Positions 1 to 64,000 of a stretch of DNA of 64,000 nucleotides are shown one piece after another. The first letter of the stretch is position 1. Each line of letters begins with the position of its first letter. The notes beneath the pieces were generated by a model, which searched no databases, was not told the origin of the DNA, and saw only the letters and a program-made list of their open reading frames with translations. Both the position numbers and the translations under genes were made by a program. The DNA lies in IMG/VR virus record IMGVR_UViG_3300024350_000252, positions 174,048 through 238,047 of that record. The stretch is one strand, 5' to 3'.

Positions 1-3000
1 GTAACACCGGCAGCACAGATTATTATTTCATCTAGCTATAACGGATCTCCATTGACATTGACTACTGCGTCAGGTTCGATGGGAGTATCAGCTGGTGAAA
101 CTTATTTTGTAGGACAAGCTATTAGATTTAGCGGTACGACATTCGGAAATATACAGACAGGATCAACACCAAAACAAACCTATTGGATCTATTCTGTAGA
201 CGGTCTTAATACTCTAAAGATTTCTACGACACAGTATGGTTCTCCTGTTTCTACTACAGCTACCGGTACTAATGGTCAGTCTACGATCACCGTGACTAGC
301 TTGACTGGTATAGCCTTAGGGTTCCAAGTGACTGGCAATGGTATCGGTAGCGGAGCAACTGTAGTCAGCATAGTAGGCTATGTTGTCACACTCAGTCAAC
401 CTAATACCAGCAATATCACTACAGGAACTGGAGCAATTACATTCAGTTCATATTTTGTACCTCAGACACAGACTGGTTCGATGACTGCTGAAATAGTAGC
501 AGAACCACCAAATGACACATTCTGGGGTAGATTGAATTCAGGCATTAAATGGACTAATTCTTGGGTAACCGACATAGACTATTTCTTAGGTGATGCTGTT
601 CGCTATGGACCAAATAGTTACATCTGTATACAACAACATCATTCATTGACCAGCAACAGACCAGACAATGATGTGACAGGAACTTTCTGGAACTTGTTGG
701 CTAATGGTCAGGAATCATCAGTATTGACCACACAAGGTGATCTAGTTTACTTCGGCGGTTCTGGACCTACAAGATTGCCAATAGGGCAAGATGGTCAAGT
801 GCTGACAGTCAATGGTAATACATTGGCTCCAAATTGGAAGTTCTGGGGCAGCATCGATCAAGTTTATTATGTAGCTACTTCAGGTACAGACAGTGCTTAT
901 CCTATCTATGGTGCTACATTAGACAAACCATGGAAGACTATCAGATATGCTTGCGAACAGATATTAGCAGGACCTAGAAATCCTAATGCTGCTTATCTTA
1001 TAAATGTTAACAGACAGTTCATCCAACGAGAAACTGTAAATTGGATCAACTATCAAATCGCTAACAATATATCTCCTTTCACTACTGGTTTCACTTATGA
1101 TCAAACCAAATGCGAAAGAGATACAGGTTATGTAATCGATGCTTTAGTCTGGGACTTAACACACGGCGGCAATGTGAGATCTAGAGCGGCAGCATTAAGC
1201 TATGTTGGCGGAACATATACTTTATTATCTTCACAGAAAACACAAACCAACGCAGCACTAAATTATGCTATCAATAATGTGTTAGTCGCCGCAGTATTAG
1301 CTAACGCAGCACCTTTCCAAAACTATCAAGTACTAAATGGAGTAGCTGTTGGTTCTCGTATCAATCAAGTTATCAATACAAATTATACTTCAGAAACTGT
1401 ATCATCAGATATTACTGCTTTATTAAAAATAATCACAGATGCTATAACAGCAGGTGTATCTACTAATATTCCTGCTCAGGTACAACCAAATTATACTATC
1501 TTGGCTAAAACTGGAGTATATTATGAAACATTACCTATCGTTGTGCCAGCGTTTACCGCGATAGTAGGAGACGAATTAAGATCTACAAACATACGTCCAG
1601 CTGCTTCGCAAGTAGCTGCTGGTGATGTCACTTACAGTCTAGCAGCATTGGCTTATATCAAGACTATAATCAGCAATGTAGTGACTGGTACCACAGTAAC
1701 TACTAATCAAATCACATATTCACAAGATAAAACACTGCCTTTGGCTACAGGTACTGAAGGAACTACCGTACAGAATCTTGTACAAAATATCATCGACTAT
1801 ATTAATTTCTATATCAATAGCACAGGCAGTGCTCCAGCTATGACTGGTACCAACACACCGGCTAGCACTTACGATCCGTATGCCGCTGCTAGATTGTTAG
1901 AATTGAACAGAAACTTTATCGTAGCTCAAACTAATGCCTATATAGCAGCGACATATCCTGCTTATAGTTACAATGTGGCATCATGTTCTAGGGACGTTAA
2001 TCGTTATATAGATGCTCTTAAATATGATCTAGTCTATACAGGAAATTATAAAACATTAACATACGCAAAACTATATGTCAATGCGGTAACTGGCAGTCTC
2101 TTACAAAATATGTTCTTGGTAAGAAATGCCTGTGGTCTAAGAAATTGTACCGTACAAGGATTGACAGGTACATTAGGATCAGCCAACGCATATGGAACTA
2201 AGAGACCTAGTGCTGGAGCCTATGTCAGCCTAGATCCAGGCTATGGACCAAACGATTCGGATGCTTGGGTAACCACAAGATCTACATATGTACAAAACGT
2301 GACTACATTTGGCACGGCGGCAATCGGTCTTAAGATCGATGGTAATTTACATAACGGTGGCAATAAATCTGTTGTTGCTAACGACTTTACACAGGTCATC
2401 AGCGATGGTATCGGTGTATGGTGTACCAATAATGGGTTGACAGAACTTGTGTCTGTGTTCTCGTATTATGGACACATGGGATACCTAGCAGAAGCTGGTG
2501 GTAAGATACGTGCTACTAACGGTAACTCATCATATGGTGATTACGGTACTGTGTCTGAGGGTGTTGATGCGACAGAAGTTCCGATCACTGCTCAGATTGA
2601 CAATAGAGCATCCGCAGCACAAGTTGGGTTGACAGTACAAAACGGCAATGCTATACAGAGATTAGAATTTACTAATGCTGGTATAAACTATAATAATTCT
2701 GCTACATTTACTTTCAACGGGGCAGGTATTAATGCGGCAGCAGTATTTGACGAAACTAGAGATAATGCTATTTTTGAAGCTAGACAATTACAGTTAGCAG
2801 CAGATGGTTCAGATGGCATGTATGGCGGATCATCATACTATACAGCACAGAACGTTGCCCAGGCGGGCGGTCTATATCAGATCACGCTAGCTGCTACAGA
2901 TAGCCAAACTTCTAGCGGTTATCTGGGAATGAGAATAGTCACTGTATCAGGTACTGGTGCAGCTCAACAGGCTAAGATCATCAACTACAACGCAGGTAAC

Positions 3001-6000
3001 AAGATCGCTCTTGTGGCTAAAGAATCATTCGCAGATATCACAGTTACTGGTAGCACTATCAGTGGTAACACTTTGACTACTACTGCCGCAGAACAAGATA
3101 GATTGTATGCTAACATGCCATTGTATCTTAGCGCAGCTATTGGTGGGTTGAGTGCTAACTCTTTATATTATGTGGTTGGTTCTAGTATCGCTACACCCGG
3201 AACTACTTTCCAAGTTTCAACAGCACCGAGCGGATCTGCTGCTACGATAACAGCTACAACAACAGGACAAAACGTCACATTATATCAAGCAGGTTGGGAA
3301 GGAGCTATCAACGGTACCACTATCACATCACCGGATCCTTCTACATTATATTTGATCGAACCGAGAGTAACATTTGCTGCTCCAGGATTTAAACAAAACG
3401 CTACAGGCACACTACCGACCGTAGCTGTTGGATATAAAGATGGTGTGTTTAGTCAGACAAGATCTACTCATACAGGAGTGTCAGCGAGCGGTGGCGCTGG
3501 TTCAAGCGCAACCTTCAACATTACTAGAGTAGGATTGGTTTATACTGTAACATTAAACAACGGTGGTACGGGCTATGCTGTGGGAAATACTCTAACTATT
3601 TTAGGAACCAGTGTCGACGGTGCTACTCCAAGGAATGACATCACGATAACAGTTACAAAAGTTACAAGTCCTACAGGAGTTATCAGTGCGTTCAGCTCTA
3701 CTGGTTTAGGTAGAGGTGGACAGTTCTTTGCTTTACCAAACAGTGGAGCAACAGGTGCATATTCAAGGGATGGCAGTACATGGACATCTACTACTATCAC
3801 TAACCAATCTTGGGGAACAGTAGCTACTGGTACTATTAGTAACGTGGATTATGTACAAATATTGCCAGGTAGTGGATCGGCTAATTTCCAATACAGCACC
3901 AATGGAGGACAAACGTGGACAAGTTCTACGCTGCCAACTACACAATCATGGACCAGTTCCGCATTTGGTAATGGTGTATTCATGGCAGTGTCCAGCACAT
4001 CTAATACACCTATAACATCATCAAATGGTACGAGCTGGGCTGTTACAGCCGGAAACCTTGGCGCTTTTACTAATTTAGTAGGAGTTGCTTACGGATTGGG
4101 TAGATTTATGGTATTGCCAGGATCAGCAGCTAACACAACAGCATCATACAGTCTCAATAACGGCACTACATTTGTGGCTACGACATTACCTTCCAGCCAG
4201 ACATGGTCTGGTATAGCATATGGTAATGGAAGATTTGTAGCCATAGCGTCAACTAATAGAGCAGGTGCTATCAGCATAGATGGTGTAAACTGGACAGCAG
4301 TAACACTACCGAATGGAACTATGACCAAGATCAGATATGCTCAAGGTCTGTTTATGATGATAACTAGCGGTAGTGCTAATACTGTATGGACATCGCAAGA
4401 TGGTATCAATTGGACTAACAGGACATTTGCTACCAGCGATACGAGAGCATTCCCATTCTTTGGTGATCCAAACAATGTACCAAGCTGGATAGTTCTACCG
4501 TCGAGTGCTACTACTACAGGTATCATAGCAAAAACTGGTGCTACTGCTACAGGCAGAGTTTTAGTAACTAACAACAGTATTTCTCAAACTAGAATCGTTG
4601 AACCTGGTTCGGGATATCCGTTCGGATCTGTAACTAACGTAGGACCTACAACAACTATCACAGTAACCAGCGTATCAGGAACTACTATAACCACTTCAAC
4701 AAACTTGACTACTGCTGGTATACTATCAGATCAACCTATAGTATTCAGCGCAGGATTAGGCAATATCGTCGGCGGCAGTACATATTATGTGTTAACGGCT
4801 AGTGGCACATCGATGACTATTAGCTCTAGCTTACAAGGAACTGCTTTCACTGTAGGCACAGCATCTGGTACTATCACTGGTACTACTGCTAGCGTGATCA
4901 AAGTTGATCAAACTGATAATCTAGTCAATGGTCAACCTGTGAACTTTACCAATTTAGCTGCGGTTGGCTTGTCTACTAATAAAGCATACTATGTGATCAG
5001 CGGTAGTATCACTACTACCAGCTTCAGAGTTTCACAAAATACAGTATCTTCGACAGCGGCAACGCTGACCACACCAGCATCTAGTTTGGTGAATGCTTTT
5101 TATAACGCAGGCGGTGCTATAACTATAACTGATCCGAACCGTGTGTTTGCTGCCCCTATACAAGTAAGAGCTGGATCTAGTGTATTGGCTAATCCTACAT
5201 TTACCAATAGAGGTACTTTATGGACTACAGCTACAACAACAATATCAGGCGACGGTGTTGGAGATATATTCCAACCAGGTCAATATATCTCTATCAAGAA
5301 CATTAGCTCACTGCCAACAGTTGGATCGAATGTGGAATTCGCTTCATTACCGGGACAGTATTTCAAACTAGTTACTACCAGAAACTTGATAGGAACTGGT
5401 CCATATACTGCTACATTCCAGATCAGTCCGTTAATGTCCGTGACAGATTCTCCACCAGATGGCGATGCTATCACTGTAAGAATCAGATATAGCCAAGTGC
5501 GTCTAACTGGACATGATTTTTTGAGCATCGGTACTGGTAACTTTACCAATACAAATTATCCAGGAATACCACTGATCGCTTCTGATTCGGCCAAGCAGAC
5601 CAAAGAGTCCGCCGGAGGTCGCGTGTTCTTTACCAGCACTGACCAAGACGGTAACTTCAACGTTGGTAACTTGTTCTCGGTACAACAGGCTACAGGTACT
5701 GCTACCCTAAATGCTAACGCATTCAATCTAGCAGGACTACAGAGCTTGAGCTTAGGCTCAGTTAACGTGGGAGGTAGCGCAGGCGCTACTATCACTGAAT
5801 TCAGTACAGATCCATATTTCACAGCTAATAGCGATGCTATATTGCCTACTCAACGAGCTATCAAGGCATATGTAGCTTCACAAATTGGTTCTGGATCCAG
5901 TACTTTGAACGTAAATACACTTACTGCTGGTTCGATCTTTGTAAGCGGAAACACCATTACAACCACTACAAACCTCGAAATCAAAGTAACTACAAAATTG

Positions 6001-6057
6001 AATTTCATCAAGGGTGTGGATGGTTATCCAGTGGCCTTGAATTTGTTCTTAACATAA
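1..6057 (+). CDS. Giant tail fibre/virion protein, 5'-truncated: pectin-lyase-like beta-helix, Asp-box propeller and Ig-like repeats
   Basis: Frame 1 is open from base 1, so the TTG at 52 is not the true start. Thr/Gly/Ser-rich. Motifs: YYVATSGTD..GATLDKPWKTIRYAC and KTGVYYETLPIVVP..IVGDELRS (beta-helix); six SxD/NGxxW Asp-boxes; C-terminal SDAILPTQRAIKAYV typical of T4-like structural proteins. Confidence 0.85.
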   Translation, partial: VTPAAQIIISSSYNGSPLTLTTASGSMGVSAGETYFVGQAIRFSGTTFGNIQTGSTPKQTYWIYSVDGLNTLKISTTQYGSPVSTTATGTNGQSTITVTSLTGIALGFQVTGNGIGSGATVVSIVGYVVTLSQPNTSNITTGTGAITFSSYFVPQTQTGSMTAEIVAEPPNDTFWGRLNSGIKWTNSWVTDIDYFLGDAVRYGPNSYICIQQHHSLTSNRPDNDVTGTFWNLLANGQESSVLTTQGDLVYFGGSGPTRLPIGQDGQVLTVNGNTLAPNWKFWGSIDQVYYVATSGTDSAYPIYGATLDKPWKTIRYACEQILAGPRNPNAAYLINVNRQFIQRETVNWINYQIANNISPFTTGFTYDQTKCERDTGYVIDALVWDLTHGGNVRSRAAALSYVGGTYTLLSSQKTQTNAALNYAINNVLVAAVLANAAPFQNYQVLNGVAVGSRINQVINTNYTSETVSSDITALLKIITDAITAGVSTNIPAQVQPNYTILAKTGVYYETLPIVVPAFTAIVGDELRSTNIRPAASQVAAGDVTYSLAALAYIKTIISNVVTGTTVTTNQITYSQDKTLPLATGTEGTTVQNLVQNIIDYINFYINSTGSAPAMTGTNTPASTYDPYAAARLLELNRNFIVAQTNAYIAATYPAYSYNVASCSRDVNRYIDALKYDLVYTGNYKTLTYAKLYVNAVTGSLLQNMFLVRNACGLRNCTVQGLTGTLGSANAYGTKRPSAGAYVSLDPGYGPNDSDAWVTTRSTYVQNVTTFGTAAIGLKIDGNLHNGGNKSVVANDFTQVISDGIGVWCTNNGLTELVSVFSYYGHMGYLAEAGGKIRATNGNSSYGDYGTVSEGVDATEVPITAQIDNRASAAQVGLTVQNGNAIQRLEFTNAGINYNNSATFTFNGAGINAAAVFDETRDNAIFEARQLQLAADGSDGMYGGSSYYTAQNVAQAGGLYQITLAATDSQTSSGYLGMRIVTVSGTGAAQQAKIINYNAGNKIALVAKESFADITVTGSTISGNTLTTTAAEQDRLYANMPLYLSAAIGGLSANSLYYVVGSSIATPGTTFQVSTAPSGSAATITATTTGQNVTLYQAGWEGAINGTTITSPDPSTLYLIEPRVTFAAPGFKQNATGTLPTVAVGYKDGVFSQTRSTHTGVSASGGAGSSATFNITRVGLVYTVTLNNGGTGYAVGNTLTILGTSVDGATPRNDITITVTKVTSPTGVISAFSSTGLGRGGQFFALPNSGATGAYSRDGSTWTSTTITNQSWGTVATGTISNVDYVQILPGSGSANFQYSTNGGQTWTSSTLPTTQSWTSSAFGNGVFMAVSSTSNTPITSSNGTSWAVTAGNLGAFTNLVGVAYGLGRFMVLPGSAANTTASYSLNNGTTFVATTLPSSQTWSGIAYGNGRFVAIASTNRAGAISIDGVNWTAVTLPNGTMTKIRYAQGLFMMITSGSANTVWTSQDGINWTNRTFATSDTRAFPFFGDPNNVPSWIVLPSSATTTGIIAKTGATATGRVLVTNNSISQTRIVEPGSGYPFGSVTNVGPTTTITVTSVSGTTITTSTNLTTAGILSDQPIVFSAGLGNIVGGSTYYVLTASGTSMTISSSLQGTAFTVGTASGTITGTTASVIKVDQTDNLVNGQPVNFTNLAAVGLSTNKAYYVISGSITTTSFRVSQNTVSSTAATLTTPASSLVNAFYNAGGAITITDPNRVFAAPIQVRAGSSVLANPTFTNRGTLWTTATTTISGDGVGDIFQPGQYISIKNISSLPTVGSNVEFASLPGQYFKLVTTRNLIGTGPYTATFQISPLMSVTDSPPDGDAITVRIRYSQVRLTGHDFLSIGTGNFTNTNYPGIPLIASDSAKQTKESAGGRVFFTSTDQDGNFNVGNLFSVQQATGTATLNANAFNLAGLQSLSLGSVNVGGSAGATITEFSTDPYFTANSDAILPTQRAIKAYVASQIGSGSSTLNVNTLTAGSIFVSGNTITTTTNLEIKVTTKLNFIKGVDGYPVALNLFLT

Positions 6058-6070
6058 CGGAGAAAAATAA

Positions 6071-6394
6071 ATGGCAACAGGAGTTTTGGGCACATACGAT
6101 CATACCGCAGGAGCTTGGTTTGCTCTATATACGGTCCCAGCCACTACATTTTCGGTGGTCAGCTTGTCAATGTGTAACAGAAGCAATCAAGCTGTGAACG
6201 TAAGAGTAGCAGTTTCTACAAGTTCAGTTAGCCCTGCTAACGGCGAAATCATCGAATTTGATACAGAAGTATTAGGAAAAGGTGTGCTAGAAAGGACCGG
6301 TATCGTGATGGATGCCGGTAAAGTGCTTCTAGTTTACTCAAATGCTGCGGGCGTTAGCTCGGTAGCATTTGGAATCGAAACATCAACTGTATAA
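6071..6394 (+). CDS. Small virion structural protein (107 aa)
   Basis: SD GGAG; beta-rich LYTVPATTFSVVSLSMCNR..EIIEFDTEV pattern seen beside T4-like fibre genes. Confidence 0.65.
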   Translation: MATGVLGTYDHTAGAWFALYTVPATTFSVVSLSMCNRSNQAVNVRVAVSTSSVSPANGEIIEFDTEVLGKGVLERTGIVMDAGKVLLVYSNAAGVSSVAFGIETSTV

Positions 6395-6420
6395 TAAATA
6401 TAGCATCAGGGGAATAAACA

Positions 6421-6753
6421 ATGGGAAGATATCTTACAACTACAGGAACAGCAGGCAATACGGTCAGAGAGATCTCAGGAGCCTACTCTGCAGTAGTCAA
6501 CGACAGAATTTTAGCTAATACTGCTAGTAGCGGTTTTACTATAACACTGCCTGCTAACAGCACATTATTTTTGAATGATACTATTCAGATCATTGACGTA
6601 GCAGGAAACGCAGCTATTAACAACATCACTATCGCTAGAAACAGCTCTAAGATCAACAATATCGCAGACGATTTCGTGATTGACGTTAACTATGCTGTGA
6701 TCACGTTGATCTATACAGGATCAACATATGGTTGGATCGTAGCCAACGCTTAA
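6421..6753 (+). CDS. Tail-fibre-associated protein (T4 gp34-like module, 110 aa)
   Basis: FTITLPAN..DTIQIIDVAGNAAINNITIARN..ITLIYTGSTYGW motif; ATAAATA late promoter at 6394-6400. Confidence 0.7.
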   Translation: MGRYLTTTGTAGNTVREISGAYSAVVNDRILANTASSGFTITLPANSTLFLNDTIQIIDVAGNAAINNITIARNSSKINNIADDFVIDVNYAVITLIYTGSTYGWIVANA

Positions 6754-6771
6754 TGAAGGATAAAGACGGGT

Positions 6772-7743
6772 ATGCCAACCTCGCTTAAAGCAACTAACGG
6801 TTTTAAAAGTCAGGCTTTCTGGAATCAGGAAACTAATCTAGAAAGAGGGACTATACATGTTTACACCCCAGGTAACGACTTCCAAAGTTTCCCCTGCTGC
6901 GGATGTTTCGTCGCACCTAGCTGTGGTACAGCAGTCATAGAAATCTGGGGAGCTGGCGGAAGCGGTTCTCGTATGTGCTGCTGTGGTGGCGGCATGCCAG
7001 GAAATTCAGGTGCCTATGCCAAAAAGACTATCAGAATGGGCGCAGGCTGTTATATCTATTTCTATGTAGGCATGGCCTGCGGTAACGCAGACTCTTTATG
7101 TTATAGAGGCTGTTCAGAAGCTACCTGTCTATGTTGGTTTGGTAACCAAGGACTTAGTGGCTGTATGTGCGCACAAGGTGGACAGGGCGGTATCAGTTAC
7201 TGTTCTACAGGTACTTCTATGTACTGCTGCTATGCGGCCAATAGTTGGCCAACTACAAACTTAGGCAATGGTTGCGGAATCGTCTGTAATAATTGCTCAG
7301 GATCATATCAAGCATGTGCCTACGGTGGAGACGTTAACCTCTGTAGTAGGATTTCCTGCGTGGTCTATCTAGGCTGCTTGCCCAGCTGCGTATGTAACAT
7401 CAATTGGAGCATGGCTATCCCCGCAGGACAATTTTCAAAATGCGGAGGCTATGTCAGCTACACGACAGAAAATAACCAAGACTACGCTAACTGGGTCGGT
7501 GTAGGACAACATAATCATATCATGGCACTGAATGCTGCCAGTCGTTGGCCACAACAGGGTATGCCATGGGCATACTGCTGGGGGTTTGGCGGTGGTTGCG
7601 GCTGTTACGAAAACGAAGGCTGTACAGGATTTGTTCCACCAGGACATCCTGGAATGGGACCGCTTCCATGTCCAGATGTGAGAGATCATGCTAGAAAAGG
7701 CGGCAGTGGCATGGTAAGAATTAAATTTATACCGGGAACATAA
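6772..7743 (+). CDS. Cys/Gly-rich adhesin-like protein, paralogue 1
   Basis: EIWGAGGSG..GNSGAYAKK and terminal GGSGMVRIKF, a glycine-rich phage adhesin frame; about 33 Cys in 323 aa. Confidence 0.7.
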   Translation: MPTSLKATNGFKSQAFWNQETNLERGTIHVYTPGNDFQSFPCCGCFVAPSCGTAVIEIWGAGGSGSRMCCCGGGMPGNSGAYAKKTIRMGAGCYIYFYVGMACGNADSLCYRGCSEATCLCWFGNQGLSGCMCAQGGQGGISYCSTGTSMYCCYAANSWPTTNLGNGCGIVCNNCSGSYQACAYGGDVNLCSRISCVVYLGCLPSCVCNINWSMAIPAGQFSKCGGYVSYTTENNQDYANWVGVGQHNHIMALNAASRWPQQGMPWAYCWGFGGGCGCYENEGCTGFVPPGHPGMGPLPCPDVRDHARKGGSGMVRIKFIPGT

Positions 7744-7744
7744 G

Positions 7745-8725
7745 ATGCCAACTTCGATTAGAACATGGACACAAACTAGACTAAACTTCATCGCAGATAA
7801 TGAAGAAAACTTAGAACGAGGTTCGATCTATCTGTTCAGCGGTTCTGCTGAAAGAACGAATTTTAGTAACGGTGGTTTTTGCTGGGTAGCACCTGCTACC
7901 GGACAGGCTATCGTAGACATTTGGGGAGCTGGTGGTAGCGGTGCTCGTATGTGCTGCTGCGGTGGCGGTCTTCCGGGCAATCCAGGAGCATTTGCTAGAA
8001 AATGTCTATGTATACAGTCTGGCTGCTGGATCTGCGGATTTACTGGTATGAGCTGCGGCTCACCAGATCTTTGCTTTAGAGGTTGTTCGGAATATTCAGG
8101 TATCTGCTGGCAAGCTAGCGGTACAAACGGTTGTGTATGCGCCCAAGGTGGCCGCGGAGGCACTAGCTACTGTTCTACAGGAACTTCTCTCTATTGCTGT
8201 TTTACAGCTGGTAACTTCTGTACTACACTAATCAACGCTAACTGTGGTGTTGTCTGTAACTATGGTTCAGGCACAGCCAGCTGCTGCGCACAAGCATTCG
8301 GTGGCGACATTAACTGTTTTGGCGGTTTTAGTTGTGTACTTTTCGCAGGTTGTCAACCAAGTTGTCCATGTTCAACAATCTATCACATAGCTACACCTCC
8401 ATACTATTATTCAACATGCGGTGGAGTGATCACTTACACCTCTGAAGGTGATAGCGGAGCAGCTAACTGGTCGGGCGGTACATTGACAGGATACATACAC
8501 GGTATGTCAGTCATGGGTCGTCAACCACATCACGGTACACCTCCAGAGCAATCTTGCTGGACTGGCGGTCGTACATGCGGATGTTACGAAGGTCAAGGAT
8601 GTATTCCTTTTGTACCAGCAGGATTCCCAGGACCTGGTCCTTTGCCTTGCCCAGATGTTCGCGATATGGCATTCCGTGGCGGTCATGGTGCTGTAAGAAT
8701 CAAATTCATAGCCGCAACAGAATAA
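7745..8725 (+). CDS. Cys/Gly-rich adhesin-like protein, paralogue 2
   Basis: Same motifs as paralogue 1 (WGAGGSGARMCCCGGG, CSTGTSLYCC, PCPDVRD, GGHGAVRIKF); about 33 Cys. Confidence 0.7.
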   Translation: MPTSIRTWTQTRLNFIADNEENLERGSIYLFSGSAERTNFSNGGFCWVAPATGQAIVDIWGAGGSGARMCCCGGGLPGNPGAFARKCLCIQSGCWICGFTGMSCGSPDLCFRGCSEYSGICWQASGTNGCVCAQGGRGGTSYCSTGTSLYCCFTAGNFCTTLINANCGVVCNYGSGTASCCAQAFGGDINCFGGFSCVLFAGCQPSCPCSTIYHIATPPYYYSTCGGVITYTSEGDSGAANWSGGTLTGYIHGMSVMGRQPHHGTPPEQSCWTGGRTCGCYEGQGCIPFVPAGFPGPGPLPCPDVRDMAFRGGHGAVRIKFIAATE

Positions 8726-8737
8726 GGTGAAATAAGA

Positions 8738-9721
8738 ATGGCACAATCGCTTAATAGCTTAGTAAGATTAAAAACTCCAGATAGGAATGAAGATAACCTT
8801 GAATTAGGCCAGATCTTTGTGTTCAGTCCTGGCACCATGTATACCAACTTCTGTTATAACGGTGGTTCTGGTTTCTGTTGGAAAGCTCCAGGAACAGGTA
8901 CAGCAGTTATCGAAATGTGGGGAGCTGGTGGTAGCGGTGCTAAGATGTGCTGCTGCGGCGGCGGAACTCCAGGAAATGCAGGTGCTTATGTAAGAAAAAC
9001 TATTTCGGTTAACTCTAGCACATATGTTTGCGGTTGTACCGGATTTTCCTGTGGTAACTCAGACTCATTATGCTATAGAGGTTGCTCAGATCCTTCGGGA
9101 TTAAACTGGGTGAATGGTACTGGTGCGATAGGAGCTACCAGTGGCTGCTTATGTGCCCAAGGTGGTAACGGTGGCCTTAGCTGGTGTTCTACAGGTACTT
9201 CTATGTATTGTTGTATGGGGGCTAGCGGATGGTGTACCACTTATCTAGGTACAGGTTGCGGTGTGGTCTGTAATTACTGTAATGGTATGTGGATTGCCTG
9301 CGGGTTTGGTGGAGACATTAACTGCTGCGGTCGATTCAGCTGTATTACCTATTATGGTTGTCTACCTAGCTGTATTTGTTTGTTCCAATATCATATTGCT
9401 GTACCGGCTAATTTCTTCTCATGCGGTTGCGGTAGTATGGCTAATTTCACAACAGAAAATGATAATAGGCATTCTAACTGGTCAGGCCAAGGTGTTAACC
9501 AACAGATGAACGCATTAGGAGCATTGAGTAGATCGCCGAGACAAGGTATTCCGCAAAGCTACTGCTGGCGTTCAGATCGTAAGTGTGGATGTTATAATAT
9601 GCAGGGCTGTATGAACTATAACCCACCTGGTGTGGGCGGTGTCGGACCAGCTCCGTGCCCAGACGTCCGCGATCACGCTATGCGTGGTGGAATGGGCGCA
9701 GTGCGTATTAGATTCTTTTGA
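8738..9721 (+). CDS. Cys/Gly-rich adhesin-like protein, paralogue 3
   Basis: WGAGGSGAKMCCCGGG, CSTGTSMYCC, PCPDVRD, GGMGAVRIRF; about 33 Cys. Confidence 0.7.
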   Translation: MAQSLNSLVRLKTPDRNEDNLELGQIFVFSPGTMYTNFCYNGGSGFCWKAPGTGTAVIEMWGAGGSGAKMCCCGGGTPGNAGAYVRKTISVNSSTYVCGCTGFSCGNSDSLCYRGCSDPSGLNWVNGTGAIGATSGCLCAQGGNGGLSWCSTGTSMYCCMGASGWCTTYLGTGCGVVCNYCNGMWIACGFGGDINCCGRFSCITYYGCLPSCICLFQYHIAVPANFFSCGCGSMANFTTENDNRHSNWSGQGVNQQMNALGALSRSPRQGIPQSYCWRSDRKCGCYNMQGCMNYNPPGVGGVGPAPCPDVRDHAMRGGMGAVRIRFF

Positions 9722-9742
9722 TAAATAGTTTAGAGGATAAAA

Positions 9743-10393
9743 ATGAGAAAGTTATTTCAAATTACATTGCCCGACGAACCATACAAAACAGCCACTACTA
9801 AAAATCAAAAAGTAGACTGTATGTATGTGGGCCCACGATATATGGTACTTTGTATCGATAATACTACTGATTTAGTAAAATATGTAGGTAGACGTGCTGA
9901 CACGATCGAAGAAGCAGAATTAGATAATCACGTAGAAGATGATCATTATCATGTTTTGCTAGATGCTTCTGTGAATACATTTGAAGCAGCATATCTTACA
10001 GGACAGTACGAACACGGTGAGATAGAGAATTATACCGAAACGTTACCTACAAAAAACGCAGCAGGTGAGTTCGAAACTTATACATATCACTATGATGATT
10101 ACAGAGGTATTATAGGACAGATTTATTGGAATCAGGTTCTTTATTACAATCCTTCAAATAAAACTTTCAAAGAACCCGCAAGAAGAGAACATGCTACTGA
10201 CTGGGATCAAGTAGTAAAAACTACTAAAGATGGGGCTGCTGAAATACGTAAAATGTTAGAAGCTAATGATTATTTTCCAGCTCAATTAGCAGTTATCAAT
10301 GAATATCTAGATTGGGTTGATACTTTTGAAGAAAAGTATGCTGATGTAGATCATTGGAAAGTTCCATTTCCACCATATCCAAACATGGCTTAA
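9743..10393 (+). CDS. Hypothetical protein, possible tail-fibre assembly chaperone
   Basis: Acidic 216 aa directly after the adhesin triplet; C-terminal HWKVPFPPYP resembles the W..P end of fibre chaperones; GATAAATA at 9720-9727 and SD GAGG. Confidence 0.5.
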   Translation: MRKLFQITLPDEPYKTATTKNQKVDCMYVGPRYMVLCIDNTTDLVKYVGRRADTIEEAELDNHVEDDHYHVLLDASVNTFEAAYLTGQYEHGEIENYTETLPTKNAAGEFETYTYHYDDYRGIIGQIYWNQVLYYNPSNKTFKEPARREHATDWDQVVKTTKDGAAEIRKMLEANDYFPAQLAVINEYLDWVDTFEEKYADVDHWKVPFPPYPNMA

Positions 10394-10474
10394 TTTAGTC
10401 TGGACCAGATCTAGGTCGACTGTTACCGTATAGCTAATATATAGTAGCACTCGACCTATATTCTTGGAGACTAA

Positions 10475-11431
10475 ATGGAACAGCAACAACCAACACAGCG
10501 ATCAAAAGCCTTTTTCTTAAATGGCGGCGCTGGCAGAGTTCTATGCTCTATCCCGGCATTAGAAAAATACGAAGAAGAATCAGGGGATAAAGATTTCATC
10601 ATAGTGTGCGAAGGTGGTACGGAAGTGTTCAAAGGACATCCTACACTAGACAGCAGAACATATGACAATTGGCACAAGAATCTTTTTGTAGAAAAAATCA
10701 AAGATCGCGATTGTGTAACACCCGAGCCTTATAGAGTTTGGGAATATTACAATCAAAAATGCGATCTAGCACAGGCATTTGATATCGAAATCAATAGAAA
10801 AGGCATTAGAGAATTACCTAAACCTAATCTAAGATTGAGCAAAGACGAATTGTTAGTAGGTAGACAGCTAATCGCCGACGTCAAGAAAAAAATCAAGAAA
10901 GAAAAAATCATAGTTTTCCAACCATTTGGCCGAGGCATAGACTATGTCGATGGTTCTTTTGTAGATCGTACTAACAGAAGCTTTGAATTTAAAGATGTAA
11001 AATCAATCATACGAAAACTTCAAGAAGCCAATTACGGTGTCGTAATGATGGGAGAAATGCGGCTCGATCTTACCAGCGAAAAACTAAAAGATGATGTAGC
11101 AGCACCAGAAAACACTACCATAAGACAGTGGGCAGCTATCATCAAATACGCAGATCATTTCTTGGGCTGTGACAGTGTGGGTCAACACCTAGCCTATATC
11201 GTAGGCAAACAATCTACTGTAGTATTCGGATCTACATATCCAGTTAACGTGTCTTACCCTAATTGTAAGTACATGAATCTTCTAGATATGGCTGAAGAAA
11301 TAAGAGAATATAGTCCTATCAGGATTACACTAGACGAACGTATTGATAGAAAACTAGAAGGAGTTATGTCCATGACTCCGGAAATTGTTGATTATGTAGT
11401 GAATGCTGTTTTAGGGAAGAAACAAAAATGA
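10475..11431 (+). CDS. GT9-like (heptosyltransferase-type, GT-B fold) glycosyltransferase
   Basis: N-terminal NGGAGRVLCSIPAL and C-terminal AAIIKYADHFLGCDSVGQHLA..STVVFGST match the GT9 pattern. Confidence 0.7.
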   Translation: MEQQQPTQRSKAFFLNGGAGRVLCSIPALEKYEEESGDKDFIIVCEGGTEVFKGHPTLDSRTYDNWHKNLFVEKIKDRDCVTPEPYRVWEYYNQKCDLAQAFDIEINRKGIRELPKPNLRLSKDELLVGRQLIADVKKKIKKEKIIVFQPFGRGIDYVDGSFVDRTNRSFEFKDVKSIIRKLQEANYGVVMMGEMRLDLTSEKLKDDVAAPENTTIRQWAAIIKYADHFLGCDSVGQHLAYIVGKQSTVVFGSTYPVNVSYPNCKYMNLLDMAEEIREYSPIRITLDERIDRKLEGVMSMTPEIVDYVVNAVLGKKQK

Positions 11432-13242
11432 GTGAAAGCAAGAATCCAATGTTAAACACTGGCTGGATCGCAGCCATAGCTAGAGGTCATAATTCAGGTA
11501 TCTGTCTATTCAAAGACGGAGAGATCGTTTTTTCTGCTGAAGAAGAAAGATTTACCAGACAGAAATACGACGGCGGTCCGTATGCTTCGATGATGAAAAT
11601 CAAAGAATACACAGACAAAATCGATTATCTAGTAGTAGCACACACACAAAAATTAAATGAAACTGCGGGTCGTGTTGACTATTCTGGTGATGATGTATAC
11701 ACAGGATTAGCTCGTAAGATGAATCTTATTGATCGAAAAGCTGATTTACATAATCATCCTCAAGTAATTGACCTTAGTTTTATGCATCATAAGCTACACG
11801 CTGCTTGTGCGTTTTATCGTTCGGGATTTGATGATGCTGTAGCATTGATTGTAGATGGTGCCGGTACTTTCATCCAGATGTCTTATGCTAACCAACCTAT
11901 ATGGGTATGGGAAGTAGAAAGTATCGTAGACTGTTCATATCCATCAAAGTTCAAAACTTTGTACAAGCATTATGGTACTAGAGAGCCTATTGCTGGTGCT
12001 ATCGAAACTAGCATTCCGTCTGATCAGTACGGTGAAGTAAATGATTTTCATGCTGCCGTATTATCAGACAGAGCAGGTATCGTTAAGACTTACGAAGCAG
12101 TCACAGAATATTGTGGGTTCAGTGCTATCGAAGCAGGCAAGACTATGGGATTGTTCCCATACGGACAGAAAAACGATAAGATTCCTCCATTGTTTGATTT
12201 TACATCTAAGGTACCCTTATCAAACAGAAATGTTATAGTTCCAGCATATCCTTCGTCTGCTAGAGTCAACGCACAACTATTTGATTATTTGGACGAAGAA
12301 ATTCCAGAAGGAGTAGATCCTACTAAATTACAAAGTCGTAGAGATTTGGCTTATGCTTGTCAAACACAGACTCAAGACCAAGTAGTGAGATTGATACGAA
12401 AAGCTGTAGAAATTAGCGGCAAGAAGAAAGTAGTGATCAGCGGTGGCTATGGTCTTAACTGTGTGGCCAATTATCATTATCTAGAAGCATTGAAAGACGG
12501 GGGTATCGAAATTTATGTAGAACCTATCTCTAACGATGCCGGAACAGCTATGGGAGCAGGACTGATGTTTTGGCATGCCATGACTGACAACACAGACATA
12601 CAGAAACTAGATACCCTTTACCTCGGACCTAAGTACGAATATACACAGGAAGAAATTGCGGAAAAGGTCAAGTACGCAGGTGGCGAGTTGACAGACGCTA
12701 CCAATGAACAAGTAGTAGAACTGCTACGTTCTAAGAATATCGTGACGATCTTCCAAGGTAGATCAGAAAACGGTCCGAGGGCCCTAGGCAATAGAAGTGT
12801 TTTATTTGATCCTACATTTCCAGATGGAAAGGATTTTGTAAACACTGTCAAACGTCGAGAATATTTCCGTCCTTTTGCGGGCAGCATTATACATGATGTT
12901 GTACATGATTGGTTTGATCTGCGCGGCATGGATGAAAGTCCTCACATGATGTATGCTGTAAACTGTAAGCCCGGAATCGCAGAAAAGATACCCAGCATCA
13001 TACACGTAGACGGTACCTGTAGAATACAGACTGTAAAACGTGAGCAAAATCCTCATTATTATGATTTGATCAAGGCTTTTTATACAGCTACAGGAATTCC
13101 TATCCTGTTTAATACCAGCTTTAATTTGGGCGGTGATCCGCTAGTAGAAACACTAGATGATGCTATAGATACCTTGATACGCAGCGATATAGAGTATCTG
13201 TACCTGCCAGAATACGGCAAACTGATCAAAATAGCCAACTGA
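11428..13242 (+). CDS. Carbamoyltransferase, NodU/CmcH/TobZ family (full length, Kae1-like plus YrdC-like domains)
   Basis: EEERFTR, HHKLHAACAF, VDGAG, GKTMGL, GGYGLNCVAN, NDAGTAMGA, GPRALGNRS, KRREYFRPFA, HVDGTCRIQTV, NTSFN; ATGA overlap with the GT gene. Confidence 0.95.
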   Translation: MSESKNPMLNTGWIAAIARGHNSGICLFKDGEIVFSAEEERFTRQKYDGGPYASMMKIKEYTDKIDYLVVAHTQKLNETAGRVDYSGDDVYTGLARKMNLIDRKADLHNHPQVIDLSFMHHKLHAACAFYRSGFDDAVALIVDGAGTFIQMSYANQPIWVWEVESIVDCSYPSKFKTLYKHYGTREPIAGAIETSIPSDQYGEVNDFHAAVLSDRAGIVKTYEAVTEYCGFSAIEAGKTMGLFPYGQKNDKIPPLFDFTSKVPLSNRNVIVPAYPSSARVNAQLFDYLDEEIPEGVDPTKLQSRRDLAYACQTQTQDQVVRLIRKAVEISGKKKVVISGGYGLNCVANYHYLEALKDGGIEIYVEPISNDAGTAMGAGLMFWHAMTDNTDIQKLDTLYLGPKYEYTQEEIAEKVKYAGGELTDATNEQVVELLRSKNIVTIFQGRSENGPRALGNRSVLFDPTFPDGKDFVNTVKRREYFRPFAGSIIHDVVHDWFDLRGMDESPHMMYAVNCKPGIAEKIPSIIHVDGTCRIQTVKREQNPHYYDLIKAFYTATGIPILFNTSFNLGGDPLVETLDDAIDTLIRSDIEYLYLPEYGKLIKIAN

Positions 13243-13267
13243 AAAAAGCCCCGCAAGGGGCTTTTTT
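13242..13267. terminator. Bidirectional rho-independent terminator
   Basis: AAAAAAGCCCC-GCAA-GGGGCTTTTTT. Confidence 0.9.
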
Positions 13268-13311
13268 ATTATGTCCGAAATCAGTTAAATACATAATACA
13301 AGAGAGTGACC

Positions 13312-14859
13312 ATGACTGATTTCAACAAGTTTTTTAACATAGACGTAAAGAACACATTAGGGTTAAAAAACGGGGTGAACTTTAACTATAAAGGGCCCTG
13401 GGTACAGGTCTATGAAAATACAGAACTAGATCGTTGGTATGTTGGTGATTTTGCCAGCGCCAATTATCATATTTCTATCGAATTCAACTCTAACAAAAAA
13501 GAAACATTATCAGTTTTAGTAGTTGCCCGCCCAGGGTATGCCAACTATACAGTTTACGGGCGTGTGGCTATCGACGATGAATTAGTTGATATATCTGCGG
13601 TGGTTAATAATAACCATCTATCTTTGATATTGAATCCAAAAGTAGCAGCATACAAAGGTATGCGAGCAATATTTACAGCCACATATGCTGGTACGTTGAC
13701 CGCACTATCTATACCTGCTACCCCGACATTTTTAGTCCCAGATACTAGTCCAAATTCAGGCAGCGGAACTCCTGGTACCGGCAGTTCGGCTATAGATCTA
13801 ACCAGCATCACTACAGATGTAGTACCTTTAGATACCGGAGTTAAAGACCTAGGCAAAACAGGAAAACGCTGGAGAGATCTTTTCATCAGCGGAAATTTAA
13901 ACATCAATGGCGCTATCATTGGTGCTTCTAACAATGCTGTCGATTTACCAACAGGTAGCACTATCGGCGGATCTACGTTAAAATCTTTTTCTACGGTTTC
14001 GGTAGCAGGACAAAACAGTATAACAACTTCTTTAGTAGGTGACAGTTTTACTATAGCAGCAGGAACTGGTATTTCTTTAACCACCGATTCTATTAATAAA
14101 GTATTAACTATAACCAACACAGGATCCGGCAGCAGCAGTGGTGGAACTACAGTTTCTGCGTCAGGTTTTGGCATCATAGCGGTTTCTGGACAGAACAATG
14201 TGTTGGCTACTAGATCGACAGACTCAGTACAGTTCATAGCCGGTAGTGGTATGACTATTACCACTAACCCTACGAACAAAACGATAACTTTTGTGTCATC
14301 GGGCGGAAGTGGTGGCAGTGGCGGAACAGCAACACAGGCCATAATCAATGAAATCACGACAGGTGAATATCCGATGGTGCTAGCTGCCGGTATCGATCCT
14401 TTGTCTGGCAAGGCTCTTTATGCTAACACAAACTATAAGCTCAATATCGATACCGGCGTATTAAGTGTATCGTCTACTAGTTCTCGATGGGCAGACTTAG
14501 CAGAAAATTATCTAGCTGATCGAGACTATGCTCCGGGTACCGTTGTAGAATTTGGTGGACAATTAGAAATTACCCAAGCTGGCGTAGTATCAAAAAAGAT
14601 AGCAGGAATCATATCAACTAGACCGGCACACCTCATGAATGGAGAATTGAAAGGCGAGTATGTAAAACCTGTAGCACTAGCAGGAAGAGTTCCGTGTAAA
14701 GTAACAGGTAAGGTTAAAAAAGGTGACATGATGGTCAGTGCCGGGGGCGGAAAAGCCAAGGCATCTTCTAATCCCGAAATAGGCTCAGTTATCGGAAAAG
14801 CATTAGAAGATTTTGATGGGGTTGACGGTACGATAGAAGTCGTAGTCGGTAGAATTTGA
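13312..14859 (+). CDS. Tail fibre/spike protein with C-terminal Peptidase-G2-like intramolecular chaperone domain
   Basis: WADLAENY..PGTVVEFGG..AGIIST.PAHLMN..VALAGRVPCKVTG..IGKALEDF; two SGQN..DSxxFxAGxGxxxTT repeats; ATG at 13312 preferred over GTG at 13306. Confidence 0.8.
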   Translation: MTDFNKFFNIDVKNTLGLKNGVNFNYKGPWVQVYENTELDRWYVGDFASANYHISIEFNSNKKETLSVLVVARPGYANYTVYGRVAIDDELVDISAVVNNNHLSLILNPKVAAYKGMRAIFTATYAGTLTALSIPATPTFLVPDTSPNSGSGTPGTGSSAIDLTSITTDVVPLDTGVKDLGKTGKRWRDLFISGNLNINGAIIGASNNAVDLPTGSTIGGSTLKSFSTVSVAGQNSITTSLVGDSFTIAAGTGISLTTDSINKVLTITNTGSGSSSGGTTVSASGFGIIAVSGQNNVLATRSTDSVQFIAGSGMTITTNPTNKTITFVSSGGSGGSGGTATQAIINEITTGEYPMVLAAGIDPLSGKALYANTNYKLNIDTGVLSVSSTSSRWADLAENYLADRDYAPGTVVEFGGQLEITQAGVVSKKIAGIISTRPAHLMNGELKGEYVKPVALAGRVPCKVTGKVKKGDMMVSAGGGKAKASSNPEIGSVIGKALEDFDGVDGTIEVVVGRI

Positions 14860-14889
14860 TCAAATAAATATAGGGCTAGCGGGTAAAAA

Positions 14890-15438
14890 ATGACTACAAA
14901 CAGCAAAAGATTAAGCTCAGATTATGGATTTAAAAGTCCTGGATTTTCTGTAGATTCAAACGGAAACATCACCGGTACCAGTTTAGGTATAAAAGGTGTA
15001 AGTATCATCGATAGCACAGGAGCATTGACATCCAACGTCAAAATTACTTCTATCGAAGTCCTGGGATCTTTACAAAATCTCGATGTCAATGGCAATGTAA
15101 ACATACGTAATGGCAGTGTTTCTAGACTGTCAGTTAACGCAGGAAGAGTAGTGATCAAAAGTGGTACTACTGGCACTATCGACAATATGAATATCGGTAC
15201 TATAACACCTGGAACAGTATCAACATATAATCTCAGTATAGTCAATAATGGCTCTAGTCCAGGTAATCTCAATGTCAGTGGCGCAGATATAGTAGCTAAT
15301 AATGCTACAATTTCGGGTAATATAATTGCCACAGGCTATATCTTGTTAGCCAATAGTCCAACCGCAGCCACTCACGCAGTTAGAAAAGACTATGTGGATT
15401 CTAGCGCGATTACATACGCAGTAGCTTTTGGAGCATAA
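14890..15438 (+). CDS. Fibre-like virion protein (182 aa)
   Basis: C-terminal PTAATHAVRKDYVD fibre motif; ATAAATA at 14864-14870. Confidence 0.65.
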   Translation: MTTNSKRLSSDYGFKSPGFSVDSNGNITGTSLGIKGVSIIDSTGALTSNVKITSIEVLGSLQNLDVNGNVNIRNGSVSRLSVNAGRVVIKSGTTGTIDNMNIGTITPGTVSTYNLSIVNNGSSPGNLNVSGADIVANNATISGNIIATGYILLANSPTAATHAVRKDYVDSSAITYAVAFGA

Positions 15439-15445
15439 GTAAAAG

Positions 15446-18400
15446 ATGGCAAAGAAAAAAATAGACAACTATGTGTTTAGACCGGGTATAGGCTATAACA
15501 GCTATCTATATCCCAATGCTTATGCTTCTCTAAATAACAACTTAAATTTTATACAGGCAGAAGTAACAGCATACTTAGACTACAAAATAGCTCAAGACAC
15601 TGCGGTCAATTTGCTGCCTAATGCTGTAGCACTATTGACTAATAATAGACTTTGGTTAGCCAATGAAATAACAGCCTATATCGCATATAATGTTAGTCAA
15701 GGTACTCCAGGGTTTACTGGTCGAACTTATGATGCTGCTAAATGTACCAGCGACGTATCTAAAGTTATTACCGCATATATAAACGATTTACGATATGGCG
15801 GAAATGAAAATACTATAACGGCTATTTCATATTATTGGGTAGGTTCTGTTCCGCAGATTGCCGGCACAAGATTTTTAGAAATAGCAGGATATACCTATCT
15901 AAAATCTCTGATAGCTAATTATGTGTTTACAAGAACAGCACCTCCCACAGTCTATCAATCAGGAACAGGTCTGACCCAAAACACATCAGGCTCAAATGCT
16001 GAATCATCAGCGGTAACTAAGATGAATGTTCTAACACAGAACACTATCGATGTTATTACTAGCGGATTGGGCAGCTTGCCGGCTACACAGTTAAAGACAG
16101 CTACATTTGCCAACTATACCTATGATTCTCAGTTGTGTATCAGAGATTTAAATTTTGTATTAAATGCCTATCTACATGATATACGTTACGGCGGCAATGA
16201 ACAGACTGTCTATGTTGTAGGATTTTACTGGAACGGTACAGTTGCGCAAGTTAACGGAAGTAGACAACCGGAAATACAAGCACACACCTATGTCTATCAA
16301 TTGATAGCCAATTATATTATTAAAAATCTTCAGACACCTACGCCTTATCAAGGTATAGTACCGCAGGTTATCGTACCGTCGTTGACATACGAAAGTGCGG
16401 CTGGCGCACAAGTCACTTATCTAGGTTCTACACTAGTTTCGGTTATTGCTAATGGGTTGTCTTCTTTACCGTCTATAATTCCAGCTACTAATGGACAGTT
16501 AAAAATACAAGGTAATTACACCTTAAGTGATTTCCTATTAATTACTAATACAACCACTAACACCATTATCTATAACTTTACTAATCCTGCCAACGGCGGT
16601 GTTATAGTTACTAACAGTTCAGAATTTTCTGATCCTATGGTTAACAGTGGCGGCAACTTCCCCGATAATCCTATCACAGATAGTGATTTCCCTCAGTTTA
16701 GGCAGATAACAGATACAGTAACATTCATAGAATTTATATCAGATACTTCATCTATGAGCAGCACAGACAGTCTACAGATATTTGTAGAAGTGCCAGAGCT
16801 TACTGTAAGGCCATACGATTTTGGAACTGATGCTATCGAGCGTATGCGTGTGGCTACACCACAGTCCATGCTTGACGCTGACTTTGAATACGGACTTCAG
16901 CCTACCAAGTGGCAAGCTATAGCTATGGCTAGAGGATACCCTAGCATATACGAAATTCCTGGAACAGATCAGAATCTAATTTCTATTATAACTGATGCTT
17001 CAACAGGCACCAGTGGTGTAGGTGGCAGTCTTATCACTGTTACCACTGCTAGCAATCACGGATTTAGCACAGGACAACCTATAACAGTGAGAGGTCTAGA
17101 TCCTTCTGTGTTTGGTTTTGCTAGAGCAGAAGGTAGTTATATCATCACGGCTGTACCAACGACAAAAAGTTTTTCATATTATGCCAAAGCAAAAGTAGGT
17201 ACTGTTGCCAGCACATCGTTATTAACAACCTATACTAGTGTAAGACAGGGTGGGTTTTTTACCGGAGCTGAAATAGGTACGCCATCTTTTACTGTGCTCA
17301 GCAACGGATCTACAGGTACTGTTACTACAGTATTTGCGACCAATTCTGGCAGTAACAGGTTTGCGTTCACTACCGCAGGTGCTCCATCTATTGGTGCTCC
17401 AATCTCCGGAACTGGTATTCCTACAGGATCACAGATAACCAGTATCGTGGGTTCAGGTGGAGTTATTGTTACTCCTATATTAACTTCAGATTATCTAGCA
17501 GGAGTTTCGGAAATAGATGTTGCTAGTACAGCAAACATTCTCATCGGTGAAGCAGTAAACAATGGTGTAGGCACAGCTATATTTGTCACAGCAATCAACA
17601 ATAATACTTTGACATTCAGCGCACCTTTCCAGGCACCTTTAATAGGAAATACAGTGACTTATTCTACTGTATCAGGCACTAATATTGTTGGAACAGGTAA
17701 TGGTGCTACTTTCAATGTGACTAGGAATTCTACAGTTGATTATACTGTAGCTGTCAACGCAGCCGGTACTGGTTATGCTGTTGGAGATACTATAAAAATC
17801 CTCGGCAGCAATGTAGGTGGAGTCACACCAGTCCACGATTTCTATGTCACTGTTTCTGGATTATCTGGCAGCGGTATACTAACAGTAAACATAACCGGAG
17901 GAGTTGCTAATCCTATTGATAACCAAACTATTTCGGCAGATAACACTGTCTATACGACTGCTAGCACCGGAACTAATGCTGTATTTTCAGTGACACGCGG
18001 AGTATCAGCTTACACCGTTAACATCACCAATGGTGGCAGTGGCTATAGTATCAATGAAACTTTTACAATCTTAGGAACAGCATTTACCTTTGGTGCTACG
18101 ACTGCCAATGATGTTACTATAACAGTAGTAGATGTTTCTGCGTCATACACGGGTGTCAGTGGTACAGTTTCACCAGCAGGTGGTAATGGAGCTACTTTCA
18201 ATGTTACTAGAGTAAACGCAGTCTATACATTGGTCACCTTGGTTAATCCTGGAACTAACTATTCTCTAGGCGATACTATCACTATATTAGGAACAGATCT
18301 AGGTGGTACTACCACGACTAACGATCTTACCATATCAGTGTCAGGAATTGGTGTCACAGGTAATGTGGCGTCATTTACGTTCTCAGGTACAGCCGGCGGG

Positions 18401-21400
18401 ACTGGAGCGGTAGCCACTATCAGTGTCTCAGGCACAGCTAACTCGATCACGACTTATTCGGCTGTTTCTGGAACTAACGTAGAATCACAAGGATCACTAG
18501 CAAGTTTCAACATCACACGACAGACGTCGCTTTACTCTTCGGTCACGCTAGCAACTAATGGTATAGGCTATGCTACTGGAAATAGAATATTAATATTAGG
18601 AACAGCTCTAGGAGGAGCAAGTCCTGCTAACGATCTAGTTATAACTGTCGGTTCTGTCAACGGTGTCGGAGTTATATCTACAGTGTCGTATGATACGGGA
18701 CAAGCAGCAGCAGGTGGCACCACTTTTGCTCTTTATTCTACCATTACATTCAGTGACGTTACATCGCAAGCAGTGCCAGCTAGCACATCTATCAATTATG
18801 CAGCACTGGCTACTATACGTGTTGACTTTGCTAATTACCACGGATTCGTACCAGGTAGCTCGATCATTGTAGCGGTCACTTCAGATAACGGAGTGAACAA
18901 TCACAATCTTGCCGGCGGTAGTTATTTTATTACACAGGTACCAACAGCGACATCGATACAATTTTTTGCTAGAGCAGCGGGAACTATTACAGGCACGATA
19001 CTTGGTAGAGTTTATGCTAGACCCGACAGCTTCTTTGTACACAGACCGTTCGACGGTGGTGTACAGCTAGGCACCAGCGGACCACAACATGGCGCACAGG
19101 CTATACGTCAAAGCAAGAAATATATTCGTTATCAATCAGGTAAAGGTATCATGTATACTACAGGTGCGTTATTCGCGCCCAGTTATACATTACAAAGTGC
19201 TACAGCATCACCTAATGTAGAAGTAGGAACTATACTAACATTTACCACAGACGACACTGATCATGGTCTACAGATAAATGGTAGGATCAGAATATCAGGA
19301 ATAACTACACCTGGTTATGATGGGGATTATGACGTTTATAATATTGTCAACGAAAGAACTTTCCAAGTAGTGTCATTATATAGATTAGGTTCTCAAACAG
19401 CACAGTTAGGTAATGACGCAGTCGTTTCTGTCTTGAACTGGCAAGGTGCTGCTGTTCGAGCAGGCACATTTGACGACCAAAATGGAATTTTTTGGGAATA
19501 CGACGGAGCAAATCTATGGGCAGTACAAAGATCAGCTACCAAACAGCTAGCAGGTACTGTAGCAGCAATACCCAATAGTAATTTAATCACAGGAACTAAC
19601 ACTAGATTTAGAGATCAATTAAAAGCCGGCGATACTCTGGTAATACGTGGTATGACCCATGTAGTGACTTCAGTCGTTGATCAAACTACTATGTATGTAA
19701 CTCCTGATTATCGAGGAGTTAACAACGTAAGCGGAGCTAAGATCTGTGCGGTTACAGAAAAACGTGTTCCACAATATCAATGGAATATCGATAGGCTAGA
19801 TGGTAGAGGTCCTAGCGGATATAAACTAGACATCACAAAGATGCAGATGATCGGATTACAATGGTCATGGTATGGTGCTGGTTTTATCGATTGGATGTTA
19901 AGAGGATCGAACGGTAATTTCATATTCTGCCATAGAATGAGAAATTCCAATGTTAACTACGAAGCATACATGCGAACTGGTAACATGCCTGTTCGTTACG
20001 AAGTACAGAATTATACAAAAAATGCCGCGTTAGCAGCAGATATGACTGCTACACAAAATACCATAGTCTTAGATGATGCTACGACATTTCCTACATTCGG
20101 AACTGTCTATATCGATAATGAATTGATGTACTACAGCGGTAAAACCAATAACACACTGACTGGTGTTACCAGACAAGCTCAACTGAATAATTTTACAGCA
20201 GGAGCAGCAAGAAGTTATACAGCAGGACCTTCTACTACACACAGCACAAGAACCGGAGTAGTACTAGTCAGTAACACCGTAACTCCTCAGATTAGCCACT
20301 GGGGTTCTGCGATGATCACTGATGGAAGATTCGATGAGGATAGAGGATATTTGTTCAGCTATACCAGTTCAGGAACTAGTATTTCCACTACTAAAGTCAC
20401 TGCGTTCTTGATTAGATTGGCTCCTAGCGTTAGTAACGCGGTAGTAGGAGATCTTGGTGATAGAGAGTTGATTAATAGAGCTCAGTTATTGCTACAAGAA
20501 ATTTCTATCACGACAGAAGCTAACGCTTCGGGCGGTGTAGTTATCGAAGGTATATTAAATCCGCAAAACTATCCAACTAACCCCGGCGATATCACTTGGG
20601 GTGGATTGAGTGGTCTGTCACAAGGTGGTCAGCCAAGCTTCGCACAGATCGCTCCTGGTGGTTCTGTAAACTGGAACGGTGGTGCTACTACAACTACTGC
20701 TACGATAACAGTGATTAATCCGATTACTACTACCGTTACTGTGCCTACTGGCACAGCATTCAATAGATCTAGCGGTACCAGTTTCTTCTATGTAACTAAA
20801 ACATCATGGGATACTGCTGGAGCATTCAATGGCATCAATATCAGCGATGGTAAATTTACCACAACCGGTACCAAGGTTTCTAGCGTTACTGCTAGCCCGG
20901 CACCCCAGGCTACCACTTTACCTCTAGTCGTGGGATCGGCTACTATAGCTTTCTCCCAAAGTAATAATCAAAATGTACAATATTTTACACAGACTAGTTG
21001 GCAAAATCTAAACGCAAAGGTCGGATATAGTGTATACACATTAGATAATTCATTCCCATCTGGTACAACTATAACACAGATACAGGGACCTTTTAATTTT
21101 TCAGGAATCAACTATTATCAAGTAACCTTTAGCCAACTGTCTCAGCAGCAGAAAAATCAAGGATCGACTGTACAATTCCAATTTGGTGGCACAGTGAATG
21201 CTGGTACACAGACTCTGTATTTTACACAAAGTTCTTGGGCAGCAAGACCTATAGATACTACCACAGGACAGACCACAAACAGCATTTATTTTACCAACGG
21301 TACTACCATAAGCACAATAGGTAGTTTAGATACGTTTGCTGGGTCTGGATTCTTTCCAGTAACATTTAGTACCGGTACACTCACTTCAGTGGCCGGTGCC

Positions 21401-21964
21401 GCCACTGTGGTGTTTACAGGTACATCATATTATACTATTGGCACTAACTTTGTGTCAACTTCTGCGGTCAACAGCGGACAGACAGTGACATTGGCTGTGT
21501 CATCTCCTAGCGGTAACACATCAGTCGTTTATGTTACTTCTGCGAGCTGGGAAGCTACTGGTGCTACGATCGGTACTTCTGTAGCTGCTACTGAAACTAA
21601 ATTCCCAGCAGGTACGGCGGTATCATCGGTGAGCACATTACAAACATTTAACAGTGTTACTTATTATTCTGTAACATTTACTCAGAGTTCAAATACGGCA
21701 ATCAATGCTGCCGCAACAATTACATTGAGCTTTGGTAATCCAGCTTTTGCTCAGCCAGGAGAAAAAGTATTTTCATTCATTGCTTCTCCGGGTACATCGG
21801 ATAGTTTGGATCTAAGCAGCTTAAAAGAATTGACTGTGACTGCTCTAGGTGGTCGAGGTACATATCCAAACGGTCCAGACGTTTTGGCTATCAACGTTTA
21901 TAAAACATCAGGAACGGCCGTTACTGCTAACTTGATTCTTCGTTGGTCTGAAGCACAAGCCTAA
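15446..21964 (+). CDS. Giant virion structural protein (2172 aa; tail/baseplate-associated)
   Basis: DAIERMRVATPQSMLDADFEYGLQPTKW, RQSKKYIRYQSGKG, WYGAGFI, MRTGNMPVRYEV motifs of T4-like virion proteins; four Ig-like repeats; Thr/Ser-rich. Confidence 0.8.
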   Translation: MAKKKIDNYVFRPGIGYNSYLYPNAYASLNNNLNFIQAEVTAYLDYKIAQDTAVNLLPNAVALLTNNRLWLANEITAYIAYNVSQGTPGFTGRTYDAAKCTSDVSKVITAYINDLRYGGNENTITAISYYWVGSVPQIAGTRFLEIAGYTYLKSLIANYVFTRTAPPTVYQSGTGLTQNTSGSNAESSAVTKMNVLTQNTIDVITSGLGSLPATQLKTATFANYTYDSQLCIRDLNFVLNAYLHDIRYGGNEQTVYVVGFYWNGTVAQVNGSRQPEIQAHTYVYQLIANYIIKNLQTPTPYQGIVPQVIVPSLTYESAAGAQVTYLGSTLVSVIANGLSSLPSIIPATNGQLKIQGNYTLSDFLLITNTTTNTIIYNFTNPANGGVIVTNSSEFSDPMVNSGGNFPDNPITDSDFPQFRQITDTVTFIEFISDTSSMSSTDSLQIFVEVPELTVRPYDFGTDAIERMRVATPQSMLDADFEYGLQPTKWQAIAMARGYPSIYEIPGTDQNLISIITDASTGTSGVGGSLITVTTASNHGFSTGQPITVRGLDPSVFGFARAEGSYIITAVPTTKSFSYYAKAKVGTVASTSLLTTYTSVRQGGFFTGAEIGTPSFTVLSNGSTGTVTTVFATNSGSNRFAFTTAGAPSIGAPISGTGIPTGSQITSIVGSGGVIVTPILTSDYLAGVSEIDVASTANILIGEAVNNGVGTAIFVTAINNNTLTFSAPFQAPLIGNTVTYSTVSGTNIVGTGNGATFNVTRNSTVDYTVAVNAAGTGYAVGDTIKILGSNVGGVTPVHDFYVTVSGLSGSGILTVNITGGVANPIDNQTISADNTVYTTASTGTNAVFSVTRGVSAYTVNITNGGSGYSINETFTILGTAFTFGATTANDVTITVVDVSASYTGVSGTVSPAGGNGATFNVTRVNAVYTLVTLVNPGTNYSLGDTITILGTDLGGTTTTNDLTISVSGIGVTGNVASFTFSGTAGGTGAVATISVSGTANSITTYSAVSGTNVESQGSLASFNITRQTSLYSSVTLATNGIGYATGNRILILGTALGGASPANDLVITVGSVNGVGVISTVSYDTGQAAAGGTTFALYSTITFSDVTSQAVPASTSINYAALATIRVDFANYHGFVPGSSIIVAVTSDNGVNNHNLAGGSYFITQVPTATSIQFFARAAGTITGTILGRVYARPDSFFVHRPFDGGVQLGTSGPQHGAQAIRQSKKYIRYQSGKGIMYTTGALFAPSYTLQSATASPNVEVGTILTFTTDDTDHGLQINGRIRISGITTPGYDGDYDVYNIVNERTFQVVSLYRLGSQTAQLGNDAVVSVLNWQGAAVRAGTFDDQNGIFWEYDGANLWAVQRSATKQLAGTVAAIPNSNLITGTNTRFRDQLKAGDTLVIRGMTHVVTSVVDQTTMYVTPDYRGVNNVSGAKICAVTEKRVPQYQWNIDRLDGRGPSGYKLDITKMQMIGLQWSWYGAGFIDWMLRGSNGNFIFCHRMRNSNVNYEAYMRTGNMPVRYEVQNYTKNAALAADMTATQNTIVLDDATTFPTFGTVYIDNELMYYSGKTNNTLTGVTRQAQLNNFTAGAARSYTAGPSTTHSTRTGVVLVSNTVTPQISHWGSAMITDGRFDEDRGYLFSYTSSGTSISTTKVTAFLIRLAPSVSNAVVGDLGDRELINRAQLLLQEISITTEANASGGVVIEGILNPQNYPTNPGDITWGGLSGLSQGGQPSFAQIAPGGSVNWNGGATTTTATITVINPITTTVTVPTGTAFNRSSGTSFFYVTKTSWDTAGAFNGINISDGKFTTTGTKVSSVTASPAPQATTLPLVVGSATIAFSQSNNQNVQYFTQTSWQNLNAKVGYSVYTLDNSFPSGTTITQIQGPFNFSGINYYQVTFSQLSQQQKNQGSTVQFQFGGTVNAGTQTLYFTQSSWAARPIDTTTGQTTNSIYFTNGTTISTIGSLDTFAGSGFFPVTFSTGTLTSVAGAATVVFTGTSYYTIGTNFVSTSAVNSGQTVTLAVSSPSGNTSVVYVTSASWEATGATIGTSVAATETKFPAGTAVSSVSTLQTFNSVTYYSVTFTQSSNTAINAAATITLSFGNPAFAQPGEKVFSFIASPGTSDSLDLSSLKELTVTALGGRGTYPNGPDVLAINVYKTSGTAVTANLILRWSEAQA

Positions 21965-22003
21965 ATCATTGTATCACTGAACTGGTCATCGATAATTACT
22001 AGC

Positions 22004-23278
22004 ATGATACTAGTAATCGGTGATCTAATCTTAGACGTTTTCCAAAAAGGCAAAAGCCGCAGACTCAGCCCCGAAGCTCCTGTGCCTGTAATAACAGGTA
22101 TGTCGAGAAAAATCTATCCGGGAGGTGCTGCTAATTTAGCACTCAATCTAGCCGACATGGGAATAATAACTACAATCCGTGGACAGCTAGGTCGTGATGA
22201 AGAAGCTTATATATTAGACAATATGATCACACAGCATCCAAATATCAGATCCGCTATAGGATTTCAAGATGATGCTAACACTACTGTAAAAACTAGGATA
22301 ATTGCTAATGGACAGCAGATAGCTAGATTAGACGTAGACGGTATCTATTATCCAATTTCTATATTAGAAGTTTTTGAAAGAGAAGAAATAGAATTTGATA
22401 TAGTTGTAGTCAGCGATTATGATAAAGGTGTTATAGGAGATCTTTCTCAAGAACTTAAAATTTTAAAAGATCGAGGTATACGCACACTCATAGATCCTAA
22501 GAAAGATTTTGATCATTACAAAAATGCTTGGTTGATAAAACCTAATCTAAAAGAGTTTTTTGATTTTGTAGGACCAGCAGAAGATCCAGATCATATGTAT
22601 GATCTAGGTAGTAAAGCTCTTAGAAAATATAATATAGAATATATGTTAGTGACATTAGGTCATCAAGGTATGGCACTGATATCACAACGAGAAATACAAC
22701 ATTTTCCTGCTCTTGAGTGCGATGTTTATGATATCACTGGCGCTGGTGATTCTGCCCTAGCAGGATTAGTCTATGGACTTAATAAAGGAAAGTCTTTAAT
22801 AGACAGTATAGAATTAGCGCAAAAAGCTGCTAGCGTAGCCATTTCACATCATGGTGTTTATAGAGTAACTGAAAAAGAATTAAAAAATAAAACAGTATTT
22901 GCTAATGGTGTCTTCGATATACTACATGCTGGGCATATAAAATTGTTAGAACAAGCACGTAGATTAGGTGATCGATTAATAGTTGGTATCAATTCAGATA
23001 CCAGTGTTAAAAAATTAAAAGGCGATAACCGTCCAATCAACGACGAAAAAACAAGAGCACATACATTAAAACAATTTAGTTGTGTAGATGATGTGATTGT
23101 TTTTGACGAAGATACTCCTTATGACTTGATAAAAAAATTAAAACCTGATATAATAGTCAAGGGAGGCGATTATACTGTAGACCAGGTAGTAGGAAAAGAA
23201 TTGGTAGATGAAGTAGTGATAATACCTCTCGAAGAAGGATACAGTACTACTAAAATAATAGGAAATATAAATGGATAG
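22004..23278 (+). CDS. hldE: Bifunctional heptose-7-phosphate kinase / heptose-1-phosphate adenylyltransferase
   Basis: GDLILD..RLSPEAPVPV..GGAANLA, DITGAGD (PfkB kinase); NGVFDILHAGH..GINSDTSVKKLKG..RPIN (nucleotidyltransferase). Confidence 0.92.
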   Translation: MILVIGDLILDVFQKGKSRRLSPEAPVPVITGMSRKIYPGGAANLALNLADMGIITTIRGQLGRDEEAYILDNMITQHPNIRSAIGFQDDANTTVKTRIIANGQQIARLDVDGIYYPISILEVFEREEIEFDIVVVSDYDKGVIGDLSQELKILKDRGIRTLIDPKKDFDHYKNAWLIKPNLKEFFDFVGPAEDPDHMYDLGSKALRKYNIEYMLVTLGHQGMALISQREIQHFPALECDVYDITGAGDSALAGLVYGLNKGKSLIDSIELAQKAASVAISHHGVYRVTEKELKNKTVFANGVFDILHAGHIKLLEQARRLGDRLIVGINSDTSVKKLKGDNRPINDEKTRAHTLKQFSCVDDVIVFDEDTPYDLIKKLKPDIIVKGGDYTVDQVVGKELVDEVVIIPLEEGYSTTKIIGNING

Positions 23279-23660
23279 GATCACAGGAAAAGTAGATAAA
23301 GGTTGGGGCATGGAATTGATCTGGGCCTCAAATGATGAATATTGCGGAAAGATATTAGTATTCAATAACGCTGGTTCTAAGTTTTCGATGCATTTCCACA
23401 AAGACAAAGACGAAACTTGGTTTGTCAATCAGGGAAGATTTAAAGTGCGTTGGATAGATACTAAGACAGCAGTTTTATACGAAAAAGAACTTAACGAGGG
23501 AGATGTATGGCATAATCCTAGATTACAACCTCATCAGTTAGAAGCTATGGTTGGCAATTCATCTATCACTGAAGTAAGTACAGCCGACAGTCCAGATGAC
23601 AACTATCGTATTATACCCGGAGACAGTCAAGCTGAAATAATGCCCAAGGAAGAAAAATGA
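23271..23660 (+). CDS. Cupin protein (sugar-phosphate isomerase-like)
   Basis: KGWGMELIW..SMHFHKDKDETWFV..QPHQLEA..EVST cupin motifs; overlaps both neighbours. Confidence 0.8.
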   Translation: MDRITGKVDKGWGMELIWASNDEYCGKILVFNNAGSKFSMHFHKDKDETWFVNQGRFKVRWIDTKTAVLYEKELNEGDVWHNPRLQPHQLEAMVGNSSITEVSTADSPDDNYRIIPGDSQAEIMPKEEK

Positions 23661-24523
23661 TCGTAGTTACTGGTGCTGGCGGATTTATCGGATCTAATAT
23701 AGTTCGACGGTTAAACGACCAAGGTCGTGACGATATCATCGTTGTAGATAATGTGATCGATAATCTAAAAGATTGTAAATTCCAAGAACATATTTTGATC
23801 ACGAAATTTTATAGTTTTTTTAAACGCTGGGATCAGGTCGAAATCGTCTATCACGAAGGTGCTGCATCAGATACTACAATACAGATAATGGATGTTTTTT
23901 CTCAGATGAACATCGGTCCTTCTAGATTTCTGCTAGAAAAGAGCAAACATCACGAGTTCTTATTATCAATGGCTTCATCGGCATCTGTTTATGGAAATCA
24001 AAGTAATTTTAAAGAAACAGATGAAATGGATCCTATGTGTCCATATGCTTACAGCAAAGCAGTTATAGATGAAATGATAGACGATGATTTATCTAATGTT
24101 CAGTCATTTAGATATTTTAACGTGTACGGTCCTGCCGAACAGCATAAAAAACATCAGGCTAGCCCAATAACTAAATTTTATCTACAGGCTAAAAAAACAG
24201 GAATGATAGAAATTTTTGAAGGTTCCGAAAATTTCAAAAGAGATTTTGTATGTGTAAATGATTTGATAGATATAAAATTCCGAATGGCAGAAAAGAAAGT
24301 AAAAGGAATTTATAATATCGGTACAGGACAACCAAGATCATTCGCAGAGGTGGCAGAAATAATTGCGAACAAAACTAACGCAGAAATCAAGATCATTCCT
24401 TTCCCTGAAAATCTAAAAAATCAATATCAATCGTATACCTGTGCGGATACAACATTATTGAAATCTGTTATAGGTGAATATCAGTTTACTACTGTCGAAC
24501 AGTACGTTGATAGTCTTGAATAA
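23657..24523 (+). CDS. hldD: ADP-L-glycero-D-manno-heptose 6-epimerase
   Basis: IVVTGAGGFIGSN, HEGAASDT, ASSASVYG, YAYSK, RYFNVYGP, RDFVCVND, YQSYTCAD. Confidence 0.9.
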   Translation: MIVVTGAGGFIGSNIVRRLNDQGRDDIIVVDNVIDNLKDCKFQEHILITKFYSFFKRWDQVEIVYHEGAASDTTIQIMDVFSQMNIGPSRFLLEKSKHHEFLLSMASSASVYGNQSNFKETDEMDPMCPYAYSKAVIDEMIDDDLSNVQSFRYFNVYGPAEQHKKHQASPITKFYLQAKKTGMIEIFEGSENFKRDFVCVNDLIDIKFRMAEKKVKGIYNIGTGQPRSFAEVAEIIANKTNAEIKIIPFPENLKNQYQSYTCADTTLLKSVIGEYQFTTVEQYVDSLE

Positions 24524-24767
24524 AAAATTCAAGATCTTTCTTTGATTCTATTAATTTGAATTTATAAAGATTGTGGTTTTCAAAACCCATCGGTTCGAAT
24601 GCTAGGTTTCCGGCAGATTGATCTAAGTCTCTAGCACAATCTAAAAATCTTTTGTATAGTTTTAGAAAACTATTTTTTGTTTTTTCTTCAGTCAGTGACT
24701 CTAAAAAATTATCGTATTTTGCGCAGTCATTGACATAGTGTATACTATTTCTTATAGACATAGTCAT
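24489..24767 (-). CDS. Hypothetical protein (92 aa)
   Basis: ATGA-coupled to the upstream minus-strand gene; converges on and overlaps hldD by 35 bp. Confidence 0.6.
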   Translation of the reverse strand: MTMSIRNSIHYVNDCAKYDNFLESLTEEKTKNSFLKLYKRFLDCARDLDQSAGNLAFEPMGFENHNLYKFKLIESKKDLEFFIQDYQRTVRQ

Positions 24768-25150
24768 GCTGATTTCTCCATCAACAAAATAGTATCTATC
24801 TTTGTTTGTGTAATCTTGCTAGCTAATGTAGACTTTAAACCGGAATGAAGATTTTTTGGTAATAAGGACATGTTAGCCCAACAAAATGTCTGGTCTGCTT
24901 CTGATATAAATTCTTCTTCTACTAGACAGATATAAGTTGAAAATTCAAAACCTTGATCTTGGCTAAGATACAACTCAATAGGGATCAATCTATAGGCGCT
25001 GCTTTTATACAATGCGATAAGATCTTTTGAATCATCTACAACAGTTGTAGATCTTGAAAATGTTGGCACAGTCCATTTTGAATCATCTAGGATTAACATC
25101 ACTCTAGATGTTTTTTTACTAATAAAAAGTATGCCAGCACGTTTTTGCAT
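24764..25150 (-). CDS. Degenerate Nudix-fold protein
   Basis: RAGILFI..RVMLIL..W start and FCW..LPKNLHSGL end fit a Nudix scaffold, but there is no GX5EX7REUXEEXGU box. Confidence 0.5.
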   Translation of the reverse strand: MQKRAGILFISKKTSRVMLILDDSKWTVPTFSRSTTVVDDSKDLIALYKSSAYRLIPIELYLSQDQGFEFSTYICLVEEEFISEADQTFCWANMSLLPKNLHSGLKSTLASKITQTKIDTILLMEKSA

Positions 25151-25161
25151 ACTATTATGTA

Positions 25162-26616
25162 TCAGGGTTCTAAAATCATTCTCCAGAAACCGGATTGATA
25201 CTCACCTTCGAATGATCTTAGCCACTGTACACCGTCCCACTTGTATTGGATCTTGGTTTTAAGATTTTGTAAGTAACGAATATTTGGATCCTCGGCAGAC
25301 GCAAAGATCACATTCCACCGATTGCCGTTCCACTCTATAATATCGTTGGCATTTGCGACTAAATCTTGATTAGATGTTCCTTTCCAAGCATCAGCACCAT
25401 CAGTATTGATTTCAGATCCTATATCTTCTAGTATAAGATATCTAGTACCTGTTGGAATGTTTGCTTTTCCTTCCCAAAAAGTCAAGGGATTAAATGTTTG
25501 AGGATTGATAATTCCAGTCACATAAGGTATATCAGAATCGTTAGTTGGCAACGTATCCGCAAAGAAGTTGATTACTAGGTAAGTTGGATCAAGCTCGTTG
25601 ATCGTAAATGTACCAACAATTTCATAGCCTGTTTGTTGTAAAAATCTAATTTGGCTGATTCCTGCCTGATATCCGGGATCTCTCTGTAAAATTATTTCCC
25701 AGTTTAATTTTTCACCGCTGTGTACCGGAATGTTTATTAACCCACCTTCGGTAATTTCTGTAGGATCTATTATGCTAAGATAATATTGTCCAGTATCGAC
25801 TCCTGTGACAGCTAGACTAGATAGTAACAATACTTTGAATCTATCAGGAGACAATACTAAACTCTTACCTCCTATATTTGGTTCGTCTGAATTATAAACT
25901 ATATCATTTAAAGTCTTAAGACTACCATCCGAATTCATAACATTCATAACAATACTTTTGACAACGCCTAATTTCTTGACTTTGGCTGGCGGTGAAATAA
26001 ACACAGGCATTTCAAAATCTAATGAACACACATCTATATCCTGTTCCGTGCCTTGAGGTATAGTCCTGCTACTAAAAGAAACATTATTCAGCATCACAGT
26101 GCTCAAACTGGTCCAGTCGATATAGTTGTCTGTGAATTGTACTTCTAGACTAGGGTTGAACAATACTAAAATTTGTTCTAGTATCTGTAGTTTTTGATCA
26201 GTATTACTAGTCCAGATGTCTGCCTTGACAGTCATCTTATATGGAGTAGGCATAAGTCTTTCTACAGTATATCCTCCACCTTGTGCGTTATTGTATTCTA
26301 TAACATTATTTCCGTTTTCATCAGTAACTGTACCGTAATCTCTTTCTCTGATATTAACTTTCGAAACAAAAGATGCATCCGATAATCTTGCTGTGTCTAA
26401 TTCTAATGCGGTGACATAACATGATATTTTAGGTACACTAGGCATCTTATTCTCAGAATTTTCTCTGATAATATTGGCTACCTGTCTGCTTAGATCACCG
26501 TAAGACACTGGTACTTGTTTCAACGTTCCGTCACCGGCTTGATATTTGAAACCGATAAAAATACGCATGAACTGTGTTATGAAACGTCTTATCTGTCCGT
26601 CGTAGAAAAAATCCAT
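25162..26616 (-). CDS. gp15: Tail sheath stabiliser/terminator, T4 gp15-like, C-terminally extended
   Basis: FFYDGQIRRFITQFMRIF..VPVSYG..PTPYK..QILEQILVLFNPS..FEMPVFISPPAKV; adjacent to the neck genes. Confidence 0.75.
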   Translation of the reverse strand: MDFFYDGQIRRFITQFMRIFIGFKYQAGDGTLKQVPVSYGDLSRQVANIIRENSENKMPSVPKISCYVTALELDTARLSDASFVSKVNIRERDYGTVTDENGNNVIEYNNAQGGGYTVERLMPTPYKMTVKADIWTSNTDQKLQILEQILVLFNPSLEVQFTDNYIDWTSLSTVMLNNVSFSSRTIPQGTEQDIDVCSLDFEMPVFISPPAKVKKLGVVKSIVMNVMNSDGSLKTLNDIVYNSDEPNIGGKSLVLSPDRFKVLLLSSLAVTGVDTGQYYLSIIDPTEITEGGLINIPVHSGEKLNWEIILQRDPGYQAGISQIRFLQQTGYEIVGTFTINELDPTYLVINFFADTLPTNDSDIPYVTGIINPQTFNPLTFWEGKANIPTGTRYLILEDIGSEINTDGADAWKGTSNQDLVANANDIIEWNGNRWNVIFASAEDPNIRYLQNLKTKIQYKWDGVQWLRSFEGEYQSGFWRMILEP

Positions 26617-27938
26617 TATTCGTCTGCCTTGGGTCTAAGAGCTTTTGACAGGCTCTGTTTTTCTTTGATAGTTTTACCGTTGATCACGGTAGTTTTTTCG
26701 TTATTAATAAATGTACCTTTTTGGTTCAGTCTTACTTTATCGGTATCAGTAGTGTCAGAGAAACCTGTTTCGCTGACGGTCATCCTTACGTTGTCTGAGT
26801 ATCTGACCCAATTTCTTCCATCGTATCTAAACAATCTCTTAGGAAAGTAATCTGTTCGCAAACAATATTGTCCAGGAACAGGATTAGCTGGAAAATAGAT
26901 ACCGCTGGTAAAAGCAGCACCATTGGGCGGCAGTCCTTCCTCGAGGTACTGTTGATATCCTGGAGCTACAGGGTGTGCTACTATCATGCTGGCATCGTCA
27001 TAAGTTTCTGATGCCGGCACTGTAGTAGTATCAACTGTTTGTAGTGCTATCCTTCCTGTCTCTGGATCTACAGGAACAGTATAATATGTAGTAGTATCAT
27101 ACCCGGCTTTAGGTACATCTAGTTCTGCTTGTTCAAGCACGGCTTGAGTTATACCAAGTTCAGTTTTGTAAGTACTAGTCACATCTCTGAGACTGTCTGC
27201 CAGTTTATAATAATTTGTGTTTGGCGGCGCGATATCTGTTACAGGAGCAGTTACGGTATATTTTTTACCATCTGGACCTGTTACAACATCGCCGATCTGA
27301 TAGGTATAACCAGGACGATACACACCTACATCGCTGTCTGTGTCGGCTATACCGTCTAGTATCTGTTTGAATTCTTGGCTGTCTACCAGTGGAGTACATT
27401 TGGCACGATACAAGTGTGGGTACCAAGTTACTGAAAATCCCTGTGCTGCTCTATTAACTTCTTGAATAACATAAAATCTTTTGAGAGCAAACTTAAGATC
27501 GTTAAGAGCATGATAATCTTTAAGGTGTGGCAATTCTAGTACATCGCCTGGCATAATCTTCCTGCCTAATTTTTCCACAGTATCATTGATGTGGAATGTA
27601 ATGAATACCGTGTCGTTTTGTAAAAATAAACCAAATTGACTGAGATTAAAATCTATATCCTGTATATTGTAATGACCTCGCAAAATGTAAACATTAGGGT
27701 CATATTTTCTATCTCTGTTTTCTAAAAACAGCAAATCTTGTATATGCGTTTCAGGAGTAGAAGTTCCTGTATAATTAGGTAAACTAGGGCTGCTTTCCCC
27801 AGGCAATGGATCTCCAGGACCGGCATATTTGTGTACTAGAACATCCGTACCGCCAACTTGGAACATCTCCCAAATATTGCGGTCAAAAAACTTGTAATCG
27901 TTGCCTTTTTCGGGCTTGTATAAACTGAGTCTTGGCAT
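26616..27938 (-). CDS. gp14: Neck protein, T4 gp14-like
   Basis: DLLFLENRDRKYD..QDIDFNLSQFGLFL..PGDVLELPHL; start moved to ATG at 27938 (MPRLSLY), downstream of GTAAATA at 27946-27952. Confidence 0.75.
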   Translation of the reverse strand: MPRLSLYKPEKGNDYKFFDRNIWEMFQVGGTDVLVHKYAGPGDPLPGESSPSLPNYTGTSTPETHIQDLLFLENRDRKYDPNVYILRGHYNIQDIDFNLSQFGLFLQNDTVFITFHINDTVEKLGRKIMPGDVLELPHLKDYHALNDLKFALKRFYVIQEVNRAAQGFSVTWYPHLYRAKCTPLVDSQEFKQILDGIADTDSDVGVYRPGYTYQIGDVVTGPDGKKYTVTAPVTDIAPPNTNYYKLADSLRDVTSTYKTELGITQAVLEQAELDVPKAGYDTTTYYTVPVDPETGRIALQTVDTTTVPASETYDDASMIVAHPVAPGYQQYLEEGLPPNGAAFTSGIYFPANPVPGQYCLRTDYFPKRLFRYDGRNWVRYSDNVRMTVSETGFSDTTDTDKVRLNQKGTFINNEKTTVINGKTIKEKQSLSKALRPKADE

Positions 27939-27971
27939 AGTATTATATTTACCGCCACGATAAATAACAGT

Positions 27972-28736
27972 ATGAGCCAACTAGATGAAGAAAAACAGAA
28001 GGTCTATGACTATTGTAAGACCATGCTGGGCGACGGCATGATCGACGTCGAACTAGATCCTATACACTATCAAACAGCCCTTGATAGGTCATTAGCTATT
28101 TTTAGGCAAAGATCGGACAATTCTGTAGAAGAATCTTTCGCATATCTAACGCTGGAAATAGACAAAAACGAGTACATACTGCCTAAAGAAATACAGGTAG
28201 TACGTGAAATCTATAGGCGTTCGATAGGTTCTAGATCCGGCGGCGGCACGGGAGGCACAGTATTTGAACCATTCAATCTAGCCTATACAAATACCTATCT
28301 ATTAAGCTCGACAAACATGGGCGGTCTTCTAACTTATGAACTGTTTGCTCAATATCAAGAACGTGTGGGTAAGATGTTCGGTAGCTTCATACAGTTTACA
28401 TGGCATCCACAAACGCACAAACTGACTATACACCAAAGACCGCGTTCTATGGAACAAGTCATGTTATGGGTTTACAATACTCGCCCAGATCATGCTATCT
28501 TGACAGATACGTATGCTAACATATGGATCAAAGATTACACACTAGCTAACTGTAAAATGATGCTAGGACAAGCACGTGAAAAATTCCAAACTATCGCAGG
28601 CCCAGGCGGCGGAACCAGCCTAAACGGGCAAGCATTAAAACAAGAAGCACAAGCAGATATCGAACGACTGACAGCAGAACTGGTCAACTTTGTACCAGGC
28701 ACTGCTATGGCCGGATATACATTCGTTATTGGTTAA
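27972..28736 (+). CDS. gp13: Neck protein, T4 gp13-like
   Basis: LGDGMIDVELDPIHY..WIKDYTLANCKMMLGQAREKF..GPGGGTSLNG. Confidence 0.85.
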   Translation: MSQLDEEKQKVYDYCKTMLGDGMIDVELDPIHYQTALDRSLAIFRQRSDNSVEESFAYLTLEIDKNEYILPKEIQVVREIYRRSIGSRSGGGTGGTVFEPFNLAYTNTYLLSSTNMGGLLTYELFAQYQERVGKMFGSFIQFTWHPQTHKLTIHQRPRSMEQVMLWVYNTRPDHAILTDTYANIWIKDYTLANCKMMLGQAREKFQTIAGPGGGTSLNGQALKQEAQADIERLTAELVNFVPGTAMAGYTFVIG

Positions 28737-28743
28737 ACCACAC

Positions 28744-28772
28744 TTGACAGCAGCATAGACGACCTGTATTAT
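28744..28772 (+). promoter_or_regulatory. Sigma70-type promoter for the dNMP kinase
   Basis: TTGACA-17 nt-TATTAT. Confidence 0.75.
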
Positions 28773-28793
28773 ATACTTTAAACAGGGGGCTCT

Positions 28794-29474
28794 ATGATTA
28801 TAGGTATCTGCGGTTTCATAGGCAGTGGTAAAGACACTATTGCCGACTATCTAGTAAATTTCCATGAATTTAGGCGTGAGAGTTTTGCCAATACTCTCAA
28901 AGATGCGTGTGCGGCTGTGTTTGGCTGGGATCGTACACTGTTAGAAGGAAGAACTAAACAAGCCCGCGAGTGGCGTGAACAGCGCGACGAGTGGTGGAGC
29001 CAACGTCTAGGAATGGATATTACTCCTAGATGGATACTACAATACTGGGGAACTGAGGTTTGCCGCAGGGGTTTCCACGACGATATCTGGATTGCCAGTT
29101 TAGAAAATAAACTGCGTAACAGCAAAGACAATGTTGTTATAAGCGACTGCCGCTTCCCAAACGAAATTACCAGTATCAAGAACGCAGGCGGCAAGATTAT
29201 TTGGGTACAGCGCGGTCCCTTACCGGATTGGTACGATCTTGCTGTTCAAGAAAATGTACACGGCTCTGAAGAAGCTAAGTTTGAATTGATCAAGCGTAAA
29301 GTACACGCCAGCGAAACCAGTTGGGTTGGAACAGATTTTGATGTCATCTTAGACAACAATGGTACTATTGACGAGCTGTATAAACAGGTCAAAAGTCTGG
29401 TGTTAGATCTCCCTGACGCCAACGAACGTTCTCTTTATGTAGGACTCTCTGACAGTTTGCGCATACTGACTTGA
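28794..29474 (+). CDS. gp1: Deoxynucleoside monophosphate kinase (T4 gp1-like)
   Basis: IIGICGFIGSGKDT P-loop, SFANTLKDA, TPRWILQYWGTEVCR, VISDCRFPNE, HASE. Confidence 0.92.
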   Translation: MIIGICGFIGSGKDTIADYLVNFHEFRRESFANTLKDACAAVFGWDRTLLEGRTKQAREWREQRDEWWSQRLGMDITPRWILQYWGTEVCRRGFHDDIWIASLENKLRNSKDNVVISDCRFPNEITSIKNAGGKIIWVQRGPLPDWYDLAVQENVHGSEEAKFELIKRKVHASETSWVGTDFDVILDNNGTIDELYKQVKSLVLDLPDANERSLYVGLSDSLRILT

Positions 29475-29724
29475 GATTGCTAGGGCGGCAATTATCGAGA
29501 TTTTCGTCTATATGATAGACCGCAAAAACTTCTTTGTGAGGAGATTTAAATCCGCATCGATCACACTGAAGTTTCAAACGGTACCCTGCTCTATACCATC
29601 TAGGGATACCGTGATTTTTTCCATGCTTTAGGCAAATTTCACATAGTGACCTATAATAGGTCTTGCCATTTTTATGGTAGTTGACTGCTGCCGGCCTAAA
29701 TCCGCAGCTACAAAGCGGTCTCAT
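29389..29724 (-). CDS. Zn-binding HNH endonuclease-like protein
   Basis: CxC, CxxC, CDRCGF..YHIDENLDNCRPSNLKSVCANC; GGTAAATA 5 nt before the ATG. Confidence 0.75.
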   Translation of the reverse strand: MRPLCSCGFRPAAVNYHKNGKTYYRSLCEICLKHGKNHGIPRWYRAGYRLKLQCDRCGFKSPHKEVFAVYHIDENLDNCRPSNLKSVCANCQRVLHKENVRWRQGDLTPDF

Positions 29725-29830
29725 AAAAATATTTACCCTTTTCTACCCCTTTAGAACTAGTTATAAAGGTACATTTTCTCCAAAACACGCTAAATATTTT
29801 AACAAGATTTAACCTTCAGGAGATAACGGA

Positions 29831-32800
29831 ATGGCCCTTCAATCACCAGGCGTACAGGTTACGGTAGTTAACGAAAGTTACTACACAACAAACACACAGG
29901 GGACAGTACCTCTGTTTGTCGTAGCTACTGCGCAAAACAAGAACAACTCTAGCGGCACAGGTATTGCTGCTGGCACACTAAAAGCAAACGCAGAATCAGT
30001 TTATACAGTAGCTAGTCAAAGAGAGCTATCAGACTATTTTGGAACACCAAAATTCAAGACAGCCATCGACGGCAGTCCGATACACGGTGCTGAACAAAAC
30101 GAATATGGCTTACAAGCAGCATACAGCTTCTTGGGCGTTTCAAATCCTGCTTATATTGTAAGAGCGGATCTAAACCTAAATGAACTAACAGCACAAGATA
30201 AAGCTCCTGGTTCTGAACCAGCAAATGGTCAATGGTGGCTAGATACTGCTAGCACACAATGGGGTATCTTTGAATGGGATTCAACACCCGTTAGATTGAA
30301 TGGCCAAAAATTCGTACACAAAGTACCTACCGTAATCAACGATACTGACGTTGATATGCTAGACGACGTTGGCGGAGTTATGTATCCAAAAGCCAGCGTG
30401 GGCAAGTCAGGAGATTACGCTGTAGTTTCCGCTTCTGATGTGATTAGATATTTTTACAAAGGCACAGATTATACAACTTCAGGTAATCCTATTTCATGGC
30501 AGCTAATCGGTACCAAACAATGGAGAAAGTTTTGGCCAACATTTGTTTCAGCTGGATATAACCCTCCAACAAGTGGTGATATCAGCATAACAATCAATGG
30601 TAGATTAGTAACAGTACCTAACAACAGCACATTAAATGACGTAGTCACTTTGATCAATTCGTTAGTTATCACTGGAGTCAAAGCAGCCAATATTGGTGGA
30701 AATCTAAACTTGTTCGTCACTGACAAGACTGACGATGTAGGCGACTCTACAGACAGTATTTTGATCCTTATGGAGGACAGCACTGTTGGTTCAGTTGCTG
30801 CTTTGTTTGATGTACCAGCAGGCGAATACTTTGGTCCAGAATTGACCATAGCTCCACATACTTCAGTTCCACAGTGGAAGGCCGGAGACTCATATCCAAG
30901 ACCAAGCGGTTCTGTATGGGTTAAATCTACAGATCCAAATCTAGGTGCTAGATACAGGATCAAGAAATATAATTCTTCTACTAAAGCATGGGCAGAAGTG
31001 CGTACAGGCCTAAATGCCACTCCTCAAGCTGCTATCTATGCGTTAGATAGAACAGGTGGCGGAGTTAATATTCCTGTAGATCAAGTATTCGTACAATATA
31101 ACTATTCAGAAGATACTGGATATGATAATACTCCACAAACTACCAGCTTCAAGATTTTCGTAAGAAAGAATGCTGGTGTAAATGCTACAAGTATCACTTC
31201 AGATGCTGTAACTAACCAGCTATCAGCAGGTTCAAAGACTATCTTTATCCGTGAAAGTCTAAAAGGCAGTCCTACACTCGGTCCGGTAACACAGATTAAC
31301 TTTACCGCAGCTGGTAATTCAGCAGATGCTAATGCGATCGCTGTAGCTATCAACTCTTCTTCACTGACCAATATCAGAGCATCTGTTGCATCAGGTAGAT
31401 TGACTATCGTACACACATTAGGTGGCGAATTTAGAATCACTGATACTTCAGGAGCATTGGCTGCGATTGGTTTTACAACATTCAACTATGAAGATGGTTC
31501 AGGTACACCAAATCTATATGCTGTGCCAGCAGGTTCTGTAGTAGACGAAAATGATGTTGAAGTTCTCGAAACTTTCGTAGCATCTAGCTGGTTGCCACTG
31601 GCTGGATCATTGACTGGTTACATTTCTGCTAAGAATGCTCCAGAAGCCGAAGCTAGCGACGGTCAGCTTTGGTATTCGAATGTAGTTAATGAAGTGGATA
31701 TCATGATTCATAACGGAACTACTTGGGTTGGATACCTAGATAGTACTTCACCATACTACAAAGGTTCTTCAAGTCAACAAACAGACCCAAGTGGTCCTAT
31801 CGTAAGTGCTACACGCCCATTGCTACAAAGCGACGGTACAGTATTGGTTACTGGAGACATTTGGATTGATACCAGCGATTTGGAAAATTATCCAGTGATC
31901 TATAGATTTAACAATGATTTATCAGATACTCCTGTAGCAAACAGATGGGTATTGATAGACAACACAGACCATACATCAGAAAATGGTGTATTGTTTGCTG
32001 ATGCTAGAGCAGGAACTACAGGTGGTGATGCTACTACAGCACCATCCGGCACTATCAAAGAATTGTTAGTCAGCAACTTCGTAGATTTCGATGCCCCAGA
32101 TCCAGCACTATATCCACGTGGTATGATGCTATGGAATACACGTCGTAGCGGTTTCAATGTAAAAGTTTATAGACATACTTACGTAGATACCACAGCAGAC
32201 AACATAAGATTCAATGACGAATCGATGGCTCTATACCATAGATCGCGCTGGGTTACAGAATCAGCTGATAAGTTTGGTCGTCATGCTCAGCGTCATGTTG
32301 TAGTAACGGCTCTCAAGAAAGTTATAGCTACTAGCCAGCAGCTAAGGGAAACTGAAGTGAGACAGTTTAACTTGCTAGCTTGCCCAGGCTATCCAGAAGT
32401 ACTACAAAACTTGATCGATCTAAACGCAGATCGTGGCGATACAGCGTTTATCGTTGGTGATTCACCATTCAGATTGCCAGCAGATTCGACTTCATTAACC
32501 AGTTGGGGTACTAACGCAAAAGGCGCAGCAGATAACGATGAAAATTCATTAGTATCTTATGATGCTTATACGGCTGTATTTTATCCAAGCGGATTGACCA
32601 CAGATAACGTGGGCAATTCAGTAGTAGTACCTGCTAGCCACATGATGCTCAAGACTATGGCTGTCAGCGATCAAGTAAGTTACCCATGGTTTGCTCCAGC
32701 AGGTATACGTCGCGGCGCTATTACTAACGCAACATCGGTTGGTTATATCGATAAGACAACCGGATCTTTCAAGACTGTAGCTCTAACAGAAGGACAAAGA

Positions 32801-33229
32801 GATACTCTTTACAATGTTGGGGTTAACCCATTAACATACTTCAACGGTGTTGGACTAGTCAACTATGGTCAAAAGACCCGTGCTAACACAGCTTCTGCGC
32901 TAGATAGGATCAATGTAGCAAGACTTGTGATTTATCTAAGAACACAGCTAAACAAATTAGCAAAACCATATGTGTTTGAGCCAAATGACAAGATCACACG
33001 TGACGAAATCAAGCAGGCAGTTGAAAGTCTATTGTTAGAACTAGTTGGTTTAAGAGCTCTATATGACTATGCCGTTGTTTGTGACGAAACAAACAACACA
33101 CCTGATAGAATCGATCGAAACGAACTGTATGTTGATATTGCTATTGAACCAGTCAAAGCAATTGAGTTCATCTACATTCCATTGAGATTGAAGAACACAG
33201 GAGAAATTCAACAATCCTCGACTAGATAA
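29831..33229 (+). CDS. gp18: Tail sheath protein (1132 aa, with large insertion)
   Basis: MALQSPGVQVTVVNES; C-terminal YPWFAPAG.RRG, NPL..G..NYGQKT..RINVARL..FEPND..TR..NELYVDIAIEP.KAIEFIYI. Confidence 0.95.
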   Translation: MALQSPGVQVTVVNESYYTTNTQGTVPLFVVATAQNKNNSSGTGIAAGTLKANAESVYTVASQRELSDYFGTPKFKTAIDGSPIHGAEQNEYGLQAAYSFLGVSNPAYIVRADLNLNELTAQDKAPGSEPANGQWWLDTASTQWGIFEWDSTPVRLNGQKFVHKVPTVINDTDVDMLDDVGGVMYPKASVGKSGDYAVVSASDVIRYFYKGTDYTTSGNPISWQLIGTKQWRKFWPTFVSAGYNPPTSGDISITINGRLVTVPNNSTLNDVVTLINSLVITGVKAANIGGNLNLFVTDKTDDVGDSTDSILILMEDSTVGSVAALFDVPAGEYFGPELTIAPHTSVPQWKAGDSYPRPSGSVWVKSTDPNLGARYRIKKYNSSTKAWAEVRTGLNATPQAAIYALDRTGGGVNIPVDQVFVQYNYSEDTGYDNTPQTTSFKIFVRKNAGVNATSITSDAVTNQLSAGSKTIFIRESLKGSPTLGPVTQINFTAAGNSADANAIAVAINSSSLTNIRASVASGRLTIVHTLGGEFRITDTSGALAAIGFTTFNYEDGSGTPNLYAVPAGSVVDENDVEVLETFVASSWLPLAGSLTGYISAKNAPEAEASDGQLWYSNVVNEVDIMIHNGTTWVGYLDSTSPYYKGSSSQQTDPSGPIVSATRPLLQSDGTVLVTGDIWIDTSDLENYPVIYRFNNDLSDTPVANRWVLIDNTDHTSENGVLFADARAGTTGGDATTAPSGTIKELLVSNFVDFDAPDPALYPRGMMLWNTRRSGFNVKVYRHTYVDTTADNIRFNDESMALYHRSRWVTESADKFGRHAQRHVVVTALKKVIATSQQLRETEVRQFNLLACPGYPEVLQNLIDLNADRGDTAFIVGDSPFRLPADSTSLTSWGTNAKGAADNDENSLVSYDAYTAVFYPSGLTTDNVGNSVVVPASHMMLKTMAVSDQVSYPWFAPAGIRRGAITNATSVGYIDKTTGSFKTVALTEGQRDTLYNVGVNPLTYFNGVGLVNYGQKTRANTASALDRINVARLVIYLRTQLNKLAKPYVFEPNDKITRDEIKQAVESLLLELVGLRALYDYAVVCDETNNTPDRIDRNELYVDIAIEPVKAIEFIYIPLRLKNTGEIQQSSTR

Positions 33230-33230
33230 G

Positions 33231-33254
33231 ATTTAGGGGATTTATCCCCTAAAT
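33231..33254. other. Perfect hairpin between the sheath and tube genes (pause or processing/stability element)
   Basis: ATTTAGGGGAT-TT-ATCCCCTAAAT with no U-tract; followed by GATAAATA at 33261-33268. Confidence 0.7.
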
Positions 33255-33290
33255 TGGATTGATAAATAATTATAACGGAGCAAAAATAAT

Positions 33291-33932
33291 ATGGCGATTT
33301 CAACACTATCAAAACTAACAGTGCCGTTAGCTTCAGACCAAAGTTCAGCAACTCAAGGTCTGTTGATGCCAAAGCTCAAGTATCGCTTTAGAGTGGTACT
33401 AAGTGGATTTGGTGCTAATGGTTCTGTAGCTACAGAATTAACTAAGCAGGTCGTAGACGTAACTCGTCCTAAGGTCAGCTTTGAAGAAATGGAAATTCCT
33501 ATCTACAACAGCAGAATTTATCTGGCTGGTAGACATCAATGGGAAGCGATCACTTTAAATATCAGAGATGATGCTAGTGGTGCTGTACAGAGACTGTGCG
33601 GTGAGCAGGTACAGAAGCAGTTTGACTTCTTTGAACAGGCATCTGCTGCTTCAGGTCAGGACTATAAATTTACTACCAGAATCGAAATCTTAGATGGTGG
33701 TAACGGCGCACAAACACCAAATGTTCTTGAAACATTTGAAGTATATGGCTGTTTTGTACAAAATATCGATTACGGTGAACTTGCGTATGGTACAAACGAA
33801 GCAGCTCAGATACAGTTGAGCATCAGATATGATAACGCTATCCAGTACAGAGGCGGATCAGTAGATGGCATCGGACGTAACATCGGTGCTAGAACTATCG
33901 GTTCACTAACTACAGGCGGCGGTAATATCTAA
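33291..33932 (+). CDS. gp19: Tail tube protein
   Basis: KYRFRV..VTRPKVSFEE..YLAGRHQWEAITLNIRDD..DY...LSIRYDNA; follows the sheath gene. Confidence 0.9.
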   Translation: MAISTLSKLTVPLASDQSSATQGLLMPKLKYRFRVVLSGFGANGSVATELTKQVVDVTRPKVSFEEMEIPIYNSRIYLAGRHQWEAITLNIRDDASGAVQRLCGEQVQKQFDFFEQASAASGQDYKFTTRIEILDGGNGAQTPNVLETFEVYGCFVQNIDYGELAYGTNEAAQIQLSIRYDNAIQYRGGSVDGIGRNIGARTIGSLTTGGGNI

Positions 33933-33954
33933 AATAATCCGTTGAATTCGCCTT

Positions 33955-33986
33955 AAAAAGCCCAGCTTAAAACCTGGGCTTTTTTT
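33955..33986. terminator. Rho-independent terminator
   Basis: AAAAAGCCCAG-cttaaaac-CTGGGCTTTTTTT. Confidence 0.85.
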
Positions 33987-34002
33987 ATTAATAAATAATG
34001 TT

Positions 34003-35121
34003 ATGGCAAACTATTTCACACGATTCTTAGTCGGTCTAGGACAAGGACTAACAAACCCCAAAGGCAACATGGGGGACTTCCAACATGCATCTAGAGTATT
34101 TGTAGATAATACGTTCCGTCTAGCACCAAGGACTAAATTTACATTTCATGTATACCTTGATATAAATCCTCTAGCTCTACAAGCTTCTAATTGGAAAGCA
34201 CAGCATCATAAAGAAGCAGGAATGTTAGTAAAAACAGCCGACCTTCCTAAATTTACATTACAAACAGAAGTCAAAAATCAGTATAATAAAAAGAAAATAG
34301 TTTACAAAGACATCACATACGATCCAGTTAATATCACGTTCCATGACGATAATCTAGGTCTTATAAATTCTTTATGGGCACAGTATATGGCCTATATCAG
34401 TCCCGATCGACTAAATCCTAGAGCAGCGTATAACGCAAAATCTATTAATGTATATAGATCTACAGGACAAGGATCAGTAACAGCCGACGAAGCCAGGGAT
34501 GGCGCAACTACGACAGGCAGTACTGGGGGCGGATTTGATTTTTATAGATACGGTCTAGACAAGGACGGATACACAGAACCGTTCTTTAGATCGATTACCA
34601 TTTATACATTAGCAAGAAAACGATTCAACAGTTATACGTTGGTTAATCCTATGATAACCTCGTGGACTACTGGTCAGATGGATTATAACCAAAGCAATGG
34701 TATGAACGAAATGACCATGAGCTTACAGTATGAAACTGTTTTTTATGGTTATGGAACTGTCACCAGGGGAGTAGAACCAAATGGCTTTGCTGACCTACAT
34801 TATGACACCGCACCTAGCCCGTTGACTATAGGTGGTGGTGGCACCAGCACTGTTTTTGGACCAAATGGTGTCCTTGGAGGATTATATGGTTCAGGACTCG
34901 CCGGAGCGCAACTGATATTCAGGAATGATTTTGGAAATATCAACGGAACACCAAACTTCTTCGGTGCAGCCATTAATGCTATTAATACCTATAGAAGTCT
35001 TTCTAATATTAACCTCAATACTATCAAGCAAGAAGCTGTAAACATACTAACAGTGCCTAACAATTATGTCAATAATTTAGGACCATTGCCTGGGGTAGTT
35101 ATTAATTCAGGACCAAGATAA
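34003..35121 (+). CDS. Tube-fold baseplate/tail-tube junction protein (gp54/gp48-like)
   Basis: VKTADLPKFTLQTEVKNQYNKK....YDPVNITFHDDN..MTMSLQYE, a gp19-type fold. Confidence 0.65.
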   Translation: MANYFTRFLVGLGQGLTNPKGNMGDFQHASRVFVDNTFRLAPRTKFTFHVYLDINPLALQASNWKAQHHKEAGMLVKTADLPKFTLQTEVKNQYNKKKIVYKDITYDPVNITFHDDNLGLINSLWAQYMAYISPDRLNPRAAYNAKSINVYRSTGQGSVTADEARDGATTTGSTGGGFDFYRYGLDKDGYTEPFFRSITIYTLARKRFNSYTLVNPMITSWTTGQMDYNQSNGMNEMTMSLQYETVFYGYGTVTRGVEPNGFADLHYDTAPSPLTIGGGGTSTVFGPNGVLGGLYGSGLAGAQLIFRNDFGNINGTPNFFGAAINAINTYRSLSNINLNTIKQEAVNILTVPNNYVNNLGPLPGVVINSGPR

Positions 35122-35123
35122 TT

Positions 35124-35504
35124 ATGGCTGAGACTACTTTTAGTAATTTACCACCTGTACCTAAAACAGACAGCACCGCAAGAACTCTCTTGTATTATAA
35201 TAACTATGCGGATAAAGGTCAGGAATATAAAGCCGAAGATGTAGATTCAACTGTAGGTTTTCTAACGTCTAAAGGATTTAGCAATACTGCTGCTACTACT
35301 ACTGCTATGGTTTTGTTGCGTCAAGCCAAAGTAGATCAACTGTCTACATATTCTTTGTTAGAAACACTAAAAGGATTAGACAGTCTTCAATTAAGTTTTC
35401 TAGTTGGTCAGATCCTGAATCAAAATCGTTCACCGACTTCGGCATTGGGATACCGAGCTACTGCTGCTGTACAAACTTATCAGAATAGAAATATATTACC
35501 CTGA
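35124..35504 (+). CDS. Hypothetical protein (126 aa), structural operon
   Basis: Tightly packed between neighbours; coding-like composition. Confidence 0.6.
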   Translation: MAETTFSNLPPVPKTDSTARTLLYYNNYADKGQEYKAEDVDSTVGFLTSKGFSNTAATTTAMVLLRQAKVDQLSTYSLLETLKGLDSLQLSFLVGQILNQNRSPTSALGYRATAAVQTYQNRNILP

Positions 35505-35944
35505 TGCCTAGATTTGCCCAAGGTCACTTTACTATGAAAAACCCCGATAAGTATATCGGGAAAAAAACTCCACTAGCACGTAGCAGTTGGGAGTTTGTTT
35601 TTATGAAAATGCTAGATGAGCATCCAGGTGTACAAAATTGGGCTAGCGAAAGTATACAGATACCCTATAGGGATCCATTAACTGGTAGATATACGATTTA
35701 TGTTCCTGATTTTTTTATAGTTTATGTAGATAAAGATAAAAAGAAACATGCTGAGCTTGTAGAAATAAAACCAGCCAGCCAAACACTAAGAGAAAAAGTG
35801 GGCAAGAGTGTGTTTAATCAAGCACAGTTTATCAAAAATCAAGCCAAATGGGAAGCAGCTAATGCTTGGTGTAGACAGCAAGGGATACGTTTCCGTGTAG
35901 TTAATGAGGGCGATATTTTCCATCAGGGCTCCAAAAAACGATAA
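35504..35944 (+). CDS. gp4: Head completion protein, T4 gp4-like (TnsA-type nuclease fold)
   Basis: KNPDKYIG..RSSWE..WASESIQIPY..YVPDFF..VEIKP..NQAKWEAA..FRVVNE. Confidence 0.85.
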   Translation: MPRFAQGHFTMKNPDKYIGKKTPLARSSWEFVFMKMLDEHPGVQNWASESIQIPYRDPLTGRYTIYVPDFFIVYVDKDKKKHAELVEIKPASQTLREKVGKSVFNQAQFIKNQAKWEAANAWCRQQGIRFRVVNEGDIFHQGSKKR

Positions 35945-35952
35945 GTAATTGT

Positions 35953-36426
35953 ATGACTAAGAAATTAGAAGAATTGTTCAATTTAGAAGAGTCTTTGCCA
36001 GCAAACGTAGAAACACCAGAAGCTAGCAAGGATAATATCACTTCGTTAGAACGCAGCTATAAAGAAGTAGAGCAGATAGCATCTACACTGCCTGCTATTG
36101 ATGATTTAGAAAGCCTAGACGAAAGCGAATTAGATTCGTTAGCTAAAAAAGCAGAAACTGCCTATGACGATCTAATGGATTTGGGCATGAACGTAGAAGT
36201 ACGCTACAGCGGACGTATATTTGAAGTAGCAGGTACTATGCTTAAGAATGCTATAGATGCCAAGGCTGTTAAGATCAATAACAAACTAAAAGCTGTAGAT
36301 CTCAAGCTGAAAAAGCTGAAAATTGACAGAGATTCCGGTGATGAAGAACCGGGCATGATGAATGGGCAAGGATTTGTTATCACTGATCGTAATGCCTTGC
36401 TCAAAAAACTAAGCGGAAAAGAATAA
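35953..36426 (+). CDS. Terminase small subunit-like protein
   Basis: YDDLMDLG..GRIFEVAGTMLKNAIDA helix pair resembles the T4 gp16 core; lies upstream of the large subunit. Confidence 0.55.
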   Translation: MTKKLEELFNLEESLPANVETPEASKDNITSLERSYKEVEQIASTLPAIDDLESLDESELDSLAKKAETAYDDLMDLGMNVEVRYSGRIFEVAGTMLKNAIDAKAVKINNKLKAVDLKLKKLKIDRDSGDEEPGMMNGQGFVITDRNALLKKLSGKE

Positions 36427-36434
36427 ATATGAGT

Positions 36435-37010
36435 ATGAAATCACTAAAAGACTATCTTACAGAAAGCCAAAAAACTTACAGTTTCCGTATCAAAGTAGCT
36501 GGTAAGTATAATGAAGGTTTCGTTGAAGCTGCTAAACAGGCTATGAGCAAGTATGGTTGCGCAAAGTTTGAAAAAGTCAGCGATATTCCTATTGCTAACA
36601 AGCATTTGGATTTTCCACAGCTAGAAAATATAGATGTGTCTGTATACGAAACTGATTGTACATATCCTGTAACACCTATCGAAATTTCTGCGTTACTACA
36701 CGAAGTAACTAAAATCCCAGAAGTGTATTTCAAAGTTAGAAACCTAGGTGATACTACAGACATCTATATTCCTGTAGATGCGCAAAAGAGTGGTAAAGCT
36801 CTATTAGATGATCCAGAATACAAAGAACATCCCAAGTTTGCTTCAAAAGATTACTTCGGTGATGATTTCAACAGATCGTTCTTGAAAGACCTAGCCAAGC
36901 AAAGCAAGGCACAGAAAAAAGAAATAGGCCAGAACGAAGAATACAAATTACCAAAAACTAAAGCAGATAAGGCAGGTGTATCTAGTCCTATCTCAAGGAG
37001 TCCTAGATGA
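36435..37010 (+). CDS. Hypothetical protein, probable head-internal protein
   Basis: Start moved to ATG at 36435 (5 nt after ATAAATA), giving MKSLKDYLTE, similar to the T4 capsid-targeting leader. Confidence 0.6.
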   Translation: MKSLKDYLTESQKTYSFRIKVAGKYNEGFVEAAKQAMSKYGCAKFEKVSDIPIANKHLDFPQLENIDVSVYETDCTYPVTPIEISALLHEVTKIPEVYFKVRNLGDTTDIYIPVDAQKSGKALLDDPEYKEHPKFASKDYFGDDFNRSFLKDLAKQSKAQKKEIGQNEEYKLPKTKADKAGVSSPISRSPR

Positions 37011-37525
37011 ATTTCAACGAATTATACAAGAAGATAGCAGACTTAGATCAGCCAGTCTCTGAACAGAAAGTAGACGAGTGCGGTGAAATGCCCTCGATGC
37101 AATCTTCGATGGATCAGCCATCAGTTAGCGTCAATCTTAATGCTAGAGGTTTAGACAATATCGAGCATTTGATGGCATTGTTTACTAAAGTCAATCCTGA
37201 CATGATGCCAAAAGGTGATGCTCCGATGCCAAAGATGGTCGATCCGGCAGCTCACATGTCCAGTCTAAAGCAAAAGCTATTCGGTGACGGTGAAGAAATG
37301 GATGCTGAAGAAGATGCCGCCGGTGGATTTGATTCTGCTTCAACCGCTCCTGATGAGAAAGTAGCAGATTTTACAGCCGCTATACCAGCAGGCGATGATT
37401 TCCATAAAGAAAAGAAAATGTATCCTAGAGCACAACCAGGAGATAATCCACGTGCTATGGAAAGCCTAGTAGACAAGATCAAAGAACAACTATTAGCTGA
37501 TCTACAAAGTCATAAAAATCAATAA
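37007..37525 (+). CDS. Hypothetical acidic low-complexity protein (172 aa)
   Basis: ATGA overlap with the upstream gene; helical N- and C-termini around a disordered middle. Confidence 0.65.
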   Translation: MNFNELYKKIADLDQPVSEQKVDECGEMPSMQSSMDQPSVSVNLNARGLDNIEHLMALFTKVNPDMMPKGDAPMPKMVDPAAHMSSLKQKLFGDGEEMDAEEDAAGGFDSASTAPDEKVADFTAAIPAGDDFHKEKKMYPRAQPGDNPRAMESLVDKIKEQLLADLQSHKNQ

Positions 37526-37540
37526 AGATTTAAAAATACC

Positions 37541-37568
37541 AAATAGGCCCATTAGGGCCTATTTTTTT
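37541..37568. terminator. Rho-independent terminator
   Basis: AAATAGGCCC-atta-GGGCCTATTT-TTTT. Confidence 0.85.
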
Positions 37569-37582
37569 CATTAAATATAGTC

Positions 37583-39172
37583 ATGAGTAAAAGTTTAGAT
37601 GGCGTATTAATCAAGAAGGCGCATAAGCCGGAAAGATATACTCTCGAAGAAGTCAAACACCTAGAAGCATGTTTAGATCCGATAGACGGACCATTATACT
37701 TCTGTAAGAACTTCTTAAAGATTCAACATCCGACTAAAGGTTCTATTCCTTTCGAACCTTACGAGTATCAAGAAGAATTAATACGTGCTTATCATAATCA
37801 TACCTACACGATAGCGATGTTGCCGCGTCAGATGGGTAAAACTACCTGTGCTAGCGGTTATCTACTTTGGTATACAATGTTTGTACCTGAAGCACAGGTA
37901 CTAATTGCTGCCCACAAATACACAGGTGCGCAAGATATCATGAATCGTTATCGCTATGGTTACGAAAATCTTCCTGATTTTATACGTGCTGGTGTATATT
38001 CATATAACAGAAATACTATCGAATTCGACAATGGCGCACGTATACAAGCAACTACAACGACAGAAAACACAGGTCGTGGTAAATCTCTTTCGCTAATATA
38101 CTGCGACGAGTTTGCGTTCGTACAACCTCCAGAAAAAGCCAAAGAGTTCTGGACTGCTTTATCACCAACATTGTCAACGGGTGGTAAGTGTATTATCACA
38201 TCAACACCAAATTCAGACGAAGATCAGTTTGCTATGATCTGGACTGAAGCTAACAAAAAATTCGACGAGTATGGTAACGAAAGAGAAGTAGGCACTAACG
38301 GATTCTACCCATACTTTGCTCCATGGAGCGAACATCCGGATCGTGATGAAGAATGGGCTAAGGTAGAACGTGCCAAGATTGGTGAAGAGCGTTTCCGTCG
38401 TGAATTTGACTGCGAGTTCTTGATCTTTGATGAAACACTGATCAACGCAGTAAAATTAACTGAGCTTAAAGGTGTAGACCCTATAATGACTATGGGTCAA
38501 ACACGTTGGTACAAAGATATCGATCCTCGTTGTACCTATCTCGTAGCACTAGACCCTAGTTTGGGTACAGGCGGCGACTATGGTGCTATCCAAGTATTTG
38601 AAATGCCTACTATGGAGCAGGTCGCAGAATGGCGTCATAATTTAACTCCGATACAGGCACAAGTTAAGCATATGCGAGAAATCATAAAATATATCGCAGA
38701 ACGCGGTGAAGAAAAAGGTGGAGCATCTCCACAGATCTATTACAGTGTTGAAAACAATACACTAGGTGAAGCAGCTCTAGTAGTGATCAATGATTTAGGT
38801 GAAGAAAATTTCCGAGGATTATTTTTAAGTGAACCCATCCGTAAAGGTCATGTGCGTAAGTTCCGTAAAGGGTTTAACACTACGCATCGCACTAAAATCT
38901 CTGCTTGTGCTATATTCAAAAATCTGATAGAAACACACAGGATGAAAATATTCTCTAAACCGTTAATATCTGAGCTAAAAACGTTCGTAGCACACGGTGT
39001 AGGGTTTGGAGCTAAAACGGGTGAGCACGACGACTTAGTTTCAGCTATGCTATTAATCATACGCATGGCGGGCATACTCAGTGATTGGGATCCGCAGATC
39101 TATGAAAAAATGACGGAACAGCTCACTGAAGATCAATTGCCTATGCCTATCTTTGTAAGTACAGGATTCTGA
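37583..39172 (+). CDS. gp17: Terminase large subunit
   Basis: Walker A LPRQMGKTT, Walker B IYCDEFAF, ITSTPN, RFRREFDCEF, RNase-H-like ALDPSLGTGGDY and HDDLV. Confidence 0.97.
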   Translation: MSKSLDGVLIKKAHKPERYTLEEVKHLEACLDPIDGPLYFCKNFLKIQHPTKGSIPFEPYEYQEELIRAYHNHTYTIAMLPRQMGKTTCASGYLLWYTMFVPEAQVLIAAHKYTGAQDIMNRYRYGYENLPDFIRAGVYSYNRNTIEFDNGARIQATTTTENTGRGKSLSLIYCDEFAFVQPPEKAKEFWTALSPTLSTGGKCIITSTPNSDEDQFAMIWTEANKKFDEYGNEREVGTNGFYPYFAPWSEHPDRDEEWAKVERAKIGEERFRREFDCEFLIFDETLINAVKLTELKGVDPIMTMGQTRWYKDIDPRCTYLVALDPSLGTGGDYGAIQVFEMPTMEQVAEWRHNLTPIQAQVKHMREIIKYIAERGEEKGGASPQIYYSVENNTLGEAALVVINDLGEENFRGLFLSEPIRKGHVRKFRKGFNTTHRTKISACAIFKNLIETHRMKIFSKPLISELKTFVAHGVGFGAKTGEHDDLVSAMLLIIRMAGILSDWDPQIYEKMTEQLTEDQLPMPIFVSTGF

Positions 39173-39183
39173 TAAATATTAAC

Positions 39184-40842
39184 ATGGAAGATAATGTCAA
39201 AAGCGTAGCCACTGATTTATTCTACAAAGTTAGAAGCCGTTTTTCTGGCTTAAAACTAGGGAAAGAAACCGGTGAAGTAACAATAAATCCCGAAGAAGCT
39301 GTATTTTTCGACTTTGATTATATGGAGGGCGAAAACCCATTAGGACACGTGAGTGTGAGCCTAGCAGAGCCCGGAAGCATGAAAGTCTATTATAGTACAG
39401 GTATCACAGAATCAATGAACCCTTTACAGAAAAACAATTGGTATGATTTTCTTAGAGGTTTAAGAGAATTTGCTAAACGCAGATTGATGACTTTTGACAC
39501 CAGAGATATCACAAAAGATTATCTAGACAAGAGAGACTTCGCTTTCTTGTCTCAGTACTCAAACAATTCACAGGTCGGAGAATCGGTTATGAAAGAAGGA
39601 ATGTATGGTAGCTCAAAGACTAGCTATCAAAAATTAGAAAATACGAAATTAATCGTCAAGCACAGTAAACAAGTAGACGAAAATTCTCCAGGTTCAAGGA
39701 CCAGGAATATCGTAGGACTGTTCATCGAAAACAGCGCAGGAGAAAGATTCAAATATCCTTTCATCCATTTAGCTGGAGCGAGAGCGATGCAACGTCATGT
39801 ACAAGAAGGTGGTTTGCCTTATGATCCAATTGGCAAGCATATCGTAGGCATCAGTGAACAAATAGCACAATTGAAAAATTTCAATAACTATGTAACAAAA
39901 AACAATCTAATCACAGTAGAAACTATCAACATCATGGATAGGAGCAAAGGCGCACTTGACAAGTTGAGAGAAGAGATACAAAAACTATCGAGAAAATCTT
40001 ATTACGAGCAATTCAAGACTAACTTTAAAGAATCTTCTCTACAAGAAATTCCAGAGGATGTAATCGAAGATCTAACAAATAAATTCACAGTAAAGAATTT
40101 CAAAGAAGATATCAAATCCGTGTTTCCTATCATTTATAACTTGATGCAAGAGGAAAACGGTTTAGGCTATGACGACATAGTCGCAATTGATTTAGTAGAT
40201 CAAGACGAGCCAGTACAAGAAGAAACACATGAGTATGTTTCTAACTTTGACAAGTTTGAATCATGGGTATTCAACCTAGGTGAAGAAAGTGCTATACTCA
40301 GCACAGACGAAGATGAAAGATCGGCTGCTGTAACCAAACTGGGTGAATTGATCAATCAACATTTTCCAGCAGGCACCGATGGCACTAACGCTATAGAGGC
40401 ATTAAATGGTATCATCGATGATCCAGGCCTAAACAGTCAGATCAAGGCTGCTGCCAAGCAAGATCCAGATGCGTGTGTAAGACCATTAGTATACGAGTGG
40501 TTACAACAACATGCTCCTGAGATAGTCAACGAACTAGATTTTGGTGATATGGAGCAGCCACAAGAATCTCAAGAAGAAGAACCAGAACAAGAAGAACCAG
40601 AAACCACAGAATCTTATACTGTGAAAGATTTGGCAGAATTCATTGGTTCATTCTACGATAAAGAAGCAGGCGCATTTCCTAAAGGCCCAGAAGGTGTATC
40701 AATCATGGTAGGCAAAAAGTTTGGCGAAAGAGCTGAACAGATCGCAAGAAAGATGGTCGAAAGAATGGCTCCTCAGCAAACACATGAAAAGAATCCACAA
40801 CTAGCAGAACTGTCAAGAATTAAATCATTGGCAGGCATCTAA
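39184..40842 (+). CDS. Hypothetical protein (552 aa), late-expressed, acidic C-terminal half
   Basis: Long clean ORF; GATAAATA 5 nt before the ATG; ends LAELSRIKSLAGI. Confidence 0.75.
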   Translation: MEDNVKSVATDLFYKVRSRFSGLKLGKETGEVTINPEEAVFFDFDYMEGENPLGHVSVSLAEPGSMKVYYSTGITESMNPLQKNNWYDFLRGLREFAKRRLMTFDTRDITKDYLDKRDFAFLSQYSNNSQVGESVMKEGMYGSSKTSYQKLENTKLIVKHSKQVDENSPGSRTRNIVGLFIENSAGERFKYPFIHLAGARAMQRHVQEGGLPYDPIGKHIVGISEQIAQLKNFNNYVTKNNLITVETINIMDRSKGALDKLREEIQKLSRKSYYEQFKTNFKESSLQEIPEDVIEDLTNKFTVKNFKEDIKSVFPIIYNLMQEENGLGYDDIVAIDLVDQDEPVQEETHEYVSNFDKFESWVFNLGEESAILSTDEDERSAAVTKLGELINQHFPAGTDGTNAIEALNGIIDDPGLNSQIKAAAKQDPDACVRPLVYEWLQQHAPEIVNELDFGDMEQPQESQEEEPEQEEPETTESYTVKDLAEFIGSFYDKEAGAFPKGPEGVSIMVGKKFGERAEQIARKMVERMAPQQTHEKNPQLAELSRIKSLAGI

Positions 40843-40846
40843 CAAC

Positions 40847-40873
40847 TAGGGCACTTCGGTGCCCTATCTTTTT
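40847..40873 (+). terminator. Rho-independent terminator with UUCG tetraloop
   Basis: TAGGGCAC-TTCG-GTGCCCTA-TCTTTTT. Confidence 0.9.
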
Positions 40874-40893
40874 GGCGAAATTCCTGTAAACTT

Positions 40894-40922
40894 TTTACGC
40901 AGTAAAACGTTCTATATATAAC
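40894..40922 (+). promoter_or_regulatory. Candidate sigma70/early-type promoter for the secreted microprotein
   Basis: TTTACG-17 nt-TATAAC. Confidence 0.5.
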
Positions 40923-40959
40923 ACAGATAGTTTTCTGTGTCTTTTAAAAGGAATTTCAT

Positions 40960-41157
40960 ATGAAATCGATCGTAGCATTATTCGCATCACTAGCATTCGC
41001 ATCTGTAGCACTAGCCGCAGAACCAGCTAAGAAAGAAGAAAAGAAGGTAGAAGCCAAGCCAGCAGCCGCAGCACCCGCAGCTAAAGACGCTAAGGCCCCA
41101 GCCGCTAAAAGCGATACCAAGCCTGCTGATAAAAAAGCCGAAGCTCCTAAGAAGTAA
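40960..41157 (+). CDS. Small secreted Ala/Lys/Pro-rich protein with Sec signal peptide (65 aa)
   Basis: MKSIVALFASLAFASVALA|AEP (AxA cleavage site); low-complexity mature part; SD AGGA. Confidence 0.75.
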   Translation: MKSIVALFASLAFASVALAAEPAKKEEKKVEAKPAAAAPAAKDAKAPAAKSDTKPADKKAEAPKK

Positions 41158-41359
41158 TCCAACAAGAAGGTCACTCATCGTCAACGGAGATGATCTAGGT
41201 TATCTAATAGACGATGAGGATCTGCTGTCAGGATACAGAACTCCTGAACTAGTCAAAAGAAAAAAATCAGAAGATGATGATCTTTCAGATTACGTTAGAT
41301 GGAGATTGTTCTTAGCAAGGCAACTGGCTTTGTTAAAGTACCGAGAAAAGTGGACATGA
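41051..41359 (+). CDS. Unannotated 102-codon open frame (+1 relative to the 40960 ORF) with no canonical start
   Basis: Open from after TAG at 41048-41050 to TGA at 41357-41359; 3' part reads GDDLGYLIDDEDLL..DDDLSDYVRWRLFLARQLALLKYREKWT; fills an otherwise empty 200-bp gap. Confidence 0.5.
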   Translation, partial: KPSQQPQHPQLKTLRPQPLKAIPSLLIKKPKLLRSNPTRRSLIVNGDDLGYLIDDEDLLSGYRTPELVKRKKSEDDDLSDYVRWRLFLARQLALLKYREKWT

Positions 41360-41396
41360 GCCACTTTTCTTTTGGTAGAAAAAAATCACAATTAAG

Positions 41397-41425
41397 TTGA
41401 CTTTACTAAATAAAACACGCATACT
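41397..41425 (+). promoter_or_regulatory. Sigma70-type promoter with embedded late promoter, upstream of gp32
   Basis: TTGACT-17 nt-CATACT; CTAAATA lies inside the spacer. Confidence 0.55.
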
Positions 41426-41477
41426 AACACTATGCGCAAGGCATACATTTTAAGGCATATAAAGGAGGCAAATTAAA

Positions 41478-42464
41478 ATGGCTACACTAGCAGAAATCCG
41501 TGCTAAACTTCAAGAAGCACAATCACGCCAAGGCGGCACATCTACAGGCGGCGGCGACAACGCAATTTACCCCCACTGGAATATGGAAGAAGGCAAGGAA
41601 GCCACTGTTCGATTCTTACCGGACGGTGATCCTAACAACACATTCTTCTGGGCAGAACGTGCGATGATCAAGCTGCCATTCGCAGGCATTAAAGGTGACA
41701 CTTCCAGTAAGCCAGTTACTGTACAAGTTCCCTGTGTTGAGATGTGGAATGAAACCTGTCCAATCCTAAGCGAAGTACGTGGTTGGTTTAAGGACAAGGC
41801 TCTAGAAGATATGGGCCGTAAGTATTGGAAGAAGCGTTCTTATATCTTCCAAGGTTTCGTTGTTAAGAGTCCTATCGCTGAAGATACGACACCAGCAAAT
41901 CCGATCCGCCGATTTATTATCGGTCCTCAGATCTTTACGATCATCCGTTCAGCATTGATGGATCCAGAACTCAACGAACTGCCAACTGATTTCTTACATG
42001 GTGTGGATTTCCGCATCGCTAAGACTTCTAAGGGCGGGTATGCTGACTACTCTACTTCTAAGTGGAGCCGTAATGAACGTGCTCTATCTCCAGAAGAATC
42101 GGCTGCTATCGAAGCAAATGGCTTGTTCAATCTAAAAGACTTCTTGCCCAAGAAGCCAACAGATGTTGAACTCAAGGTCATGAAAGAAATGTTCGAAGCA
42201 TCAGTTGACGGTGAAGCATACGACATGGATCGTTGGGGTCAATATTTCAAACCAGCCGGCATGAGCCAGCAAACTGGTGATCCATTGAAGCAAAATGGTG
42301 CGGCTCAGGCAGCAACAACACAAGCATCTGAAGATTATGATGATGAGCCAACACAGGCTGCTCCTGCGGCTAAGGCAGCACCTGCTCCTACTAACACTAA
42401 TTCTGAATCAGCAAGTCGCGCACAAGATATCTTGGCGATGATTCGTAACCGTCAGAAGCAGTAA
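41478..42464 (+). CDS. gp32: Single-stranded DNA-binding protein
   Basis: ATVRFLP..CPI..WKKRSY..NPIRRFIIGPQIF..GVDFRI.KTSKGGYADYSTS; acidic flexible tail; SD GGAGG. Confidence 0.93.
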   Translation: MATLAEIRAKLQEAQSRQGGTSTGGGDNAIYPHWNMEEGKEATVRFLPDGDPNNTFFWAERAMIKLPFAGIKGDTSSKPVTVQVPCVEMWNETCPILSEVRGWFKDKALEDMGRKYWKKRSYIFQGFVVKSPIAEDTTPANPIRRFIIGPQIFTIIRSALMDPELNELPTDFLHGVDFRIAKTSKGGYADYSTSKWSRNERALSPEESAAIEANGLFNLKDFLPKKPTDVELKVMKEMFEASVDGEAYDMDRWGQYFKPAGMSQQTGDPLKQNGAAQAATTQASEDYDDEPTQAAPAAKAAPAPTNTNSESASRAQDILAMIRNRQKQ

Positions 42465-42472
42465 TAACACGG

Positions 42473-42511
42473 CTCGGGCCTCTGAGACATAGTTCTTACG
42501 CCCGAGTTTTT
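42473..42511 (+). terminator. Probable terminator with long loop
   Basis: CTCGGGC..20 nt..GCCCGAG-TTTTT. Confidence 0.55.
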
Positions 42512-42528
42512 CATCTAGGAGATTAATA

Positions 42529-42720
42529 ATGGCAAAACTAACAAAACTAGCAAAAGTCAGTGAATCTATCACTATCAATCGTTATGACAACGCATGGATG
42601 GTTGAAATTGGTGGACGTGACAAGAAAGAAGATTGGAAAAATACTAAGACAGTATGTAATACTGAACAAGAGTTAGTTGATCTAATCAAAGAATATAATA
42701 CGATGGAGTTGGATAATTGA
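42529..42720 (+). CDS. Hypothetical protein (63 aa)
   Basis: SD AGGAG; 1-nt gap to uvsX. Confidence 0.75.
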   Translation: MAKLTKLAKVSESITINRYDNAWMVEIGGRDKKEDWKNTKTVCNTEQELVDLIKEYNTMELDN

Positions 42721-42721
42721 T

Positions 42722-43795
42722 ATGGCTAATAAACCGTTTGACGTTTCAAAATTTAGAAAAAATCTAACAAAGAGTATCGACGGTCTTAGCATTGGCTTCA
42801 ACGATCCGACGGATTGGATTTCAACTGGCAACTATGCCTTGAACTATCTTATCAGTGGCGATTTCAACAGAGGCGTGCCATTAGGCAAAGTCACTGTGTT
42901 CGCAGGTGAATCAGGCGCAGGTAAAAGTTTTATCTGTTCTGGTAATCTTGTACGTCACGCACAAGAACAAGGTATATTTGTAGTTCTCGTCGACAGCGAA
43001 AATGCTCTAGACGAAAATTGGTTGAAAGCATTGAACGTAGATACCAGCGAAGAAAAACTACTCAAACTCAACATGGCTATGATCGATGATGTTGCTAAGA
43101 CTATCAACGAGTTCATGTCAGAATACAAAGCTATGCCCGATGGTGATCGACCAAAGGTATTGTTTGTTATCGACAGTCTAGGTATGTTGTTGACTCCAAC
43201 TGATGTTAATCAGTTTGAAGCAGGTGATTTGAAAGGTGACATGGGTCGTAAACCTAAGGCACTGACAGCACTTGTTCGTAACTGTGTTAATATGTTTGGC
43301 AGTCATAATGTTGGCCTAGTAGCAACTAATCATACATACGCAAGTCAAGACATGTTCGATCCTGACGACAAGATTTCAGGTGGGCAGGGTTTTATCTATG
43401 CGTCAAGCATTGTAGTTGCTATGAAAAAGCTCAAGCTCAAAGAAGATGATGATGGCAACAAGATTTCAGAAGTTAGAGGTATCCGTGCCGCATGTAAGAT
43501 CATGAAGACACGTTATGCTAAACCTTTTGAATCAGTACAGGTAAAAATTCCTTACGAAACAGGTATGAATCCATATAGTGGACTGGTCGACTTGTTTGAA
43601 GCTAAAGGTATGCTCAAGAAAGAAGGAAATGCTTTGGCCTATACAACCAGCGATGGCGAGATCATCAAACAGTTCCGTAAGGCTTGGGAAAAGAATGAGA
43701 AAGAAGGTCTAGACAAAATCATGGAAGACATTTCAAATCATGGCGAAAAATCCGTTTCAGAGATAATTACAACTGTTGAAACGGAGACTATCTAA
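42722..43795 (+). CDS. uvsX: RecA-like recombinase UvsX
   Basis: WISTGNYALN..GKVTVFAGESGAGKS, VDSENALD, VIDSLG, TNHTY, GGQG..YASSIV, KTRYAKPF. Confidence 0.95.
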   Translation: MANKPFDVSKFRKNLTKSIDGLSIGFNDPTDWISTGNYALNYLISGDFNRGVPLGKVTVFAGESGAGKSFICSGNLVRHAQEQGIFVVLVDSENALDENWLKALNVDTSEEKLLKLNMAMIDDVAKTINEFMSEYKAMPDGDRPKVLFVIDSLGMLLTPTDVNQFEAGDLKGDMGRKPKALTALVRNCVNMFGSHNVGLVATNHTYASQDMFDPDDKISGGQGFIYASSIVVAMKKLKLKEDDDGNKISEVRGIRAACKIMKTRYAKPFESVQVKIPYETGMNPYSGLVDLFEAKGMLKKEGNALAYTTSDGEIIKQFRKAWEKNEKEGLDKIMEDISNHGEKSVSEIITTVETETI

Positions 43796-43797
43796 CC

Positions 43798-44052
43798 ATG
43801 AAAGAAGACCTGATTGCTGATCTTTGGACCACGCTTGTCGAATTTATTCCTGAAAAACAAAAGAAGGAAGCCGCACAGAATTTTGTAGATATACTATTAG
43901 ACTATGGTATCAAAGAATCTGTGTTAGATGATTTGCTAGGCGTTGATCCGTATCTCGATCAAGCTATTGATTATGTCGCAGACGAAAAAGGCTACGATGA
44001 CAGTGAAGAAGACTATCACGACGATGACGATTCTTACGATGACGAGGACTAA
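43798..44052 (+). CDS. Hypothetical acidic protein (84 aa)
   Basis: Packed between uvsX and uvsY; Asp-rich tail. Confidence 0.7.
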   Translation: MKEDLIADLWTTLVEFIPEKQKKEAAQNFVDILLDYGIKESVLDDLLGVDPYLDQAIDYVADEKGYDDSEEDYHDDDDSYDDED

Positions 44053-44507
44053 TGAATTGGTACGATAAAATATCCAAAGATATTTCTAATATCCCAGATG
44101 CTGTAGCTTATTTTGAATCTGAGCTACAGCAAGCAAGGATAGAATGTAAGATCTTTGGAAACATCGAAAAGGCTTCGGCATCTATGCCTGGTATAGTAGA
44201 AAATCGCTTTGGTCAATTACAAGAGATCGAAGCGATTCTCGAATACCTTAATATAGAGTTACGTCGACTAAAAAGTCAACATTTTAGAAAATATCTTGAA
44301 AACTATCAACGTGCTTTGTCATCTAGAGACTGTGAAAAGTTTGTAGACGGCGAAGCAGACGTTGTAGATTTTGAAAAGATTATCAATGAATTTGCTCTAC
44401 TACGCAACAAATGGTTAGGTATTACCAAAGCACTTGATCAGAAACAATGGCAATTGACTAATATAGTCAAACTCAGAATTGCCGGCATGGAAGACGCCAC
44501 TCTGTAA
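44052..44507 (+). CDS. uvsY: Recombination mediator UvsY
   Basis: KYLENYQRALSSRDCEKFVDGE..KWLGITKALDQKQWQLTNIVKLRIAGMEDA; position after uvsX. Confidence 0.85.
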   Translation: MNWYDKISKDISNIPDAVAYFESELQQARIECKIFGNIEKASASMPGIVENRFGQLQEIEAILEYLNIELRRLKSQHFRKYLENYQRALSSRDCEKFVDGEADVVDFEKIINEFALLRNKWLGITKALDQKQWQLTNIVKLRIAGMEDATL

Positions 44508-44525
44508 TACCACAAAAACATAGCA

Positions 44526-44533
44526 TATAAATA
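44526..44533 (+). promoter_or_regulatory. T4-type late promoter (perfect consensus)
   Basis: TATAAATA-ttgct-ATG (44539). Confidence 0.85.
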
Positions 44534-44538
44534 TTGCT

Positions 44539-45297
44539 ATGAAAATAGTTTTAGTAACAGGTGGTTTTGATCCGATACATTCCGGACACATCTCATATCT
44601 CAAATCCGCAAAATCTCTAGGAGACAAACTGGTCGTTGGACTAAACAGCGACAGTTGGTTGGCCAGAAAGAAAGGCGCTGCGTTCATGCCCATAGAAGAA
44701 CGCAAAGTTATTCTTAAAGCTATCAAGCCTGTAGATTATGTTTTAGAATTTAATGATACTGATGGCACAGCATTAGATGCTATCCGAAAGACTAGGTTAA
44801 ATTTTCCCGGAGATAGTATAATATTCGCCAATGGCGGGGATAGAACCAAAGATAATATTCCAGAAATGACTACTGACGATTACGATACTACATTCGTTTT
44901 CGGAGTAGGCGGTGATGATAAGAAAAATTCCAGCAGCTGGATATTACAAGAGTGGAAAGCACCGAAGACCGAACGTCCATGGGGATATTATCGTGTGTTA
45001 CACGAAATTCCCGGAACAAAGGTAAAAGAACTTACAGTCAATCCTGGACAAAGTCTCAGTATGCAAAAACATCAGTCAAGGGCAGAATACTGGCACGTAG
45101 CATCGGGTTCGTGTGTGGTAAATGCCATCATGGCCAGCGGATATGTTTTACCTTCTAAAACTTTAGAACAACATGACGAATATAAAGTACCTCTAGGGGA
45201 ATGGCATCAATTGACAAATCCTTTTGATGAACCTTGTAAGATCGTAGAAATACAGTATGGCGAGCGATGTGTAGAAGAAGACATTGAAAGAAAATGA
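44539..45297 (+). CDS. Cytidylyltransferase-like domain fused to a mannose-6-phosphate-isomerase-type cupin
   Basis: TGGFDPIHSGH, GLNSD..RKKG, FANGGDR; ERPWGYY..KELTVNPGQSLSMQKH..RAEYWHV..IVEIQYG...EEDIER. Confidence 0.88.
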   Translation: MKIVLVTGGFDPIHSGHISYLKSAKSLGDKLVVGLNSDSWLARKKGAAFMPIEERKVILKAIKPVDYVLEFNDTDGTALDAIRKTRLNFPGDSIIFANGGDRTKDNIPEMTTDDYDTTFVFGVGGDDKKNSSSWILQEWKAPKTERPWGYYRVLHEIPGTKVKELTVNPGQSLSMQKHQSRAEYWHVASGSCVVNAIMASGYVLPSKTLEQHDEYKVPLGEWHQLTNPFDEPCKIVEIQYGERCVEEDIERK

Positions 45298-46094
45298 AAG
45301 ATTGGATTTTCTTAAGCAAAGATGGCCAAGATGAATATATCAATATGTTTGCCAAAGGATGTGGATCAGAATCCGTAAACACAGAAGACTTTGATTATGA
45401 TTCTAGCGATCTTCCTATAGTTCTAAGAGGCATTCTAAAACACAAGATAATGAAACGCTGTTGGGAAGATCGAAGAGACTTTTACTATGTAGATACCGGA
45501 TATTTTGGCAACGAACGCACTACAAATAATCCTAACGGTTGGAAATATTGGCACAGGATAGTTAAAAACAATCTTCAACATGGGGAAATAATATCAAGGC
45601 CAGATGATAGATTTCGCAGGTTCGGAAAAAAATTCCAACCGTGGAAAAAGACCGGTAAGAAAATACTAATAGCTAAACCAGATGTCAAACCTTGTAAATT
45701 TTACGGTGTAGATCTAGAACAATGGACTACTGATACTATAGCAGAGATCAAAAAACACACAGACAGGCCTGTAGAGGTTCGTGAAAGAGCACCCAAGCGT
45801 ATTGATAGAATAAAGACATCTACGTTACAACAAGCATTAGATGATGATGTATTTGCTCTAGTAACATTTAACAGTGTAGCTGCTGTAGAAAGCATATTTC
45901 ACGGAATACCTGCGTTTACTTTAGCTCCTGCTAATGCTGCTAGCCCTGTTAGTTTACAAGACATTAGCCAAATAGAAAAACCCTACTATCCAGACAGCGA
46001 TAAATTATATGCGTGGGCCTGTCATCTAGCTTATGGTCAGTTCCATGTGTCGGAATTAAAAAATGGTGCGGCTAGGGAGATGTTAAATGCCTGA
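45294..46094 (+). CDS. Capsule-synthesis (KpsS/KpsC-like) glycosyltransferase
   Basis: YYVDTGYF..IKKHTDRPVEVR..LVTFNSVAAVESIFHGIPAF..W..HLAYGQF. Confidence 0.6.
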   Translation: MKDWIFLSKDGQDEYINMFAKGCGSESVNTEDFDYDSSDLPIVLRGILKHKIMKRCWEDRRDFYYVDTGYFGNERTTNNPNGWKYWHRIVKNNLQHGEIISRPDDRFRRFGKKFQPWKKTGKKILIAKPDVKPCKFYGVDLEQWTTDTIAEIKKHTDRPVEVRERAPKRIDRIKTSTLQQALDDDVFALVTFNSVAAVESIFHGIPAFTLAPANAASPVSLQDISQIEKPYYPDSDKLYAWACHLAYGQFHVSELKNGAAREMLNA

Positions 46095-47532
46095 AATGAT
46101 CAAGGTATTTGTAGGTTTTGATTCTAGAGAAGAAATCGCCTACGAAGTCTGTAAACATTCAATTTTAAAACACAATAAGAACGTAAAAGTTTCTCCGTTG
46201 AAACAAGACCATCTAAGAAGATTGGGATTATATTGGAGACCAACTGATCCGTTATCAAGCACCGAATTTACCTTTACAAGATTCTTAGTACCGGCACTTT
46301 GTAACTATCAAGGCTGGGCAGTTTTTTGTGATTGCGATTTTATATGGACTGAAGACATTGCCAATTTACTAGCCAAGGCTGATCCTAAGTATGCTGTGAT
46401 GTGTGTACATCATGACTACACTGTAAAAAATACAGTCAAGATGGATGGAAAAGAACAGACTATCTATCCTAGGAAAAACTGGAGTTCGATGGTGTTATTC
46501 AACTGCGGACATCCATCTAATCGAACATTAACCGCAGATTTAGTTAATAAAGAAACGGGCAAGTATCTACATAGATTTGGTTGGTTAAAAGATGAAGAGA
46601 TTGGCGAAATATCTCATGAATGGAATTGGTTAGTTGGTGTATATTCTGAATCAACTGGCGGAAAACCTAGAGCTATACATTATACAGAAGGCGGCCCGTG
46701 GTTCGATAATTATAGAACTTGTGAATATGCTGATGTATGGAATAACTATCTTCTATCGTATTCGTTAGATATCATACAAAAGGATAAACAAGCAGACATT
46801 GATATTCCTATAACATGGGTCACAAGTCTTAGTAGAGAATATTGGAACATAATTGCCGAAGCCACATTGCCTACATGGAGTAATCTCCCTGGACAGGTAG
46901 TATTTGTTTGGGACGATAAACCAAAAGATCTAGGATTTGGTTACAATTTTATGTTCAGCAAAGACGTATGTCCGGATTCCGATCCTTGGATACGAGAAAA
47001 GATGGGTTCTTACAAGTCTGACAGATTTTGGAAAAAGAGCCGTGTACAAGTATGGGCAGCACGTAAATTTAAAGGTCTAGTAGTTTGGTTAGATGCCGAT
47101 ATATCTGTTAAGAACAATATTGATCTTGATACCGCTATTAAACTTTTACATCCCAGAGAAAAAGTATGTGGTATATTAGATTGTGGCGGCGAATGGGACG
47201 TTGACACTGGGCTCGTTACTTTTAATACTGACCACGTAGCTATACACGACTTTATCAGCAAGTATTCATTGATGTGGTACAATGGGCAGATATCTACACT
47301 TCCTCAACCTTATGACCATTATGCTATGAGTAAATTGAGAAATAGCATAGCAATGAAAACATACGTGTTACCTAAGGAACAATGGAGAGAAACCCCAACT
47401 GAAAACATAAACAGATCAGCTATGCGTAATAGCATTTTCGATTATCACTTCGAACATCACTTAGGTATAGAAAATAAAGATGAAGTTCGTAGTAAATTTA
47501 GACAAATACCTTTAGTGAGTAGCAAACAATGA
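46087..47532 (+). CDS. Two-domain glycosyltransferase fusion (GT8-like plus GT-A)
   Basis: VFVGFDSRE..STEFTFTRFLVP..FCDCDF..YPRKNWSS..WNWLVG..IHYTEGGPW; second domain FWKK..VVWLDAD..GLVTFN. Confidence 0.8.
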   Translation: MPEMIKVFVGFDSREEIAYEVCKHSILKHNKNVKVSPLKQDHLRRLGLYWRPTDPLSSTEFTFTRFLVPALCNYQGWAVFCDCDFIWTEDIANLLAKADPKYAVMCVHHDYTVKNTVKMDGKEQTIYPRKNWSSMVLFNCGHPSNRTLTADLVNKETGKYLHRFGWLKDEEIGEISHEWNWLVGVYSESTGGKPRAIHYTEGGPWFDNYRTCEYADVWNNYLLSYSLDIIQKDKQADIDIPITWVTSLSREYWNIIAEATLPTWSNLPGQVVFVWDDKPKDLGFGYNFMFSKDVCPDSDPWIREKMGSYKSDRFWKKSRVQVWAARKFKGLVVWLDADISVKNNIDLDTAIKLLHPREKVCGILDCGGEWDVDTGLVTFNTDHVAIHDFISKYSLMWYNGQISTLPQPYDHYAMSKLRNSIAMKTYVLPKEQWRETPTENINRSAMRNSIFDYHFEHHLGIENKDEVRSKFRQIPLVSSKQ

Positions 47533-48446
47533 AAGTAGTTTGTTATATCTCAGCAATCCCGCCTAACAATAAAAATCAAGAAAAGAAAGATCTACATGTT
47601 CTTTTTGATCAAGGAGTTAAAACGATCGGTGACGAATCATTTTTGATGCATGGCACACAGATAATGGACTGTGATGTAGCATTACTACAAGGATGGGTAC
47701 ATGAAGGTTCTAAAAATGCTCCACACTTAAGATTGCGACAGGGAGTGATAGATCATCAACGCAATACAGGAAAGCATGTATTAATAGCTGATAGCAATCT
47801 TTTCCTTTATACCGACAAAGACAATCCTTTACATTATCTCAGATACAGTTTCGATGGCGTTTTTCCTACAACAGGAATTTATTTTGATAGAACGGTAGAT
47901 CCTTCAAGATGGCAACAGATTAAAAGAGATCACAAAATAGATATCAAAGACTGGAAAACAGATGGTGAATATATTCTTATTTGTACTCAAAGAAATGGCG
48001 GATGGAGCATGGGGTCTTTTGCTGTAACCAGCTGGTTAGATATGATAATCAGAGAAATACGACGGTATACTGATAGACCTATAGTAGTAAGAGGACATCC
48101 TGGAGACAGAAACACTGCGATATATCTAAAAGATTATGATCCAAGGTATACTTTAAGTAAAAATCCTAGTATACTAGATGATTTTAAAAATGCTAAAGCA
48201 GTTATCACTTATAATAGCAGTCCAGGCGTGGCTGCTGCTATAGAAGGTATTCCAGTTTTTGTAACAGACGATATGGCACAGAATAGTCAAGCATATGCTG
48301 TAGCAAATACTAACCTTTCGATGATAGAAAATCCCATCATGACTAATAATCGACAAGCATGGATCGAAAAAATCTGTATGAGTCACTGGAATTTTGAAGA
48401 ACTTAGGTCAGGTAAGGCCTGGGCACATTTTAAACAGTATGTCTGA
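47529..48446 (+). CDS. Capsule-synthesis (KpsS/KpsC-like) glycosyltransferase, paralogue
   Basis: IRRYTDRPIVVRGHPGD..VITYNSSPGVAAAIEGIPVF..HWNFEELRSG. Confidence 0.6.
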   Translation: MKVVCYISAIPPNNKNQEKKDLHVLFDQGVKTIGDESFLMHGTQIMDCDVALLQGWVHEGSKNAPHLRLRQGVIDHQRNTGKHVLIADSNLFLYTDKDNPLHYLRYSFDGVFPTTGIYFDRTVDPSRWQQIKRDHKIDIKDWKTDGEYILICTQRNGGWSMGSFAVTSWLDMIIREIRRYTDRPIVVRGHPGDRNTAIYLKDYDPRYTLSKNPSILDDFKNAKAVITYNSSPGVAAAIEGIPVFVTDDMAQNSQAYAVANTNLSMIENPIMTNNRQAWIEKICMSHWNFEELRSGKAWAHFKQYV

Positions 48447-49107
48447 CGCTATAACAAAATTAAATTTAGAATTTAGAGAAAGTAAAGCCCACGGCGGCAG
48501 TTGGCTTTGGCCTAACGACGACACGGTAGCTTGGTCATACCTTAATAAAGCAGCACATAGACATTTGCCCCACAAGATTTCTCAATTTTGTGATAGAAAA
48601 TCATTGGTTATACAAGCAGGTGGTAACGCAGGTCTATATCCTAAACAATATGCTTCCTTATTCCAACAGGTAATAACTATAGAACCAGATTATAGAAACT
48701 TTTTTTGTCTTTGTTACAATGTTCCTGATGCTAATGTATTCAAATTCCAAGCATGTCTTGGTGATAGCAACAAGATGTTAGGATTAGATTACAATCCTCG
48801 ATGGAATAATGAAAACCGAGGAGCGATGAAAGTATCTAGTTCTGGTATCATTCCACAAATAACCATCGACAGTTTCAATCTAGCACCGGATCTAATACAT
48901 CTTGACATAGAAGGTTACGAAGGATTTGCTCTCAACGGTGCTATTGATACCATTACCAAACACAAACCATTGATAGTGCTAGAAACGAATGGTTCAGGGG
49001 ATGAATATGGATGGCCGCAGAACAAAATTGATGAATTATTGTTTTCTTTAGGTTATAAAATTCTAGAAAACTGGGGTCATGATACGGTGTACAAAAATGA
49101 AACGTGA
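48439..49107 (+). CDS. FkbM-family SAM-dependent methyltransferase
   Basis: VIQAGGNAGLYP..IEPD..ITIDSF..PDLIHLDIEGYE..ALNGA..TI..HKPLIVLE; start moved to ATG at 48439. Confidence 0.88.
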   Translation: MSDAITKLNLEFRESKAHGGSWLWPNDDTVAWSYLNKAAHRHLPHKISQFCDRKSLVIQAGGNAGLYPKQYASLFQQVITIEPDYRNFFCLCYNVPDANVFKFQACLGDSNKMLGLDYNPRWNNENRGAMKVSSSGIIPQITIDSFNLAPDLIHLDIEGYEGFALNGAIDTITKHKPLIVLETNGSGDEYGWPQNKIDELLFSLGYKILENWGHDTVYKNET

Positions 49108-49768
49108 TATTTTATGGGTTACTGGATTTAGCGAGAGTTATTATAATGCTGTAGGAAAAATTACCTTAGGCACATGGAATTTTCTCACTAACGATCACAT
49201 ATTTTTTAGCGAAAGTCGTATTTCTCATAAAGGTACGATTTATATCGGCGAAGAAATGAAAAATTATCATCCAGATTTACAAAATAAGATTTTTAATGAA
49301 AGTAAAAAGACATATAAATTTTTCAAGAAAGCATTTTGTATCTGGTATGCTCTAAAAAACTATCAAGACAAGTATAAGTCTATTATTTGGTTAGACACAG
49401 ATGTGTTAGTTAAAAAACCTTTTGATGTAAATGAATTTTTACCAAACCAAGATCAGATTTTTTCTACTATCATCCACGGACAACATGGCTGCGACTCGGG
49501 TTTCGTAGCATTTAACACTGATTATCCAGATTTTGACAAATTTGTCGACGAATATATCGATTACTATTTGTCAGGTAGGATATATCAGATGCACAATCCA
49601 TGGGATGCTTATATCCTCGAAGACTTTTCTAAAAGGATGCCAGTAAAAAATCTATTTTCTGGTAAGCCCTCTAAAGAAGATTGCGGATTCCAAAACACTT
49701 TGTTAGATCCTTATCTCGATCATTACTGGGGAAAGAAAGGAAAAATAGAATTGGAGTCTAAATCATGA
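49097..49768 (+). CDS. GT-A fold nucleotide-diphospho-sugar transferase
   Basis: FFKKAF..IIWLDTDV..CDSGFVAFN..WDAY; start moved to ATG at 49097. Confidence 0.7.
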   Translation: MKRDILWVTGFSESYYNAVGKITLGTWNFLTNDHIFFSESRISHKGTIYIGEEMKNYHPDLQNKIFNESKKTYKFFKKAFCIWYALKNYQDKYKSIIWLDTDVLVKKPFDVNEFLPNQDQIFSTIIHGQHGCDSGFVAFNTDYPDFDKFVDEYIDYYLSGRIYQMHNPWDAYILEDFSKRMPVKNLFSGKPSKEDCGFQNTLLDPYLDHYWGKKGKIELESKS

Positions 49769-50499
49769 AATATACCGTAAAATGGTCGGGATTAGCTGAT
49801 TCGAAATACTATGAATATATTGCTAAATTTTGTTTACCTTCATGGACAATGTTGCCAGGAGAAAAATTCGTCATTCATGATGGCAACTTGATCAACATAC
49901 CAGGTATCAATGTAGTACCATGGGAAGGAATACCCAACGAACAGTCAAAATTTATCGCCAATCAGCCTAAGAAGAAACCTTGGAACTTCTGGCGGAAGAT
50001 GCAGAGCCAAGTACACGCAGTAAGAACACAAAAAGATTGCGATTTTTTGGTTTTGTTAGACACCGACATCGAAGTTTTTGATTTTAATGCGAAATTATTT
50101 TCACAAGAGTTAGAAAATTTACTAACATCGGGGCTAGTATGGGCTACTGGTCAATCTCAATTGAGAAAATTAGATGCCGGTTTCATCATCATTAACATGA
50201 AACACCCATCCAGAGAACAGTTGATAAACGATTATGAAGATATTTGGGAATCTGGTAAAATTTATACACTAGAAAAAGGCTACGATGGAGATGCTGTCGA
50301 AAGTCTTTTTGAAAAATATCCTTCATACAGATTAAAAAACAGAGATTACGGGTCTGGCCTACATGTTTACGATCTAGGAGTGATACATTGGGGTAGCAAA
50401 CTACCAAAAGAACTAAGAGCTGCGTGGCAAGGAGATGCTAAAAGTCTTCTTGATAAAAGATTATCAGAGATAGTGATCAAAGAATATAAAAATCGCTAA
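49765..50499 (+). CDS. GT-A fold nucleotide-diphospho-sugar transferase
   Basis: FWRK..VLLDTDI..DAGFIIIN..YDGD. Confidence 0.65.
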   Translation: MKYTVKWSGLADSKYYEYIAKFCLPSWTMLPGEKFVIHDGNLINIPGINVVPWEGIPNEQSKFIANQPKKKPWNFWRKMQSQVHAVRTQKDCDFLVLLDTDIEVFDFNAKLFSQELENLLTSGLVWATGQSQLRKLDAGFIIINMKHPSREQLINDYEDIWESGKIYTLEKGYDGDAVESLFEKYPSYRLKNRDYGSGLHVYDLGVIHWGSKLPKELRAAWQGDAKSLLDKRLSEIVIKEYKNR

Positions 50500-51305
50500 G
50501 ACACCCAATAGCTTTCTTGTCTGTTTACCCTAAGATCAGTGATTTTGCTTTTTCCTAAGTCTTTTCTAGCACCTTTTAAATGATCTAGGTAAGCTCCCCA
50601 AGCAGAATTTATCAAAGGATGACCTTCACCTTTGATCAAACCTCTACTCCAATCGTGTTGTTTGAGAAAAGGCATCCTTAACCTAACGTCATCAAAAACA
50701 AAACTGTCATGCCACTCTGTAAGACGGAAAATTCCGGTCTCTGCGTGGTCATACATCCTTTGAAATTCTCTTAAAAAATCTAATGTTTGGAGATTTTTAA
50801 GATTCATAGAATACAACCCACATTCGGACCATTTATTTTCTCTACCTAAAAAACATATGTCTTGTTCTTTTGGTATCAATTGTTCAATAGCTACTAAATT
50901 TATGGGACTATGACATATTGTGTCAGCATCCATCCATAATAAAATGTCACTTTCACAGTTTTTAGCACAATGAAATATAGCATAGACCTTATGACTGAAT
51001 CTTACAGCATCCCATCTAAAGCCTATACCGGGCTGTTTACCACCTTTACCGATCGGACCTGTAGCAAGGTTTCCTGTAGCTCGTGGATCATCTTTCCATT
51101 TTTGTTTGAAGGAAACTAATTCAGGACTGCTAGAGTGTAAATCACGTACTACAAGGTTTTTTGCCTGTTCAACTACTTGGCAGTTTTCACTATATGCGTA
51201 CAGCGTAACTTCTTCGGGCCAATTTTTTATAAAACTATTGATCATGTTTCGGCCATATTTTTCATAGCCGGATTGATTGAATGTAGTAACCACGGAAATT
51301 TTCAT
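50496..51305 (-). CDS. GT-A fold nucleotide-diphospho-sugar transferase
   Basis: VVTTFN..WDAVRFSHKV..LWMDADT..ECGLY..EWHDSFVFD..DHLKG; stop codon overlaps the stop of the convergent gene. Confidence 0.8.
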   Translation of the reverse strand: MKISVVTTFNQSGYEKYGRNMINSFIKNWPEEVTLYAYSENCQVVEQAKNLVVRDLHSSSPELVSFKQKWKDDPRATGNLATGPIGKGGKQPGIGFRWDAVRFSHKVYAIFHCAKNCESDILLWMDADTICHSPINLVAIEQLIPKEQDICFLGRENKWSECGLYSMNLKNLQTLDFLREFQRMYDHAETGIFRLTEWHDSFVFDDVRLRMPFLKQHDWSRGLIKGEGHPLINSAWGAYLDHLKGARKDLGKSKITDLRVNRQESYWVS

Positions 51306-51310
51306 ATTGA

Positions 51311-51318
51311 TATTTATA
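51311..51318 (-). promoter_or_regulatory. T4-type late promoter (perfect consensus)
   Basis: Minus strand TATAAATA-tcaat-ATG (51305). Confidence 0.85.
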
Positions 51319-51378
51319 GATGGTAAAAAAGTGAATTTTTTTCTTGATCTTTGAGGTCAGAGAAGTTAATATTATATA

Positions 51379-52566
51379 ATGATCTCAACACAACCTATCG
51401 ATAAAATCTTTGAGGACTTTGCCAACAGTGTGGTGTTCGGAAACATCCGTGTGGACACCGCAGATGAAAGTCCTGTTTATAGTTTTCATACGGTTGTCAC
51501 ACAAAATACCCCATTAACTAAGAAACAGAGTCTCTATGTTTTGAGGTTATTGAGGAAGTATCAGACACCCTACGAACAATACAGTAAAAAATCTATCACA
51601 CATGCTTTGGCCAATCCTACATGGACACATCCATTTAGAGAATTAGATCCTAGCAAGAAAATCTATGTGGAAGAAATTGGAAAAATCACCTGGATTTTTG
51701 CTAAATTTCCATATGCCCTTAAAGAAGAATTTGCCAAGGAATTCAAGGTGTATGGAAAGATGATGTGGGATCCTGAGACCAAATCACAGAGAGCAAGATT
51801 GTATGACATCAATGTCGTACATCTTCATAGTTTTGGTCAAAAACATGGTTTTGAATTCGATGAAAAATTCCAAAATCTTGTAGAATCGGTTGAAGAAATA
51901 TGGCAACGTGAAAATGAAATCACACGCTCATGTATAGTCGAAAGTGACCATGTCAAGCTGATTAATGCTACAGAATCAGCTCAGGAATATTTTGACAAGA
52001 ATAAGAAAAACAGCTTAAAATCTGACCTATTTTTAGCCAGAATGTTAGGTCACAAATTTATCACTGATAAAACACAAAATAGAATAGAAACACTGTGCTC
52101 AAAGAAAAAATCTAAATTTTGGTTTCGAGATATCAATGTTCTCATGTCAGTGGTTAAAGACCTAGACCATCACCCTGTTTTGATATTTTTAGATAGAACC
52201 ACCGATGTAGTTGACTATGCTAAAAAGTTTGTAGAAGCAGGAATAAATGCCGGGATACCAAATGAATATTTCCGAATTCTTTTTAGATTCAAGAACGATG
52301 AAGAACAGGGTCAACGGTTTAACGAATGGATCAAAGAAAACAATCTCGGCGGTGAAGTCGAAACTGGCAAGATATTCATTTGCCAACACAAACCACCAAA
52401 ATGGATGATTAAGTCTAATTTACAGCCATCTTTACTGATAAGTAATACACTCAATCCGCATACAAATACATCAACCATTTCAATGATCAACCAGCACCAC
52501 ACTGTGTTTTACGTTGGTAACATCAGACCCACTGTGTCGAAGGAGACTGAAGTTGTCCATTTGTAA
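51379..52566 (+). CDS. Hypothetical protein (395 aa)
   Basis: Long clean ORF coupled to uvsW; no recognisable motif. Confidence 0.75.
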   Translation: MISTQPIDKIFEDFANSVVFGNIRVDTADESPVYSFHTVVTQNTPLTKKQSLYVLRLLRKYQTPYEQYSKKSITHALANPTWTHPFRELDPSKKIYVEEIGKITWIFAKFPYALKEEFAKEFKVYGKMMWDPETKSQRARLYDINVVHLHSFGQKHGFEFDEKFQNLVESVEEIWQRENEITRSCIVESDHVKLINATESAQEYFDKNKKNSLKSDLFLARMLGHKFITDKTQNRIETLCSKKKSKFWFRDINVLMSVVKDLDHHPVLIFLDRTTDVVDYAKKFVEAGINAGIPNEYFRILFRFKNDEEQGQRFNEWIKENNLGGEVETGKIFICQHKPPKWMIKSNLQPSLLISNTLNPHTNTSTISMINQHHTVFYVGNIRPTVSKETEVVHL

Positions 52567-54010
52567 ACTAATCATTAAAGACGAAGTCAATGTAAAGATA
52601 GAAGGACTCGCTTTAGAAACTAGACGTAAGCTGGCTAATAAATTCAAGATTGATGTACCGTGGGCACGTTATCAACCGGCATATAGATTAGGCCGGTGGG
52701 ACGGTACCGTAGCTTTCTTCGGCATAGGAGGCACAGGCTATATGTGCCATATCGAAGAAATCGTAGAAGTATTAACCAATGACGGCTATGAAATAGAAAT
52801 AGAAGATCAAAGACAGCACCTGGATCTTAAGTTTACTAAAGTCACCGAAAACTACTGGGCAGACAAAGGAAAGGTATGGCCCAAAGGACATAGGTTTGAA
52901 GGAGAACCTATCGTGCTACGTGATTATCAATATGATGCTGTCAACAAGTTCTTAGAGAATCCACAATGCTTACAAGAAATCGCAACAGGTGCGGGTAAAA
53001 CTATTACAACAGCAACACTCAGTCATTGTTGTGAGCCATATGGTAGAACTGTAGTCATCGTACCTAACAAATCACTCGTCGAACAGACAGAAGAAGACTT
53101 TCGCAATGTCGGGCTCGATGTAGGCGTCTATTACGGTGATCGAAAAGAATTAGGAAAGACTCACACTATCTGTACTTGGCAGAGTCTAAATGTATTAGAT
53201 AAGAAAAGTCATGATGCTGAAGAAGCATTGACTTTGAAAGAATTCTTCCATGATGTCGTAGCAGTCATCGTCGATGAAGTACACATGGCTAAAGCCGAAG
53301 TGTTAAAAAACATATTAACACAAGACTTGGCAAACTGTCCTATACGTTGGGGATTAACTGGAACCATACCAAAAGAAAAATTTGAATTTGTCAGCATATT
53401 AGCTGCTATAGGACCAGTTATCAATCGTATCACTGCGCATGATCTACAACAGAAAGATGTTCTAGCTCAATGTCATGTGGAAGTACTACAGACCATAGAA
53501 ATCAAAGAATTTCGTTCTTATCCTGAAGAACTGAAATACCTAGTCACAGATCCTGTTAGGATTGACTGGGTAGCTGAAAAAATAAAAAACATAGCTGCTA
53601 CAGGAAATACACTGGTGCTCATAGACCGAATAGAGACCGGAGACAAGCTGTGTGAAAGAATACCAGAAGCTGTGTTTATCAGCGGAAAGGTCAAAACAAA
53701 AGATAGGAAAGAAGAATACGATGAGGTACAATCTGTGGATGATAAGATCATTATTGCTACTTATGGTGTTGCCGCCGTTGGGATTAACATTCCTCGCATT
53801 TTTAATCTTATTCTTATTGAACCAGGCAAATCTTTTGTAAGAGTAATACAAAGTATTGGACGAGGAATCCGCAAAGCAGAAGATAAAGATTTTGTCCAGA
53901 TATGGGACATCACTGGCGGTACGAAATATGCTAAACGTCACTTAACTGAACGTAAAAAGTTTTACAAGGATGCTCACTATCCTTTTAATATAACCAAGGT
54001 AACAATATGA
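52553..54010 (+). CDS. uvsW: SF2 DNA helicase UvsW
   Basis: LRDYQ, EIATGAGKT, VIVDEVH, GLTGT, IATYGVAAVGINIP, QSIGRGIR; start moved to TTG at 52553 with SD AGGAG. Confidence 0.93.
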   Translation: MSICKLIIKDEVNVKIEGLALETRRKLANKFKIDVPWARYQPAYRLGRWDGTVAFFGIGGTGYMCHIEEIVEVLTNDGYEIEIEDQRQHLDLKFTKVTENYWADKGKVWPKGHRFEGEPIVLRDYQYDAVNKFLENPQCLQEIATGAGKTITTATLSHCCEPYGRTVVIVPNKSLVEQTEEDFRNVGLDVGVYYGDRKELGKTHTICTWQSLNVLDKKSHDAEEALTLKEFFHDVVAVIVDEVHMAKAEVLKNILTQDLANCPIRWGLTGTIPKEKFEFVSILAAIGPVINRITAHDLQQKDVLAQCHVEVLQTIEIKEFRSYPEELKYLVTDPVRIDWVAEKIKNIAATGNTLVLIDRIETGDKLCERIPEAVFISGKVKTKDRKEEYDEVQSVDDKIIIATYGVAAVGINIPRIFNLILIEPGKSFVRVIQSIGRGIRKAEDKDFVQIWDITGGTKYAKRHLTERKKFYKDAHYPFNITKVTI

Positions 54011-54513
54011 GAATTTTAACTTTAAACAACACATCATTTGATCTGAATGAACTACCAGAAGACGTAGAAGAAGATACAAGATTTTCGGTACTAGACAATT
54101 CAACACCTAGTGAACCCGATTTCTTTTTTGTTCCTCTTATCTTTCTTGAATCATTTAATGCTCCTGCTATCGTACTAAAGATAGGTGGGCATGAAGTACA
54201 AATGCCGTTAGATTGGAGCATGGTAGTAGGCGATAAAGAATGTGGAGCAGATCCAGAAGTACTACCATTAACTAGTCTAAATGAACGAGGATTTGACGCA
54301 TTAATATTCAATCCTATTAAAGGATTCAAGGTAGAATACGCACCAGTTGAAATTGTCAATATCTATCAAGACGTCAAATGGTATTTCCCTAAGATGAAAA
54401 ACAATCAACTATTGACGGTGCCTATTCGTGAAGGGATCAATCCGCCGTGTGCTTATTTTGTCAAAGAAATTTCTAGACAGAGCGAGATAGTCCAGATAGA
54501 TAAAATTTTATGA
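54007..54513 (+). CDS. Hypothetical beta-rich protein (168 aa)
   Basis: ATGA overlap with uvsW; weak Hint-fold resemblance (see findings). Confidence 0.7.
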   Translation: MRILTLNNTSFDLNELPEDVEEDTRFSVLDNSTPSEPDFFFVPLIFLESFNAPAIVLKIGGHEVQMPLDWSMVVGDKECGADPEVLPLTSLNERGFDALIFNPIKGFKVEYAPVEIVNIYQDVKWYFPKMKNNQLLTVPIREGINPPCAYFVKEISRQSEIVQIDKIL

Positions 54514-54770
54514 TACCAGGAACAGATTTTTCTAGAAGATACTGGGGTCAAAACTACGATCATTTCGAACGTGTCGCTGCGTGGGGCGAAGAGTTTTTCT
54601 GGCTTCCAAAGCGTTGTTATGTTACCAAAAAGCTTCTATGGCTAGTGACAGCATATCGAGGCGTAGCGATGTACACTGGACCAGGGGAGGCCGTCGTAGA
54701 GTTTCGTTTTTATTCTAAAGAGTCATTCATGATGAAAGCCTTGCGAGGAGAACTAAGGTGGGATCATTAA
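54510..54770 (+). CDS. Hypothetical protein (86 aa)
   Basis: ATGA-coupled; Trp/aromatic-rich. Confidence 0.65.
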   Translation: MIPGTDFSRRYWGQNYDHFERVAAWGEEFFWLPKRCYVTKKLLWLVTAYRGVAMYTGPGEAVVEFRFYSKESFMMKALRGELRWDH

Positions 54771-55018
54771 AACCAGGAGCGACTTATGTCTATGAACGTG
54801 TAGACGACACAATATATGCCCGTGAGCTAGGCGCTGATCCAAAAGATCGTTTTGTGATTGGCTATGATTATAAAATACGTCAAGAAGTAGAAAATAGATT
54901 TAGGCCGTTTAAGTGGGTCGATATGATGCGTGAAGCAAGACATAACGAAGCTTTACAAAAAGCCATAGACCATGCTATACTAATATATGAGTTAAGCAGA
55001 AAATACGATGCCAAATAA
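54758..55018 (+). CDS. Hypothetical protein (86 aa)
   Basis: GTG start with SD GGAG/AAGG; overlaps both neighbours. Confidence 0.65.
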   Translation: MGSLKPGATYVYERVDDTIYARELGADPKDRFVIGYDYKIRQEVENRFRPFKWVDMMREARHNEALQKAIDHAILIYELSRKYDAK

Positions 55019-55487
55019 ACATATAGACCTTTTCAAAGACATGATACCCGCAGTAGACATGGGTCTTAAAGACCTGTGGGAAGTCGCGTCGGAGGAAGGT
55101 CGTAAAGAAATCAAAGGTGATTTGTGGAATCTTAATCGTTATATCAGCAGTGTCAAATCCAATAACAGAGAATTACAAGAACACTATCTTATATTGGTTA
55201 ATGAACTATATAACAAAAACTATGCTTCGGCTAGTAAACATCCTAAACTGATGTGGTTGCTATTATGTTCTTGTCATCACGAAAGCAAGAAAACACATTT
55301 CCACGAATGGATACCTTTAAAAAGGACTAGCGATAATAAAAATATAAAATTATTGATGGACATTTATCCTACTGCCAAAGTCGAAGATCTAGAATTATTG
55401 TCTAAGATTTTAGGTGCTAAAGGACTGAGGCAGTTGGCTAGAGATCATGGATACAATGACAAACAAATCAAAGACCTTAAGCTATAG
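55008..55487 (+). CDS. Clamp-loader small subunit-like protein (T4 gp62-like)
   Basis: LNRYISS..VNELYN..KLMWLLL..HEWIPLK pattern and size fit gp62. Confidence 0.5.
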   Translation: MPNKHIDLFKDMIPAVDMGLKDLWEVASEEGRKEIKGDLWNLNRYISSVKSNNRELQEHYLILVNELYNKNYASASKHPKLMWLLLCSCHHESKKTHFHEWIPLKRTSDNKNIKLLMDIYPTAKVEDLELLSKILGAKGLRQLARDHGYNDKQIKDLKL

Positions 55488-56151
55488 TTGCGGCTACTGC
55501 GGAAAGTCTTTTACCAAAGAAAAAACATTGGCAGTACATGTCTGTGAAAAGAAACGCAGGCATATGAGTCGTGGTGAAAAACATGTACAGGCTGCTTTGA
55601 TCGCATTTCAAAAGTTTTATGAGATAGCGACTAGAAGTAAAAATAAAACATTTGATGAGTTTGTAGACAGCCCATATTACAATGCCTTTGTTAAGTTTGG
55701 CAGTTTCTTGGTAAATGCTAATCCTATATATCCTGAAAGATTTATCGAATGGGTTATAAAAAGTGGTATTAAACTTGATCACTGGTGTCGTGATGAATTA
55801 TACGATCAATACGTTTGCGAACTGATAAAAACTGAACCAGCAGACGGTGCTATACAACGAACTATCGCTACCATGATAGATTGGGCCAATGATAATCAAG
55901 CACAATGGGAACATTATTTTCTTTATGTGAATACTAATAGAGCCACTAAGCATATTAAAGAAGGGCTAATCAGTCCTTGGGTATTGCTTAACTGTTCCGG
56001 TGGAAAGTCACTTTTAAAGAAATTAAATAACGAGCAGATAGAAATAATATCGCCTATACTAGATCCAGATCACTGGAGAAACAGATTTAGGAATTTACCA
56101 GCCGATTTAGAATTAGTAAAAGAACTAATTAAAGAAGCAAAAATATTATGA
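55447..56151 (+). CDS. C2H2-type zinc-finger protein (234 aa)
   Basis: YSCGYCGKSFTKEKTLAVHVCEKKRRH at the N-terminus. Confidence 0.7.
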   Translation: MDTMTNKSKTLSYSCGYCGKSFTKEKTLAVHVCEKKRRHMSRGEKHVQAALIAFQKFYEIATRSKNKTFDEFVDSPYYNAFVKFGSFLVNANPIYPERFIEWVIKSGIKLDHWCRDELYDQYVCELIKTEPADGAIQRTIATMIDWANDNQAQWEHYFLYVNTNRATKHIKEGLISPWVLLNCSGGKSLLKKLNNEQIEIISPILDPDHWRNRFRNLPADLELVKELIKEAKIL

Positions 56152-56375
56152 CAAAGAAAAAAACACAAGTCGAAAATCAAATAGAAGAACTAGCAGAAAA
56201 TGAAGAATTTATTTCGGAAAGAGATGATCTTGATATCGAAGTAAGATTAGGAGAAGATAATTCAGTCATGGTAAGGTTTACAGGATTTGAGGATGAAGAA
56301 GAAGCAGACGAGTATGCTCAATTCTTAGCTGAAAACTTACCACTATTGCTATTTGAAACTACAAGGTTACAATAA
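56148..56375 (+). CDS. Hypothetical acidic protein (75 aa)
   Basis: ATGA/TAATG-coupled to both neighbours. Confidence 0.65.
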   Translation: MTKKKTQVENQIEELAENEEFISERDDLDIEVRLGEDNSVMVRFTGFEDEEEADEYAQFLAENLPLLLFETTRLQ

Positions 56376-56959
56376 TGCCAGATATAGACATAGACTTCGC
56401 TGATAGAAACAAAGCATTAGCTGTGTTAAAACATGTGCGAGCCAGCCGCTTTGATAAAAAAGAGCAGAAATTAGTTCCGCATAATACCGGAGTCTATTTC
56501 CATTCTGTGCCTAAGTATAGTAAAGATAATCTATGTTCGTTAGAATATGAATCAGCAGAAGAATTAGGATTTTTTAAAATAGATTTTCTTAATGTAGGTA
56601 TCTATGAAGGTGTAAGAAGTGAAGAGCATCTCATACAACTAATGGAGACTGAACCACTATGGGATCTACTAGAGCAAGACGACTTTACCCAACTCCTATT
56701 CCATGTGAATGGGCATGGGTCTATTCTGAGGAAAAGCAAACCAAAGTCTATAGAGCAATTGGCAGCAGTACTAGCGATGATCCGTCCCGCGAAGAGGAAT
56801 TTGATTGGGAAGGATTGGACGACGATTATGAACGAGGTTTGGACTAAACCTGACAATGATGAGTATTATTTCAAGAAGTCACACGCTATCGCTTATGCTA
56901 CAGCAGTAGTAGTACAGATGAATCTTATCTGTGAAAATATCAGCTACGAGTTCAGTTGA
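56375..56959 (+). CDS. Minimal DNA polymerase III alpha (DnaE)-like protein, palm/finger remnants only (194 aa)
   Basis: PDIDIDF, HNTGV, KIDFLNV, LAMIRP and FKKSHAIAYA appear in the DnaE order. Confidence 0.8.
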   Translation: MPDIDIDFADRNKALAVLKHVRASRFDKKEQKLVPHNTGVYFHSVPKYSKDNLCSLEYESAEELGFFKIDFLNVGIYEGVRSEEHLIQLMETEPLWDLLEQDDFTQLLFHVNGHGSILRKSKPKSIEQLAAVLAMIRPAKRNLIGKDWTTIMNEVWTKPDNDEYYFKKSHAIAYATAVVVQMNLICENISYEFS

Positions 56960-57331
56960 TTATTTGGCTTTTCTAACTAATGTGATACTTTTTCTTTTGA
57001 TTCTTTTAGTGATTATGTCGTTAAGGCTAGTTACTGGTCCAAATAACACTTTGACATCTTTGGTGGAAAAATTTCTAATAATGTAACGGAAGGGCAACAT
57101 ATCTTTGTTCATAAAGATATTGATAGGAATTAATCTGTTAGATTCCCACCACCACTGTTCTCCTAGTTCTAAAAACTTGGCTTTTTGATCTTCTGTGTGG
57201 ATCAACCCGTAGTCATAGAAACTGGTAACTTGTGAGTCTTGATTTATTAGTATTCCTACGTATTCGTGATCTATATAATTGATCACTGTTATAAAAGGAA
57301 AATTTTGTTGTAAATGCTCGCTTATTCTCAT
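56960..57331 (-). CDS. Hypothetical protein (123 aa)
   Basis: Clean ORF abutting the mini-dnaE stop; minus-strand TATAAATA at 57380-57387. Confidence 0.75.
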   Translation of the reverse strand: MRISEHLQQNFPFITVINYIDHEYVGILINQDSQVTSFYDYGLIHTEDQKAKFLELGEQWWWESNRLIPINIFMNKDMLPFRYIIRNFSTKDVKVLFGPVTSLNDIITKRIKRKSITLVRKAK

Positions 57332-57361
57332 CGATAAATATGTTTCATACTGGGACTAATC

Positions 57362-58165
57362 ATGCAACTAAATCCGTGTTATTTATATCCAAATAAGATA
57401 GACGTTTACACAAATCTCGAGTCCTGGACTGACAGGAGGCAACGTAAAGTGTATCAAAGAACATTCAAAACTTACCGCGGTTGTGATAATAGATTAGACC
57501 TTCAGGTTAGAAACGGTGATGAAAAACCTAGAAACATTTCAGGGTACACCGCCGTCTTCAATATAGTAGTTATCGACAGTAACGAATTGATTTTACAAAA
57601 AGACTGTGAAATATTAGACGCTACTACAGGTAAGATTTATGTTCGTATCACTGAAACAGAAATGCTAACTCTGACGCAGGGTTCATATCTATTTTCTGTA
57701 TATCTACAAGATGCCAACGGTGTTAAGACTCCTTTATACGGTGATAGCCAATATGGTGCTATAGGTAGATTAGAAGTAGTAGCAGACATGGTAGGTGGTC
57801 CTGTTGCTAGCCAAACTATCAACACTTTCAGTTATCTAGGTCCCGACATACACGGCGATCCTACAGATGTTTACTTCAGCGAAATAGTAGATGCCAAACC
57901 GCAATTCAATAATAACTCCGGACTACACACTTTCGCATTTTATATGACTAACTATTCGGGTGTCGTAACTATACAGGGCACTTTAGAAAATTCTGATAAC
58001 ATATTCGATTGGTGTGACGTTGAAACTATCAACTTCAATGATAGCGGTATCGCTTATGCCAATATCACAGGTATATGGAGCCGTCTAAGAATCAAACATA
58101 TGCCTACACTAGATAGGTTCGGAAATCCTTTAGGGACTATTGACAAAGTATTGTACAGATATTAA
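57362..58165 (+). CDS. Virion protein with BppU-N-like Ig domain
   Basis: LDLQVRNGD.KP.NISGYTAVF..TGKIYVRIT..GSYLFSV pattern; GATAAATA at 57333-57340. Confidence 0.5.
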   Translation: MQLNPCYLYPNKIDVYTNLESWTDRRQRKVYQRTFKTYRGCDNRLDLQVRNGDEKPRNISGYTAVFNIVVIDSNELILQKDCEILDATTGKIYVRITETEMLTLTQGSYLFSVYLQDANGVKTPLYGDSQYGAIGRLEVVADMVGGPVASQTINTFSYLGPDIHGDPTDVYFSEIVDAKPQFNNNSGLHTFAFYMTNYSGVVTIQGTLENSDNIFDWCDVETINFNDSGIAYANITGIWSRLRIKHMPTLDRFGNPLGTIDKVLYRY

Positions 58166-58168
58166 AAT
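58140..58168 (+). promoter_or_regulatory. Sigma70-type promoter for the primase, 6 nt before the ATG
   Basis: TTGACA-17 nt-TAAAAT-gtacta-ATG; no SD. Confidence 0.75.
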
Positions 58169-58174
58169 GTACTA

Positions 58175-59203
58175 ATGAGTCAGGTAGTCGAACTATTTAG
58201 AAAACACTTACCACCTAGAGCTAAACGTACACCCAGCGGCTGGATGAGCTTTAATGCTGTCTGTTGCCATAATAGAGGTGAAAGCCATGATGATCGCAAA
58301 AGAGGTGGGGTGTTATTCAGCGAAGGTTTTACCTATCACTGTTTTAACTGCGGATTCTCAGCTAGTTGGAAACCAGGCAGACCTGTAAGCCAAAAACTAA
58401 GAAATCTAATGACATGGTTGGGTGCTCCCGACGATGATATCAACAAAATGGTCTTTGAAGCCATGAAGACCGAAGCACCTGACTACACGCCCGAAGCACA
58501 TCCTATATTTGCTCGTTTTCCGGAGAAGCAGTTACCTGAAGGCAGCATGACTATCAGCGATTGGATAGAAGCAGAAGTAGATGACGCAGAAGTACAGGAA
58601 AAACTAGCACAGGTAGTAGACTATCTTATACAGCGTGGGTTCGATCCATTAGACAAAAACTTCTGGTGGAGTCCGGCAGATGGATTCAAAGATCGACTGG
58701 TCATACCTTTCTTGTATGACAGTAAAACTGTAGGCTATACAGCACGTAAAGTCACTAATGGTAAGCCCAAATATCTATCAGACCAAAGTCCTCATTTTGT
58801 TTTCAATATCGATTCAGTCACTGAAGATCAGAGATATGTATTTGTATGTGAAGGACCGTTTGACGCACTCAGTCTAGGCGGCATAGCATTACTACACAAC
58901 GAAATCAGTGATGAGCAAGCAAGGCTGATCAACAAGCTGAACAAGACTGTGATAGTGGTGCCTGATCAAGATGAGCCTGGTTTAAAGTTAATCGCTGATG
59001 CTGAAAAGAATGGCTACCATGTGGCATTTCCTAACTGGGAACAGGGCATAAAAGATGCTGCCGACGCTGTGGAAAAATATGGCTCTATTTTCGTCATTAC
59101 AGACGCTATCAATACCGCAGTAGCGGGTAGTGTCAAGATACAGCTATATAAGAAGAAATTAGAAAAACAGCTGAAAAATCCTACGCTACAGGGGTCGCTA
59201 TGA
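58175..59203 (+). CDS. gp61: DNA primase (Zn ribbon plus TOPRIM), T4 gp61-like
   Basis: FNAVCCH..YHCFNCG; RLVIPF..GYTAR..PKYL; VCEGPFDAL; VPDQDEPG; KDAADA. Confidence 0.9.
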   Translation: MSQVVELFRKHLPPRAKRTPSGWMSFNAVCCHNRGESHDDRKRGGVLFSEGFTYHCFNCGFSASWKPGRPVSQKLRNLMTWLGAPDDDINKMVFEAMKTEAPDYTPEAHPIFARFPEKQLPEGSMTISDWIEAEVDDAEVQEKLAQVVDYLIQRGFDPLDKNFWWSPADGFKDRLVIPFLYDSKTVGYTARKVTNGKPKYLSDQSPHFVFNIDSVTEDQRYVFVCEGPFDALSLGGIALLHNEISDEQARLINKLNKTVIVVPDQDEPGLKLIADAEKNGYHVAFPNWEQGIKDAADAVEKYGSIFVITDAINTAVAGSVKIQLYKKKLEKQLKNPTLQGSL

Positions 59204-59249
59204 CGGTTTTTTCAGCATCAAAATAAAATATGGCATTCTAGGAGAGTAT

Positions 59250-59342
59250 ATGTTTAGACTGTTTAAAAAGATCGCTGACTGGTATAAGTGGAGGAAACGG
59301 ATCAAAGAACTGCGCAAGCGTGATCCGTTTATCTACAAATGA
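59250..59342 (+). CDS. 30-aa basic peptide MFRLFKKIADWYKWRKRIKELRKRDPFIYK (below the ORF-track cutoff)
   Basis: SD AGGAGAG; stop overlaps the next start (ATGA); the ELRKRDPFIYK ending is one I recall from small T4-like phage ORFs. Confidence 0.75.
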   Translation: MFRLFKKIADWYKWRKRIKELRKRDPFIYK

Positions 59343-60301
59343 TCTATTGGGGCATAAACGCACTAAATCATGGCAGCAGTATCGCTGTAGTGGGCGGTGC
59401 TAAAAATCTCACATTGATCACAGATCAAAACGATAGGCTCAGCAGCAGCATGGTCACAGAAGCGATCAATGCCAGCCACTATCGAGGACCCGAGCGTATA
59501 TTTTGGTATGAACGCCCCTGGGTCAAAAAGTTCCGTCAATTGTACGCAGGACAGTATAAAGAATTCTGGGATCGGTCTGTGCTGCCTAGGCGCCATGTCA
59601 ATGATCTAAACATACGCTATGCTCCTATCACATACACACCGCATCATGCCAGCCATGCGGCCGCAGGCTATTACACATCACCATTCAATCACTGTGCTGT
59701 GGTAGTACTAGATGCTATAGGTGAATTTGAATGCGCCAGTATCTGGGAAGGTCGGCATGGCGAATTGACCAAACTATGGAGCAAGAGCTATCCCAACAGT
59801 TTGGGTCTATTTTATTCTGCGTTCACTGAACTGTTGGGCATGAAACCCATACGTGATGAATATCTACTACAGCAGTTGAGTGAGCAGGGCAACAGATACA
59901 AGCACAGTCATCTGATCGAAAGTTACTTTGACAACAGCCTTTCTGACCCTATAGAAGCTCGTGTGAACTTCCATCTAGGTGTGCCTGATTGGCCTTTTGA
60001 AATACGTGAATCAGATCGAGCAGACATAGCTGCTGGCGTACAGGAAGTGTTTGAAAACCAAGTGATGGATGTCATGCTGCTGGCCAAACGACTGACCAAG
60101 GCAGACTGTCTAGTCTATATGGGCGGCTGTGCTTTCAACAGCTTGGCCAACCAACGTGTGGTAGAACCTCTGTTTCCCTATCGTTGGAGCACACCTAATC
60201 CGGGCGATGCTTACAGCAGCCTAGGTGCTGTGCTTTACCATACTAAACATAGAGTGATACTGGAAAAACCTCTTGTAAAACATCTAGAGGTCAGTGTATA
60301 A
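59339..60301 (+). CDS. Carbamoyltransferase, N-terminal (Kae1-like) domain only
   Basis: HHASHAAAGYY, VVLDAIGE, SLGLFYSAFT..LG, MGGCAFNS.AN, PGDAYSSLGA; ends before the YrdC-like domain. Confidence 0.85.
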   Translation: MIYWGINALNHGSSIAVVGGAKNLTLITDQNDRLSSSMVTEAINASHYRGPERIFWYERPWVKKFRQLYAGQYKEFWDRSVLPRRHVNDLNIRYAPITYTPHHASHAAAGYYTSPFNHCAVVVLDAIGEFECASIWEGRHGELTKLWSKSYPNSLGLFYSAFTELLGMKPIRDEYLLQQLSEQGNRYKHSHLIESYFDNSLSDPIEARVNFHLGVPDWPFEIRESDRADIAAGVQEVFENQVMDVMLLAKRLTKADCLVYMGGCAFNSLANQRVVEPLFPYRWSTPNPGDAYSSLGAVLYHTKHRVILEKPLVKHLEVSV

Positions 60302-60308
60302 TAATATT

Positions 60309-61736
60309 ATGATTAAGAATTACGATTACGATGTACAAAAACTATATCTAGAGATCATGCTCACAGACGCAGAGACTTTCGTGCGTTGCCAGGGCATATT
60401 TGACGCTAGCCTGTTTGATAGACGTTTACAGGAACCAGCAGAGTTTATTAAAACCTATACAGAACAGTATTCTGTGCTGCCAGATGCTGCCATGGTCAAT
60501 GCGGCCTGTAAGACAGAACTGGCACCTGTAGCAGATCTCAAAGATGGACACATAGATTGGTTCATGGATGACTTTGAACAGTTTATACGACACAAGAGCC
60601 TAGAACGTGCCATAATCAAATCCGCGGATCTGCTGGAAAAGAATGACTATGGTGCTGTGGAAGTCATGATCAAAGAAGCTGTACAGATCGGTCTTGCTCG
60701 CGACATGGGCACTGACTATTTCGCAGATCCCCGTGCTCGACTGATGGGACTCAAAGACAAGAATGGACAGGTCAGTACAGGTTGGAGCAGCCTAGATCGC
60801 AAACTGTTTGGCGGCATGAATCGCGGAGAGCTGAATATCTTCGCAGGTGGTTCAGGCGCAGGCAAAAGTCTGTTCCTAGCCAACTTGGGCGTGAACTGGG
60901 CCTTGAACGGCTTGAATGTGGTTTATCTAACGCTGGAACTTTCAGAAGCATTGGTCAGTATGCGCATCGATAGTATGCTGACAGGCATCACTACCAAAGA
61001 GATCTTCAAGCAGATCGATGACGTGGAAATGAAAGTGCGTATCATAGGCAAGAAATCCGGGCGTTTCCAAGTCAAGTACATGCCCTCAGGCAAGACTGCC
61101 AATGACATACGTGCTTATCTAAAAGAGTATGAAATACAAATGGGCCAGAAAGTGGATGTGCTACTGGTAGACTATCTGGATCTGCTCATGCCCATTTCCA
61201 AGAAGATCTCGCCCGCAGATCTCTTTATCAAGGACAAGTTTGTCAGTGAAGAACTGCGTAACTTGGCCATGGAAAAGCAGTGCGTGTTCGTCACAGCCGC
61301 ACAGTTGAATCGGGGTGCTGTAGAAGAAGTAGAGTTTGATCACAGCCATATTTCAGGTGGACTTAGCAAGATACAGACAGCAGATAACGTGTTTGGTATC
61401 TTTACGTCACGTGCCATGCGTGAGCGTGGACGCTATCAGATACAGCTGATGAAGACTCGTTCGTCTAGCGGTGTTGGACAGAAGCTGGATCTAGAGTTTG
61501 ACATAGACACTCTGCGCATCAGTGACCTGCCCGAAGATCAGCAGACTGCGGATAACAGTCCCAGAACTGGCAGCATCATACAGCAGATCAAGAGCCGAGG
61601 CAGCACAGTGGTCGATGAGGACGGTGTAGTCACAGAAGATCCCACCCGAGGCGCAGAAGTGGGCCGTAGCCGTGCCATAGTGGAAAGTACCAAGTTGAGG
61701 CAGTTTATCAACGGACTGACAGAAGATGAAGCATGA
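60309..61736 (+). CDS. gp41: Replicative DnaB-like helicase
   Basis: STGWSSLD..GG..GELNIFAGGSGAGKS, YLTLEL, LLVDYLDL, SEELRNLA, TAAQLNR, QLMKTR; ATG at 60309 preferred over GTG at 60294. Confidence 0.95.
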   Translation: MIKNYDYDVQKLYLEIMLTDAETFVRCQGIFDASLFDRRLQEPAEFIKTYTEQYSVLPDAAMVNAACKTELAPVADLKDGHIDWFMDDFEQFIRHKSLERAIIKSADLLEKNDYGAVEVMIKEAVQIGLARDMGTDYFADPRARLMGLKDKNGQVSTGWSSLDRKLFGGMNRGELNIFAGGSGAGKSLFLANLGVNWALNGLNVVYLTLELSEALVSMRIDSMLTGITTKEIFKQIDDVEMKVRIIGKKSGRFQVKYMPSGKTANDIRAYLKEYEIQMGQKVDVLLVDYLDLLMPISKKISPADLFIKDKFVSEELRNLAMEKQCVFVTAAQLNRGAVEEVEFDHSHISGGLSKIQTADNVFGIFTSRAMRERGRYQIQLMKTRSSSGVGQKLDLEFDIDTLRISDLPEDQQTADNSPRTGSIIQQIKSRGSTVVDEDGVVTEDPTRGAEVGRSRAIVESTKLRQFINGLTEDEA

Positions 61737-61956
61737 TCGTGTGGAACTGTTTTCTTGGTATCAACAGCAGACAGATACCATAGACGTGCCCTGGGACAGG
61801 GTAGAACAGGCCCTGGGCGATCGCTGGCAGTGGCTACAGCAGCAGCCCCGTCATACCTGCCAAGTCATGGTGGAAAACACACTGGAACAGTATCGTTTGG
61901 TAGCGGAATTTTATCAGGATCAAAAGCTAGCTGAGTATCACTGCTGTTTCGCATAA
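61726..61956 (+). CDS. Hypothetical protein (76 aa)
   Basis: Overlaps the helicase stop; Gln/Trp-rich. Confidence 0.55.
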   Translation: MKHDRVELFSWYQQQTDTIDVPWDRVEQALGDRWQWLQQQPRHTCQVMVENTLEQYRLVAEFYQDQKLAEYHCCFA

Positions 61957-61964
61957 ATATACTC

Positions 61965-62345
61965 ATGAGAGCACATGAATTTATCACTGAAGCTGTACGC
62001 GGCCGTGTACCCCAGGATCTCGTGGACAAAAGCCAGGGTTCTGTCAAACTGACACGCGACACGGGCGGCTACGATCGAGCTTATCATATGAATCGACTGA
62101 TGATGGCCATGGCCATGTCAGATGGGGGTCGAGGCCCTGTGGACATGGACGCAGCTTCATGGTACGAAAAATACAACATCATGTTTCCCTACACAGATCT
62201 AGAAGCTGCCATGGTCAATCAGGCTATCGCTACCATACCCACAGATACCAAGGGCGTGATCGCCCGAGGTAAATCAGTGGAAAATCCCGGCACTAACAAG
62301 ACCAGTCCAGTGGCCCAACAGAAAAAGAATCGTTACGGAGTATAA
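61965..62345 (+). CDS. Hypothetical protein, probable head-internal protein
   Basis: N-terminal MRAHEFITE; CATAAATA 5 nt before the ATG. Confidence 0.7.
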   Translation: MRAHEFITEAVRGRVPQDLVDKSQGSVKLTRDTGGYDRAYHMNRLMMAMAMSDGGRGPVDMDAASWYEKYNIMFPYTDLEAAMVNQAIATIPTDTKGVIARGKSVENPGTNKTSPVAQQKKNRYGV

Positions 62346-62346
62346 C

Positions 62347-63036
62347 ATGTGGTTGAGAGAAGTCACGCCCGCAGCAGCAGAAGTACAGATACATCGCGAG
62401 CTAAATCCCCGTCTGTGGGAAAACGGCTATCTCAAAACTGACGTAGCAGAACGGCTGCTGAAAATAGCTCGTGCTTTCGAAGAGTTCGTGGGCGTGGATT
62501 TTTCAGTCAAAGACATCACACTGACGGGATCTAACGCAGGCTACACATATACAGCACACTCTGATCTAGATCTACATCTCATAGTGGAAGGTCCTTTCAC
62601 AGAAGCTCAAGCAGAACTGTACAAGGCCAAGCGACAGGTATGGCAGCAGGAGCATGATCTAGCCATAGAAGGATCGCCTGTAGAATGTTATATACAGGAC
62701 AGCAGAGAACCTCACTACAGCCAAGGACAGTATTCGATCATAAACCGTCGTTGGATACGACAGCCCTCAAAGACACGCCCCAGCTTAGATGATGCTGCTA
62801 TAGATGCTAAAACTCGTGACTTTGCCATGATAGCACTACAGGTATTACAGTCAGGTGACAGAGAGCTACTAAAGAAGTACAGAGAACGGTTAAGCAAACT
62901 GCGCAGAGCAGGACTGGCTCGTGCTGGCGAATGGAGCACAGAAAACTATGTGTTCAAGAATCTACGCAAGCTGGGCATCATCGATCAAATCGGCGAACGA
63001 GAACGCGAACTGCTGGATCAAGAGTTGAGCAACTAG
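62347..63036 (+). CDS. Pol-beta superfamily nucleotidyltransferase
   Basis: TLTGSNAGYTY..SDLDLHL (hGS..DxD) and VECYIQ; C-terminal helical domain. Confidence 0.85.
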   Translation: MWLREVTPAAAEVQIHRELNPRLWENGYLKTDVAERLLKIARAFEEFVGVDFSVKDITLTGSNAGYTYTAHSDLDLHLIVEGPFTEAQAELYKAKRQVWQQEHDLAIEGSPVECYIQDSREPHYSQGQYSIINRRWIRQPSKTRPSLDDAAIDAKTRDFAMIALQVLQSGDRELLKKYRERLSKLRRAGLARAGEWSTENYVFKNLRKLGIIDQIGERERELLDQELSN

Positions 63037-63081
63037 CGCGAAGCGCGGCGCGGTTTTTTTGCTAAGACTGCGCGAAGCGCA
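63036..63081. repeat. Two copies of GCGCGAAGCGC (GAA-loop mini-hairpins)
   Basis: Copies at 63036-63046 and 63070-63080 (the second extends to TGCGC-GAA-GCGCA); T7 run at 63054-63060 between them. Confidence 0.85.
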
Positions 63082-63160
63082 CAGCGGTAGCGATCAAACG
63101 GTAAGCAAGATCTTGCGTCCCTTGGCAGCAACAGTCATTCACAGTAATTAACACAGTCGC

Positions 63161-63379
63161 TTACAGCGGGCGATCTAATCGATCATGCCGTTTCTTGGCG
63201 GCGACCAAACGACGATAAAAGTCATTGAGTCTTATGCGATCGTATTGGAATACTTGTGCTAGATAGCTGGTCATGAAACCACGTGCCCATTGGCTGTGTA
63301 ATAGTTCGTTATCAGGATAGGGACTGGCTGCTAGCAGCAGTTTTTCTAGATAGTCACGTGTTTCTCGAAGATCGCTCAT
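63161..63379 (-). CDS. Hypothetical protein (72 aa)
   Basis: Helical coding-like sequence; minus-strand GTAAATA upstream. Confidence 0.6.
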   Translation of the reverse strand: MSDLRETRDYLEKLLLAASPYPDNELLHSQWARGFMTSYLAQVFQYDRIRLNDFYRRLVAAKKRHDRLDRPL

Positions 63380-63386
63380 GGTATAA

Positions 63387-63401
63387 TATTTACGGTAAAT
63401 A
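63387..63401. promoter_or_regulatory. Palindromic bidirectional late promoter
   Basis: TATTTAC-G-GTAAATA between divergent genes. Confidence 0.65.
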
Positions 63402-63430
63402 CTGTCTAGATGTGATATCTAGGAGTAACT

Positions 63431-63616
63431 ATGACAGAAACACACAAGAGAACTATAGCAAGAGCTGTATGCTGGCGTATTGTAGCTACAGCGATCACAG
63501 CAGCATATACAGGTATCGGTGGCGCTATAATCATTAACATTTGGATGACCCTAGCGCATTACATACATGAACGCTTATGGTTACGAGTCAATTGGGGTAG
63601 GCGACAAGAGCTTTAA
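63431..63616 (+). CDS. DUF2061-like small membrane protein
   Basis: ETHKRTIARAVCWR..T..HYIHERLW..NWG; SD AGGAG. Confidence 0.8.
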   Translation: MTETHKRTIARAVCWRIVATAITAAYTGIGGAIIINIWMTLAHYIHERLWLRVNWGRRQEL

Positions 63617-63629
63617 TAGCTCTTTTTTT
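63606..63629 (+). terminator. Probable terminator
   Basis: AAGAGCT-ttaat-AGCTCTT-TTTTT. Confidence 0.7.
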
Positions 63630-63812
63630 ATGGCATCCGAAAAGGGTCCTACAGGGTAAAAAATCGCCCGCGTAAAAAATTATAGGGAAGTACTTGAATT
63701 TTCATGATGGTGATTTGCTACCCCTGCCTGTTGTATTTTTGCAACACACGCATACGCTACTAGCCCCCCACCCCCCTGATGGTGGCCGACTGTTGCCGAC
63801 CACCTGCTGACC

Positions 63813-63998
63813 TCACATGCTCCAGAACAGTTCTGTGCTAGGATCGCAGCTACGGGGAGTGTCACGTGCTATCCTGACCCACTCACCGGTCATCAGGTTC
63901 CGGACCAGCTTGGTATCAGATCCCTCTAGCTCGTTCTCAGCAGCAGTGTAGATAGCATAGATGTGATCGCGTATCTCAGCCTGCGTGGCCTTGCTCAA
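63813..63998 (-). CDS. Small phage protein, probably 5'-truncated by the window edge
   Basis: C-terminal VRNLMTG..RI.RDTP.SCDPS.E.FWSM, a motif I recall from small phage ORFs; the frame runs off the window. Confidence 0.7.
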   Translation of the reverse strand: MSKATQAEIRDHIYAIYTAAENELEGSDTKLVRNLMTGEWVRIARDTPRSCDPSTELFWSM

Positions 63999-64000
63999 GC

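Follow-up and report, generated by a model that had tools for sequence, protein, structure and literature searches.

Phycobiliproteins serve cyanobacteria and algae as antenna subunits, and some bacteria have more recently been found to use them as bilin sensors. In phycobiliproteins Cys84 forms the thioether with the bilin, Arg86 contacts a propionate and Asp87 the pyrrole nitrogens; the roles of Arg86 and Asp87 are ligand-specific, not structural. The core-membrane linker ApcE attaches its bilin without a lyase, showing that a lyase-free route exists. No report of phycobiliproteins in viruses was found in the literature searched, and Rockwell et al. 2023 mention phages only for the enzymes PcyX, PebS and heme oxygenase, with no viral BBAG (PMC10151467).

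Among cyanophages, adsorption is strictly light-dependent in S-PM2, P-HM1 and P-HM2 while P-SSM2 adsorbs in the dark, and light-only adsorption has been attributed just to 'host receptors and/or tail fibers' (PMC6628666). The role of the phage gene cpeT has been described as unresolved (PMC3037559); the target of T-type lyases is the Cys153 site, not Cys84 (PMC10452541).

Results

Cys motifs in giant virion proteins of a river jumbo phage

IMGVR_UViG_3300024350_000252 is a jumbo phage from river water with a record of 238 kb, estimated to be 67% complete. The window is the stretch of 64,000 nucleotides of this record that was analysed. An initial annotation had placed four Cys motifs of the form C-x-R/S-D at positions 1111, 1984, 15743 and 16136, and all four were present exactly there (Table 1). 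The form with Arg applies to three of them; the copy at 15743 has Ser instead. The motif-bearing proteins had also been described as otherwise Cys-poor, which they are: P0002 has four Cys in 2172 aa and the window part of P0001 seven in 2018 aa, two of them in motifs in each case.

Table 1. Positions of the phycobiliprotein-like modules and of the proteins that carry them in the window
Feature	Position	Strand	Remarks
Giant tail-fibre protein P0001	1..6057	+	C-terminal 2018 aa of a 2560-aa ORF, start upstream of the window; from ORF list and translation
Phycobiliprotein-like globin module, copy 1 of P0001	982..1329	+	Cys codon 1111-1113, C-x-R-D; repeat HMM E 1.2e-29
Phycobiliprotein-like module, copy 2 of P0001	1765..2091	+	Cys codon 1984-1986, C-x-R-D; repeat HMM E 1.9e-22
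Giant virion structural protein P0002, 2172 aa	15446..21964	+	N-terminus with two phycobiliprotein-like copies
Complete phycobiliprotein-like domain, P0002 residues 35-209	15548..16072	+	Cys codon 15743-15745, C-x-S-D
Shortened second copy, P0002 residues 210-345	16073..16480	+	Cys codon 16136-16138, C-x-R-D; repeat HMM E 2.7e-16

A six-frame scan of the whole record restricted the motif to giant ORFs. Outside the window, a third giant ORF of 2516 aa carries two further copies (genome positions 38922 and 39351), so that the phage has six copies in three proteins. The strict core pattern matched three times in the six frames of the window, against 0.005 matches expected from residue-shuffled frames, and an HMM trained solely on copies from unrelated metagenomic proteins recognised all six copies (E 1e-16 to 1e-37). 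Copy 2 of P0001 is truncated on its C-terminal side, the repeat HMM covering model positions 4-111 of 170 only, and in copy 2 of P0002 the match comprises model positions 63-159. AlphaFold2 modelled the latter as four helices (residues 228-248, 252-261, 274-291 and 317-336) following the last helix of domain 1. Reading the sequence by eye, we also noticed what may be a beta-helix-like region right after copy 2 of P0001.

Both proteins belong to the phage tail-fibre and virion structural proteins, by homology and by location. P0001 matched the PHROGs tail fiber families phrog_9851 (E 1e-106) and phrog_5342 (E 8e-13), the latter over residues 326-437, which is copy 1. P0002 matched the virion structural protein family phrog_5838 (E 1e-248), and its core (residues 420-1600) is common to T4-like cyanomyoviruses, with 45-49% identity to S-CAM1 and S-CAM3 in tblastn; 111 of the 118 records matching this segment are cyanophages. 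Cyanomyovirus homologues bear the annotation tail fiber or virion structural protein, and the genes for tail sheath, tube and terminase follow downstream, placing the locus in a tail-gene block.

The module is predicted to have a phycobiliprotein fold

We modelled copy 1 of P0001 (m5fc2a4490628; core pLDDT 86-96) and residues 1-345 of P0002 (mfb0778bf65bb; mean pLDDT 93.2, pTM 0.84) with AlphaFold2, using phage-only alignments and no templates. The predicted fold is not a simple coiled bundle unrelated to globins, the outcome that would have spoken against the initial annotation, but an all-helical globin fold with the extra N-terminal helix pair (X, Y) of phycobiliproteins.

In an exhaustive VIA-align comparison of P0002 residues 1-345 with 48,161 PDB representatives, the top eight rows were all phycobiliproteins (Z 13.7 to 11.5); the search tool itself notes that helical folds have a high background Z, which makes a value of about 13 borderline. 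The best match was phycoerythrin beta (5aqd_M; Z 13.7), with 155 of 184 residues aligned between model residues 35-205 and chain residues 14-184, followed by allophycocyanin (8or7_A; Z 13.2) and ApcE (4xxi_A; Z 13.1, rmsd 2.2 Å over 114 residues). The alignments span 114-155 residues including the N-terminal helix pair, with a core rmsd of 2.2-3 Å. Copy 1 of P0001 matched allophycocyanin (Z 10.9), the ApcE bilin domain (Z 10.5) and photocobilin (Z 10.2), and its top Foldseek matches were all phycobiliproteins. The Foldseek comparison proposed with the initial annotation thus came out in favour of phycobiliproteins, which make up almost all of the top lists with probabilities of mostly 0.9-1.0, but E-values of only about 0.1. 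Against the C-phycoerythrin beta cluster of the ESM Atlas, the P0002 domain reached a TM-score of 0.65 by target.

Pfam searches gave a graded picture. The sister copies P0021 (31.1 bits, E 2.7e-7, profile positions 33-152 of 155) and P0028 (24.9 bits) exceeded the gathering cut-off of PF00502 (Phycobilisome), which is 22.2 bits. PF00502 matched seven of 59 copies, and no other family was matched by more than one of them. The window's own copies did not match PF00502 at E <= 0.1 as proteins, at E <= 10 in the genome, or when the four were scanned singly. Since sister copies pass the cut-off and the window copies fail it, membership extends to the superfamily and to the entire repeat family, but by Pfam's rule not to the window copies themselves.

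When phage profiles were compared with PDB sequences, phycocyanin alpha chains ranked first, at marginal E-values of 0.005-0.02. They accounted for every match of profile A2 at E <= 1 and dominated those of profile A1, next to a few unrelated weak rows. In these profile alignments the phage Cys-x-Arg-Asp falls on Cys84-Arg86-Asp87 of phycocyanin alpha, and hhalign against a CpcA/CpcB alignment gave the same register, its signal (probability 82%) being concentrated in 26 columns. Domain 1 of P0002 aligned with phycocyanin alpha residues 38-104, and profile positions 182-250, the second copy, with residues 34-104. All three residues thus align on helix E, with Ser for Arg in one window copy, and the module keeps Lys-Cys-x-Arg-Asp in register with the residues that attach and coordinate the bilin in phycobiliproteins.

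We conclude that the motifs are very probably the signature helix of a divergent branch of phycobiliproteins, sharing both fold and homology in a globin-fold module that includes the N-terminal helix pair. The globin/phycobiliprotein-like fold suggested in the initial annotation is therefore backed by four independent lines: the models, the fold searches, the profile searches and, for sister copies, Pfam. Giant tail-fibre and baseplate-associated virion proteins of phages are built with this module as a repeated unit.

Conservation of the Cys-Arg-Asp triad

The module is a repeat of about 130-160 aa that occurs in 2-19 copies per protein in 120 giant relatives, cyanophage tail fibres among them; proteins with the module are 1.2-7.3 thousand aa long. 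Over 382 copies, Cys is conserved in 93%, Arg(+2) in 92%, Asp(+3) in 96% and the preceding Lys in 72%. Arg and Asp are both kept in 348 of the 355 Cys-bearing copies, while Arg survives in only 3 of the 27 that lack Cys. In the latter, the position of Cys is taken by Trp, Phe, Tyr, Ile and similar residues. Such replacements, together with the loss of Arg, are the pattern expected if a cofactor pocket had been filled in.

Distribution in cyanophages

We detected the repeat in 133 of 50,697 phage records, all of them cyanophages (132 so named, and one 'Marine virus'); the genes concerned carry the annotation tail fiber, short tail fiber or baseplate. S-PM2 had nine repeat matches in two ORFs, S-RSM4 had 12 and eleven other cyanomyoviruses had 3-7. 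Among 17 cyanomyoviruses, the repeat was present in all 12 that carry cpeT, and cpeT in none of the three that lack the repeat (Fisher p 0.015). In S-PM2 and Syn1, cpeT lies 0.7-1.5 kb upstream of a giant repeat-bearing fibre gene. The phages with light-dependent adsorption, S-PM2, P-HM1 and P-HM2, have 5-9 module copies each and P-SSM2 has none; both this correlation and that with cpeT come from few, non-independent lineages.

Discussion

A phycobiliprotein fold with pigment-attachment residues, in a module repeated up to 19 times, means that virions may carry a light-absorbing bilin. We propose that the module has retained the Cys-Arg-Asp triad because its Cys still binds a linear tetrapyrrole, in which case the fibres would be chromophorylated. 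Indirect evidence for a bilin comes from the joint loss of Cys and Arg, the restriction of the module to cyanophages among the phage records, its co-occurrence with and proximity to cpeT in cyanomyoviruses, and its presence in the phages that adsorb only in the light. The bilin would come from the infected cell and could be attached autocatalytically, as in ApcE, or by a lyase, for which the orphan phage cpeT is a candidate in cyanomyoviruses, with the Cys153 specificity of T-type lyases as a point against it. Most likely the fibre would use the bilin to sense light and so to gate adsorption, not to harvest light. We put the probability of the whole statement, a phycobiliprotein-like fibre module including bilin binding, at about 0.5.

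Taken separately, bilin binding within the module family is an evenly balanced prospect, and in this particular phage the balance tips slightly against it. No gene for heme oxygenase, bilin reductase, CpeT/lyase, psbA, hli or CP12 was found in the 238-kb record (67% complete). Its packaging and sheath genes are nearest to those of PA5oct and Atu_ph07, two jumbo phages that infect Proteobacteria, and the host may therefore lack phycobilins. We found no report of pigmented purified cyanophage fibres in the literature searched. A further step would be that covalent bilin arrays on the fibres of many cyanomyoviruses and related aquatic jumbo phages form a virion photoreceptor gating adsorption, and that phage cpeT, ho1, pebS and pcyA at least partly serve to chromophorylate the virion, not the host antenna; this seems rather unlikely.

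The strongest alternative is that the module is a structural relic. A domain of phycobiliprotein origin, probably taken over from a cyanobacterial host, would then serve only as a chromophore-free rigid helical bead of the fibre shaft, and Cys, Arg and Asp would be kept because they pack or mediate contacts among repeats or chains. The residues conserved most strongly in the module are in fact its own, Asp at Cys+14 (100%) and Y-G-G-N at +17 to +20 (about 86%); phycobiliproteins have no equivalent of them, which means that some of the conservation serves another purpose. The long tandem arrays in fibre proteins likewise resemble structural repeats, the phage record yielded no bilin or lyase genes, and Ser already replaces Arg in one window copy. 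Yet Arg86 and Asp87 are ligand-specific in phycobiliproteins, and packing poorly explains a lone, 93%-conserved Cys in Cys-poor proteins that are assembled in the cytoplasm. Nor does it fit well that Cys and Arg are lost together and bulky aromatics take their place, or that the module co-occurs with and adjoins cpeT. We regard the relic as tentative, its odds clearly short of even.

It is improbable that the module holds another ligand, such as heme, biliverdin from the heme oxygenase of a heterotroph, a metal or a molecule of the host surface, and acts as a receptor-binding or redox-sensing unit. Such a role would suit the phage backbone, which resembles that of phages of heterotrophs, and the next-best structures are heme-binding globin-coupled sensors and non-heme RsbR-type globins (Z 9-11, ranking below phycobiliproteins); photocobilins, which are bilin-binding globins from non-photosynthetic Actinomycetota, reach Z about 10. 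The conserved residues, however, correspond to the bilin site of phycobiliproteins and not to the site in heme globins, and cyanophages are the only cultured phages with the module. His is absent from the columns conserved in at least 50% of the 382 copies, which leaves no proximal-His pattern. Identity as a heme globin or globin-coupled sensor was rejected on this absence and on the lower Z.

Convergence, in which one helix of an ordinary bundle happens to resemble helix E and draws AlphaFold and the aligners to phycobiliproteins, could account for the narrow hhalign signal, the marginal PDB E-values and the high helical background Z, but is very improbable given that PF00502 aligns over 120 of 155 positions above its curated cut-off in a sister copy, that the structural alignments extend over the helix pair and core, that phycobiliproteins outrank all other globins in two search programs and the ESM Atlas, and that the models are template-free.

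A phycobiliprotein fold whose bilin-binding residues are under clear selection is thus a common repeat of phage tail fibres. The module is a testable candidate for light-dependent adsorption of cyanophages and for explaining phage bilin genes such as cpeT. Should the pigment prove absent, the module would still clearly exemplify how a light-harvesting domain of the host was recruited as a structural bead of the virion, and hundreds of giant 'hypothetical' phage proteins would still gain a domain annotation.

Among described systems, the closest phage counterparts are the giant fibres of T4-like cyanomyoviruses, which contain the same repeat, for example S-PM2p091 (3338 aa) and the 'short tail fiber protein' T4-GC 734 of S-PM2, Syn1 and S-RSM4; in the annotations of these fibres and the literature searched, the repeat had no domain assignment. 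The phage studied here differs in being a river jumbo phage with packaging and sheath of the PA5oct/Atu_ph07 type and no cyanophage marker genes found. The photocobilins (8j2y, 8j2w) and BBAGs (PMC10151467) resemble the module as outlying members of the phycobiliprotein lineage that occur in non-photosynthetic organisms and serve sensing, not harvesting, but they are cellular, and either single-domain or fused to B12 or regulatory domains. ApcE, among the best structural matches, also holds a phycobiliprotein-like domain inside a very large multi-domain protein; this cellular antenna protein, however, has a single domain of the kind, with linker (REP) domains after it, and its attachment Cys lies elsewhere.

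Phycocyanin, allophycocyanin and the phycoerythrin alpha and beta chains are free subunits of 160-170 aa in the phycobilisome, where alpha-beta heterodimers build trimeric or hexameric discs, whereas the phage module stands in tandem in tail fibres, has a putative bilin, scores below the Pfam thresholds in its window copies and alone has Asp(+14) and the Y-G-G-N turn. What it shares with them is the globin-like fold with its N-terminal helix pair, A-x-x-L-x-x-N in the preceding helix and (K)-C-x-R-D at the start of the long E helix.

Motif copies and their genomic context

The initial annotation had placed four copies of a C-x-R/S-D motif in the two giant virion proteins of the window and had proposed that they belong to a globin- or phycobiliprotein-like module, either tetrapyrrole-binding or a relic of that fold. 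All four motifs were found at those positions, in proteins that are as poor in cysteine as had been claimed (4 Cys in the 2172 aa of P0002, the second giant protein; 7 in the 2018 aa of P0001, the first, that fall in the window). Scanning all six frames of the entire record confined the motif to giant ORFs and revealed two extra copies in a third giant ORF. The strict core pattern occurred three times in the window, compared with 0.005 occurrences expected from shuffled translations.

Coordinates of the giant ORFs, their motif copies and other features
Feature	Position	Strand	Description
First giant ORF (P0001), C-terminal 2018 aa of a 2560-aa ORF	window 1..6057	+	PHROGs tail fiber protein: phrog_9851, E 1e-106; also phrog_5342
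Motif Cys codons, P0001	window 1111, 1984		
Putative beta-helix-like stretch, P0001	~2100-2700		after the second copy; read by eye
Spaced S-x-D-G-x-x-W motifs, P0001	window ~3540-4260		residues ~1180-1420
Three tandem paralogues, 323-327 aa	window 6772-9721		all phrog_4205; immediately following the first giant fibre gene
Sugar-modification genes	window 10475-13242 and 22004-23278		interspersed with fibre genes
Second giant ORF (P0002), 2172 aa	window 15446..21964	+	PHROGs virion structural protein: phrog_5838, E 1e-248
Motif Cys codons, P0002	window 15743, 16136		at 15743, Ser replaces the Arg of other copies
Sheath	window 29831-33229		
Terminase	window 37583-39172		
Third giant ORF (2516 aa; not in the window)	genome 36657-44207	+	two phycobiliprotein-like copies
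Motif Cys, third giant ORF	genome 38922, 39351		repeat HMM E 6e-37, 2e-27

The window is the final 64 kb of a 238,047-bp IMG/VR virus record with an estimated completeness of 67%, and at least 24 metagenome runs from rivers contain the same DNA. Genes for tail sheath, tail tube, large terminase and helicase lie downstream of the giant ORFs. The nearest relatives of terminase and sheath were the jumbo phages PA5oct, Atu_ph07 and Phosso (45-55% identity). The core of P0002 shares 45-49% identity with a virion structural protein from S-CAM1 and S-CAM3, which are T4-like cyanomyoviruses, and 111 of the 118 phage records that it matched were cyanophages. The phage is a mosaic, in which the packaging and sheath genes come closest to those of these jumbo phages of Proteobacteria, and the genes for fibres and virion structure to those of marine T4-like cyanomyoviruses. 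The N-terminus of P0002 is 100% identical over 345 aa in a second IMG/VR contig (IMGVR_UViG_3300024496_000013; 150,707 bp), which may aid completion of the phage genome.

Ten ORFs separate the two giant genes. Three paralogues without assigned function, a GT9-like protein and a carbamoyltransferase are among them, and no lyase or pigment gene was found there. The sugar-modification genes encode a carbamoyltransferase of the NodU/CmcH type (Pfam E 2e-56), a protein resembling GT9 heptosyltransferases, and a third protein that matches heptose kinase/adenylyltransferase in its C-terminal part. Carbamoyltransferase genes are enriched in cyanophages and missing from non-cyanophage T4-like phages (Sullivan et al. 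2010, PMC3037559). The phrog_4205 paralogues may be fibre accessory or receptor-binding proteins. In P0001, about six regularly spaced Asp-box (BNR-like) motifs, recognized by eye, suggest a putative beta-propeller in the distal part of the fibre protein.

Predicted structure of the module

Both AlphaFold2 models were calculated from phage-only alignments without templates. The first copy of P0001 was modelled with a core pLDDT of 86-96, and residues 1-345 of P0002 with a mean pLDDT of 93.2 and a pTM of 0.84. In the latter model the second copy (residues 210-345) is shortened to four helices, and the motif Cys of the first copy sits at the beginning of a long helix (residues 97-117), like Cys84, the bilin-attachment residue on helix E of phycobiliproteins.

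We aligned the P0002 model exhaustively to 48,161 PDB representatives. The best matches were phycoerythrin beta (5aqd_M; Z 13.7, 155 residues aligned, model residues 35-205), allophycocyanin (8or7_A; Z 13.2, 137 residues aligned) and the bilin-binding domain of ApcE (4xxi_A; Z 13.1, rmsd 2.2 Å over 114 residues), with five more phycobiliprotein or ApcE entries at Z 12.4-11.5; by the aligner's own calibration, a Z near 13 is borderline for helical folds. Globin-coupled sensors, pXO2-61, RsbR and photocobilins reached Z ~11-9.5. The single-copy model of P0001 gave the same ranking (Z 10.9-9). Foldseek returned nearly exclusively phycobiliproteins, with probabilities of mostly 0.9-1.0 but weak E-values (~0.1-0.6), and the ESM Atlas yielded a C-phycoerythrin beta cluster (TM 0.65 by target, rmsd 3.1 Å). 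With phycobiliproteins at the top of the alignments to solved structures, the module is not predicted to be the plain coiled bundle unrelated to globins that would have spoken against the proposed fold.

The nearest ESM Atlas cluster was viral (60 members of 572 aa, Pfam Mtd_N and DUF1565, a beta-helix) and aligned to model residues 55-277. Shorter phage proteins may thus combine the helical module with a beta-helix. An Atlas search by sequence features gave no usable match.

Sequence relationship to phycobiliproteins

A precomputed PF00502 (Phycobilisome) label was present on three of the giant relatives. A copy in the relative P0021 matched this family with 31.1 bits (E 2.7e-7; profile positions 33-152 of 155) and one in the relative P0028 with 24.9 bits, the curated cut-off being 22.2 bits, and both matched stretches carry the C-x-R-D motif. 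When 59 non-redundant copies were scanned singly, PF00502 was matched by seven (best E 8e-5), and no other Pfam family was matched by more than one. The window's own copies reached no PF00502 threshold in protein, phage-genome or single-copy scans, and a Pfam scan of both window proteins assigned no domain over the motif region. Under Pfam's own rule, some sister copies belong to the family and the window copies do not.

Profile searches placed the motif in the same register. A search of all PDB sequences with a profile of these 59 copies (A1) found phycocyanin alpha chains first (best E 0.0048), with the phage K-C-x-R-D on the K-C-x-R-D around Cys84. With orthologues of the P0002 N-terminus as profile (A2), all 16 matches at E <= 1 were phycocyanin alpha chains, and both copies aligned to residues 34-104. 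The same register was obtained by hhalign against CpcA/CpcB of the Acaryochloris plasmid pREB3 (probability 82%; the confident part spans only 26 columns). A tblastn search of plasmids with a Pfam-positive copy found no phycobiliprotein match.

The globin/phycobiliprotein-like fold is thus supported by the AlphaFold2 models, exhaustive alignment, Foldseek, PF00502 on sister copies and the profile registers. We put the probability that the module has this fold and is homologous to phycobiliproteins at about 0.9.

Distribution and conservation of the repeat

A word-based search with P0002 residues 60-340 matched 215 giant proteins of 1.2-3.8 thousand aa, and a related-locus search with one protein yielded 13 viral contigs, mostly short and too few to assess co-occurrence. 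A repeat HMM made from 42 copies of three giant relatives detected all six copies of this phage (E 1e-16 to 1e-37) and 2-19 copies per protein among 120 retrieved relatives, most commonly spaced by ~160 aa.

Among 382 near-complete copies, numbered relative to the motif Cys (position 0; 93%), the conserved residues were Lys at -1 (72%), Arg at +2 (92%), Asp at +3 (96%), +9 (87%) and +14 (100%), and Y-G-G-N at +17 to +20 (~71-88% per residue). We rejected a disulfide role of the motif Cys, since each repeat has only a single conserved Cys and virion assembly is cytoplasmic, and a heme globin identity, since no His is conserved.

Among cultured phages, the repeat occurs only in cyanophages. A six-repeat query matched 133 of 50,697 phage records (Synechococcus 91, Cyanophage 37, Prochlorococcus 4, Marine virus 1). 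The genes concerned carry the annotations tail fiber, short tail fiber, baseplate wedge initiator or virion structural protein; the tail fiber protein S-PM2p091 (3338 aa) holds five to six copies. The repeat HMM had 3-12 matches in 14 of 17 cyanomyovirus genomes, always within ORFs of 2924-7312 aa, and none in P-SSM2, S-SM2 and S-SSM7.

Does the module bind a bilin?

In phycobiliproteins the Lys, Cys, Arg and Asp of the site contact the chromophore and are not fold determinants. The conserved motif residues of the phage module are these ligand-contact residues, which is indirect evidence for bilin binding. Further indirect evidence comes from the joint loss of Cys and Arg, the restriction of the repeat to cyanophages among cultured phages, and its association with cpeT and with light-dependent adsorption. 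Arg and Asp were kept in 348 of 355 Cys-bearing copies. Of the 27 copies with another residue in place of Cys (Trp, Phe, Tyr, Ile, Leu or Ala), only 3 kept Arg. The nominal Fisher p for this joint loss is 1e-28, but the independent loss events are few because these copies represent just a handful of orthologous groups. Phycobiliproteins do not share the strongest invariants of the module, Asp(+14) and Y-G-G-N, which calls for caution.

The gene for CpeT (PF06206) was present in 12 of the 17 cyanomyovirus genomes, all 12 with the repeat, and in none of the three repeat-less phages (Fisher p 0.015, from lineages that are not independent). A point of caution is that the site normally served by T-type lyases is Cys153 rather than Cys84. 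In S-PM2 and Syn1, a giant repeat-bearing 'short tail fiber protein' gene follows cpeT on the same strand, 0.7-1.5 kb downstream, and the coordinates show this order in S-RSM4 as well. Sullivan et al. 2010 (PMC3037559) describe what phage cpeT does as unresolved. The S-PM2 record (NC_006820, 165928-177267) shows 16 tRNA features inside the open frame of its 3779-aa 'short tail fiber protein' CDS, apparently a mistake of annotation or coordinates in RefSeq.

For the phage studied here, further caution is called for: the terminase and sheath resemble those of Proteobacteria phages, and PA5oct lacks the module. FDBR, heme oxygenase, CpeT, psbA/psbD, hli and CP12 were not found in the 238-kb record, which is weak evidence of absence because the record is only ~67% complete. 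Overall, bilin binding is plausible for the module family, with the balance about even, and somewhat doubtful for this phage.

Without light, S-PM2, P-HM1 and P-HM2 fail to adsorb, an effect that is independent of photosynthesis; P-SSM2 does adsorb (PMC6628666). The three light-dependent phages have 5-9 copies each and P-SSM2 has zero, a comparison of four phages only. Light-gated adsorption through chromophorylated fibres would fit this pattern and is unlikely.

Comparison with known systems

The phage module may work like phycobiliproteins, to which it is most probably homologous. Closest in architecture is ApcE, where, as in the phage fibres, a phycobiliprotein-like bilin domain lies within a giant protein. 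Closest in putative use are bilin-binding globins outside antennae, the photocobilins and the BBAGs of Rockwell et al. 2023 (PMC10151467), who mention phages only for bilin-synthesis enzymes. In the literature searched, domains like those of phycobiliproteins or globins were not described for phage fibres, which is not proof of novelty. What is new about this known fold and site is the carrier, the virion fibre, the architecture, a tandem array, and possibly the role.

What the first reader, a model, noticed from the sequence alone, without database searches (positions are those of the whole stretch)
6772..9721. Three equal-length paralogues with about 33 Cys each in a glycine-rich adhesin frame
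Seen: 323, 326 and 327 aa, each about 10% Cys (hand count 33 each). Shared blocks are MCCCGGG, CGxxD(S)LC(Y/F)RGCS, GCxCAQGG, CSTGTSxYCC, GCxPSCxC, CWx4CGCY and PCPDVRD, separated by variable segments. Known: the WGAGG...GGxGxVRI frame is typical of glycine-rich phage adhesins, which are normally Cys-poor, and virions assemble in a reducing cytoplasm. Inference: a metal-cluster-stabilised or post-lysis disulfide-locked tip. The matched lengths suggest a heterotrimer or alternative host-range tips.
Basis: partly seen in the sequence, partly recalled or inferred. Interest (0 to 1): 0.72.

Follow-up and report, generated by a model that had tools for sequence, protein, structure and literature searches.

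The report
Cysteine-rich phage tail-fibre tip triplet
Three adjacent genes of a giant marine phage encode look-alike tail-fibre tip proteins with a known fold (TNF-like plus glycine-rich), but one residue in ten is a strictly conserved cysteine; this variant is uncharacterised, and whether the cysteines form disulfide staples or bind metal is still open.

Summary
Three tandem + strand genes (6772-7743, 7745-8725, 8738-9721) encode proteins of 323, 326 and 327 aa. Each has exactly 33 Cys (10%, against a window background of 1.3%) and 17% Gly, and they are 50-54% identical to each other.

They belong to a marine viral family of about 220 clusters at 50% identity. Every full-length member is Cys-rich, and about 21-24 Cys columns are near-invariant. 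There is no Pfam hit and only a weak hit to phrog_4205, of unknown function.

An AlphaFold2 model (pLDDT 83) matches the trimeric short fibre gp24 of cyanophage Pam3 (Z 15.7) and the ALK/LTK TNF-like plus glycine-rich domains. The genes sit in a conserved fibre module that Prochlorococcus phage P-SSM2 shares; its two homologues have 36 Cys each.

Exactly three copies are kept in every sufficiently complete relative, and two lineages appear to have reached three separately. A trimer of the three proteins is confidently predicted (0.83 against 0.02 for controls). Homotrimers could not be tested.

The cysteines lie inside each subunit. Their counts show no even-number bias, they turn over singly, and there is no conserved CxxC motif, no invariant His and no phage Erv or DsbA. 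Disulfide versus metal therefore stays unresolved. This is a new variant of a known kind.

The parts
6772..7743 (+). Cys-rich TG-fold paralogue 1 (323 aa, 33 Cys); belongs to the orthologous group of first-position genes
   Evidence: orthologous clade with SH-aLRT 99
7745..8725 (+). Cys-rich TG-fold paralogue 2 (326 aa, 33 Cys); its start codon lies one base after the stop codon of paralogue 1
   Evidence: orthologous clade with SH-aLRT 95
8738..9721 (+). Cys-rich TG-fold paralogue 3 (327 aa, 33 Cys); this is the protein that was modelled
   Evidence: AlphaFold2 pLDDT 82.9, pTM 0.80; Z 15.7 to Pam3 gp24; clade support 77
52..6057 (+). Giant fibre-like protein (2001 aa) that heads the conserved module
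   Evidence: Conserved upstream in 63 related loci; segments are 36-49% identical to the P-SSM2 tail fiber protein PSSM2_301; no Pfam hit
6071..6394 (+). 107-aa protein, always found between the giant fibre gene and the Cys-rich genes
   Evidence: phrog_11338 tail fiber protein, E 1.4e-6; 41% identical to PSSM2_302; present in 61 loci
6421..6753 (+). 110-aa protein resembling the C-terminal parts of tail, fibre and baseplate proteins
   Evidence: phrog_31104 at E 4e-18 plus several tail PHROGs; present in 61 loci
9743..10393 (+). 216-aa conserved downstream partner (beta domain plus C-terminal helical hairpin); a candidate fibre chaperone or adaptor, unproven
   Evidence: Present in 55 loci and duplicated in some; AlphaFold2 pLDDT 96; no convincing PDB match, best Z 6
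10475..11431 (+). GT9-like (heptosyltransferase-like) protein, part of the conserved module
   Evidence: phrog_8954 at E 1e-135; weak PF01075 hit; 43% identical to PSSM2_307
11428..13242 (+). Nol-like carbamoyltransferase, part of the conserved module
   Evidence: phrog_1601 at E 2e-167; 48% identical to PSSM2_308

Best explanation
The three genes encode the subunits of short, trimeric receptor-binding fibres or fibre tips of a jumbo T4-like marine myovirus.

Each protein has:
- a short N-terminal docking helix followed by a conserved E-x-N-L-E-x-G motif;
- a TNF-like beta-sandwich fused to a glycine-rich extended-strand lattice. This is the 'TG' architecture of cyanophage Pam3 gp24, of a Bxb1 tail-tip protein and of the ALK/LTK ectodomain.

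In this subfamily about half of the usual glycine content is missing, and about 24 conserved cysteines per chain form an intra-subunit framework. The spacing is CC(C), CxC and CxxxC, which puts the side chains on the same face of a beta-strand.

Inferred, not shown: the protein folds in the reducing cytoplasm, possibly helped by the conserved 216-aa neighbour. No recognisable phage sulfhydryl oxidase is present. Most core cysteines would therefore become cross-strand or cross-sheet disulfide staples only once the virion is in oxic seawater, hardening the exposed tip. Some cysteines stay unpaired.

Three distinct chains are needed per virus. They act either as one A:B:C trimer or as three kinds of homotrimer at different sites; the evidence does not decide between these.
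For: Shown:
- Fold. AlphaFold2 pLDDT is 82.9 and pTM 0.80. The top Foldseek PDB hits are the Pam3 fibre, the ALK/LTK TG domains and the Bxb1 tail tip. VIA-align gives Z 15.7 and 15.2 to Pam3 gp24, with 190 residues aligned at 3.0 A rmsd, Z 11.9 to Bxb1 and Z 8-10 to ALK/LTK. The ESM Atlas neighbours carry PF21722 Gly_rich_2.
- What Pam3 gp24 is. [quoted passage not shown] Pam3 virions contain many disulfides, seen by cryo-EM and mass spectrometry (PMC9942802, PMC9608196).
- Context. The order giant fibre protein, 107 aa, 110 aa, Cys-rich genes, 216 aa, GT-like gene, carbamoyltransferase is conserved in more than 50 loci and in Prochlorococcus phage P-SSM2. There PSSM2_304 and PSSM2_306 have 36 Cys each and follow the annotated tail fiber protein. 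hhalign of the family against PSSM2_306 gives probability 92%, E 7.5e-7.
- Second site. The solo copy in the '2+1' lineage sits directly before a baseplate-wedge-like protein.
- Trimer. ipSAE is 0.83, 0.83 and 0.86 in three runs, against a best control of 0.02. In the tool's calibration this mark was reached by 58 of 80 solved complexes and 2 of 110 mismatched pairs.
- Three copies. Every record long enough to judge holds three, including two CheckV-100% genomes. There are six clean orthologous clades.
- Cysteines are intrachain. Only 6 of 99 Cys lie in the predicted interface, against about 19 expected.
- Cysteine conservation.
- No Erv1/Alr or DsbA in the window's record or in two complete relatives, and no thioredoxin or glutaredoxin in the window's record.
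- No conserved CxxC and no invariant His.
Against: - No virion proteomics exists for any family member. In Sullivan et al. 2010, T4-GC 299 and 301 are hypothetical proteins unique to P-SSM2, and P-SSM2 virions were not analysed.
- PF21722 does not hit these proteins, and a sequence search of the PDB finds nothing. The fold assignment therefore rests on a predicted model.
- Against full disulfide pairing, Cys counts show no even-number bias: 182 even against 157 odd over 339 sequences, and 14 even against 18 odd per locus triplet.
- Accessory Cys are gained and lost 20-38 times per column. After phylogenetic control they do not change in pairs.
- The N-terminal helix is much shorter than the docking bundle of Pam3 gp24.
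- The complex predictor cannot tell a heterotrimer from homotrimers of 50%-identical paralogues, and it may score high from likeness to the solved Pam3 trimer.
Confidence: 0.55

Rival explanations
1. Metal-thiolate scaffold. The conserved cysteines bind Zn, Fe or Cu in all-Cys sites or metallothionein-like clusters. That would let a 10%-Cys protein fold in a reducing cytoplasm, and the virion tip would carry the metal.
For: - Cys counts show no even-number bias.
- Accessory Cys turn over singly.
- No phage oxidase was found.
- CC and CxC motifs are typical of metallothioneins (general knowledge).
- Metal ions in T4-type fibre tips, and the 'Ferrojan Horse' idea for marine phages, are precedents (bioRxiv 10.1101/674382 and PMC11705849, found).
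Against: - There is no conserved CxxC knuckle and no invariant His.
- The known fibre metal sites are His-based.
- The i/i+2/i+4 spacing of Cys fits beta-strand faces, which is equally what cross-strand disulfides need.
- No metal-binding family was hit.
Confidence: 0.3
2. Obligate A:B:C heterotrimer. One copy of each paralogue assembles around a pseudo-threefold axis, which would explain why exactly three genes are kept. This can be combined with either chemistry.
For: - Exactly three copies are present in every record that is complete enough to judge.
- The 3-tandem and '2+1' lineages hold separate triplets. All '2+1' copies lie on one side of a branch with SH-aLRT 96.7, so three appears to have been reached or kept twice.
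- The genes are tightly packed, with gaps of 1 and 12 bases.
- The predicted heterotrimer scores ipSAE 0.83 against 0.02 for controls.
Against: - Residues specific to each orthologous group are few: 1 at the 80% threshold and 13 at 60%. They are not enriched at the predicted interface (odds ratio about 1.2, not significant).
- In the '2+1' lineage the third gene is about 22.6 kb away, next to a baseplate-wedge gene. That suggests a separate attachment site.
- P-SSM2 has only two copies.
- Homotrimers were not modelled.
Confidence: 0.35
3. Monomeric gp38-type adhesins. As with T2/S16 gp38, each protein caps the tip of a trimeric fibre (the 2001-aa protein) through its N-terminal segment, and the three paralogues are alternative or additive host-range tips.
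For: - The genes lie directly downstream of the giant fibre gene and two small adaptor-like proteins.
- The short N-terminal helix resembles the short attachment helices of gp38 more than the long bundle of Pam3 gp24.
- The Pam3 authors describe S16 gp38 as architecturally similar to gp24.
Against: - S16 gp38 (6F45) is not among the structural matches.
- A trimer is confidently predicted.
- A strict copy number of three with 1:1:1 orthology is not what freely exchangeable host-range cassettes usually show.
- There is no hypervariable tip segment; column entropy is only moderately raised at residues 211-270.
Confidence: 0.12
4. Not a virion part. The proteins are intracellular Cys-rich proteins, for example for metal or redox buffering during infection, that merely share a beta-sandwich fold.
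For: No proteomic evidence places them in virions. Family names are all 'hypothetical'.
Against: - They are embedded in structural modules in two different genomic arrangements.
- The closest structural relatives are all fibre or tail-tip proteins.
Confidence: 0.05

Closest known systems
Cyanophage Pam3 tail fibre gp24 (PDB 7YPX, 7YFW)
   Same: - Best structural match: Z 15.7 and 15.2, with 190 residues aligned at 3.0 A.
- Same domain order: N-terminal helix, TNF-like sandwich, glycine-rich lattice.
- gp24 is a trimer, and a trimer is predicted here too.
- The Pam3 virion uses disulfides.
   Different: - Sequence identity is 16-17%, and neither HMM searches nor a PDB sequence search detect the relationship.
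- The gp24 glycine-rich domain is 39% Gly. Here Gly is 17% and Cys 10%.
- The N-terminal helix here is about 10 residues, not a long bundle.
- The protein is about 75 residues longer.
- There are three paralogues instead of one gene.
P-SSM2 PSSM2_304 and PSSM2_306 (T4-GC 299 and 301; phrog_4205), also in P-SSM5, S-SSM7, S-SSM6a, Sf-FS3 and S-CAM3
   Same: - Same Cys-rich, Gly-rich type: 36 Cys in 355-356 aa.
- Same motifs: WGAGG, CCC, GAY.
- Same syntenic fibre module with a GT-like gene and a carbamoyltransferase.
   Different: - Only about 30% identical, over residues 31-158.
- Two copies, separated by a 225-aa gene.
- They carry a longer N-terminal region of about 90 residues.
- The host phage is a cyanomyovirus of about 252 kb, whereas the window's terminase is closest to PA5oct-like jumbo phages.
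- Function equally unknown.
Canonical Gly_rich_2 (PF21722) phage fibre proteins, e.g. Syn9 gp38 and gp39
   Same: Same predicted fold class. They also occur as tandem paralogues just downstream of a fibre gene.
   Different: They are Cys-poor (0.8-1.8%) and richer in Gly (22-23%). They hit PF21722, whereas the window proteins do not.
ALK/LTK TG (TNF-like plus glycine-rich) ectodomain
   Same: Shared supradomain fold, Z 8-10.
   Different: It is a eukaryotic receptor domain that binds cytokines. Identity is 15-18%. There is no functional kinship.
Salmonella phage S16 / T2 gp38 adhesin
   Same: It has a polyglycine-rich receptor-binding tip downstream of the long fibre gene. The Pam3 authors cite it as architecturally similar.
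   Different: It is a monomer capping gp37, and it is not recovered among the structural matches here.

Membership tests
TG supradomain (TNF-like + glycine-rich; Pam3 gp24 / ALK-LTK / Gly_rich_2 superfamily) | Beta-sandwich fused to an extended-strand glycine-rich lattice (3D fold) | tested here: met
   Predicted model only. Z is 15.7 to Pam3 gp24 and 8-10 to ALK/LTK. Foldseek E 3e-5.
TG supradomain (TNF-like + glycine-rich; Pam3 gp24 / ALK-LTK / Gly_rich_2 superfamily) | Sequence match to Pfam PF21722 (Gly_rich_2) or PF12810 above the gathering score | tested here: not met
   No Pfam family at E up to 1. PF21722 finds nothing in the whole 238-kb record, although it does find Syn9 gp38 and gp39.
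TG supradomain (TNF-like + glycine-rich; Pam3 gp24 / ALK-LTK / Gly_rich_2 superfamily) | Many GGGGxGG-type glycine-rich motifs (about 39% Gly in the Pam3 domain) | tested here: inconclusive
   Only 17% Gly overall. The recognisable motifs are WGAGGSG, CCCGGG, AQGGxGG and RGGxGAVRI. Several lattice strands appear to carry Cys instead of Gly.
Pam3 gp24-like trimeric short fibre | Trimer | tested here: met
   Prediction only. The trimer of the three paralogues scores ipSAE 0.83 against a best control of 0.02; in calibration 58 of 80 solved complexes and 2 of 110 mismatched pairs reached the mark. The homotrimer was not run.
Pam3 gp24-like trimeric short fibre | Long N-terminal alpha-helical bundle that docks on the baseplate wedge | tested here: inconclusive
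   Only a helix at residues 3-11 is predicted. The conserved N-terminus and residues 15-42 lie in the predicted interface.
Pam3 gp24-like trimeric short fibre | Dedicated downstream chaperone (gp25: beta-sandwich plus C-terminal helices) | tested here: inconclusive
   The 216-aa neighbour has a beta domain plus a helical hairpin. It has no fold match above Z 6, and none to gp25.
Pam3 gp24-like trimeric short fibre | Presence in the virion | not testable with these tools
   No proteome of a carrier phage was found.
phrog_4205 (unknown function) | HMM match | tested here: met
   E-values are 1.9e-10, 2.6e-5 and 1.8e-10 for the three proteins. The same PHROG finds PSSM2_304 and 306.
Disulfide-rich extracellular-type domain | Even number of Cys, with Cys gained and lost in pairs | tested here: not met
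   182 even against 157 odd. 14 even against 18 odd per triplet. No paired changes after phylogenetic control.
Zinc-ribbon / rubredoxin-type or His-based fibre metal site | Conserved CxxC knuckles or invariant His ligands | tested here: not met
   Conserved spacings are CCC, CC, CxC and CxxxC. There is no invariant His in 78 sequences. Metallothionein-like all-Cys clusters are not excluded.
S16/T2 gp38 adhesin | Structural match to the gp38 polyglycine sandwich (6F45) | tested here: not met
   It is not among the Foldseek or VIA-align matches. A weak or missing match does not prove the folds differ.

The most novel reading that the evidence does not exclude
A heterotrimeric fibre tip in which the polyglycine lattice of the TG fold has been rebuilt as a cysteine lattice holding several metal ions per chain (Zn, Fe or Cu). 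Abundant marine jumbo phages and some cyanophages would then carry a thiolate-bound trace-metal load on their receptor-binding tips. The requirement for three different chains would have evolved twice.
Probability: 0.12. Interest if true: 0.85.

Novelty: new variant of a known kind. Interest (0 to 1): 0.55.

Why it matters
Receptor-binding tips decide which hosts a phage can infect. The TG or polyglycine tip is one of the few such architectures understood at atomic level.

- **An undescribed subfamily.** It keeps the fold but replaces much of the glycine with about 24 invariant cysteines. It is widespread in ocean viromes (Tara and others) and present in cultured Prochlorococcus and Synechococcus phages.
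- **An assembly problem.** It raises the question of how a 10%-Cys protein folds in a reducing cytoplasm without a phage oxidase.
- **A redox or metal-dependent step.** It offers a testable case of redox- or metal-dependent maturation of virions in seawater.
- **A stoichiometry puzzle.** The strict, apparently twice-derived set of three paralogues needs explaining.
- **Why it is tractable.** P-SSM2, P-SSM5 and S-SSM7 are in culture, so the questions can be addressed at the bench.

Tried and rejected
- **Cultured-phage searches with the window sequences.** Megablast and tblastn against cultured phage records found nothing, even at E 10. The cultured relatives were reached only through phrog_4205 and P-SSM2.
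- **Pfam and PDB sequence searches.** Both were empty.
- **Literature searches.** Searches for Cys-rich or Gly-rich phage fibre proteins and for virion proteomes of carrier phages gave nothing specific to this family. Sullivan 2010 lists the P-SSM2 homologues only as hypothetical proteins.
- **Paired gain and loss of cysteines as a disulfide signature.** Raw correlations were seen, for example columns 169 and 209 with phi 0.85. They vanished under phylogenetic control.
- **Group-specific interface residues as a heterotrimer signature.** No enrichment was found.
- **The 216-aa neighbour as a Pam3 gp25-like chaperone.** It gives a confident model but no fold match.
- **Phage-encoded Erv1, DsbA, thioredoxin or glutaredoxin.** None was found.
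- **'Equal length and 33 Cys each' as a family rule.** This was rejected.
- **S-S distances in the model.** I could not read them, because coordinates are not exposed. I also could not run a metal-ligand or homotrimer complex job, because the cap is one job.
Full report
**1. Observation**

The region holds three head-to-tail + strand ORFs: 6772-7743, 7745-8725 and 8738-9721. They encode 323, 326 and 327 aa. Each protein has exactly 33 Cys (10.1-10.2%) and 54-57 Gly (about 17%). Cys is 1.3% in the window's long ORFs. These three are the top three of 47 ORFs of at least 150 aa, and the next highest is 2.6%.

The three proteins are 50-54% identical to each other. All the quoted motifs are present in all three. 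The one correction is that the spacer written CWx4CGCY is five residues long. The genes are packed with gaps of 1 and 12 bases.

**2. The host genome and the module**

The window is the last 64 kb of a 238-kb IMG/VR record, which CheckV rates 67% complete. It encodes T4-type sheath, tube, terminase, UvsX, gp32-like and helicase genes. The large terminase is closest (54%) to the Pseudomonas jumbo phage PA5oct, followed by Atu_ph07 and CBB. A relative with the same module is a CheckV-complete genome of 364 kb.

The three genes lie in a conserved module, in this order:
- a 2001-aa fibre-like protein;
- a 107-aa protein (tail-fibre PHROG);
- a 110-aa protein (tail-protein PHROGs);
- the Cys-rich genes;
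- a 216-aa protein;
- a GT9-like protein;
- a carbamoyltransferase;
- further on, a 2172-aa protein.

This order recurs in more than 50 of 76 related viral contigs.

**3. The family**

A word-indexed search found 347 homologues. All come from marine or aquatic metagenomes, Tara included, and all are called 'hypothetical'. An exhaustive profile search of 1.84 billion representatives found only 223 clusters, about 100 of them full-length. Every full-length member has 19-47 Cys.

Across 339 sequences, 21 columns are at least 90% Cys and 24 are at least 80% Cys. Within each orthologous group Cys is the most conserved residue class.

No Pfam model hits these proteins. The only library hit is phrog_4205, of unknown function, at E about 1e-10.

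**4. Cultured relatives**

Searching the P-SSM2 genome with phrog_4205 finds two genes, PSSM2_304 and PSSM2_306. They are 356 and 355 aa long, with 36 Cys each. They sit in a syntenic module: tail fiber protein, two small ORFs, Cys-rich gene, 225-aa ORF, Cys-rich gene, GT-like gene, carbamoyltransferase, heptose genes.

The flanking genes are homologous to those of the window: 41% for the 107-aa protein, 43% for the GT-like protein and 48% for the carbamoyltransferase, with segments of the fibre protein at 36-49%. hhalign of the family profile against PSSM2_306 gives probability 92% and E 7.5e-7 over residues 31-158. The alignment shares the WGAGG, CCC and GAY motifs.

P-SSM5, S-SSM7, S-SSM6a and Sf-FS3 also carry relatives. 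The best BFVD structural match is an S-CAM3 protein. In Sullivan et al. 2010 the two P-SSM2 genes are hypothetical proteins unique to P-SSM2, and no virion proteome covers them.

**5. Fold**

AlphaFold2 with a 78-sequence alignment gives pLDDT 82.9 and pTM 0.80. The top Foldseek hits in the PDB are the cyanophage Pam3 fibre, the ALK/LTK TG domains and the Bxb1 tail tip. VIA-align gives:
- Z 15.7 and 15.2 to Pam3 gp24, with 190 residues aligned at 3.0 A;
- Z 11.9 to Bxb1;
- Z 8-10 to ALK/LTK;
- Z about 4 to generic TNF/C1q domains.

The viral, AlphaFold DB and ESM Atlas libraries return 'glycine-rich domain-containing', tail-fibre and minor-tail proteins.

[quoted passage not shown] It needs a chaperone, gp25, and is disulfide-linked to the baseplate wedge (PMC9942802, PMC9608196).

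The proteins nevertheless fail the Pfam sequence definition and have about half the usual glycine content. Canonical cyanophage members, Syn9 gp38 and gp39, do hit PF21722 and are Cys-poor, at 0.8% and 1.8%. The cysteine richness therefore marks out this subfamily.

**6. Why three**

In 3-tandem loci the first, second and third genes each form a clade, with IQ-TREE SH-aLRT support of 99, 95 and 77, and gene order is conserved.

A second phage lineage has two tandem genes plus a solo gene about 22.6 kb away. The solo gene lies after the head-gene cluster and directly before a baseplate-wedge-like protein of 1412 aa.

Copy number is three in 4 of 5 such '2+1' records; the fifth is only 24% complete. 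It is also three genes in 5 of 5 3-tandem records, two of which CheckV rates 100% complete.

All copies of the '2+1' lineage lie on one side of a branch with support 96.7. Either the triplet arose twice or it was homogenised early in each lineage. In both cases three distinct chains are under selection.

'33 Cys each' and near-equal length are peculiar to this window.

**7. Oligomer**

The complex predictor places the three paralogues in one trimer. ipSAE is 0.83, 0.83 and 0.86 in three runs, against a best control of 0.02. In the tool's calibration the mark was reached by 58 of 80 solved complexes and 2 of 110 mismatched pairs. Those counts hold only roughly here, because my own alignments were used.

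This supports trimerisation of the Pam3 gp24 kind. It cannot separate a heterotrimer from homotrimers of paralogues that are 50% identical. Residues specific to each orthologous group are few and are not enriched at the predicted interface. P-SSM2 has only two copies. I therefore leave the choice between one A:B:C trimer and three kinds of homotrimer open.

**8. The cysteines**

- They are depleted from the predicted subunit interface: 6 of 99, against about 19 expected. The framework is therefore intrachain.
- Conserved spacings are CCC, CC, CxC and CxxxC, which put side chains on the same face of a beta-strand. There is no conserved CxxC and no invariant His.
- Cys counts show no even-number bias, per chain (182 against 157) or per triplet (14 against 18).
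- Accessory Cys are gained and lost often, and not in pairs once phylogeny is controlled.
- The window's record holds no Erv1/Alr, DsbA, thioredoxin or glutaredoxin. Two complete relatives hold no Erv1/Alr or DsbA.

These data exclude a classical fully paired disulfide knot and a classical zinc-ribbon or His site. Two readings remain:
- (a) most core Cys form staples oxidatively after release, with some left free;
- (b) all-Cys metal-thiolate sites.

I favour (a) slightly. The reasons are the strand-face spacing, the roughly 5 A strand spacing of the TG lattice, which suits disulfides (inference), and the documented disulfides in Pam3 virions. I could not inspect model coordinates or run a metal docking job.

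**9. Neighbour**

The conserved 216-aa protein gives a very confident model (pLDDT 96) with a beta domain and a C-terminal helical hairpin. That recalls the domain plan of Pam3 gp25. No solved structure matches above Z 6, however, so its role as chaperone or adaptor is only a conjecture.

**10. Verdict**

The finding is real and non-random. It is best filed as a Cys-rich variant of the TG-fold phage fibre-tip family, shared by a clade of marine jumbo myoviruses and a few cyanomyoviruses, and it has not been characterised experimentally.

Still hypotheses are the chemistry (metal or disulfide) and the stoichiometry (heterotrimer or separate trimers).

Noticed in passing
window 10475-13242 and 22004-24523: Sugar-modification genes sit between two giant fibre-like proteins: a GT9-like heptosyltransferase, a Nol-like carbamoyltransferase, a heptose kinase/adenylyltransferase fusion and a nucleotide-sugar epimerase. 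The set is syntenic with P-SSM2 genes 307-313. It may glycosylate or carbamoylate virion proteins or host surface glycans.
   Followed up: partly
window 15446-21964: A second giant ORF (2172 aa) has no Pfam hit. It is conserved downstream of the module in 59 loci and shares short segments with the 2001-aa protein.
   Followed up: partly
window 14890-15438: A 182-aa protein has a sub-threshold bactofilin-like hit (PF04519, E 0.0016). This could reflect a beta-helical fibre segment rather than a cytoskeletal protein.
   Followed up: no
window 25162-26616 (-) and 29831-33229 (+): Two different sheath-type genes are present: a 484-aa protein hitting tail sheath and sheath-stabiliser PHROGs, and a 1132-aa sheath protein. 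There are also two tube-like genes, at 33291-33932 and 34003-35121.
   Followed up: no
L016, L024, L026, L029, L035, L048-L050, L057, L058, L062, L063, L079: The 216-aa downstream protein is itself duplicated, as two tandem paralogues, in a subset of related phages.
   Followed up: partly
L078 (G009:C1:105232-106407) and L077: In these relatives the middle paralogue lies in a longer frame of about 422 aa. The family match is split in two (residues 1-129 and 115-319), which suggests an insertion or a partial internal duplication.
   Followed up: no
L004 (IMGVR_UViG_3300024500_000049): A separate 42-kb viral contig is 100% identical to the window over the whole module. The same virus was therefore assembled independently.
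   Followed up: no
window 58000-64000: GC content rises from about 0.36 to 0.48 at the end of the window, which is also the end of the record.
   Followed up: no
L089 (Syn9 27931-32327): Syn9 also has a run of glycine-rich paralogues after its fibre gene: gp36 (35% Gly), gp38 and gp39, the last two annotated 'tail fiber assembly'. Tandem TG-type paralogues next to fibre genes may be a general feature of cyanophages.
   Followed up: partly

What the first reader, a model, noticed from the sequence alone, without database searches (positions are those of the whole stretch)
6772..13242. Candidate virion-tailoring module: three Cys-rich adhesins, a chaperone, a GT9-like transferase and a carbamoyltransferase
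Seen: six co-oriented genes packed between fibre genes and closed by one strong terminator (13242-13267), with the GT and carbamoyltransferase translationally coupled. Known: NodU/CmcH/TobZ enzymes O-carbamoylate sugars or hydroxyls; GT9-related Aah/TibC enzymes heptosylate adhesin proteins using ADP-heptose. Inference: this resembles a biosynthetic cassette whose scaffold is a structural protein, in which the adhesins or neighbouring Ser/Thr-rich fibres are glycosylated (possibly with heptose from hldE/hldD 9 kb away) and then carbamoylated. I am not aware of such a pathway being described for phage receptor-binding proteins.
Basis: partly seen in the sequence, partly recalled or inferred. 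Interest (0 to 1): 0.8.

Follow-up and report, generated by a model that had tools for sequence, protein, structure and literature searches.

The report
Phage adhesin genes with sugar-tailoring enzymes
A giant river phage carries three cysteine-rich tail-fibre tip proteins and their folding helper next to a heptose-type sugar transferase and a carbamoyl transferase; the same gene set recurs in all but one of the related phages that could be checked, including cultured ocean cyanophages, which suggests, but does not prove, that these phages put a modified sugar on their host-recognition proteins.

Summary
Window 6772-13242 has six co-oriented genes:
- three paralogous proteins with 10% Cys and 17% Gly
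- a 216-aa protein
- a GT9-like glycosyltransferase
- a NodU/TobZ-type carbamoyltransferase that overlaps the GT stop codon (ATGA)

A strong terminator follows at 13242-13267.

Structure prediction places the Cys-rich proteins with the Pam3 gp24 / gp38-type glycine-rich fibre adhesins. The 216-aa family is homologous to proteins carrying a tail-assembly-chaperone domain. The GT's nearest solved structures are all heptosyltransferases (WaaC, WaaF, TibC).

- CT lies next to GT in 71/71 testable loci.
- At least two Cys-rich genes lie within 9 kb of GT in 55/55 loci.
- GT and CT lie beside Cys-rich genes in 59/60 loci.
- The linkage persists down to 36% GT identity, and in the cultured cyanophages P-SSM2, S-SSM7 and S-CAM1, where the ADP-heptose genes directly follow the CT.

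The acceptor was not shown. Published work calls these "LPS genes", and host-envelope modification remains a serious rival. The GT also lacks the canonical GT9 catalytic Asp, which is an invariant Arg here.

Verdict: a real, conserved and largely undescribed adhesin-plus-tailoring module. Virion glycosylation is the best but unproven reading (about 0.45).

The parts
52..6057 (+). Long tail-fibre protein (2001 aa) that opens the host-recognition cluster
   Evidence: Matches the annotated tail fibre proteins of S-CAM1, P-SSM2 and S-SSM7 in several segments, up to 57% identity. The syntenic position is conserved in nearly all related loci.
6071..6394 (+). Small fibre-related protein (107 aa)
   Evidence: phrog_11338 'tail fiber protein'. 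42% identical to S-CAM1 SXBG_00228. Always precedes the Cys-rich genes.
6421..6753 (+). Small fibre-related protein (110 aa), similar to the C-terminal ends of fibre proteins
   Evidence: Several PHROG tail and tail-fibre families. Matches the C-terminus of the S-SSM7 tail fibre.
6772..7743 (+). Cys/Gly-rich adhesin paralogue 1 (323 aa, 33 Cys)
   Evidence: AF2 model has pLDDT 84.7. The best PDB match is the Pam3 fibre gp24, 7ypx_A, E 3e-6, followed by Bxb1 tail-tip proteins and ALK/LTK glycine-rich domains. BFVD matches are the syntenic S-CAM3 and P-SSM2 proteins, Syn9 Gp38 and many 'glycine-rich domain' phage proteins.
7745..8725 (+). Cys/Gly-rich adhesin paralogue 2 (326 aa, 33 Cys)
   Evidence: 50% identical to paralogue 1. 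phrog_4205.
8738..9721 (+). Cys/Gly-rich adhesin paralogue 3 (327 aa, 33 Cys)
   Evidence: 54% identical to paralogue 1. phrog_4205.
9743..10393 (+). Probable tail-fibre assembly chaperone (216 aa)
   Evidence: No direct Pfam hit. Its family profile (A3) aligns at 98.6% probability, E 1e-15, with L063:14667-15599, which carries Phage_tail_APC. One A3 member hits Phage_tail_APC at 2.5e-8. Its position after the adhesins mirrors Pam3 gp24 and gp25 (PMC9608196).
10393..10476 (+). Long intergenic hairpin that sequesters the GT ribosome-binding site; possible terminator, attenuator or RNA-processing site
   Evidence: -34.6 kcal/mol, z -5.15. The same shape occurs with different sequence in five related loci, and an ordinary terminator takes its place in two others. 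RNA-library contigs break on both of its flanks in 3 of 4 runs.
10475..11431 (+). GT9-like GT-B glycosyltransferase (318 aa), presumed ADP-heptose dependent
   Evidence: AF2 pLDDT 90.8. The top 30 PDB matches are all GT9: 3tov, WaaF, WaaC and TibC. The donor motif D233-S-x-G-x-H238 aligns with WaaC D261-T-G-x-S-H. Pfam GT9 scores 20.7 bits, just under the 22-bit cut-off. The catalytic 'GD' of WaaC and WaaF is 'GR' here.
11428..13242 (+). NodU/CmcH/TobZ-family carbamoyltransferase (604 aa)
   Evidence: Carbam_trans_C 190.7 bits and Carbam_trans_N 93.6 bits. PDB relatives are 7xb6, TobZ, GdmN and the novobiocin carbamoyltransferase. 62% identical to the S-SSM7 'Nol-like carbamoyltransferase'.
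13242..13267 (+). Intrinsic terminator
   Evidence: RNA-library contigs of runs X2-X4 end at 13227-13305.
13306..14859 (+). Fibre-like protein (517 aa)
   Evidence: A homologue sits downstream of the CT or the second GT in most related loci. Weak match to the P-SSM2 tail fiber protein PSSM2_315.
15446..21964 (+). Large virion structural protein (2172 aa)
   Evidence: 41% identical over about 1560 aa to the S-CAM1 'virion structural protein' SXBG_00214.
22004..23278 (+). Bifunctional HldE (heptose-7-P kinase and heptose-1-P adenylyltransferase)
   Evidence: PfkB plus CTP_transf_like. NCBIfam HldE 393.5 bits; rfaE_dom_II 182.7 bits, above its 181.5 cut-off.
23271..23660 (+). Small cupin. Its orthologues are annotated 'cysteine dioxygenase' in cultured cyanophages, which is not supported here
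   Evidence: Only generic Cupin_1 and Cupin_2 hits and a weak WbuC-cupin hit. 36-38% identical to the cyanophage orthologues.
23657..24523 (+). HldD-like ADP-glycero-manno-heptose 6-epimerase
   Evidence: NCBIfam heptose_epim 258.2 bits, cut-off 274.6. Epimerase Pfam hit.

Best explanation
The region is the host-recognition cassette of a jumbo myovirus. Three paralogous gp38/Pam3-gp24-type adhesins form tail-fibre tips. Each has an N-terminal docking helix, a TNF-like sandwich and a glycine-rich tip domain that is unusually rich in cysteine. A Tfa-type chaperone encoded next to them folds them.

The GT-CT pair that follows is proposed to be a two-step tailoring unit for these adhesins, or for the neighbouring Ser/Thr-rich fibres. 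[quoted passage not shown] In step two the NodU/TobZ-type enzyme O-carbamoylates that heptose, using carbamoyl phosphate and ATP through carbamoyl-AMP. This is the reaction WapO is thought to perform on HepII of the Pseudomonas LPS core.

Shown here: the gene identities at fold or family level, the conserved linkage, and the presence of a donor pathway. Inferred: heptose as the sugar, the order of the two steps, and above all that the acceptor is a virion protein.
For: 1. Linkage. CT lies immediately downstream of GT in 71/71 testable loci. At least two Cys-rich ORFs lie within 9 kb of GT in 55/55 loci. GT and CT lie beside Cys-rich genes in 59/60 loci anchored on the adhesin. The trio persists at 36-43% GT identity (L172, L173, L175) and through inversions of the GT-CT block (L061, L063, L066, L070).

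2. The module is shared by two phage lineages. The window's core genes are closest, at only about 34%, to PA5oct- and Phosso-like jumbo phages, and its neck protein is 26% identical to S-SSM7 gp13. The CT and GT are 62% and 54% identical to Kyanoviridae genes.

3. More distant members of the same GT family (phrog_8954) in a Vibrio N4-like podovirus and an Aeromonas myovirus also sit between tail-fibre, spike or sheath genes.

4. The family is essentially viral. In 185,579 species-representative genomes there are only 13 hits, and all are the same phage module binned into MAGs of unrelated phyla.

5. The hosts of the cultured carriers are cyanobacteria. Their LPS lacks heptose and Kdo (PMC4515613), so the canonical GT9 acceptor is absent. 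That also explains why the phage brings the ADP-heptose pathway.

6. TibC, a protein heptosyltransferase, is among the best structural matches.

7. Virion glycosylation by phage GTs encoded beside structural genes has a precedent in mycobacteriophages (Freeman et al. 2023, as cited in PMC12619734).

8. In three river metatranscriptome libraries, contigs over GT-CT have the same depth as contigs over the adhesin genes.
Against: - No result identifies the acceptor.
- The GT lacks the GT9 catalytic Asp. Arg21 is conserved in 76 of 80 family representatives, so its chemistry may differ or it may act on something else.
- GT-CT is separated from the adhesin and chaperone genes by a strong hairpin or terminator, and a sigma70-like motif lies in that spacer. 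The enzymes may therefore be expressed on a different schedule from the structural genes.
- No T4-type late promoter lies nearby.
- Linkage inside a syntenic host-recognition cluster could also reflect co-inheritance, or a shared role in host-surface biology.
- Heptosyltransferase plus carbamoyltransferase is an LPS-core pairing in Pseudomonas (PMC8005017).
- No gmhA or gmhB was found in the window.
- The loci surveyed are related to one another and are not independent samples.
Confidence: 0.45

Rival explanations
1. Host-envelope remodelling. GT and CT, fed by the phage's ADP-heptose genes, add carbamoyl-heptose to the infected cell's LPS core, another outer-membrane glycan or a surface protein. 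The effect would be to block superinfection by competing phages or to stop progeny re-adsorbing to lysed cells. On this reading the genes sit in the host-recognition cluster because both functions concern the receptor.
For: - This is the published reading: 'LPS genes' in P-SSM2, S-SSM7 and S-SM2 (PMC3037559), and glycosyltransferases in the host-recognition cluster of pelagimyophages read as surface modification (PMC7029224).
- GT9 enzymes with known function are mostly LPS heptosyltransferases.
- The Pseudomonas core carries 7-O-carbamoyl-HepII made by the NodU-like WapO (PMC8005017).
- GT-CT is set apart from the structural genes by a hairpin or terminator.
Against: - Cyanobacterial LPS lacks Kdo and heptose (PMC4515613), so the usual acceptor is missing in the hosts of the cultured carriers.
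- The catalytic Asp used by WaaC and WaaF on Kdo2-lipid A is absent.
- The family is not found in cellular LPS loci.
- The linkage is specifically to the Cys-rich adhesins across deep divergence and rearrangements.
- Distant homologues in Vibrio and Aeromonas phages also lie in tail modules.
Confidence: 0.3
2. Nucleic-acid modification. The carbamoyltransferase, possibly together with the GT, modifies phage DNA or nucleotides to evade restriction, as the phage 5-hydroxymethylcytosine carbamoyltransferase does.
For: A phage enzyme of the same superfamily makes 5-carbamoyloxymethylcytosine in DNA (PMC8670742). GT-B enzymes glycosylate DNA in T-even phages (established knowledge). A second ORF with only the carbamoyltransferase N-terminal domain lies next to the replicative helicase at 59339-60301.
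Against: The DNA-modifying carbamoyltransferases co-occur with thymidylate-synthase homologues and deaminases; those on unmodified contigs sat next to glycosyltransferases (PMC8670742). Here the neighbours are always the GT and fibre genes. No thymidylate-synthase-like gene was found among the window ORFs scanned. ADP-heptose as a DNA-sugar donor has no precedent that I know of.
Confidence: 0.07
3. The GT9-like protein is not a transferase for virion or host glycans. It would be a non-catalytic or differently catalytic assembly factor for the Cys-rich adhesins, with the carbamoyltransferase acting on a small molecule or on a protein side chain directly.
For: The canonical catalytic Asp is replaced by Arg. 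The profile does not reach classical GT9 proteins by sequence (only 638 clusters at E<=0.001). Distant homologues in Vibrio and Aeromonas phages lack the CT and the heptose genes.
Against: The donor-binding motif and many other polar residues are conserved in 75-80 of 80 family representatives: E84, Y86, Q149, D164, R168, S169, R217, D233, S234, H238, T254, N258 and R283. That pattern is typical of an active enzyme. The dedicated ADP-heptose genes in the same cluster argue for a sugar donor.
Confidence: 0.1

Closest known systems
Pam3 gp24 fibre with its chaperone gp25, and the T-even/S16 gp38 adhesin (glycine-rich-domain receptor-binding proteins)
   Same: The predicted fold is the best PDB match (7ypx_A, 7yfw_a), and Syn9 Gp38 is among the BFVD matches. 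Both have an N-terminal helix followed by a beta-rich body and a Gly-rich region. In both, a Tfa-type chaperone gene lies directly downstream (PMC9608196).
   Different: These proteins have 10% cysteine, with CC and CCC runs inside the Gly-rich motifs (for example WGAGGSGxxMCCCGGGxPG). They come as two to four tandem paralogues. They have no Pfam hit. They are always accompanied by GT and CT genes, which Pam3 and S16 lack.
GT9 LPS heptosyltransferases WaaC and WaaF
   Same: GT-B fold and top structural matches. The C-terminal D-S/T-G-x-x-H donor motif and the Arg/Lys at the WaaC K192 position are conserved. ADP-heptose biosynthesis genes lie in the same cluster.
   Different: The N-terminal catalytic 'GD' is 'GR'. 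The Pfam score is below threshold for the window protein. A profile search does not reach the classical family. The genes are found only in phage fibre modules.
TibC/Aah bacterial autotransporter heptosyltransferases (BAHT)
   Same: GT9-like fold, and among the top ten structural matches (4rap, 4rb4). This is the precedent for ADP-heptose transfer to an adhesin protein.
   Different: No conserved Cys cluster that could form TibC's iron site. The protein is shorter: 318 aa against TibC chains of about 371-390 residues. The putative acceptors are phage fibre adhesins, not autotransporter beta-helices. No sequence-level match was found.
WapO (PA5005) with WaaC/WaaF in the Pseudomonas LPS inner core
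   Same: The same pairing of heptosyltransferase and NodU-family carbamoyltransferase, giving 7-O-carbamoyl-heptose (PMC8005017).
   Different: That system works on Kdo2-lipid A in a cellular LPS locus. This one is viral and embedded among fibre genes. Its cultured carriers infect cyanobacteria, whose LPS lacks heptose and Kdo (PMC4515613).
Virion glycosylation in mycobacteriophages (Freeman et al. 2023) and chloroviruses
   Same: Virus-encoded glycosyltransferases next to structural genes modify virion proteins.
   Different: The GT families, sugars and targets differ (capsid and tail tube there). No carbamoylation and no virus-encoded ADP-heptose pathway is involved. For the present module, modification of the virion is only inferred.
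The 'LPS gene cluster' and 'Nol-like carbamoyltransferase' of P-SSM2, S-SSM7 and S-CAM1
   Same: Orthologous, syntenic genes: PSSM2_302-313, SSSM7_114-133 and SXBG_00228-00216.
   Different: In those genomes the Cys-rich genes and the GT are annotated as hypothetical. The cluster was discussed only as LPS genes or stuffer DNA (PMC3037559). The link to gp38-like adhesins and a chaperone was not made in the papers I could read.

Membership tests
GT9 heptosyltransferase (CAZy GT9 / Pfam PF01075) | GT-B fold with GT9 enzymes as the nearest structures | tested here: met
   The top 30 Foldseek PDB matches are all GT9: 3tov, 1psw, 2gt1, 2h1h, 4rap, 4rb4 and 6dfe. E values run from 1e-11 to 7e-8.
GT9 heptosyltransferase (CAZy GT9 / Pfam PF01075) | Pfam PF01075 score above the gathering threshold | tested here: not met
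   20.7 bits against a 22-bit cut-off. 30 of 38 close relatives match at E<=0.1, best 6.5e-7. The PDB profile search found no GT9 chain.
GT9 heptosyltransferase (CAZy GT9 / Pfam PF01075) | C-terminal nucleotide-sugar motif (WaaC D261-T-G-x-S-H266) and the phosphate-binding basic residue (WaaC K192) | tested here: met
   hhalign and MAFFT align D233-S-V-G-Q-H238 with the WaaC and WaaF motif, and R168 with K192. D233, S234, H238 and R168 are conserved in 78-79 of 80 family representatives.
GT9 heptosyltransferase (CAZy GT9 / Pfam PF01075) | N-terminal catalytic base Asp (WaaC and WaaF D13, 'GD' at the start of helix 1) | tested here: not met
   'GDVLHTLPAL' of WaaC aligns with 'GRVLCSIPAL'. R21 is invariant in A2 and present in 76/80 representatives. 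The AF2 model's beta1-loop-alpha1 topology agrees with this alignment. The alignment is sequence-based, not a superposition.
GT9 heptosyltransferase (CAZy GT9 / Pfam PF01075) | Uses ADP-heptose as donor | not testable with these tools
   Context only. hldE and hldD are in the window, and hldE, gmhA and hldD directly follow the CT in cyanophage and metagenomic relatives.
BAHT protein heptosyltransferases (TibC/Aah) | Iron-binding Cys cluster and the extra C-terminal region that supports the dodecamer | tested here: not met
   Only C96 and C232 are invariant in A2. In the wider family those columns are mostly I, H or V. The protein is 318 aa, against TibC chains of about 371-390 residues.
BAHT protein heptosyltransferases (TibC/Aah) | Transfers heptose to Ser of an adhesin protein | not testable with these tools
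There is only fold similarity to TibC and adjacency to adhesin genes.
NodU/CmcH/TobZ O-carbamoyltransferases | Kae1-like N-terminal domain plus YrdC-like C-terminal domain, both above the Pfam thresholds | tested here: met
   Carbam_trans_N 93.6 bits (cut-off 24) and Carbam_trans_C 190.7 bits (cut-off 27). phmmer hits to 7xb6, TobZ, GdmN and the novobiocin carbamoyltransferase at E 1e-57 to 1e-43.
NodU/CmcH/TobZ O-carbamoyltransferases | Carbamoylates a hydroxyl of a sugar or polyketide, using carbamoyl phosphate and ATP | not testable with these tools
   Inferred from family membership only.
Phage 5hmC DNA carbamoyltransferase (MetaGPA) | Co-occurs within a few kb with a thymidylate-synthase homologue (dCMP hydroxymethylase) and deaminases | tested here: not met
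   In the surveyed loci the neighbours are the GT, fibre genes, a second GT or the hldE genes. No thymidylate-synthase-like Pfam hit appeared among the window ORFs scanned. The criterion comes from PMC8670742.
Glycine-rich-domain fibre adhesins (Pam3 gp24 / gp38 type) | TNF-like plus glycine-rich-domain fold | tested here: met
   Foldseek: 7ypx_A E 3e-6, 7yfw_a, Bxb1 tail-tip chains and ALK/LTK glycine-rich domains. 140 BFVD matches at E<=1e-3, dominated by glycine-rich-domain phage proteins and including Syn9 Gp38. TM-scores are modest (0.42-0.59).
Glycine-rich-domain fibre adhesins (Pam3 gp24 / gp38 type) | Dedicated Tfa-type chaperone encoded directly downstream | tested here: inconclusive
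   The 216-aa protein has no Pfam hit of its own. Its family is homologous to a member carrying Phage_tail_APC. The Atlas search gives only weak leads to Phage_tail_APC and Caudo_TAP.
Glycine-rich-domain fibre adhesins (Pam3 gp24 / gp38 type) | Present in the virion at the fibre tip | not testable with these tools
   No proteome of a phage carrying the module was available. The S-SM1, S-PM2 and Syn9 proteomes were discussed in PMC3037559, but I did not test whether those phages carry the module.
[quoted passage not shown] | All four enzymes encoded | tested here: not met
   HldE: rfaE_dom_II is above its cut-off, but the kinase domain and the whole-protein model are below theirs. HldD scores 258 bits against a 274.6 cut-off. 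No gmhA was found by tblastn with three cyanophage GmhA queries. No GmhB was seen among the ORFs scanned. The window covers only 64 kb of a roughly 238-kb genome.

The most novel reading that the evidence does not exclude
The cysteines themselves are the acceptors. The GT9-like enzyme has swapped the general-base Asp for an invariant Arg, which would suit a thiolate nucleophile. It would S-heptosylate the Cys-rich adhesin tips. Alternatively or additionally, the carbamoyltransferase would S-carbamoylate them, as its superfamily relative HypF does to the HypE cysteine. Either would give phage receptor-binding proteins a thio-linked carbamoyl-heptose coat, a protein modification not known in any virus.
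Probability: 0.07. Interest if true: 0.9.

Novelty: new variant of a known kind. Interest (0 to 1): 0.62.

Why it matters
If these enzymes decorate the adhesins or fibres, three things follow.

- Abundant marine and freshwater myoviruses, including model cyanophages, would carry glycosylated and carbamoylated host-recognition proteins.
- That would change how host range, receptor binding, virion stability and grazing or immune recognition of these phages are understood.
- A gene set that has sat in the cyanophage literature for two decades as 'LPS genes' or 'stuffer' would be reassigned.

It would also extend protein heptosylation beyond the enterobacterial autotransporters. It would define a GT9-like clade with a different catalytic residue.

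The question can be tested directly, because P-SSM2, S-SSM7 and S-CAM1 are in culture. If instead the genes remodel the host envelope, the strict coupling to a particular adhesin family would still be an interesting case of a receptor-binding and receptor-masking cassette.

Tried and rejected
- **DNA and protein searches of phage records.** Megablast of 6000-15500 against phage records found nothing. tblastn with Cys-rich protein 1 found nothing at 1e-5; the relationship to the cyanophage proteins only appeared with unfiltered blastp against the syntenic ORFs.
- **Sequence-profile searches of the PDB.** Searches with the Cys-rich family, the GT family and the 216-aa family gave no meaningful hit. 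Fold comparison was needed.
- **Terminator scan.** The consensus terminator scan did not list the 13242-13267 hairpin. It was confirmed by folding.
- **Late promoter.** No T4-type TATAAATA motif lies near the module. There are only 3 in 64 kb, fewer than the chance expectation.
- **Expression class.** I looked for published expression classes of the P-SSM2 orthologues. The papers found report only marker genes, and no supplement was held.
- **Virion proteome.** The S-SCSM2R paper lists virion proteins only by figure, so it could not be used.
- **'Cysteine dioxygenase' annotation.** The annotation given to the cupin's orthologues is not supported. Only generic cupin hits were found.
- **gmhA.** Searched for in the window and not found.
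- **Protein Atlas search of the 216-aa protein.** It gave only sub-threshold leads.
- **Read laying.** It returned assembled contigs, not reads. It cannot prove transcription or give strand or 5' ends. The breakpoints are suggestive only.
- My first adjacency count wrongly excluded overlapping GT and CT genes. Every one of the listed 'failures' has the CT starting inside the GT stop region, so the true figure is 71/71.
- **5hmC carbamoyltransferase comparison.** I did not compare the CT with the published 5hmC carbamoyltransferase sequence, because that would have meant typing a long sequence into a call.

Full report
**What is there**

The window comes from a large T4-like phage. The same GT protein is encoded on IMG/VR contigs of 42-238 kb. 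River metatranscriptome libraries hold the stretch.

On the + strand the order is:
- a 2001-aa fibre protein (52-6057)
- two small fibre-related proteins (6071-6394 and 6421-6753)
- three paralogous proteins of 323-327 aa (6772-9721)
- a 216-aa protein (9743-10393)
- a 318-aa GT (10475-11431)
- a 604-aa carbamoyltransferase (11428-13242)
- a terminator
- more fibre and structural genes (13306-21964)
- hldE, a cupin and hldD (22004-24523)

Each of the three paralogues has 33 cysteines (10%) and about 17% glycine. Neighbouring proteins have 0-2% Cys. The paralogues are 50-54% identical to one another. GT and CT overlap by ATGA. The terminator folds at -17.2 kcal/mol, z -3.9.

**What the proteins are**

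*Cys-rich proteins.* A 68-sequence alignment gave an AF2 model with pLDDT 84.7 and pTM 0.83.
- Its best PDB matches are the fibre gp24 of cyanophage Pam3, tail-tip proteins of mycobacteriophage Bxb1, and the glycine-rich domain of ALK/LTK.
- In BFVD the best matches are the syntenic S-CAM3 and P-SSM2 proteins. Many 'glycine-rich domain' phage proteins and Syn9 Gp38 follow.
- Pam3 gp24 has a docking helix, a TNF-like domain and a glycine-rich receptor-binding tip. It needs a Tfa-like chaperone, gp25, encoded next to it (PMC9608196).

*216-aa protein.* It has no Pfam hit. Its family profile aligns at 98.6% probability with a relative that carries a Phage_tail_APC domain, and one family member hits that domain at 2.5e-8. 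'Three adhesins and a chaperone' is thus well supported at fold and homology level.

*GT.* The model (pLDDT 90.8) has GT9 heptosyltransferases as its 30 best PDB matches. These include WaaC, WaaF and the protein heptosyltransferase TibC.
- The donor-side motif D233-S-x-G-x-H238 aligns with the WaaC D261 motif, and R168 aligns with K192.
- The Pfam GT9 score is just below threshold.
- The profile does not reach classical GT9 enzymes by sequence.
- The N-terminal catalytic 'GD' of WaaC and WaaF is 'GR'. Arg21 is conserved in 76 of 80 representatives of the wider family.

I therefore call it GT9-like, not a GT9 member.

*Carbamoyltransferase.* It is an unambiguous NodU/TobZ-family enzyme.

*Heptose genes.* HldE and HldD are supported by NCBIfam. 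No gmhA was found in the window.

**Linkage**

- In 80 viral loci found through the GT, the CT directly follows the GT in 71/71 testable cases. At least two Cys-rich ORFs lie within 9 kb in 55/55.
- In 76 loci found through the adhesin, GT and CT are present in 59/60 testable cases. The exception is L135.
- The order fibre, 107, 110, Cys-rich (two to four copies), chaperone, GT, CT is nearly universal.
- Variants add a second GT paralogue after the CT, or one or two unknown ORFs between GT and CT. Some add extra CT copies flanked by P4H-like 2OG-Fe(II) oxygenases.
- In several loci the GT-CT block is inverted but stays within 5 kb of the Cys-rich genes.
- The trio persists at 36-43% GT identity.
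- The cultured cyanophages P-SSM2, S-SSM7 and S-CAM1 have the same module. In P-SSM2 and S-CAM1, hldE (split in two), gmhA, the cupin and hldD come directly after the CT. In S-SSM7 several other genes lie between.

The window's core genes are only about 34% identical to their nearest relatives, the PA5oct- and Phosso-like jumbo phages. Its neck protein is 26% identical to S-SSM7 gp13. Its CT and GT are 62% and 54% identical to the cyanophage genes. The cassette therefore appears to be shared between lineages.

Distant members of the GT family in a Vibrio N4-like phage and an Aeromonas myovirus also sit among tail fibre and sheath genes. In 185,579 representative genomes the family turns up only 13 times. 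Every hit is this phage module binned into a MAG.

**Expression hints**

An 84-nt hairpin lies between the chaperone-like gene and the GT (10393-10476, -34.6 kcal/mol, z -5.2). It pairs with the GT's Shine-Dalgarno region. Five related loci have a hairpin of the same shape but different sequence. Two others have an ordinary terminator in that position.

In three of four river RNA libraries:
- assembled contigs stop at 10398-10405
- they restart at 10463-10477
- they stop again at 13227-13305, the terminator
- depths over the adhesin genes and over GT-CT are similar, and depth over the next fibre gene is much lower

These are contigs, not reads, and DNA carry-over cannot be excluded. They suggest that GT-CT forms a discrete RNA unit bounded by the hairpin and the terminator.

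**How it most likely works**

The best-supported reading is that the GT transfers heptose from phage-made ADP-heptose to the adhesins or neighbouring fibres, and the CT then O-carbamoylates that heptose. The arguments for it are:
- the strict and deep linkage to one adhesin family
- the viral-only distribution of the GT family
- the repeated tail-module context in unrelated phages
- the absence of heptose and Kdo from cyanobacterial LPS (PMC4515613)
- the TibC and mycobacteriophage precedents

The pairing of heptosyltransferase and carbamoyltransferase, giving carbamoyl-heptose, is known from the Pseudomonas LPS core (PMC8005017). That supports the proposed chemistry, but it supports the main rival equally.

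The main rival is remodelling of the host envelope, which is the reading in the literature (PMC3037559, PMC7029224). DNA modification is a lesser rival. Phage carbamoyltransferases that act on 5hmC are known, but they co-occur with thymidylate-synthase homologues, which are absent here (PMC8670742). The missing catalytic Asp leaves room for unusual chemistry or for a non-canonical role.

I put virion tailoring at about 0.45, host-envelope remodelling at 0.30, a non-canonical role at 0.10 and DNA modification at 0.07.

**Novelty**

The genes themselves have been in databases since the P-SSM2 genome was published, annotated as hypothetical proteins, 'Nol-like carbamoyltransferase' and LPS genes. 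Three things appear undescribed in the papers I could search:
- the Cys-rich genes are gp38/Pam3-type adhesins with a chaperone
- the GT-CT-heptose genes are bound to them across lineages
- the GT clade has Arg in place of the catalytic Asp

If the modification is real, it would be a new variant of two known things: virion glycosylation and protein heptosylation.

Noticed in passing
window 10393-10476: An 84-nt intergenic hairpin (-34.6 kcal/mol, z -5.15) pairs with the GT's Shine-Dalgarno region. The same shape occurs with different sequence in L007, L010, L018, L024 and L033. An ordinary GC-hairpin plus T-run terminator takes its place in L019 and S-CAM1. RNA-library contigs break on both flanks in 3 of 4 runs.
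   Followed up: partly
window 59339-60301: A second ORF has only the carbamoyltransferase N-terminal (Kae1-like) domain. It overlaps the start of the DnaB-like replicative helicase (60294-61736). It is 24% identical to the S-SSM7 'nol' 369-aa gene. It may point to a nucleic-acid-related role distinct from the fibre-module CT.
   Followed up: partly
window 44539-49107: A further sugar-related cluster contains a fusion of a cytidylyltransferase and a mannose-6-P-isomerase-type cupin (44539-45297) and an FkbM-type methyltransferase (48394-49107), among unannotated ORFs.
   Followed up: no
window 35504-35944: A TnsA-like endonuclease ORF lies about 1.6 kb upstream of the terminase gene, among unannotated ORFs. 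It may be a homing or mobile endonuclease.
   Followed up: no
L037:12736-13686; L033:11080-11943; L063:11005-12828; L144:15580-16221 and 17930-18568: The enzyme complement varies in related loci. Some have a second GT paralogue after the CT. Some have one or two unknown 290-315-aa ORFs between GT and CT, with no Pfam hit. Some have extra CT copies flanked by prolyl-hydroxylase-like 2OG-Fe(II) oxygenases, as in S-SSM7.
   Followed up: partly
L163-L175 (GTDB representative genomes): Thirteen MAGs carry this phage fibre module. They are labelled Chitinophagales, Methanobacteriota, Neomarinimicrobiota, Actinomycetota, Woesearchaeota and other taxa. Two of the contigs are 153 kb and 335 kb. These are almost certainly phage contigs mis-binned into cellular genomes.
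   Followed up: yes
L135 (IMGVR_UViG_3300021091_005821): This is the only locus where three Cys-rich genes and the chaperone-like gene are not followed by GT and CT within 6 kb. Small opposite-strand ORFs follow instead.
   Followed up: partly
window 25162-40842 versus 6000-24600: The core structural genes (gp15-like, and a 552-aa virion protein) are closest, at about 31-35%, to the Pseudomonas PA5oct and Sinorhizobium Phosso jumbo phages. The fibre, adhesin, GT and CT cassette is closest, at 41-62%, to Kyanoviridae. This suggests the host-recognition cassette was exchanged between lineages.
   Followed up: partly
window 8918-8996 and 9185-9207: RNA-library contigs show a 'goes back 996' joint and loose ends inside Cys-rich gene 3, whose loose sequence resembles the paralogues. 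The likely cause is assembler cross-joining between the tandem paralogues rather than a real rearrangement.
   Followed up: no
window 23271-23660: The orthologues of this small cupin are annotated 'cysteine dioxygenase' in P-SSM2, S-SSM7 and S-CAM1. Here it hits only generic cupin models and, weakly, the WbuC sugar-cluster cupin. It always travels with the heptose genes, so a sugar-modifying role seems more likely.
   Followed up: partly
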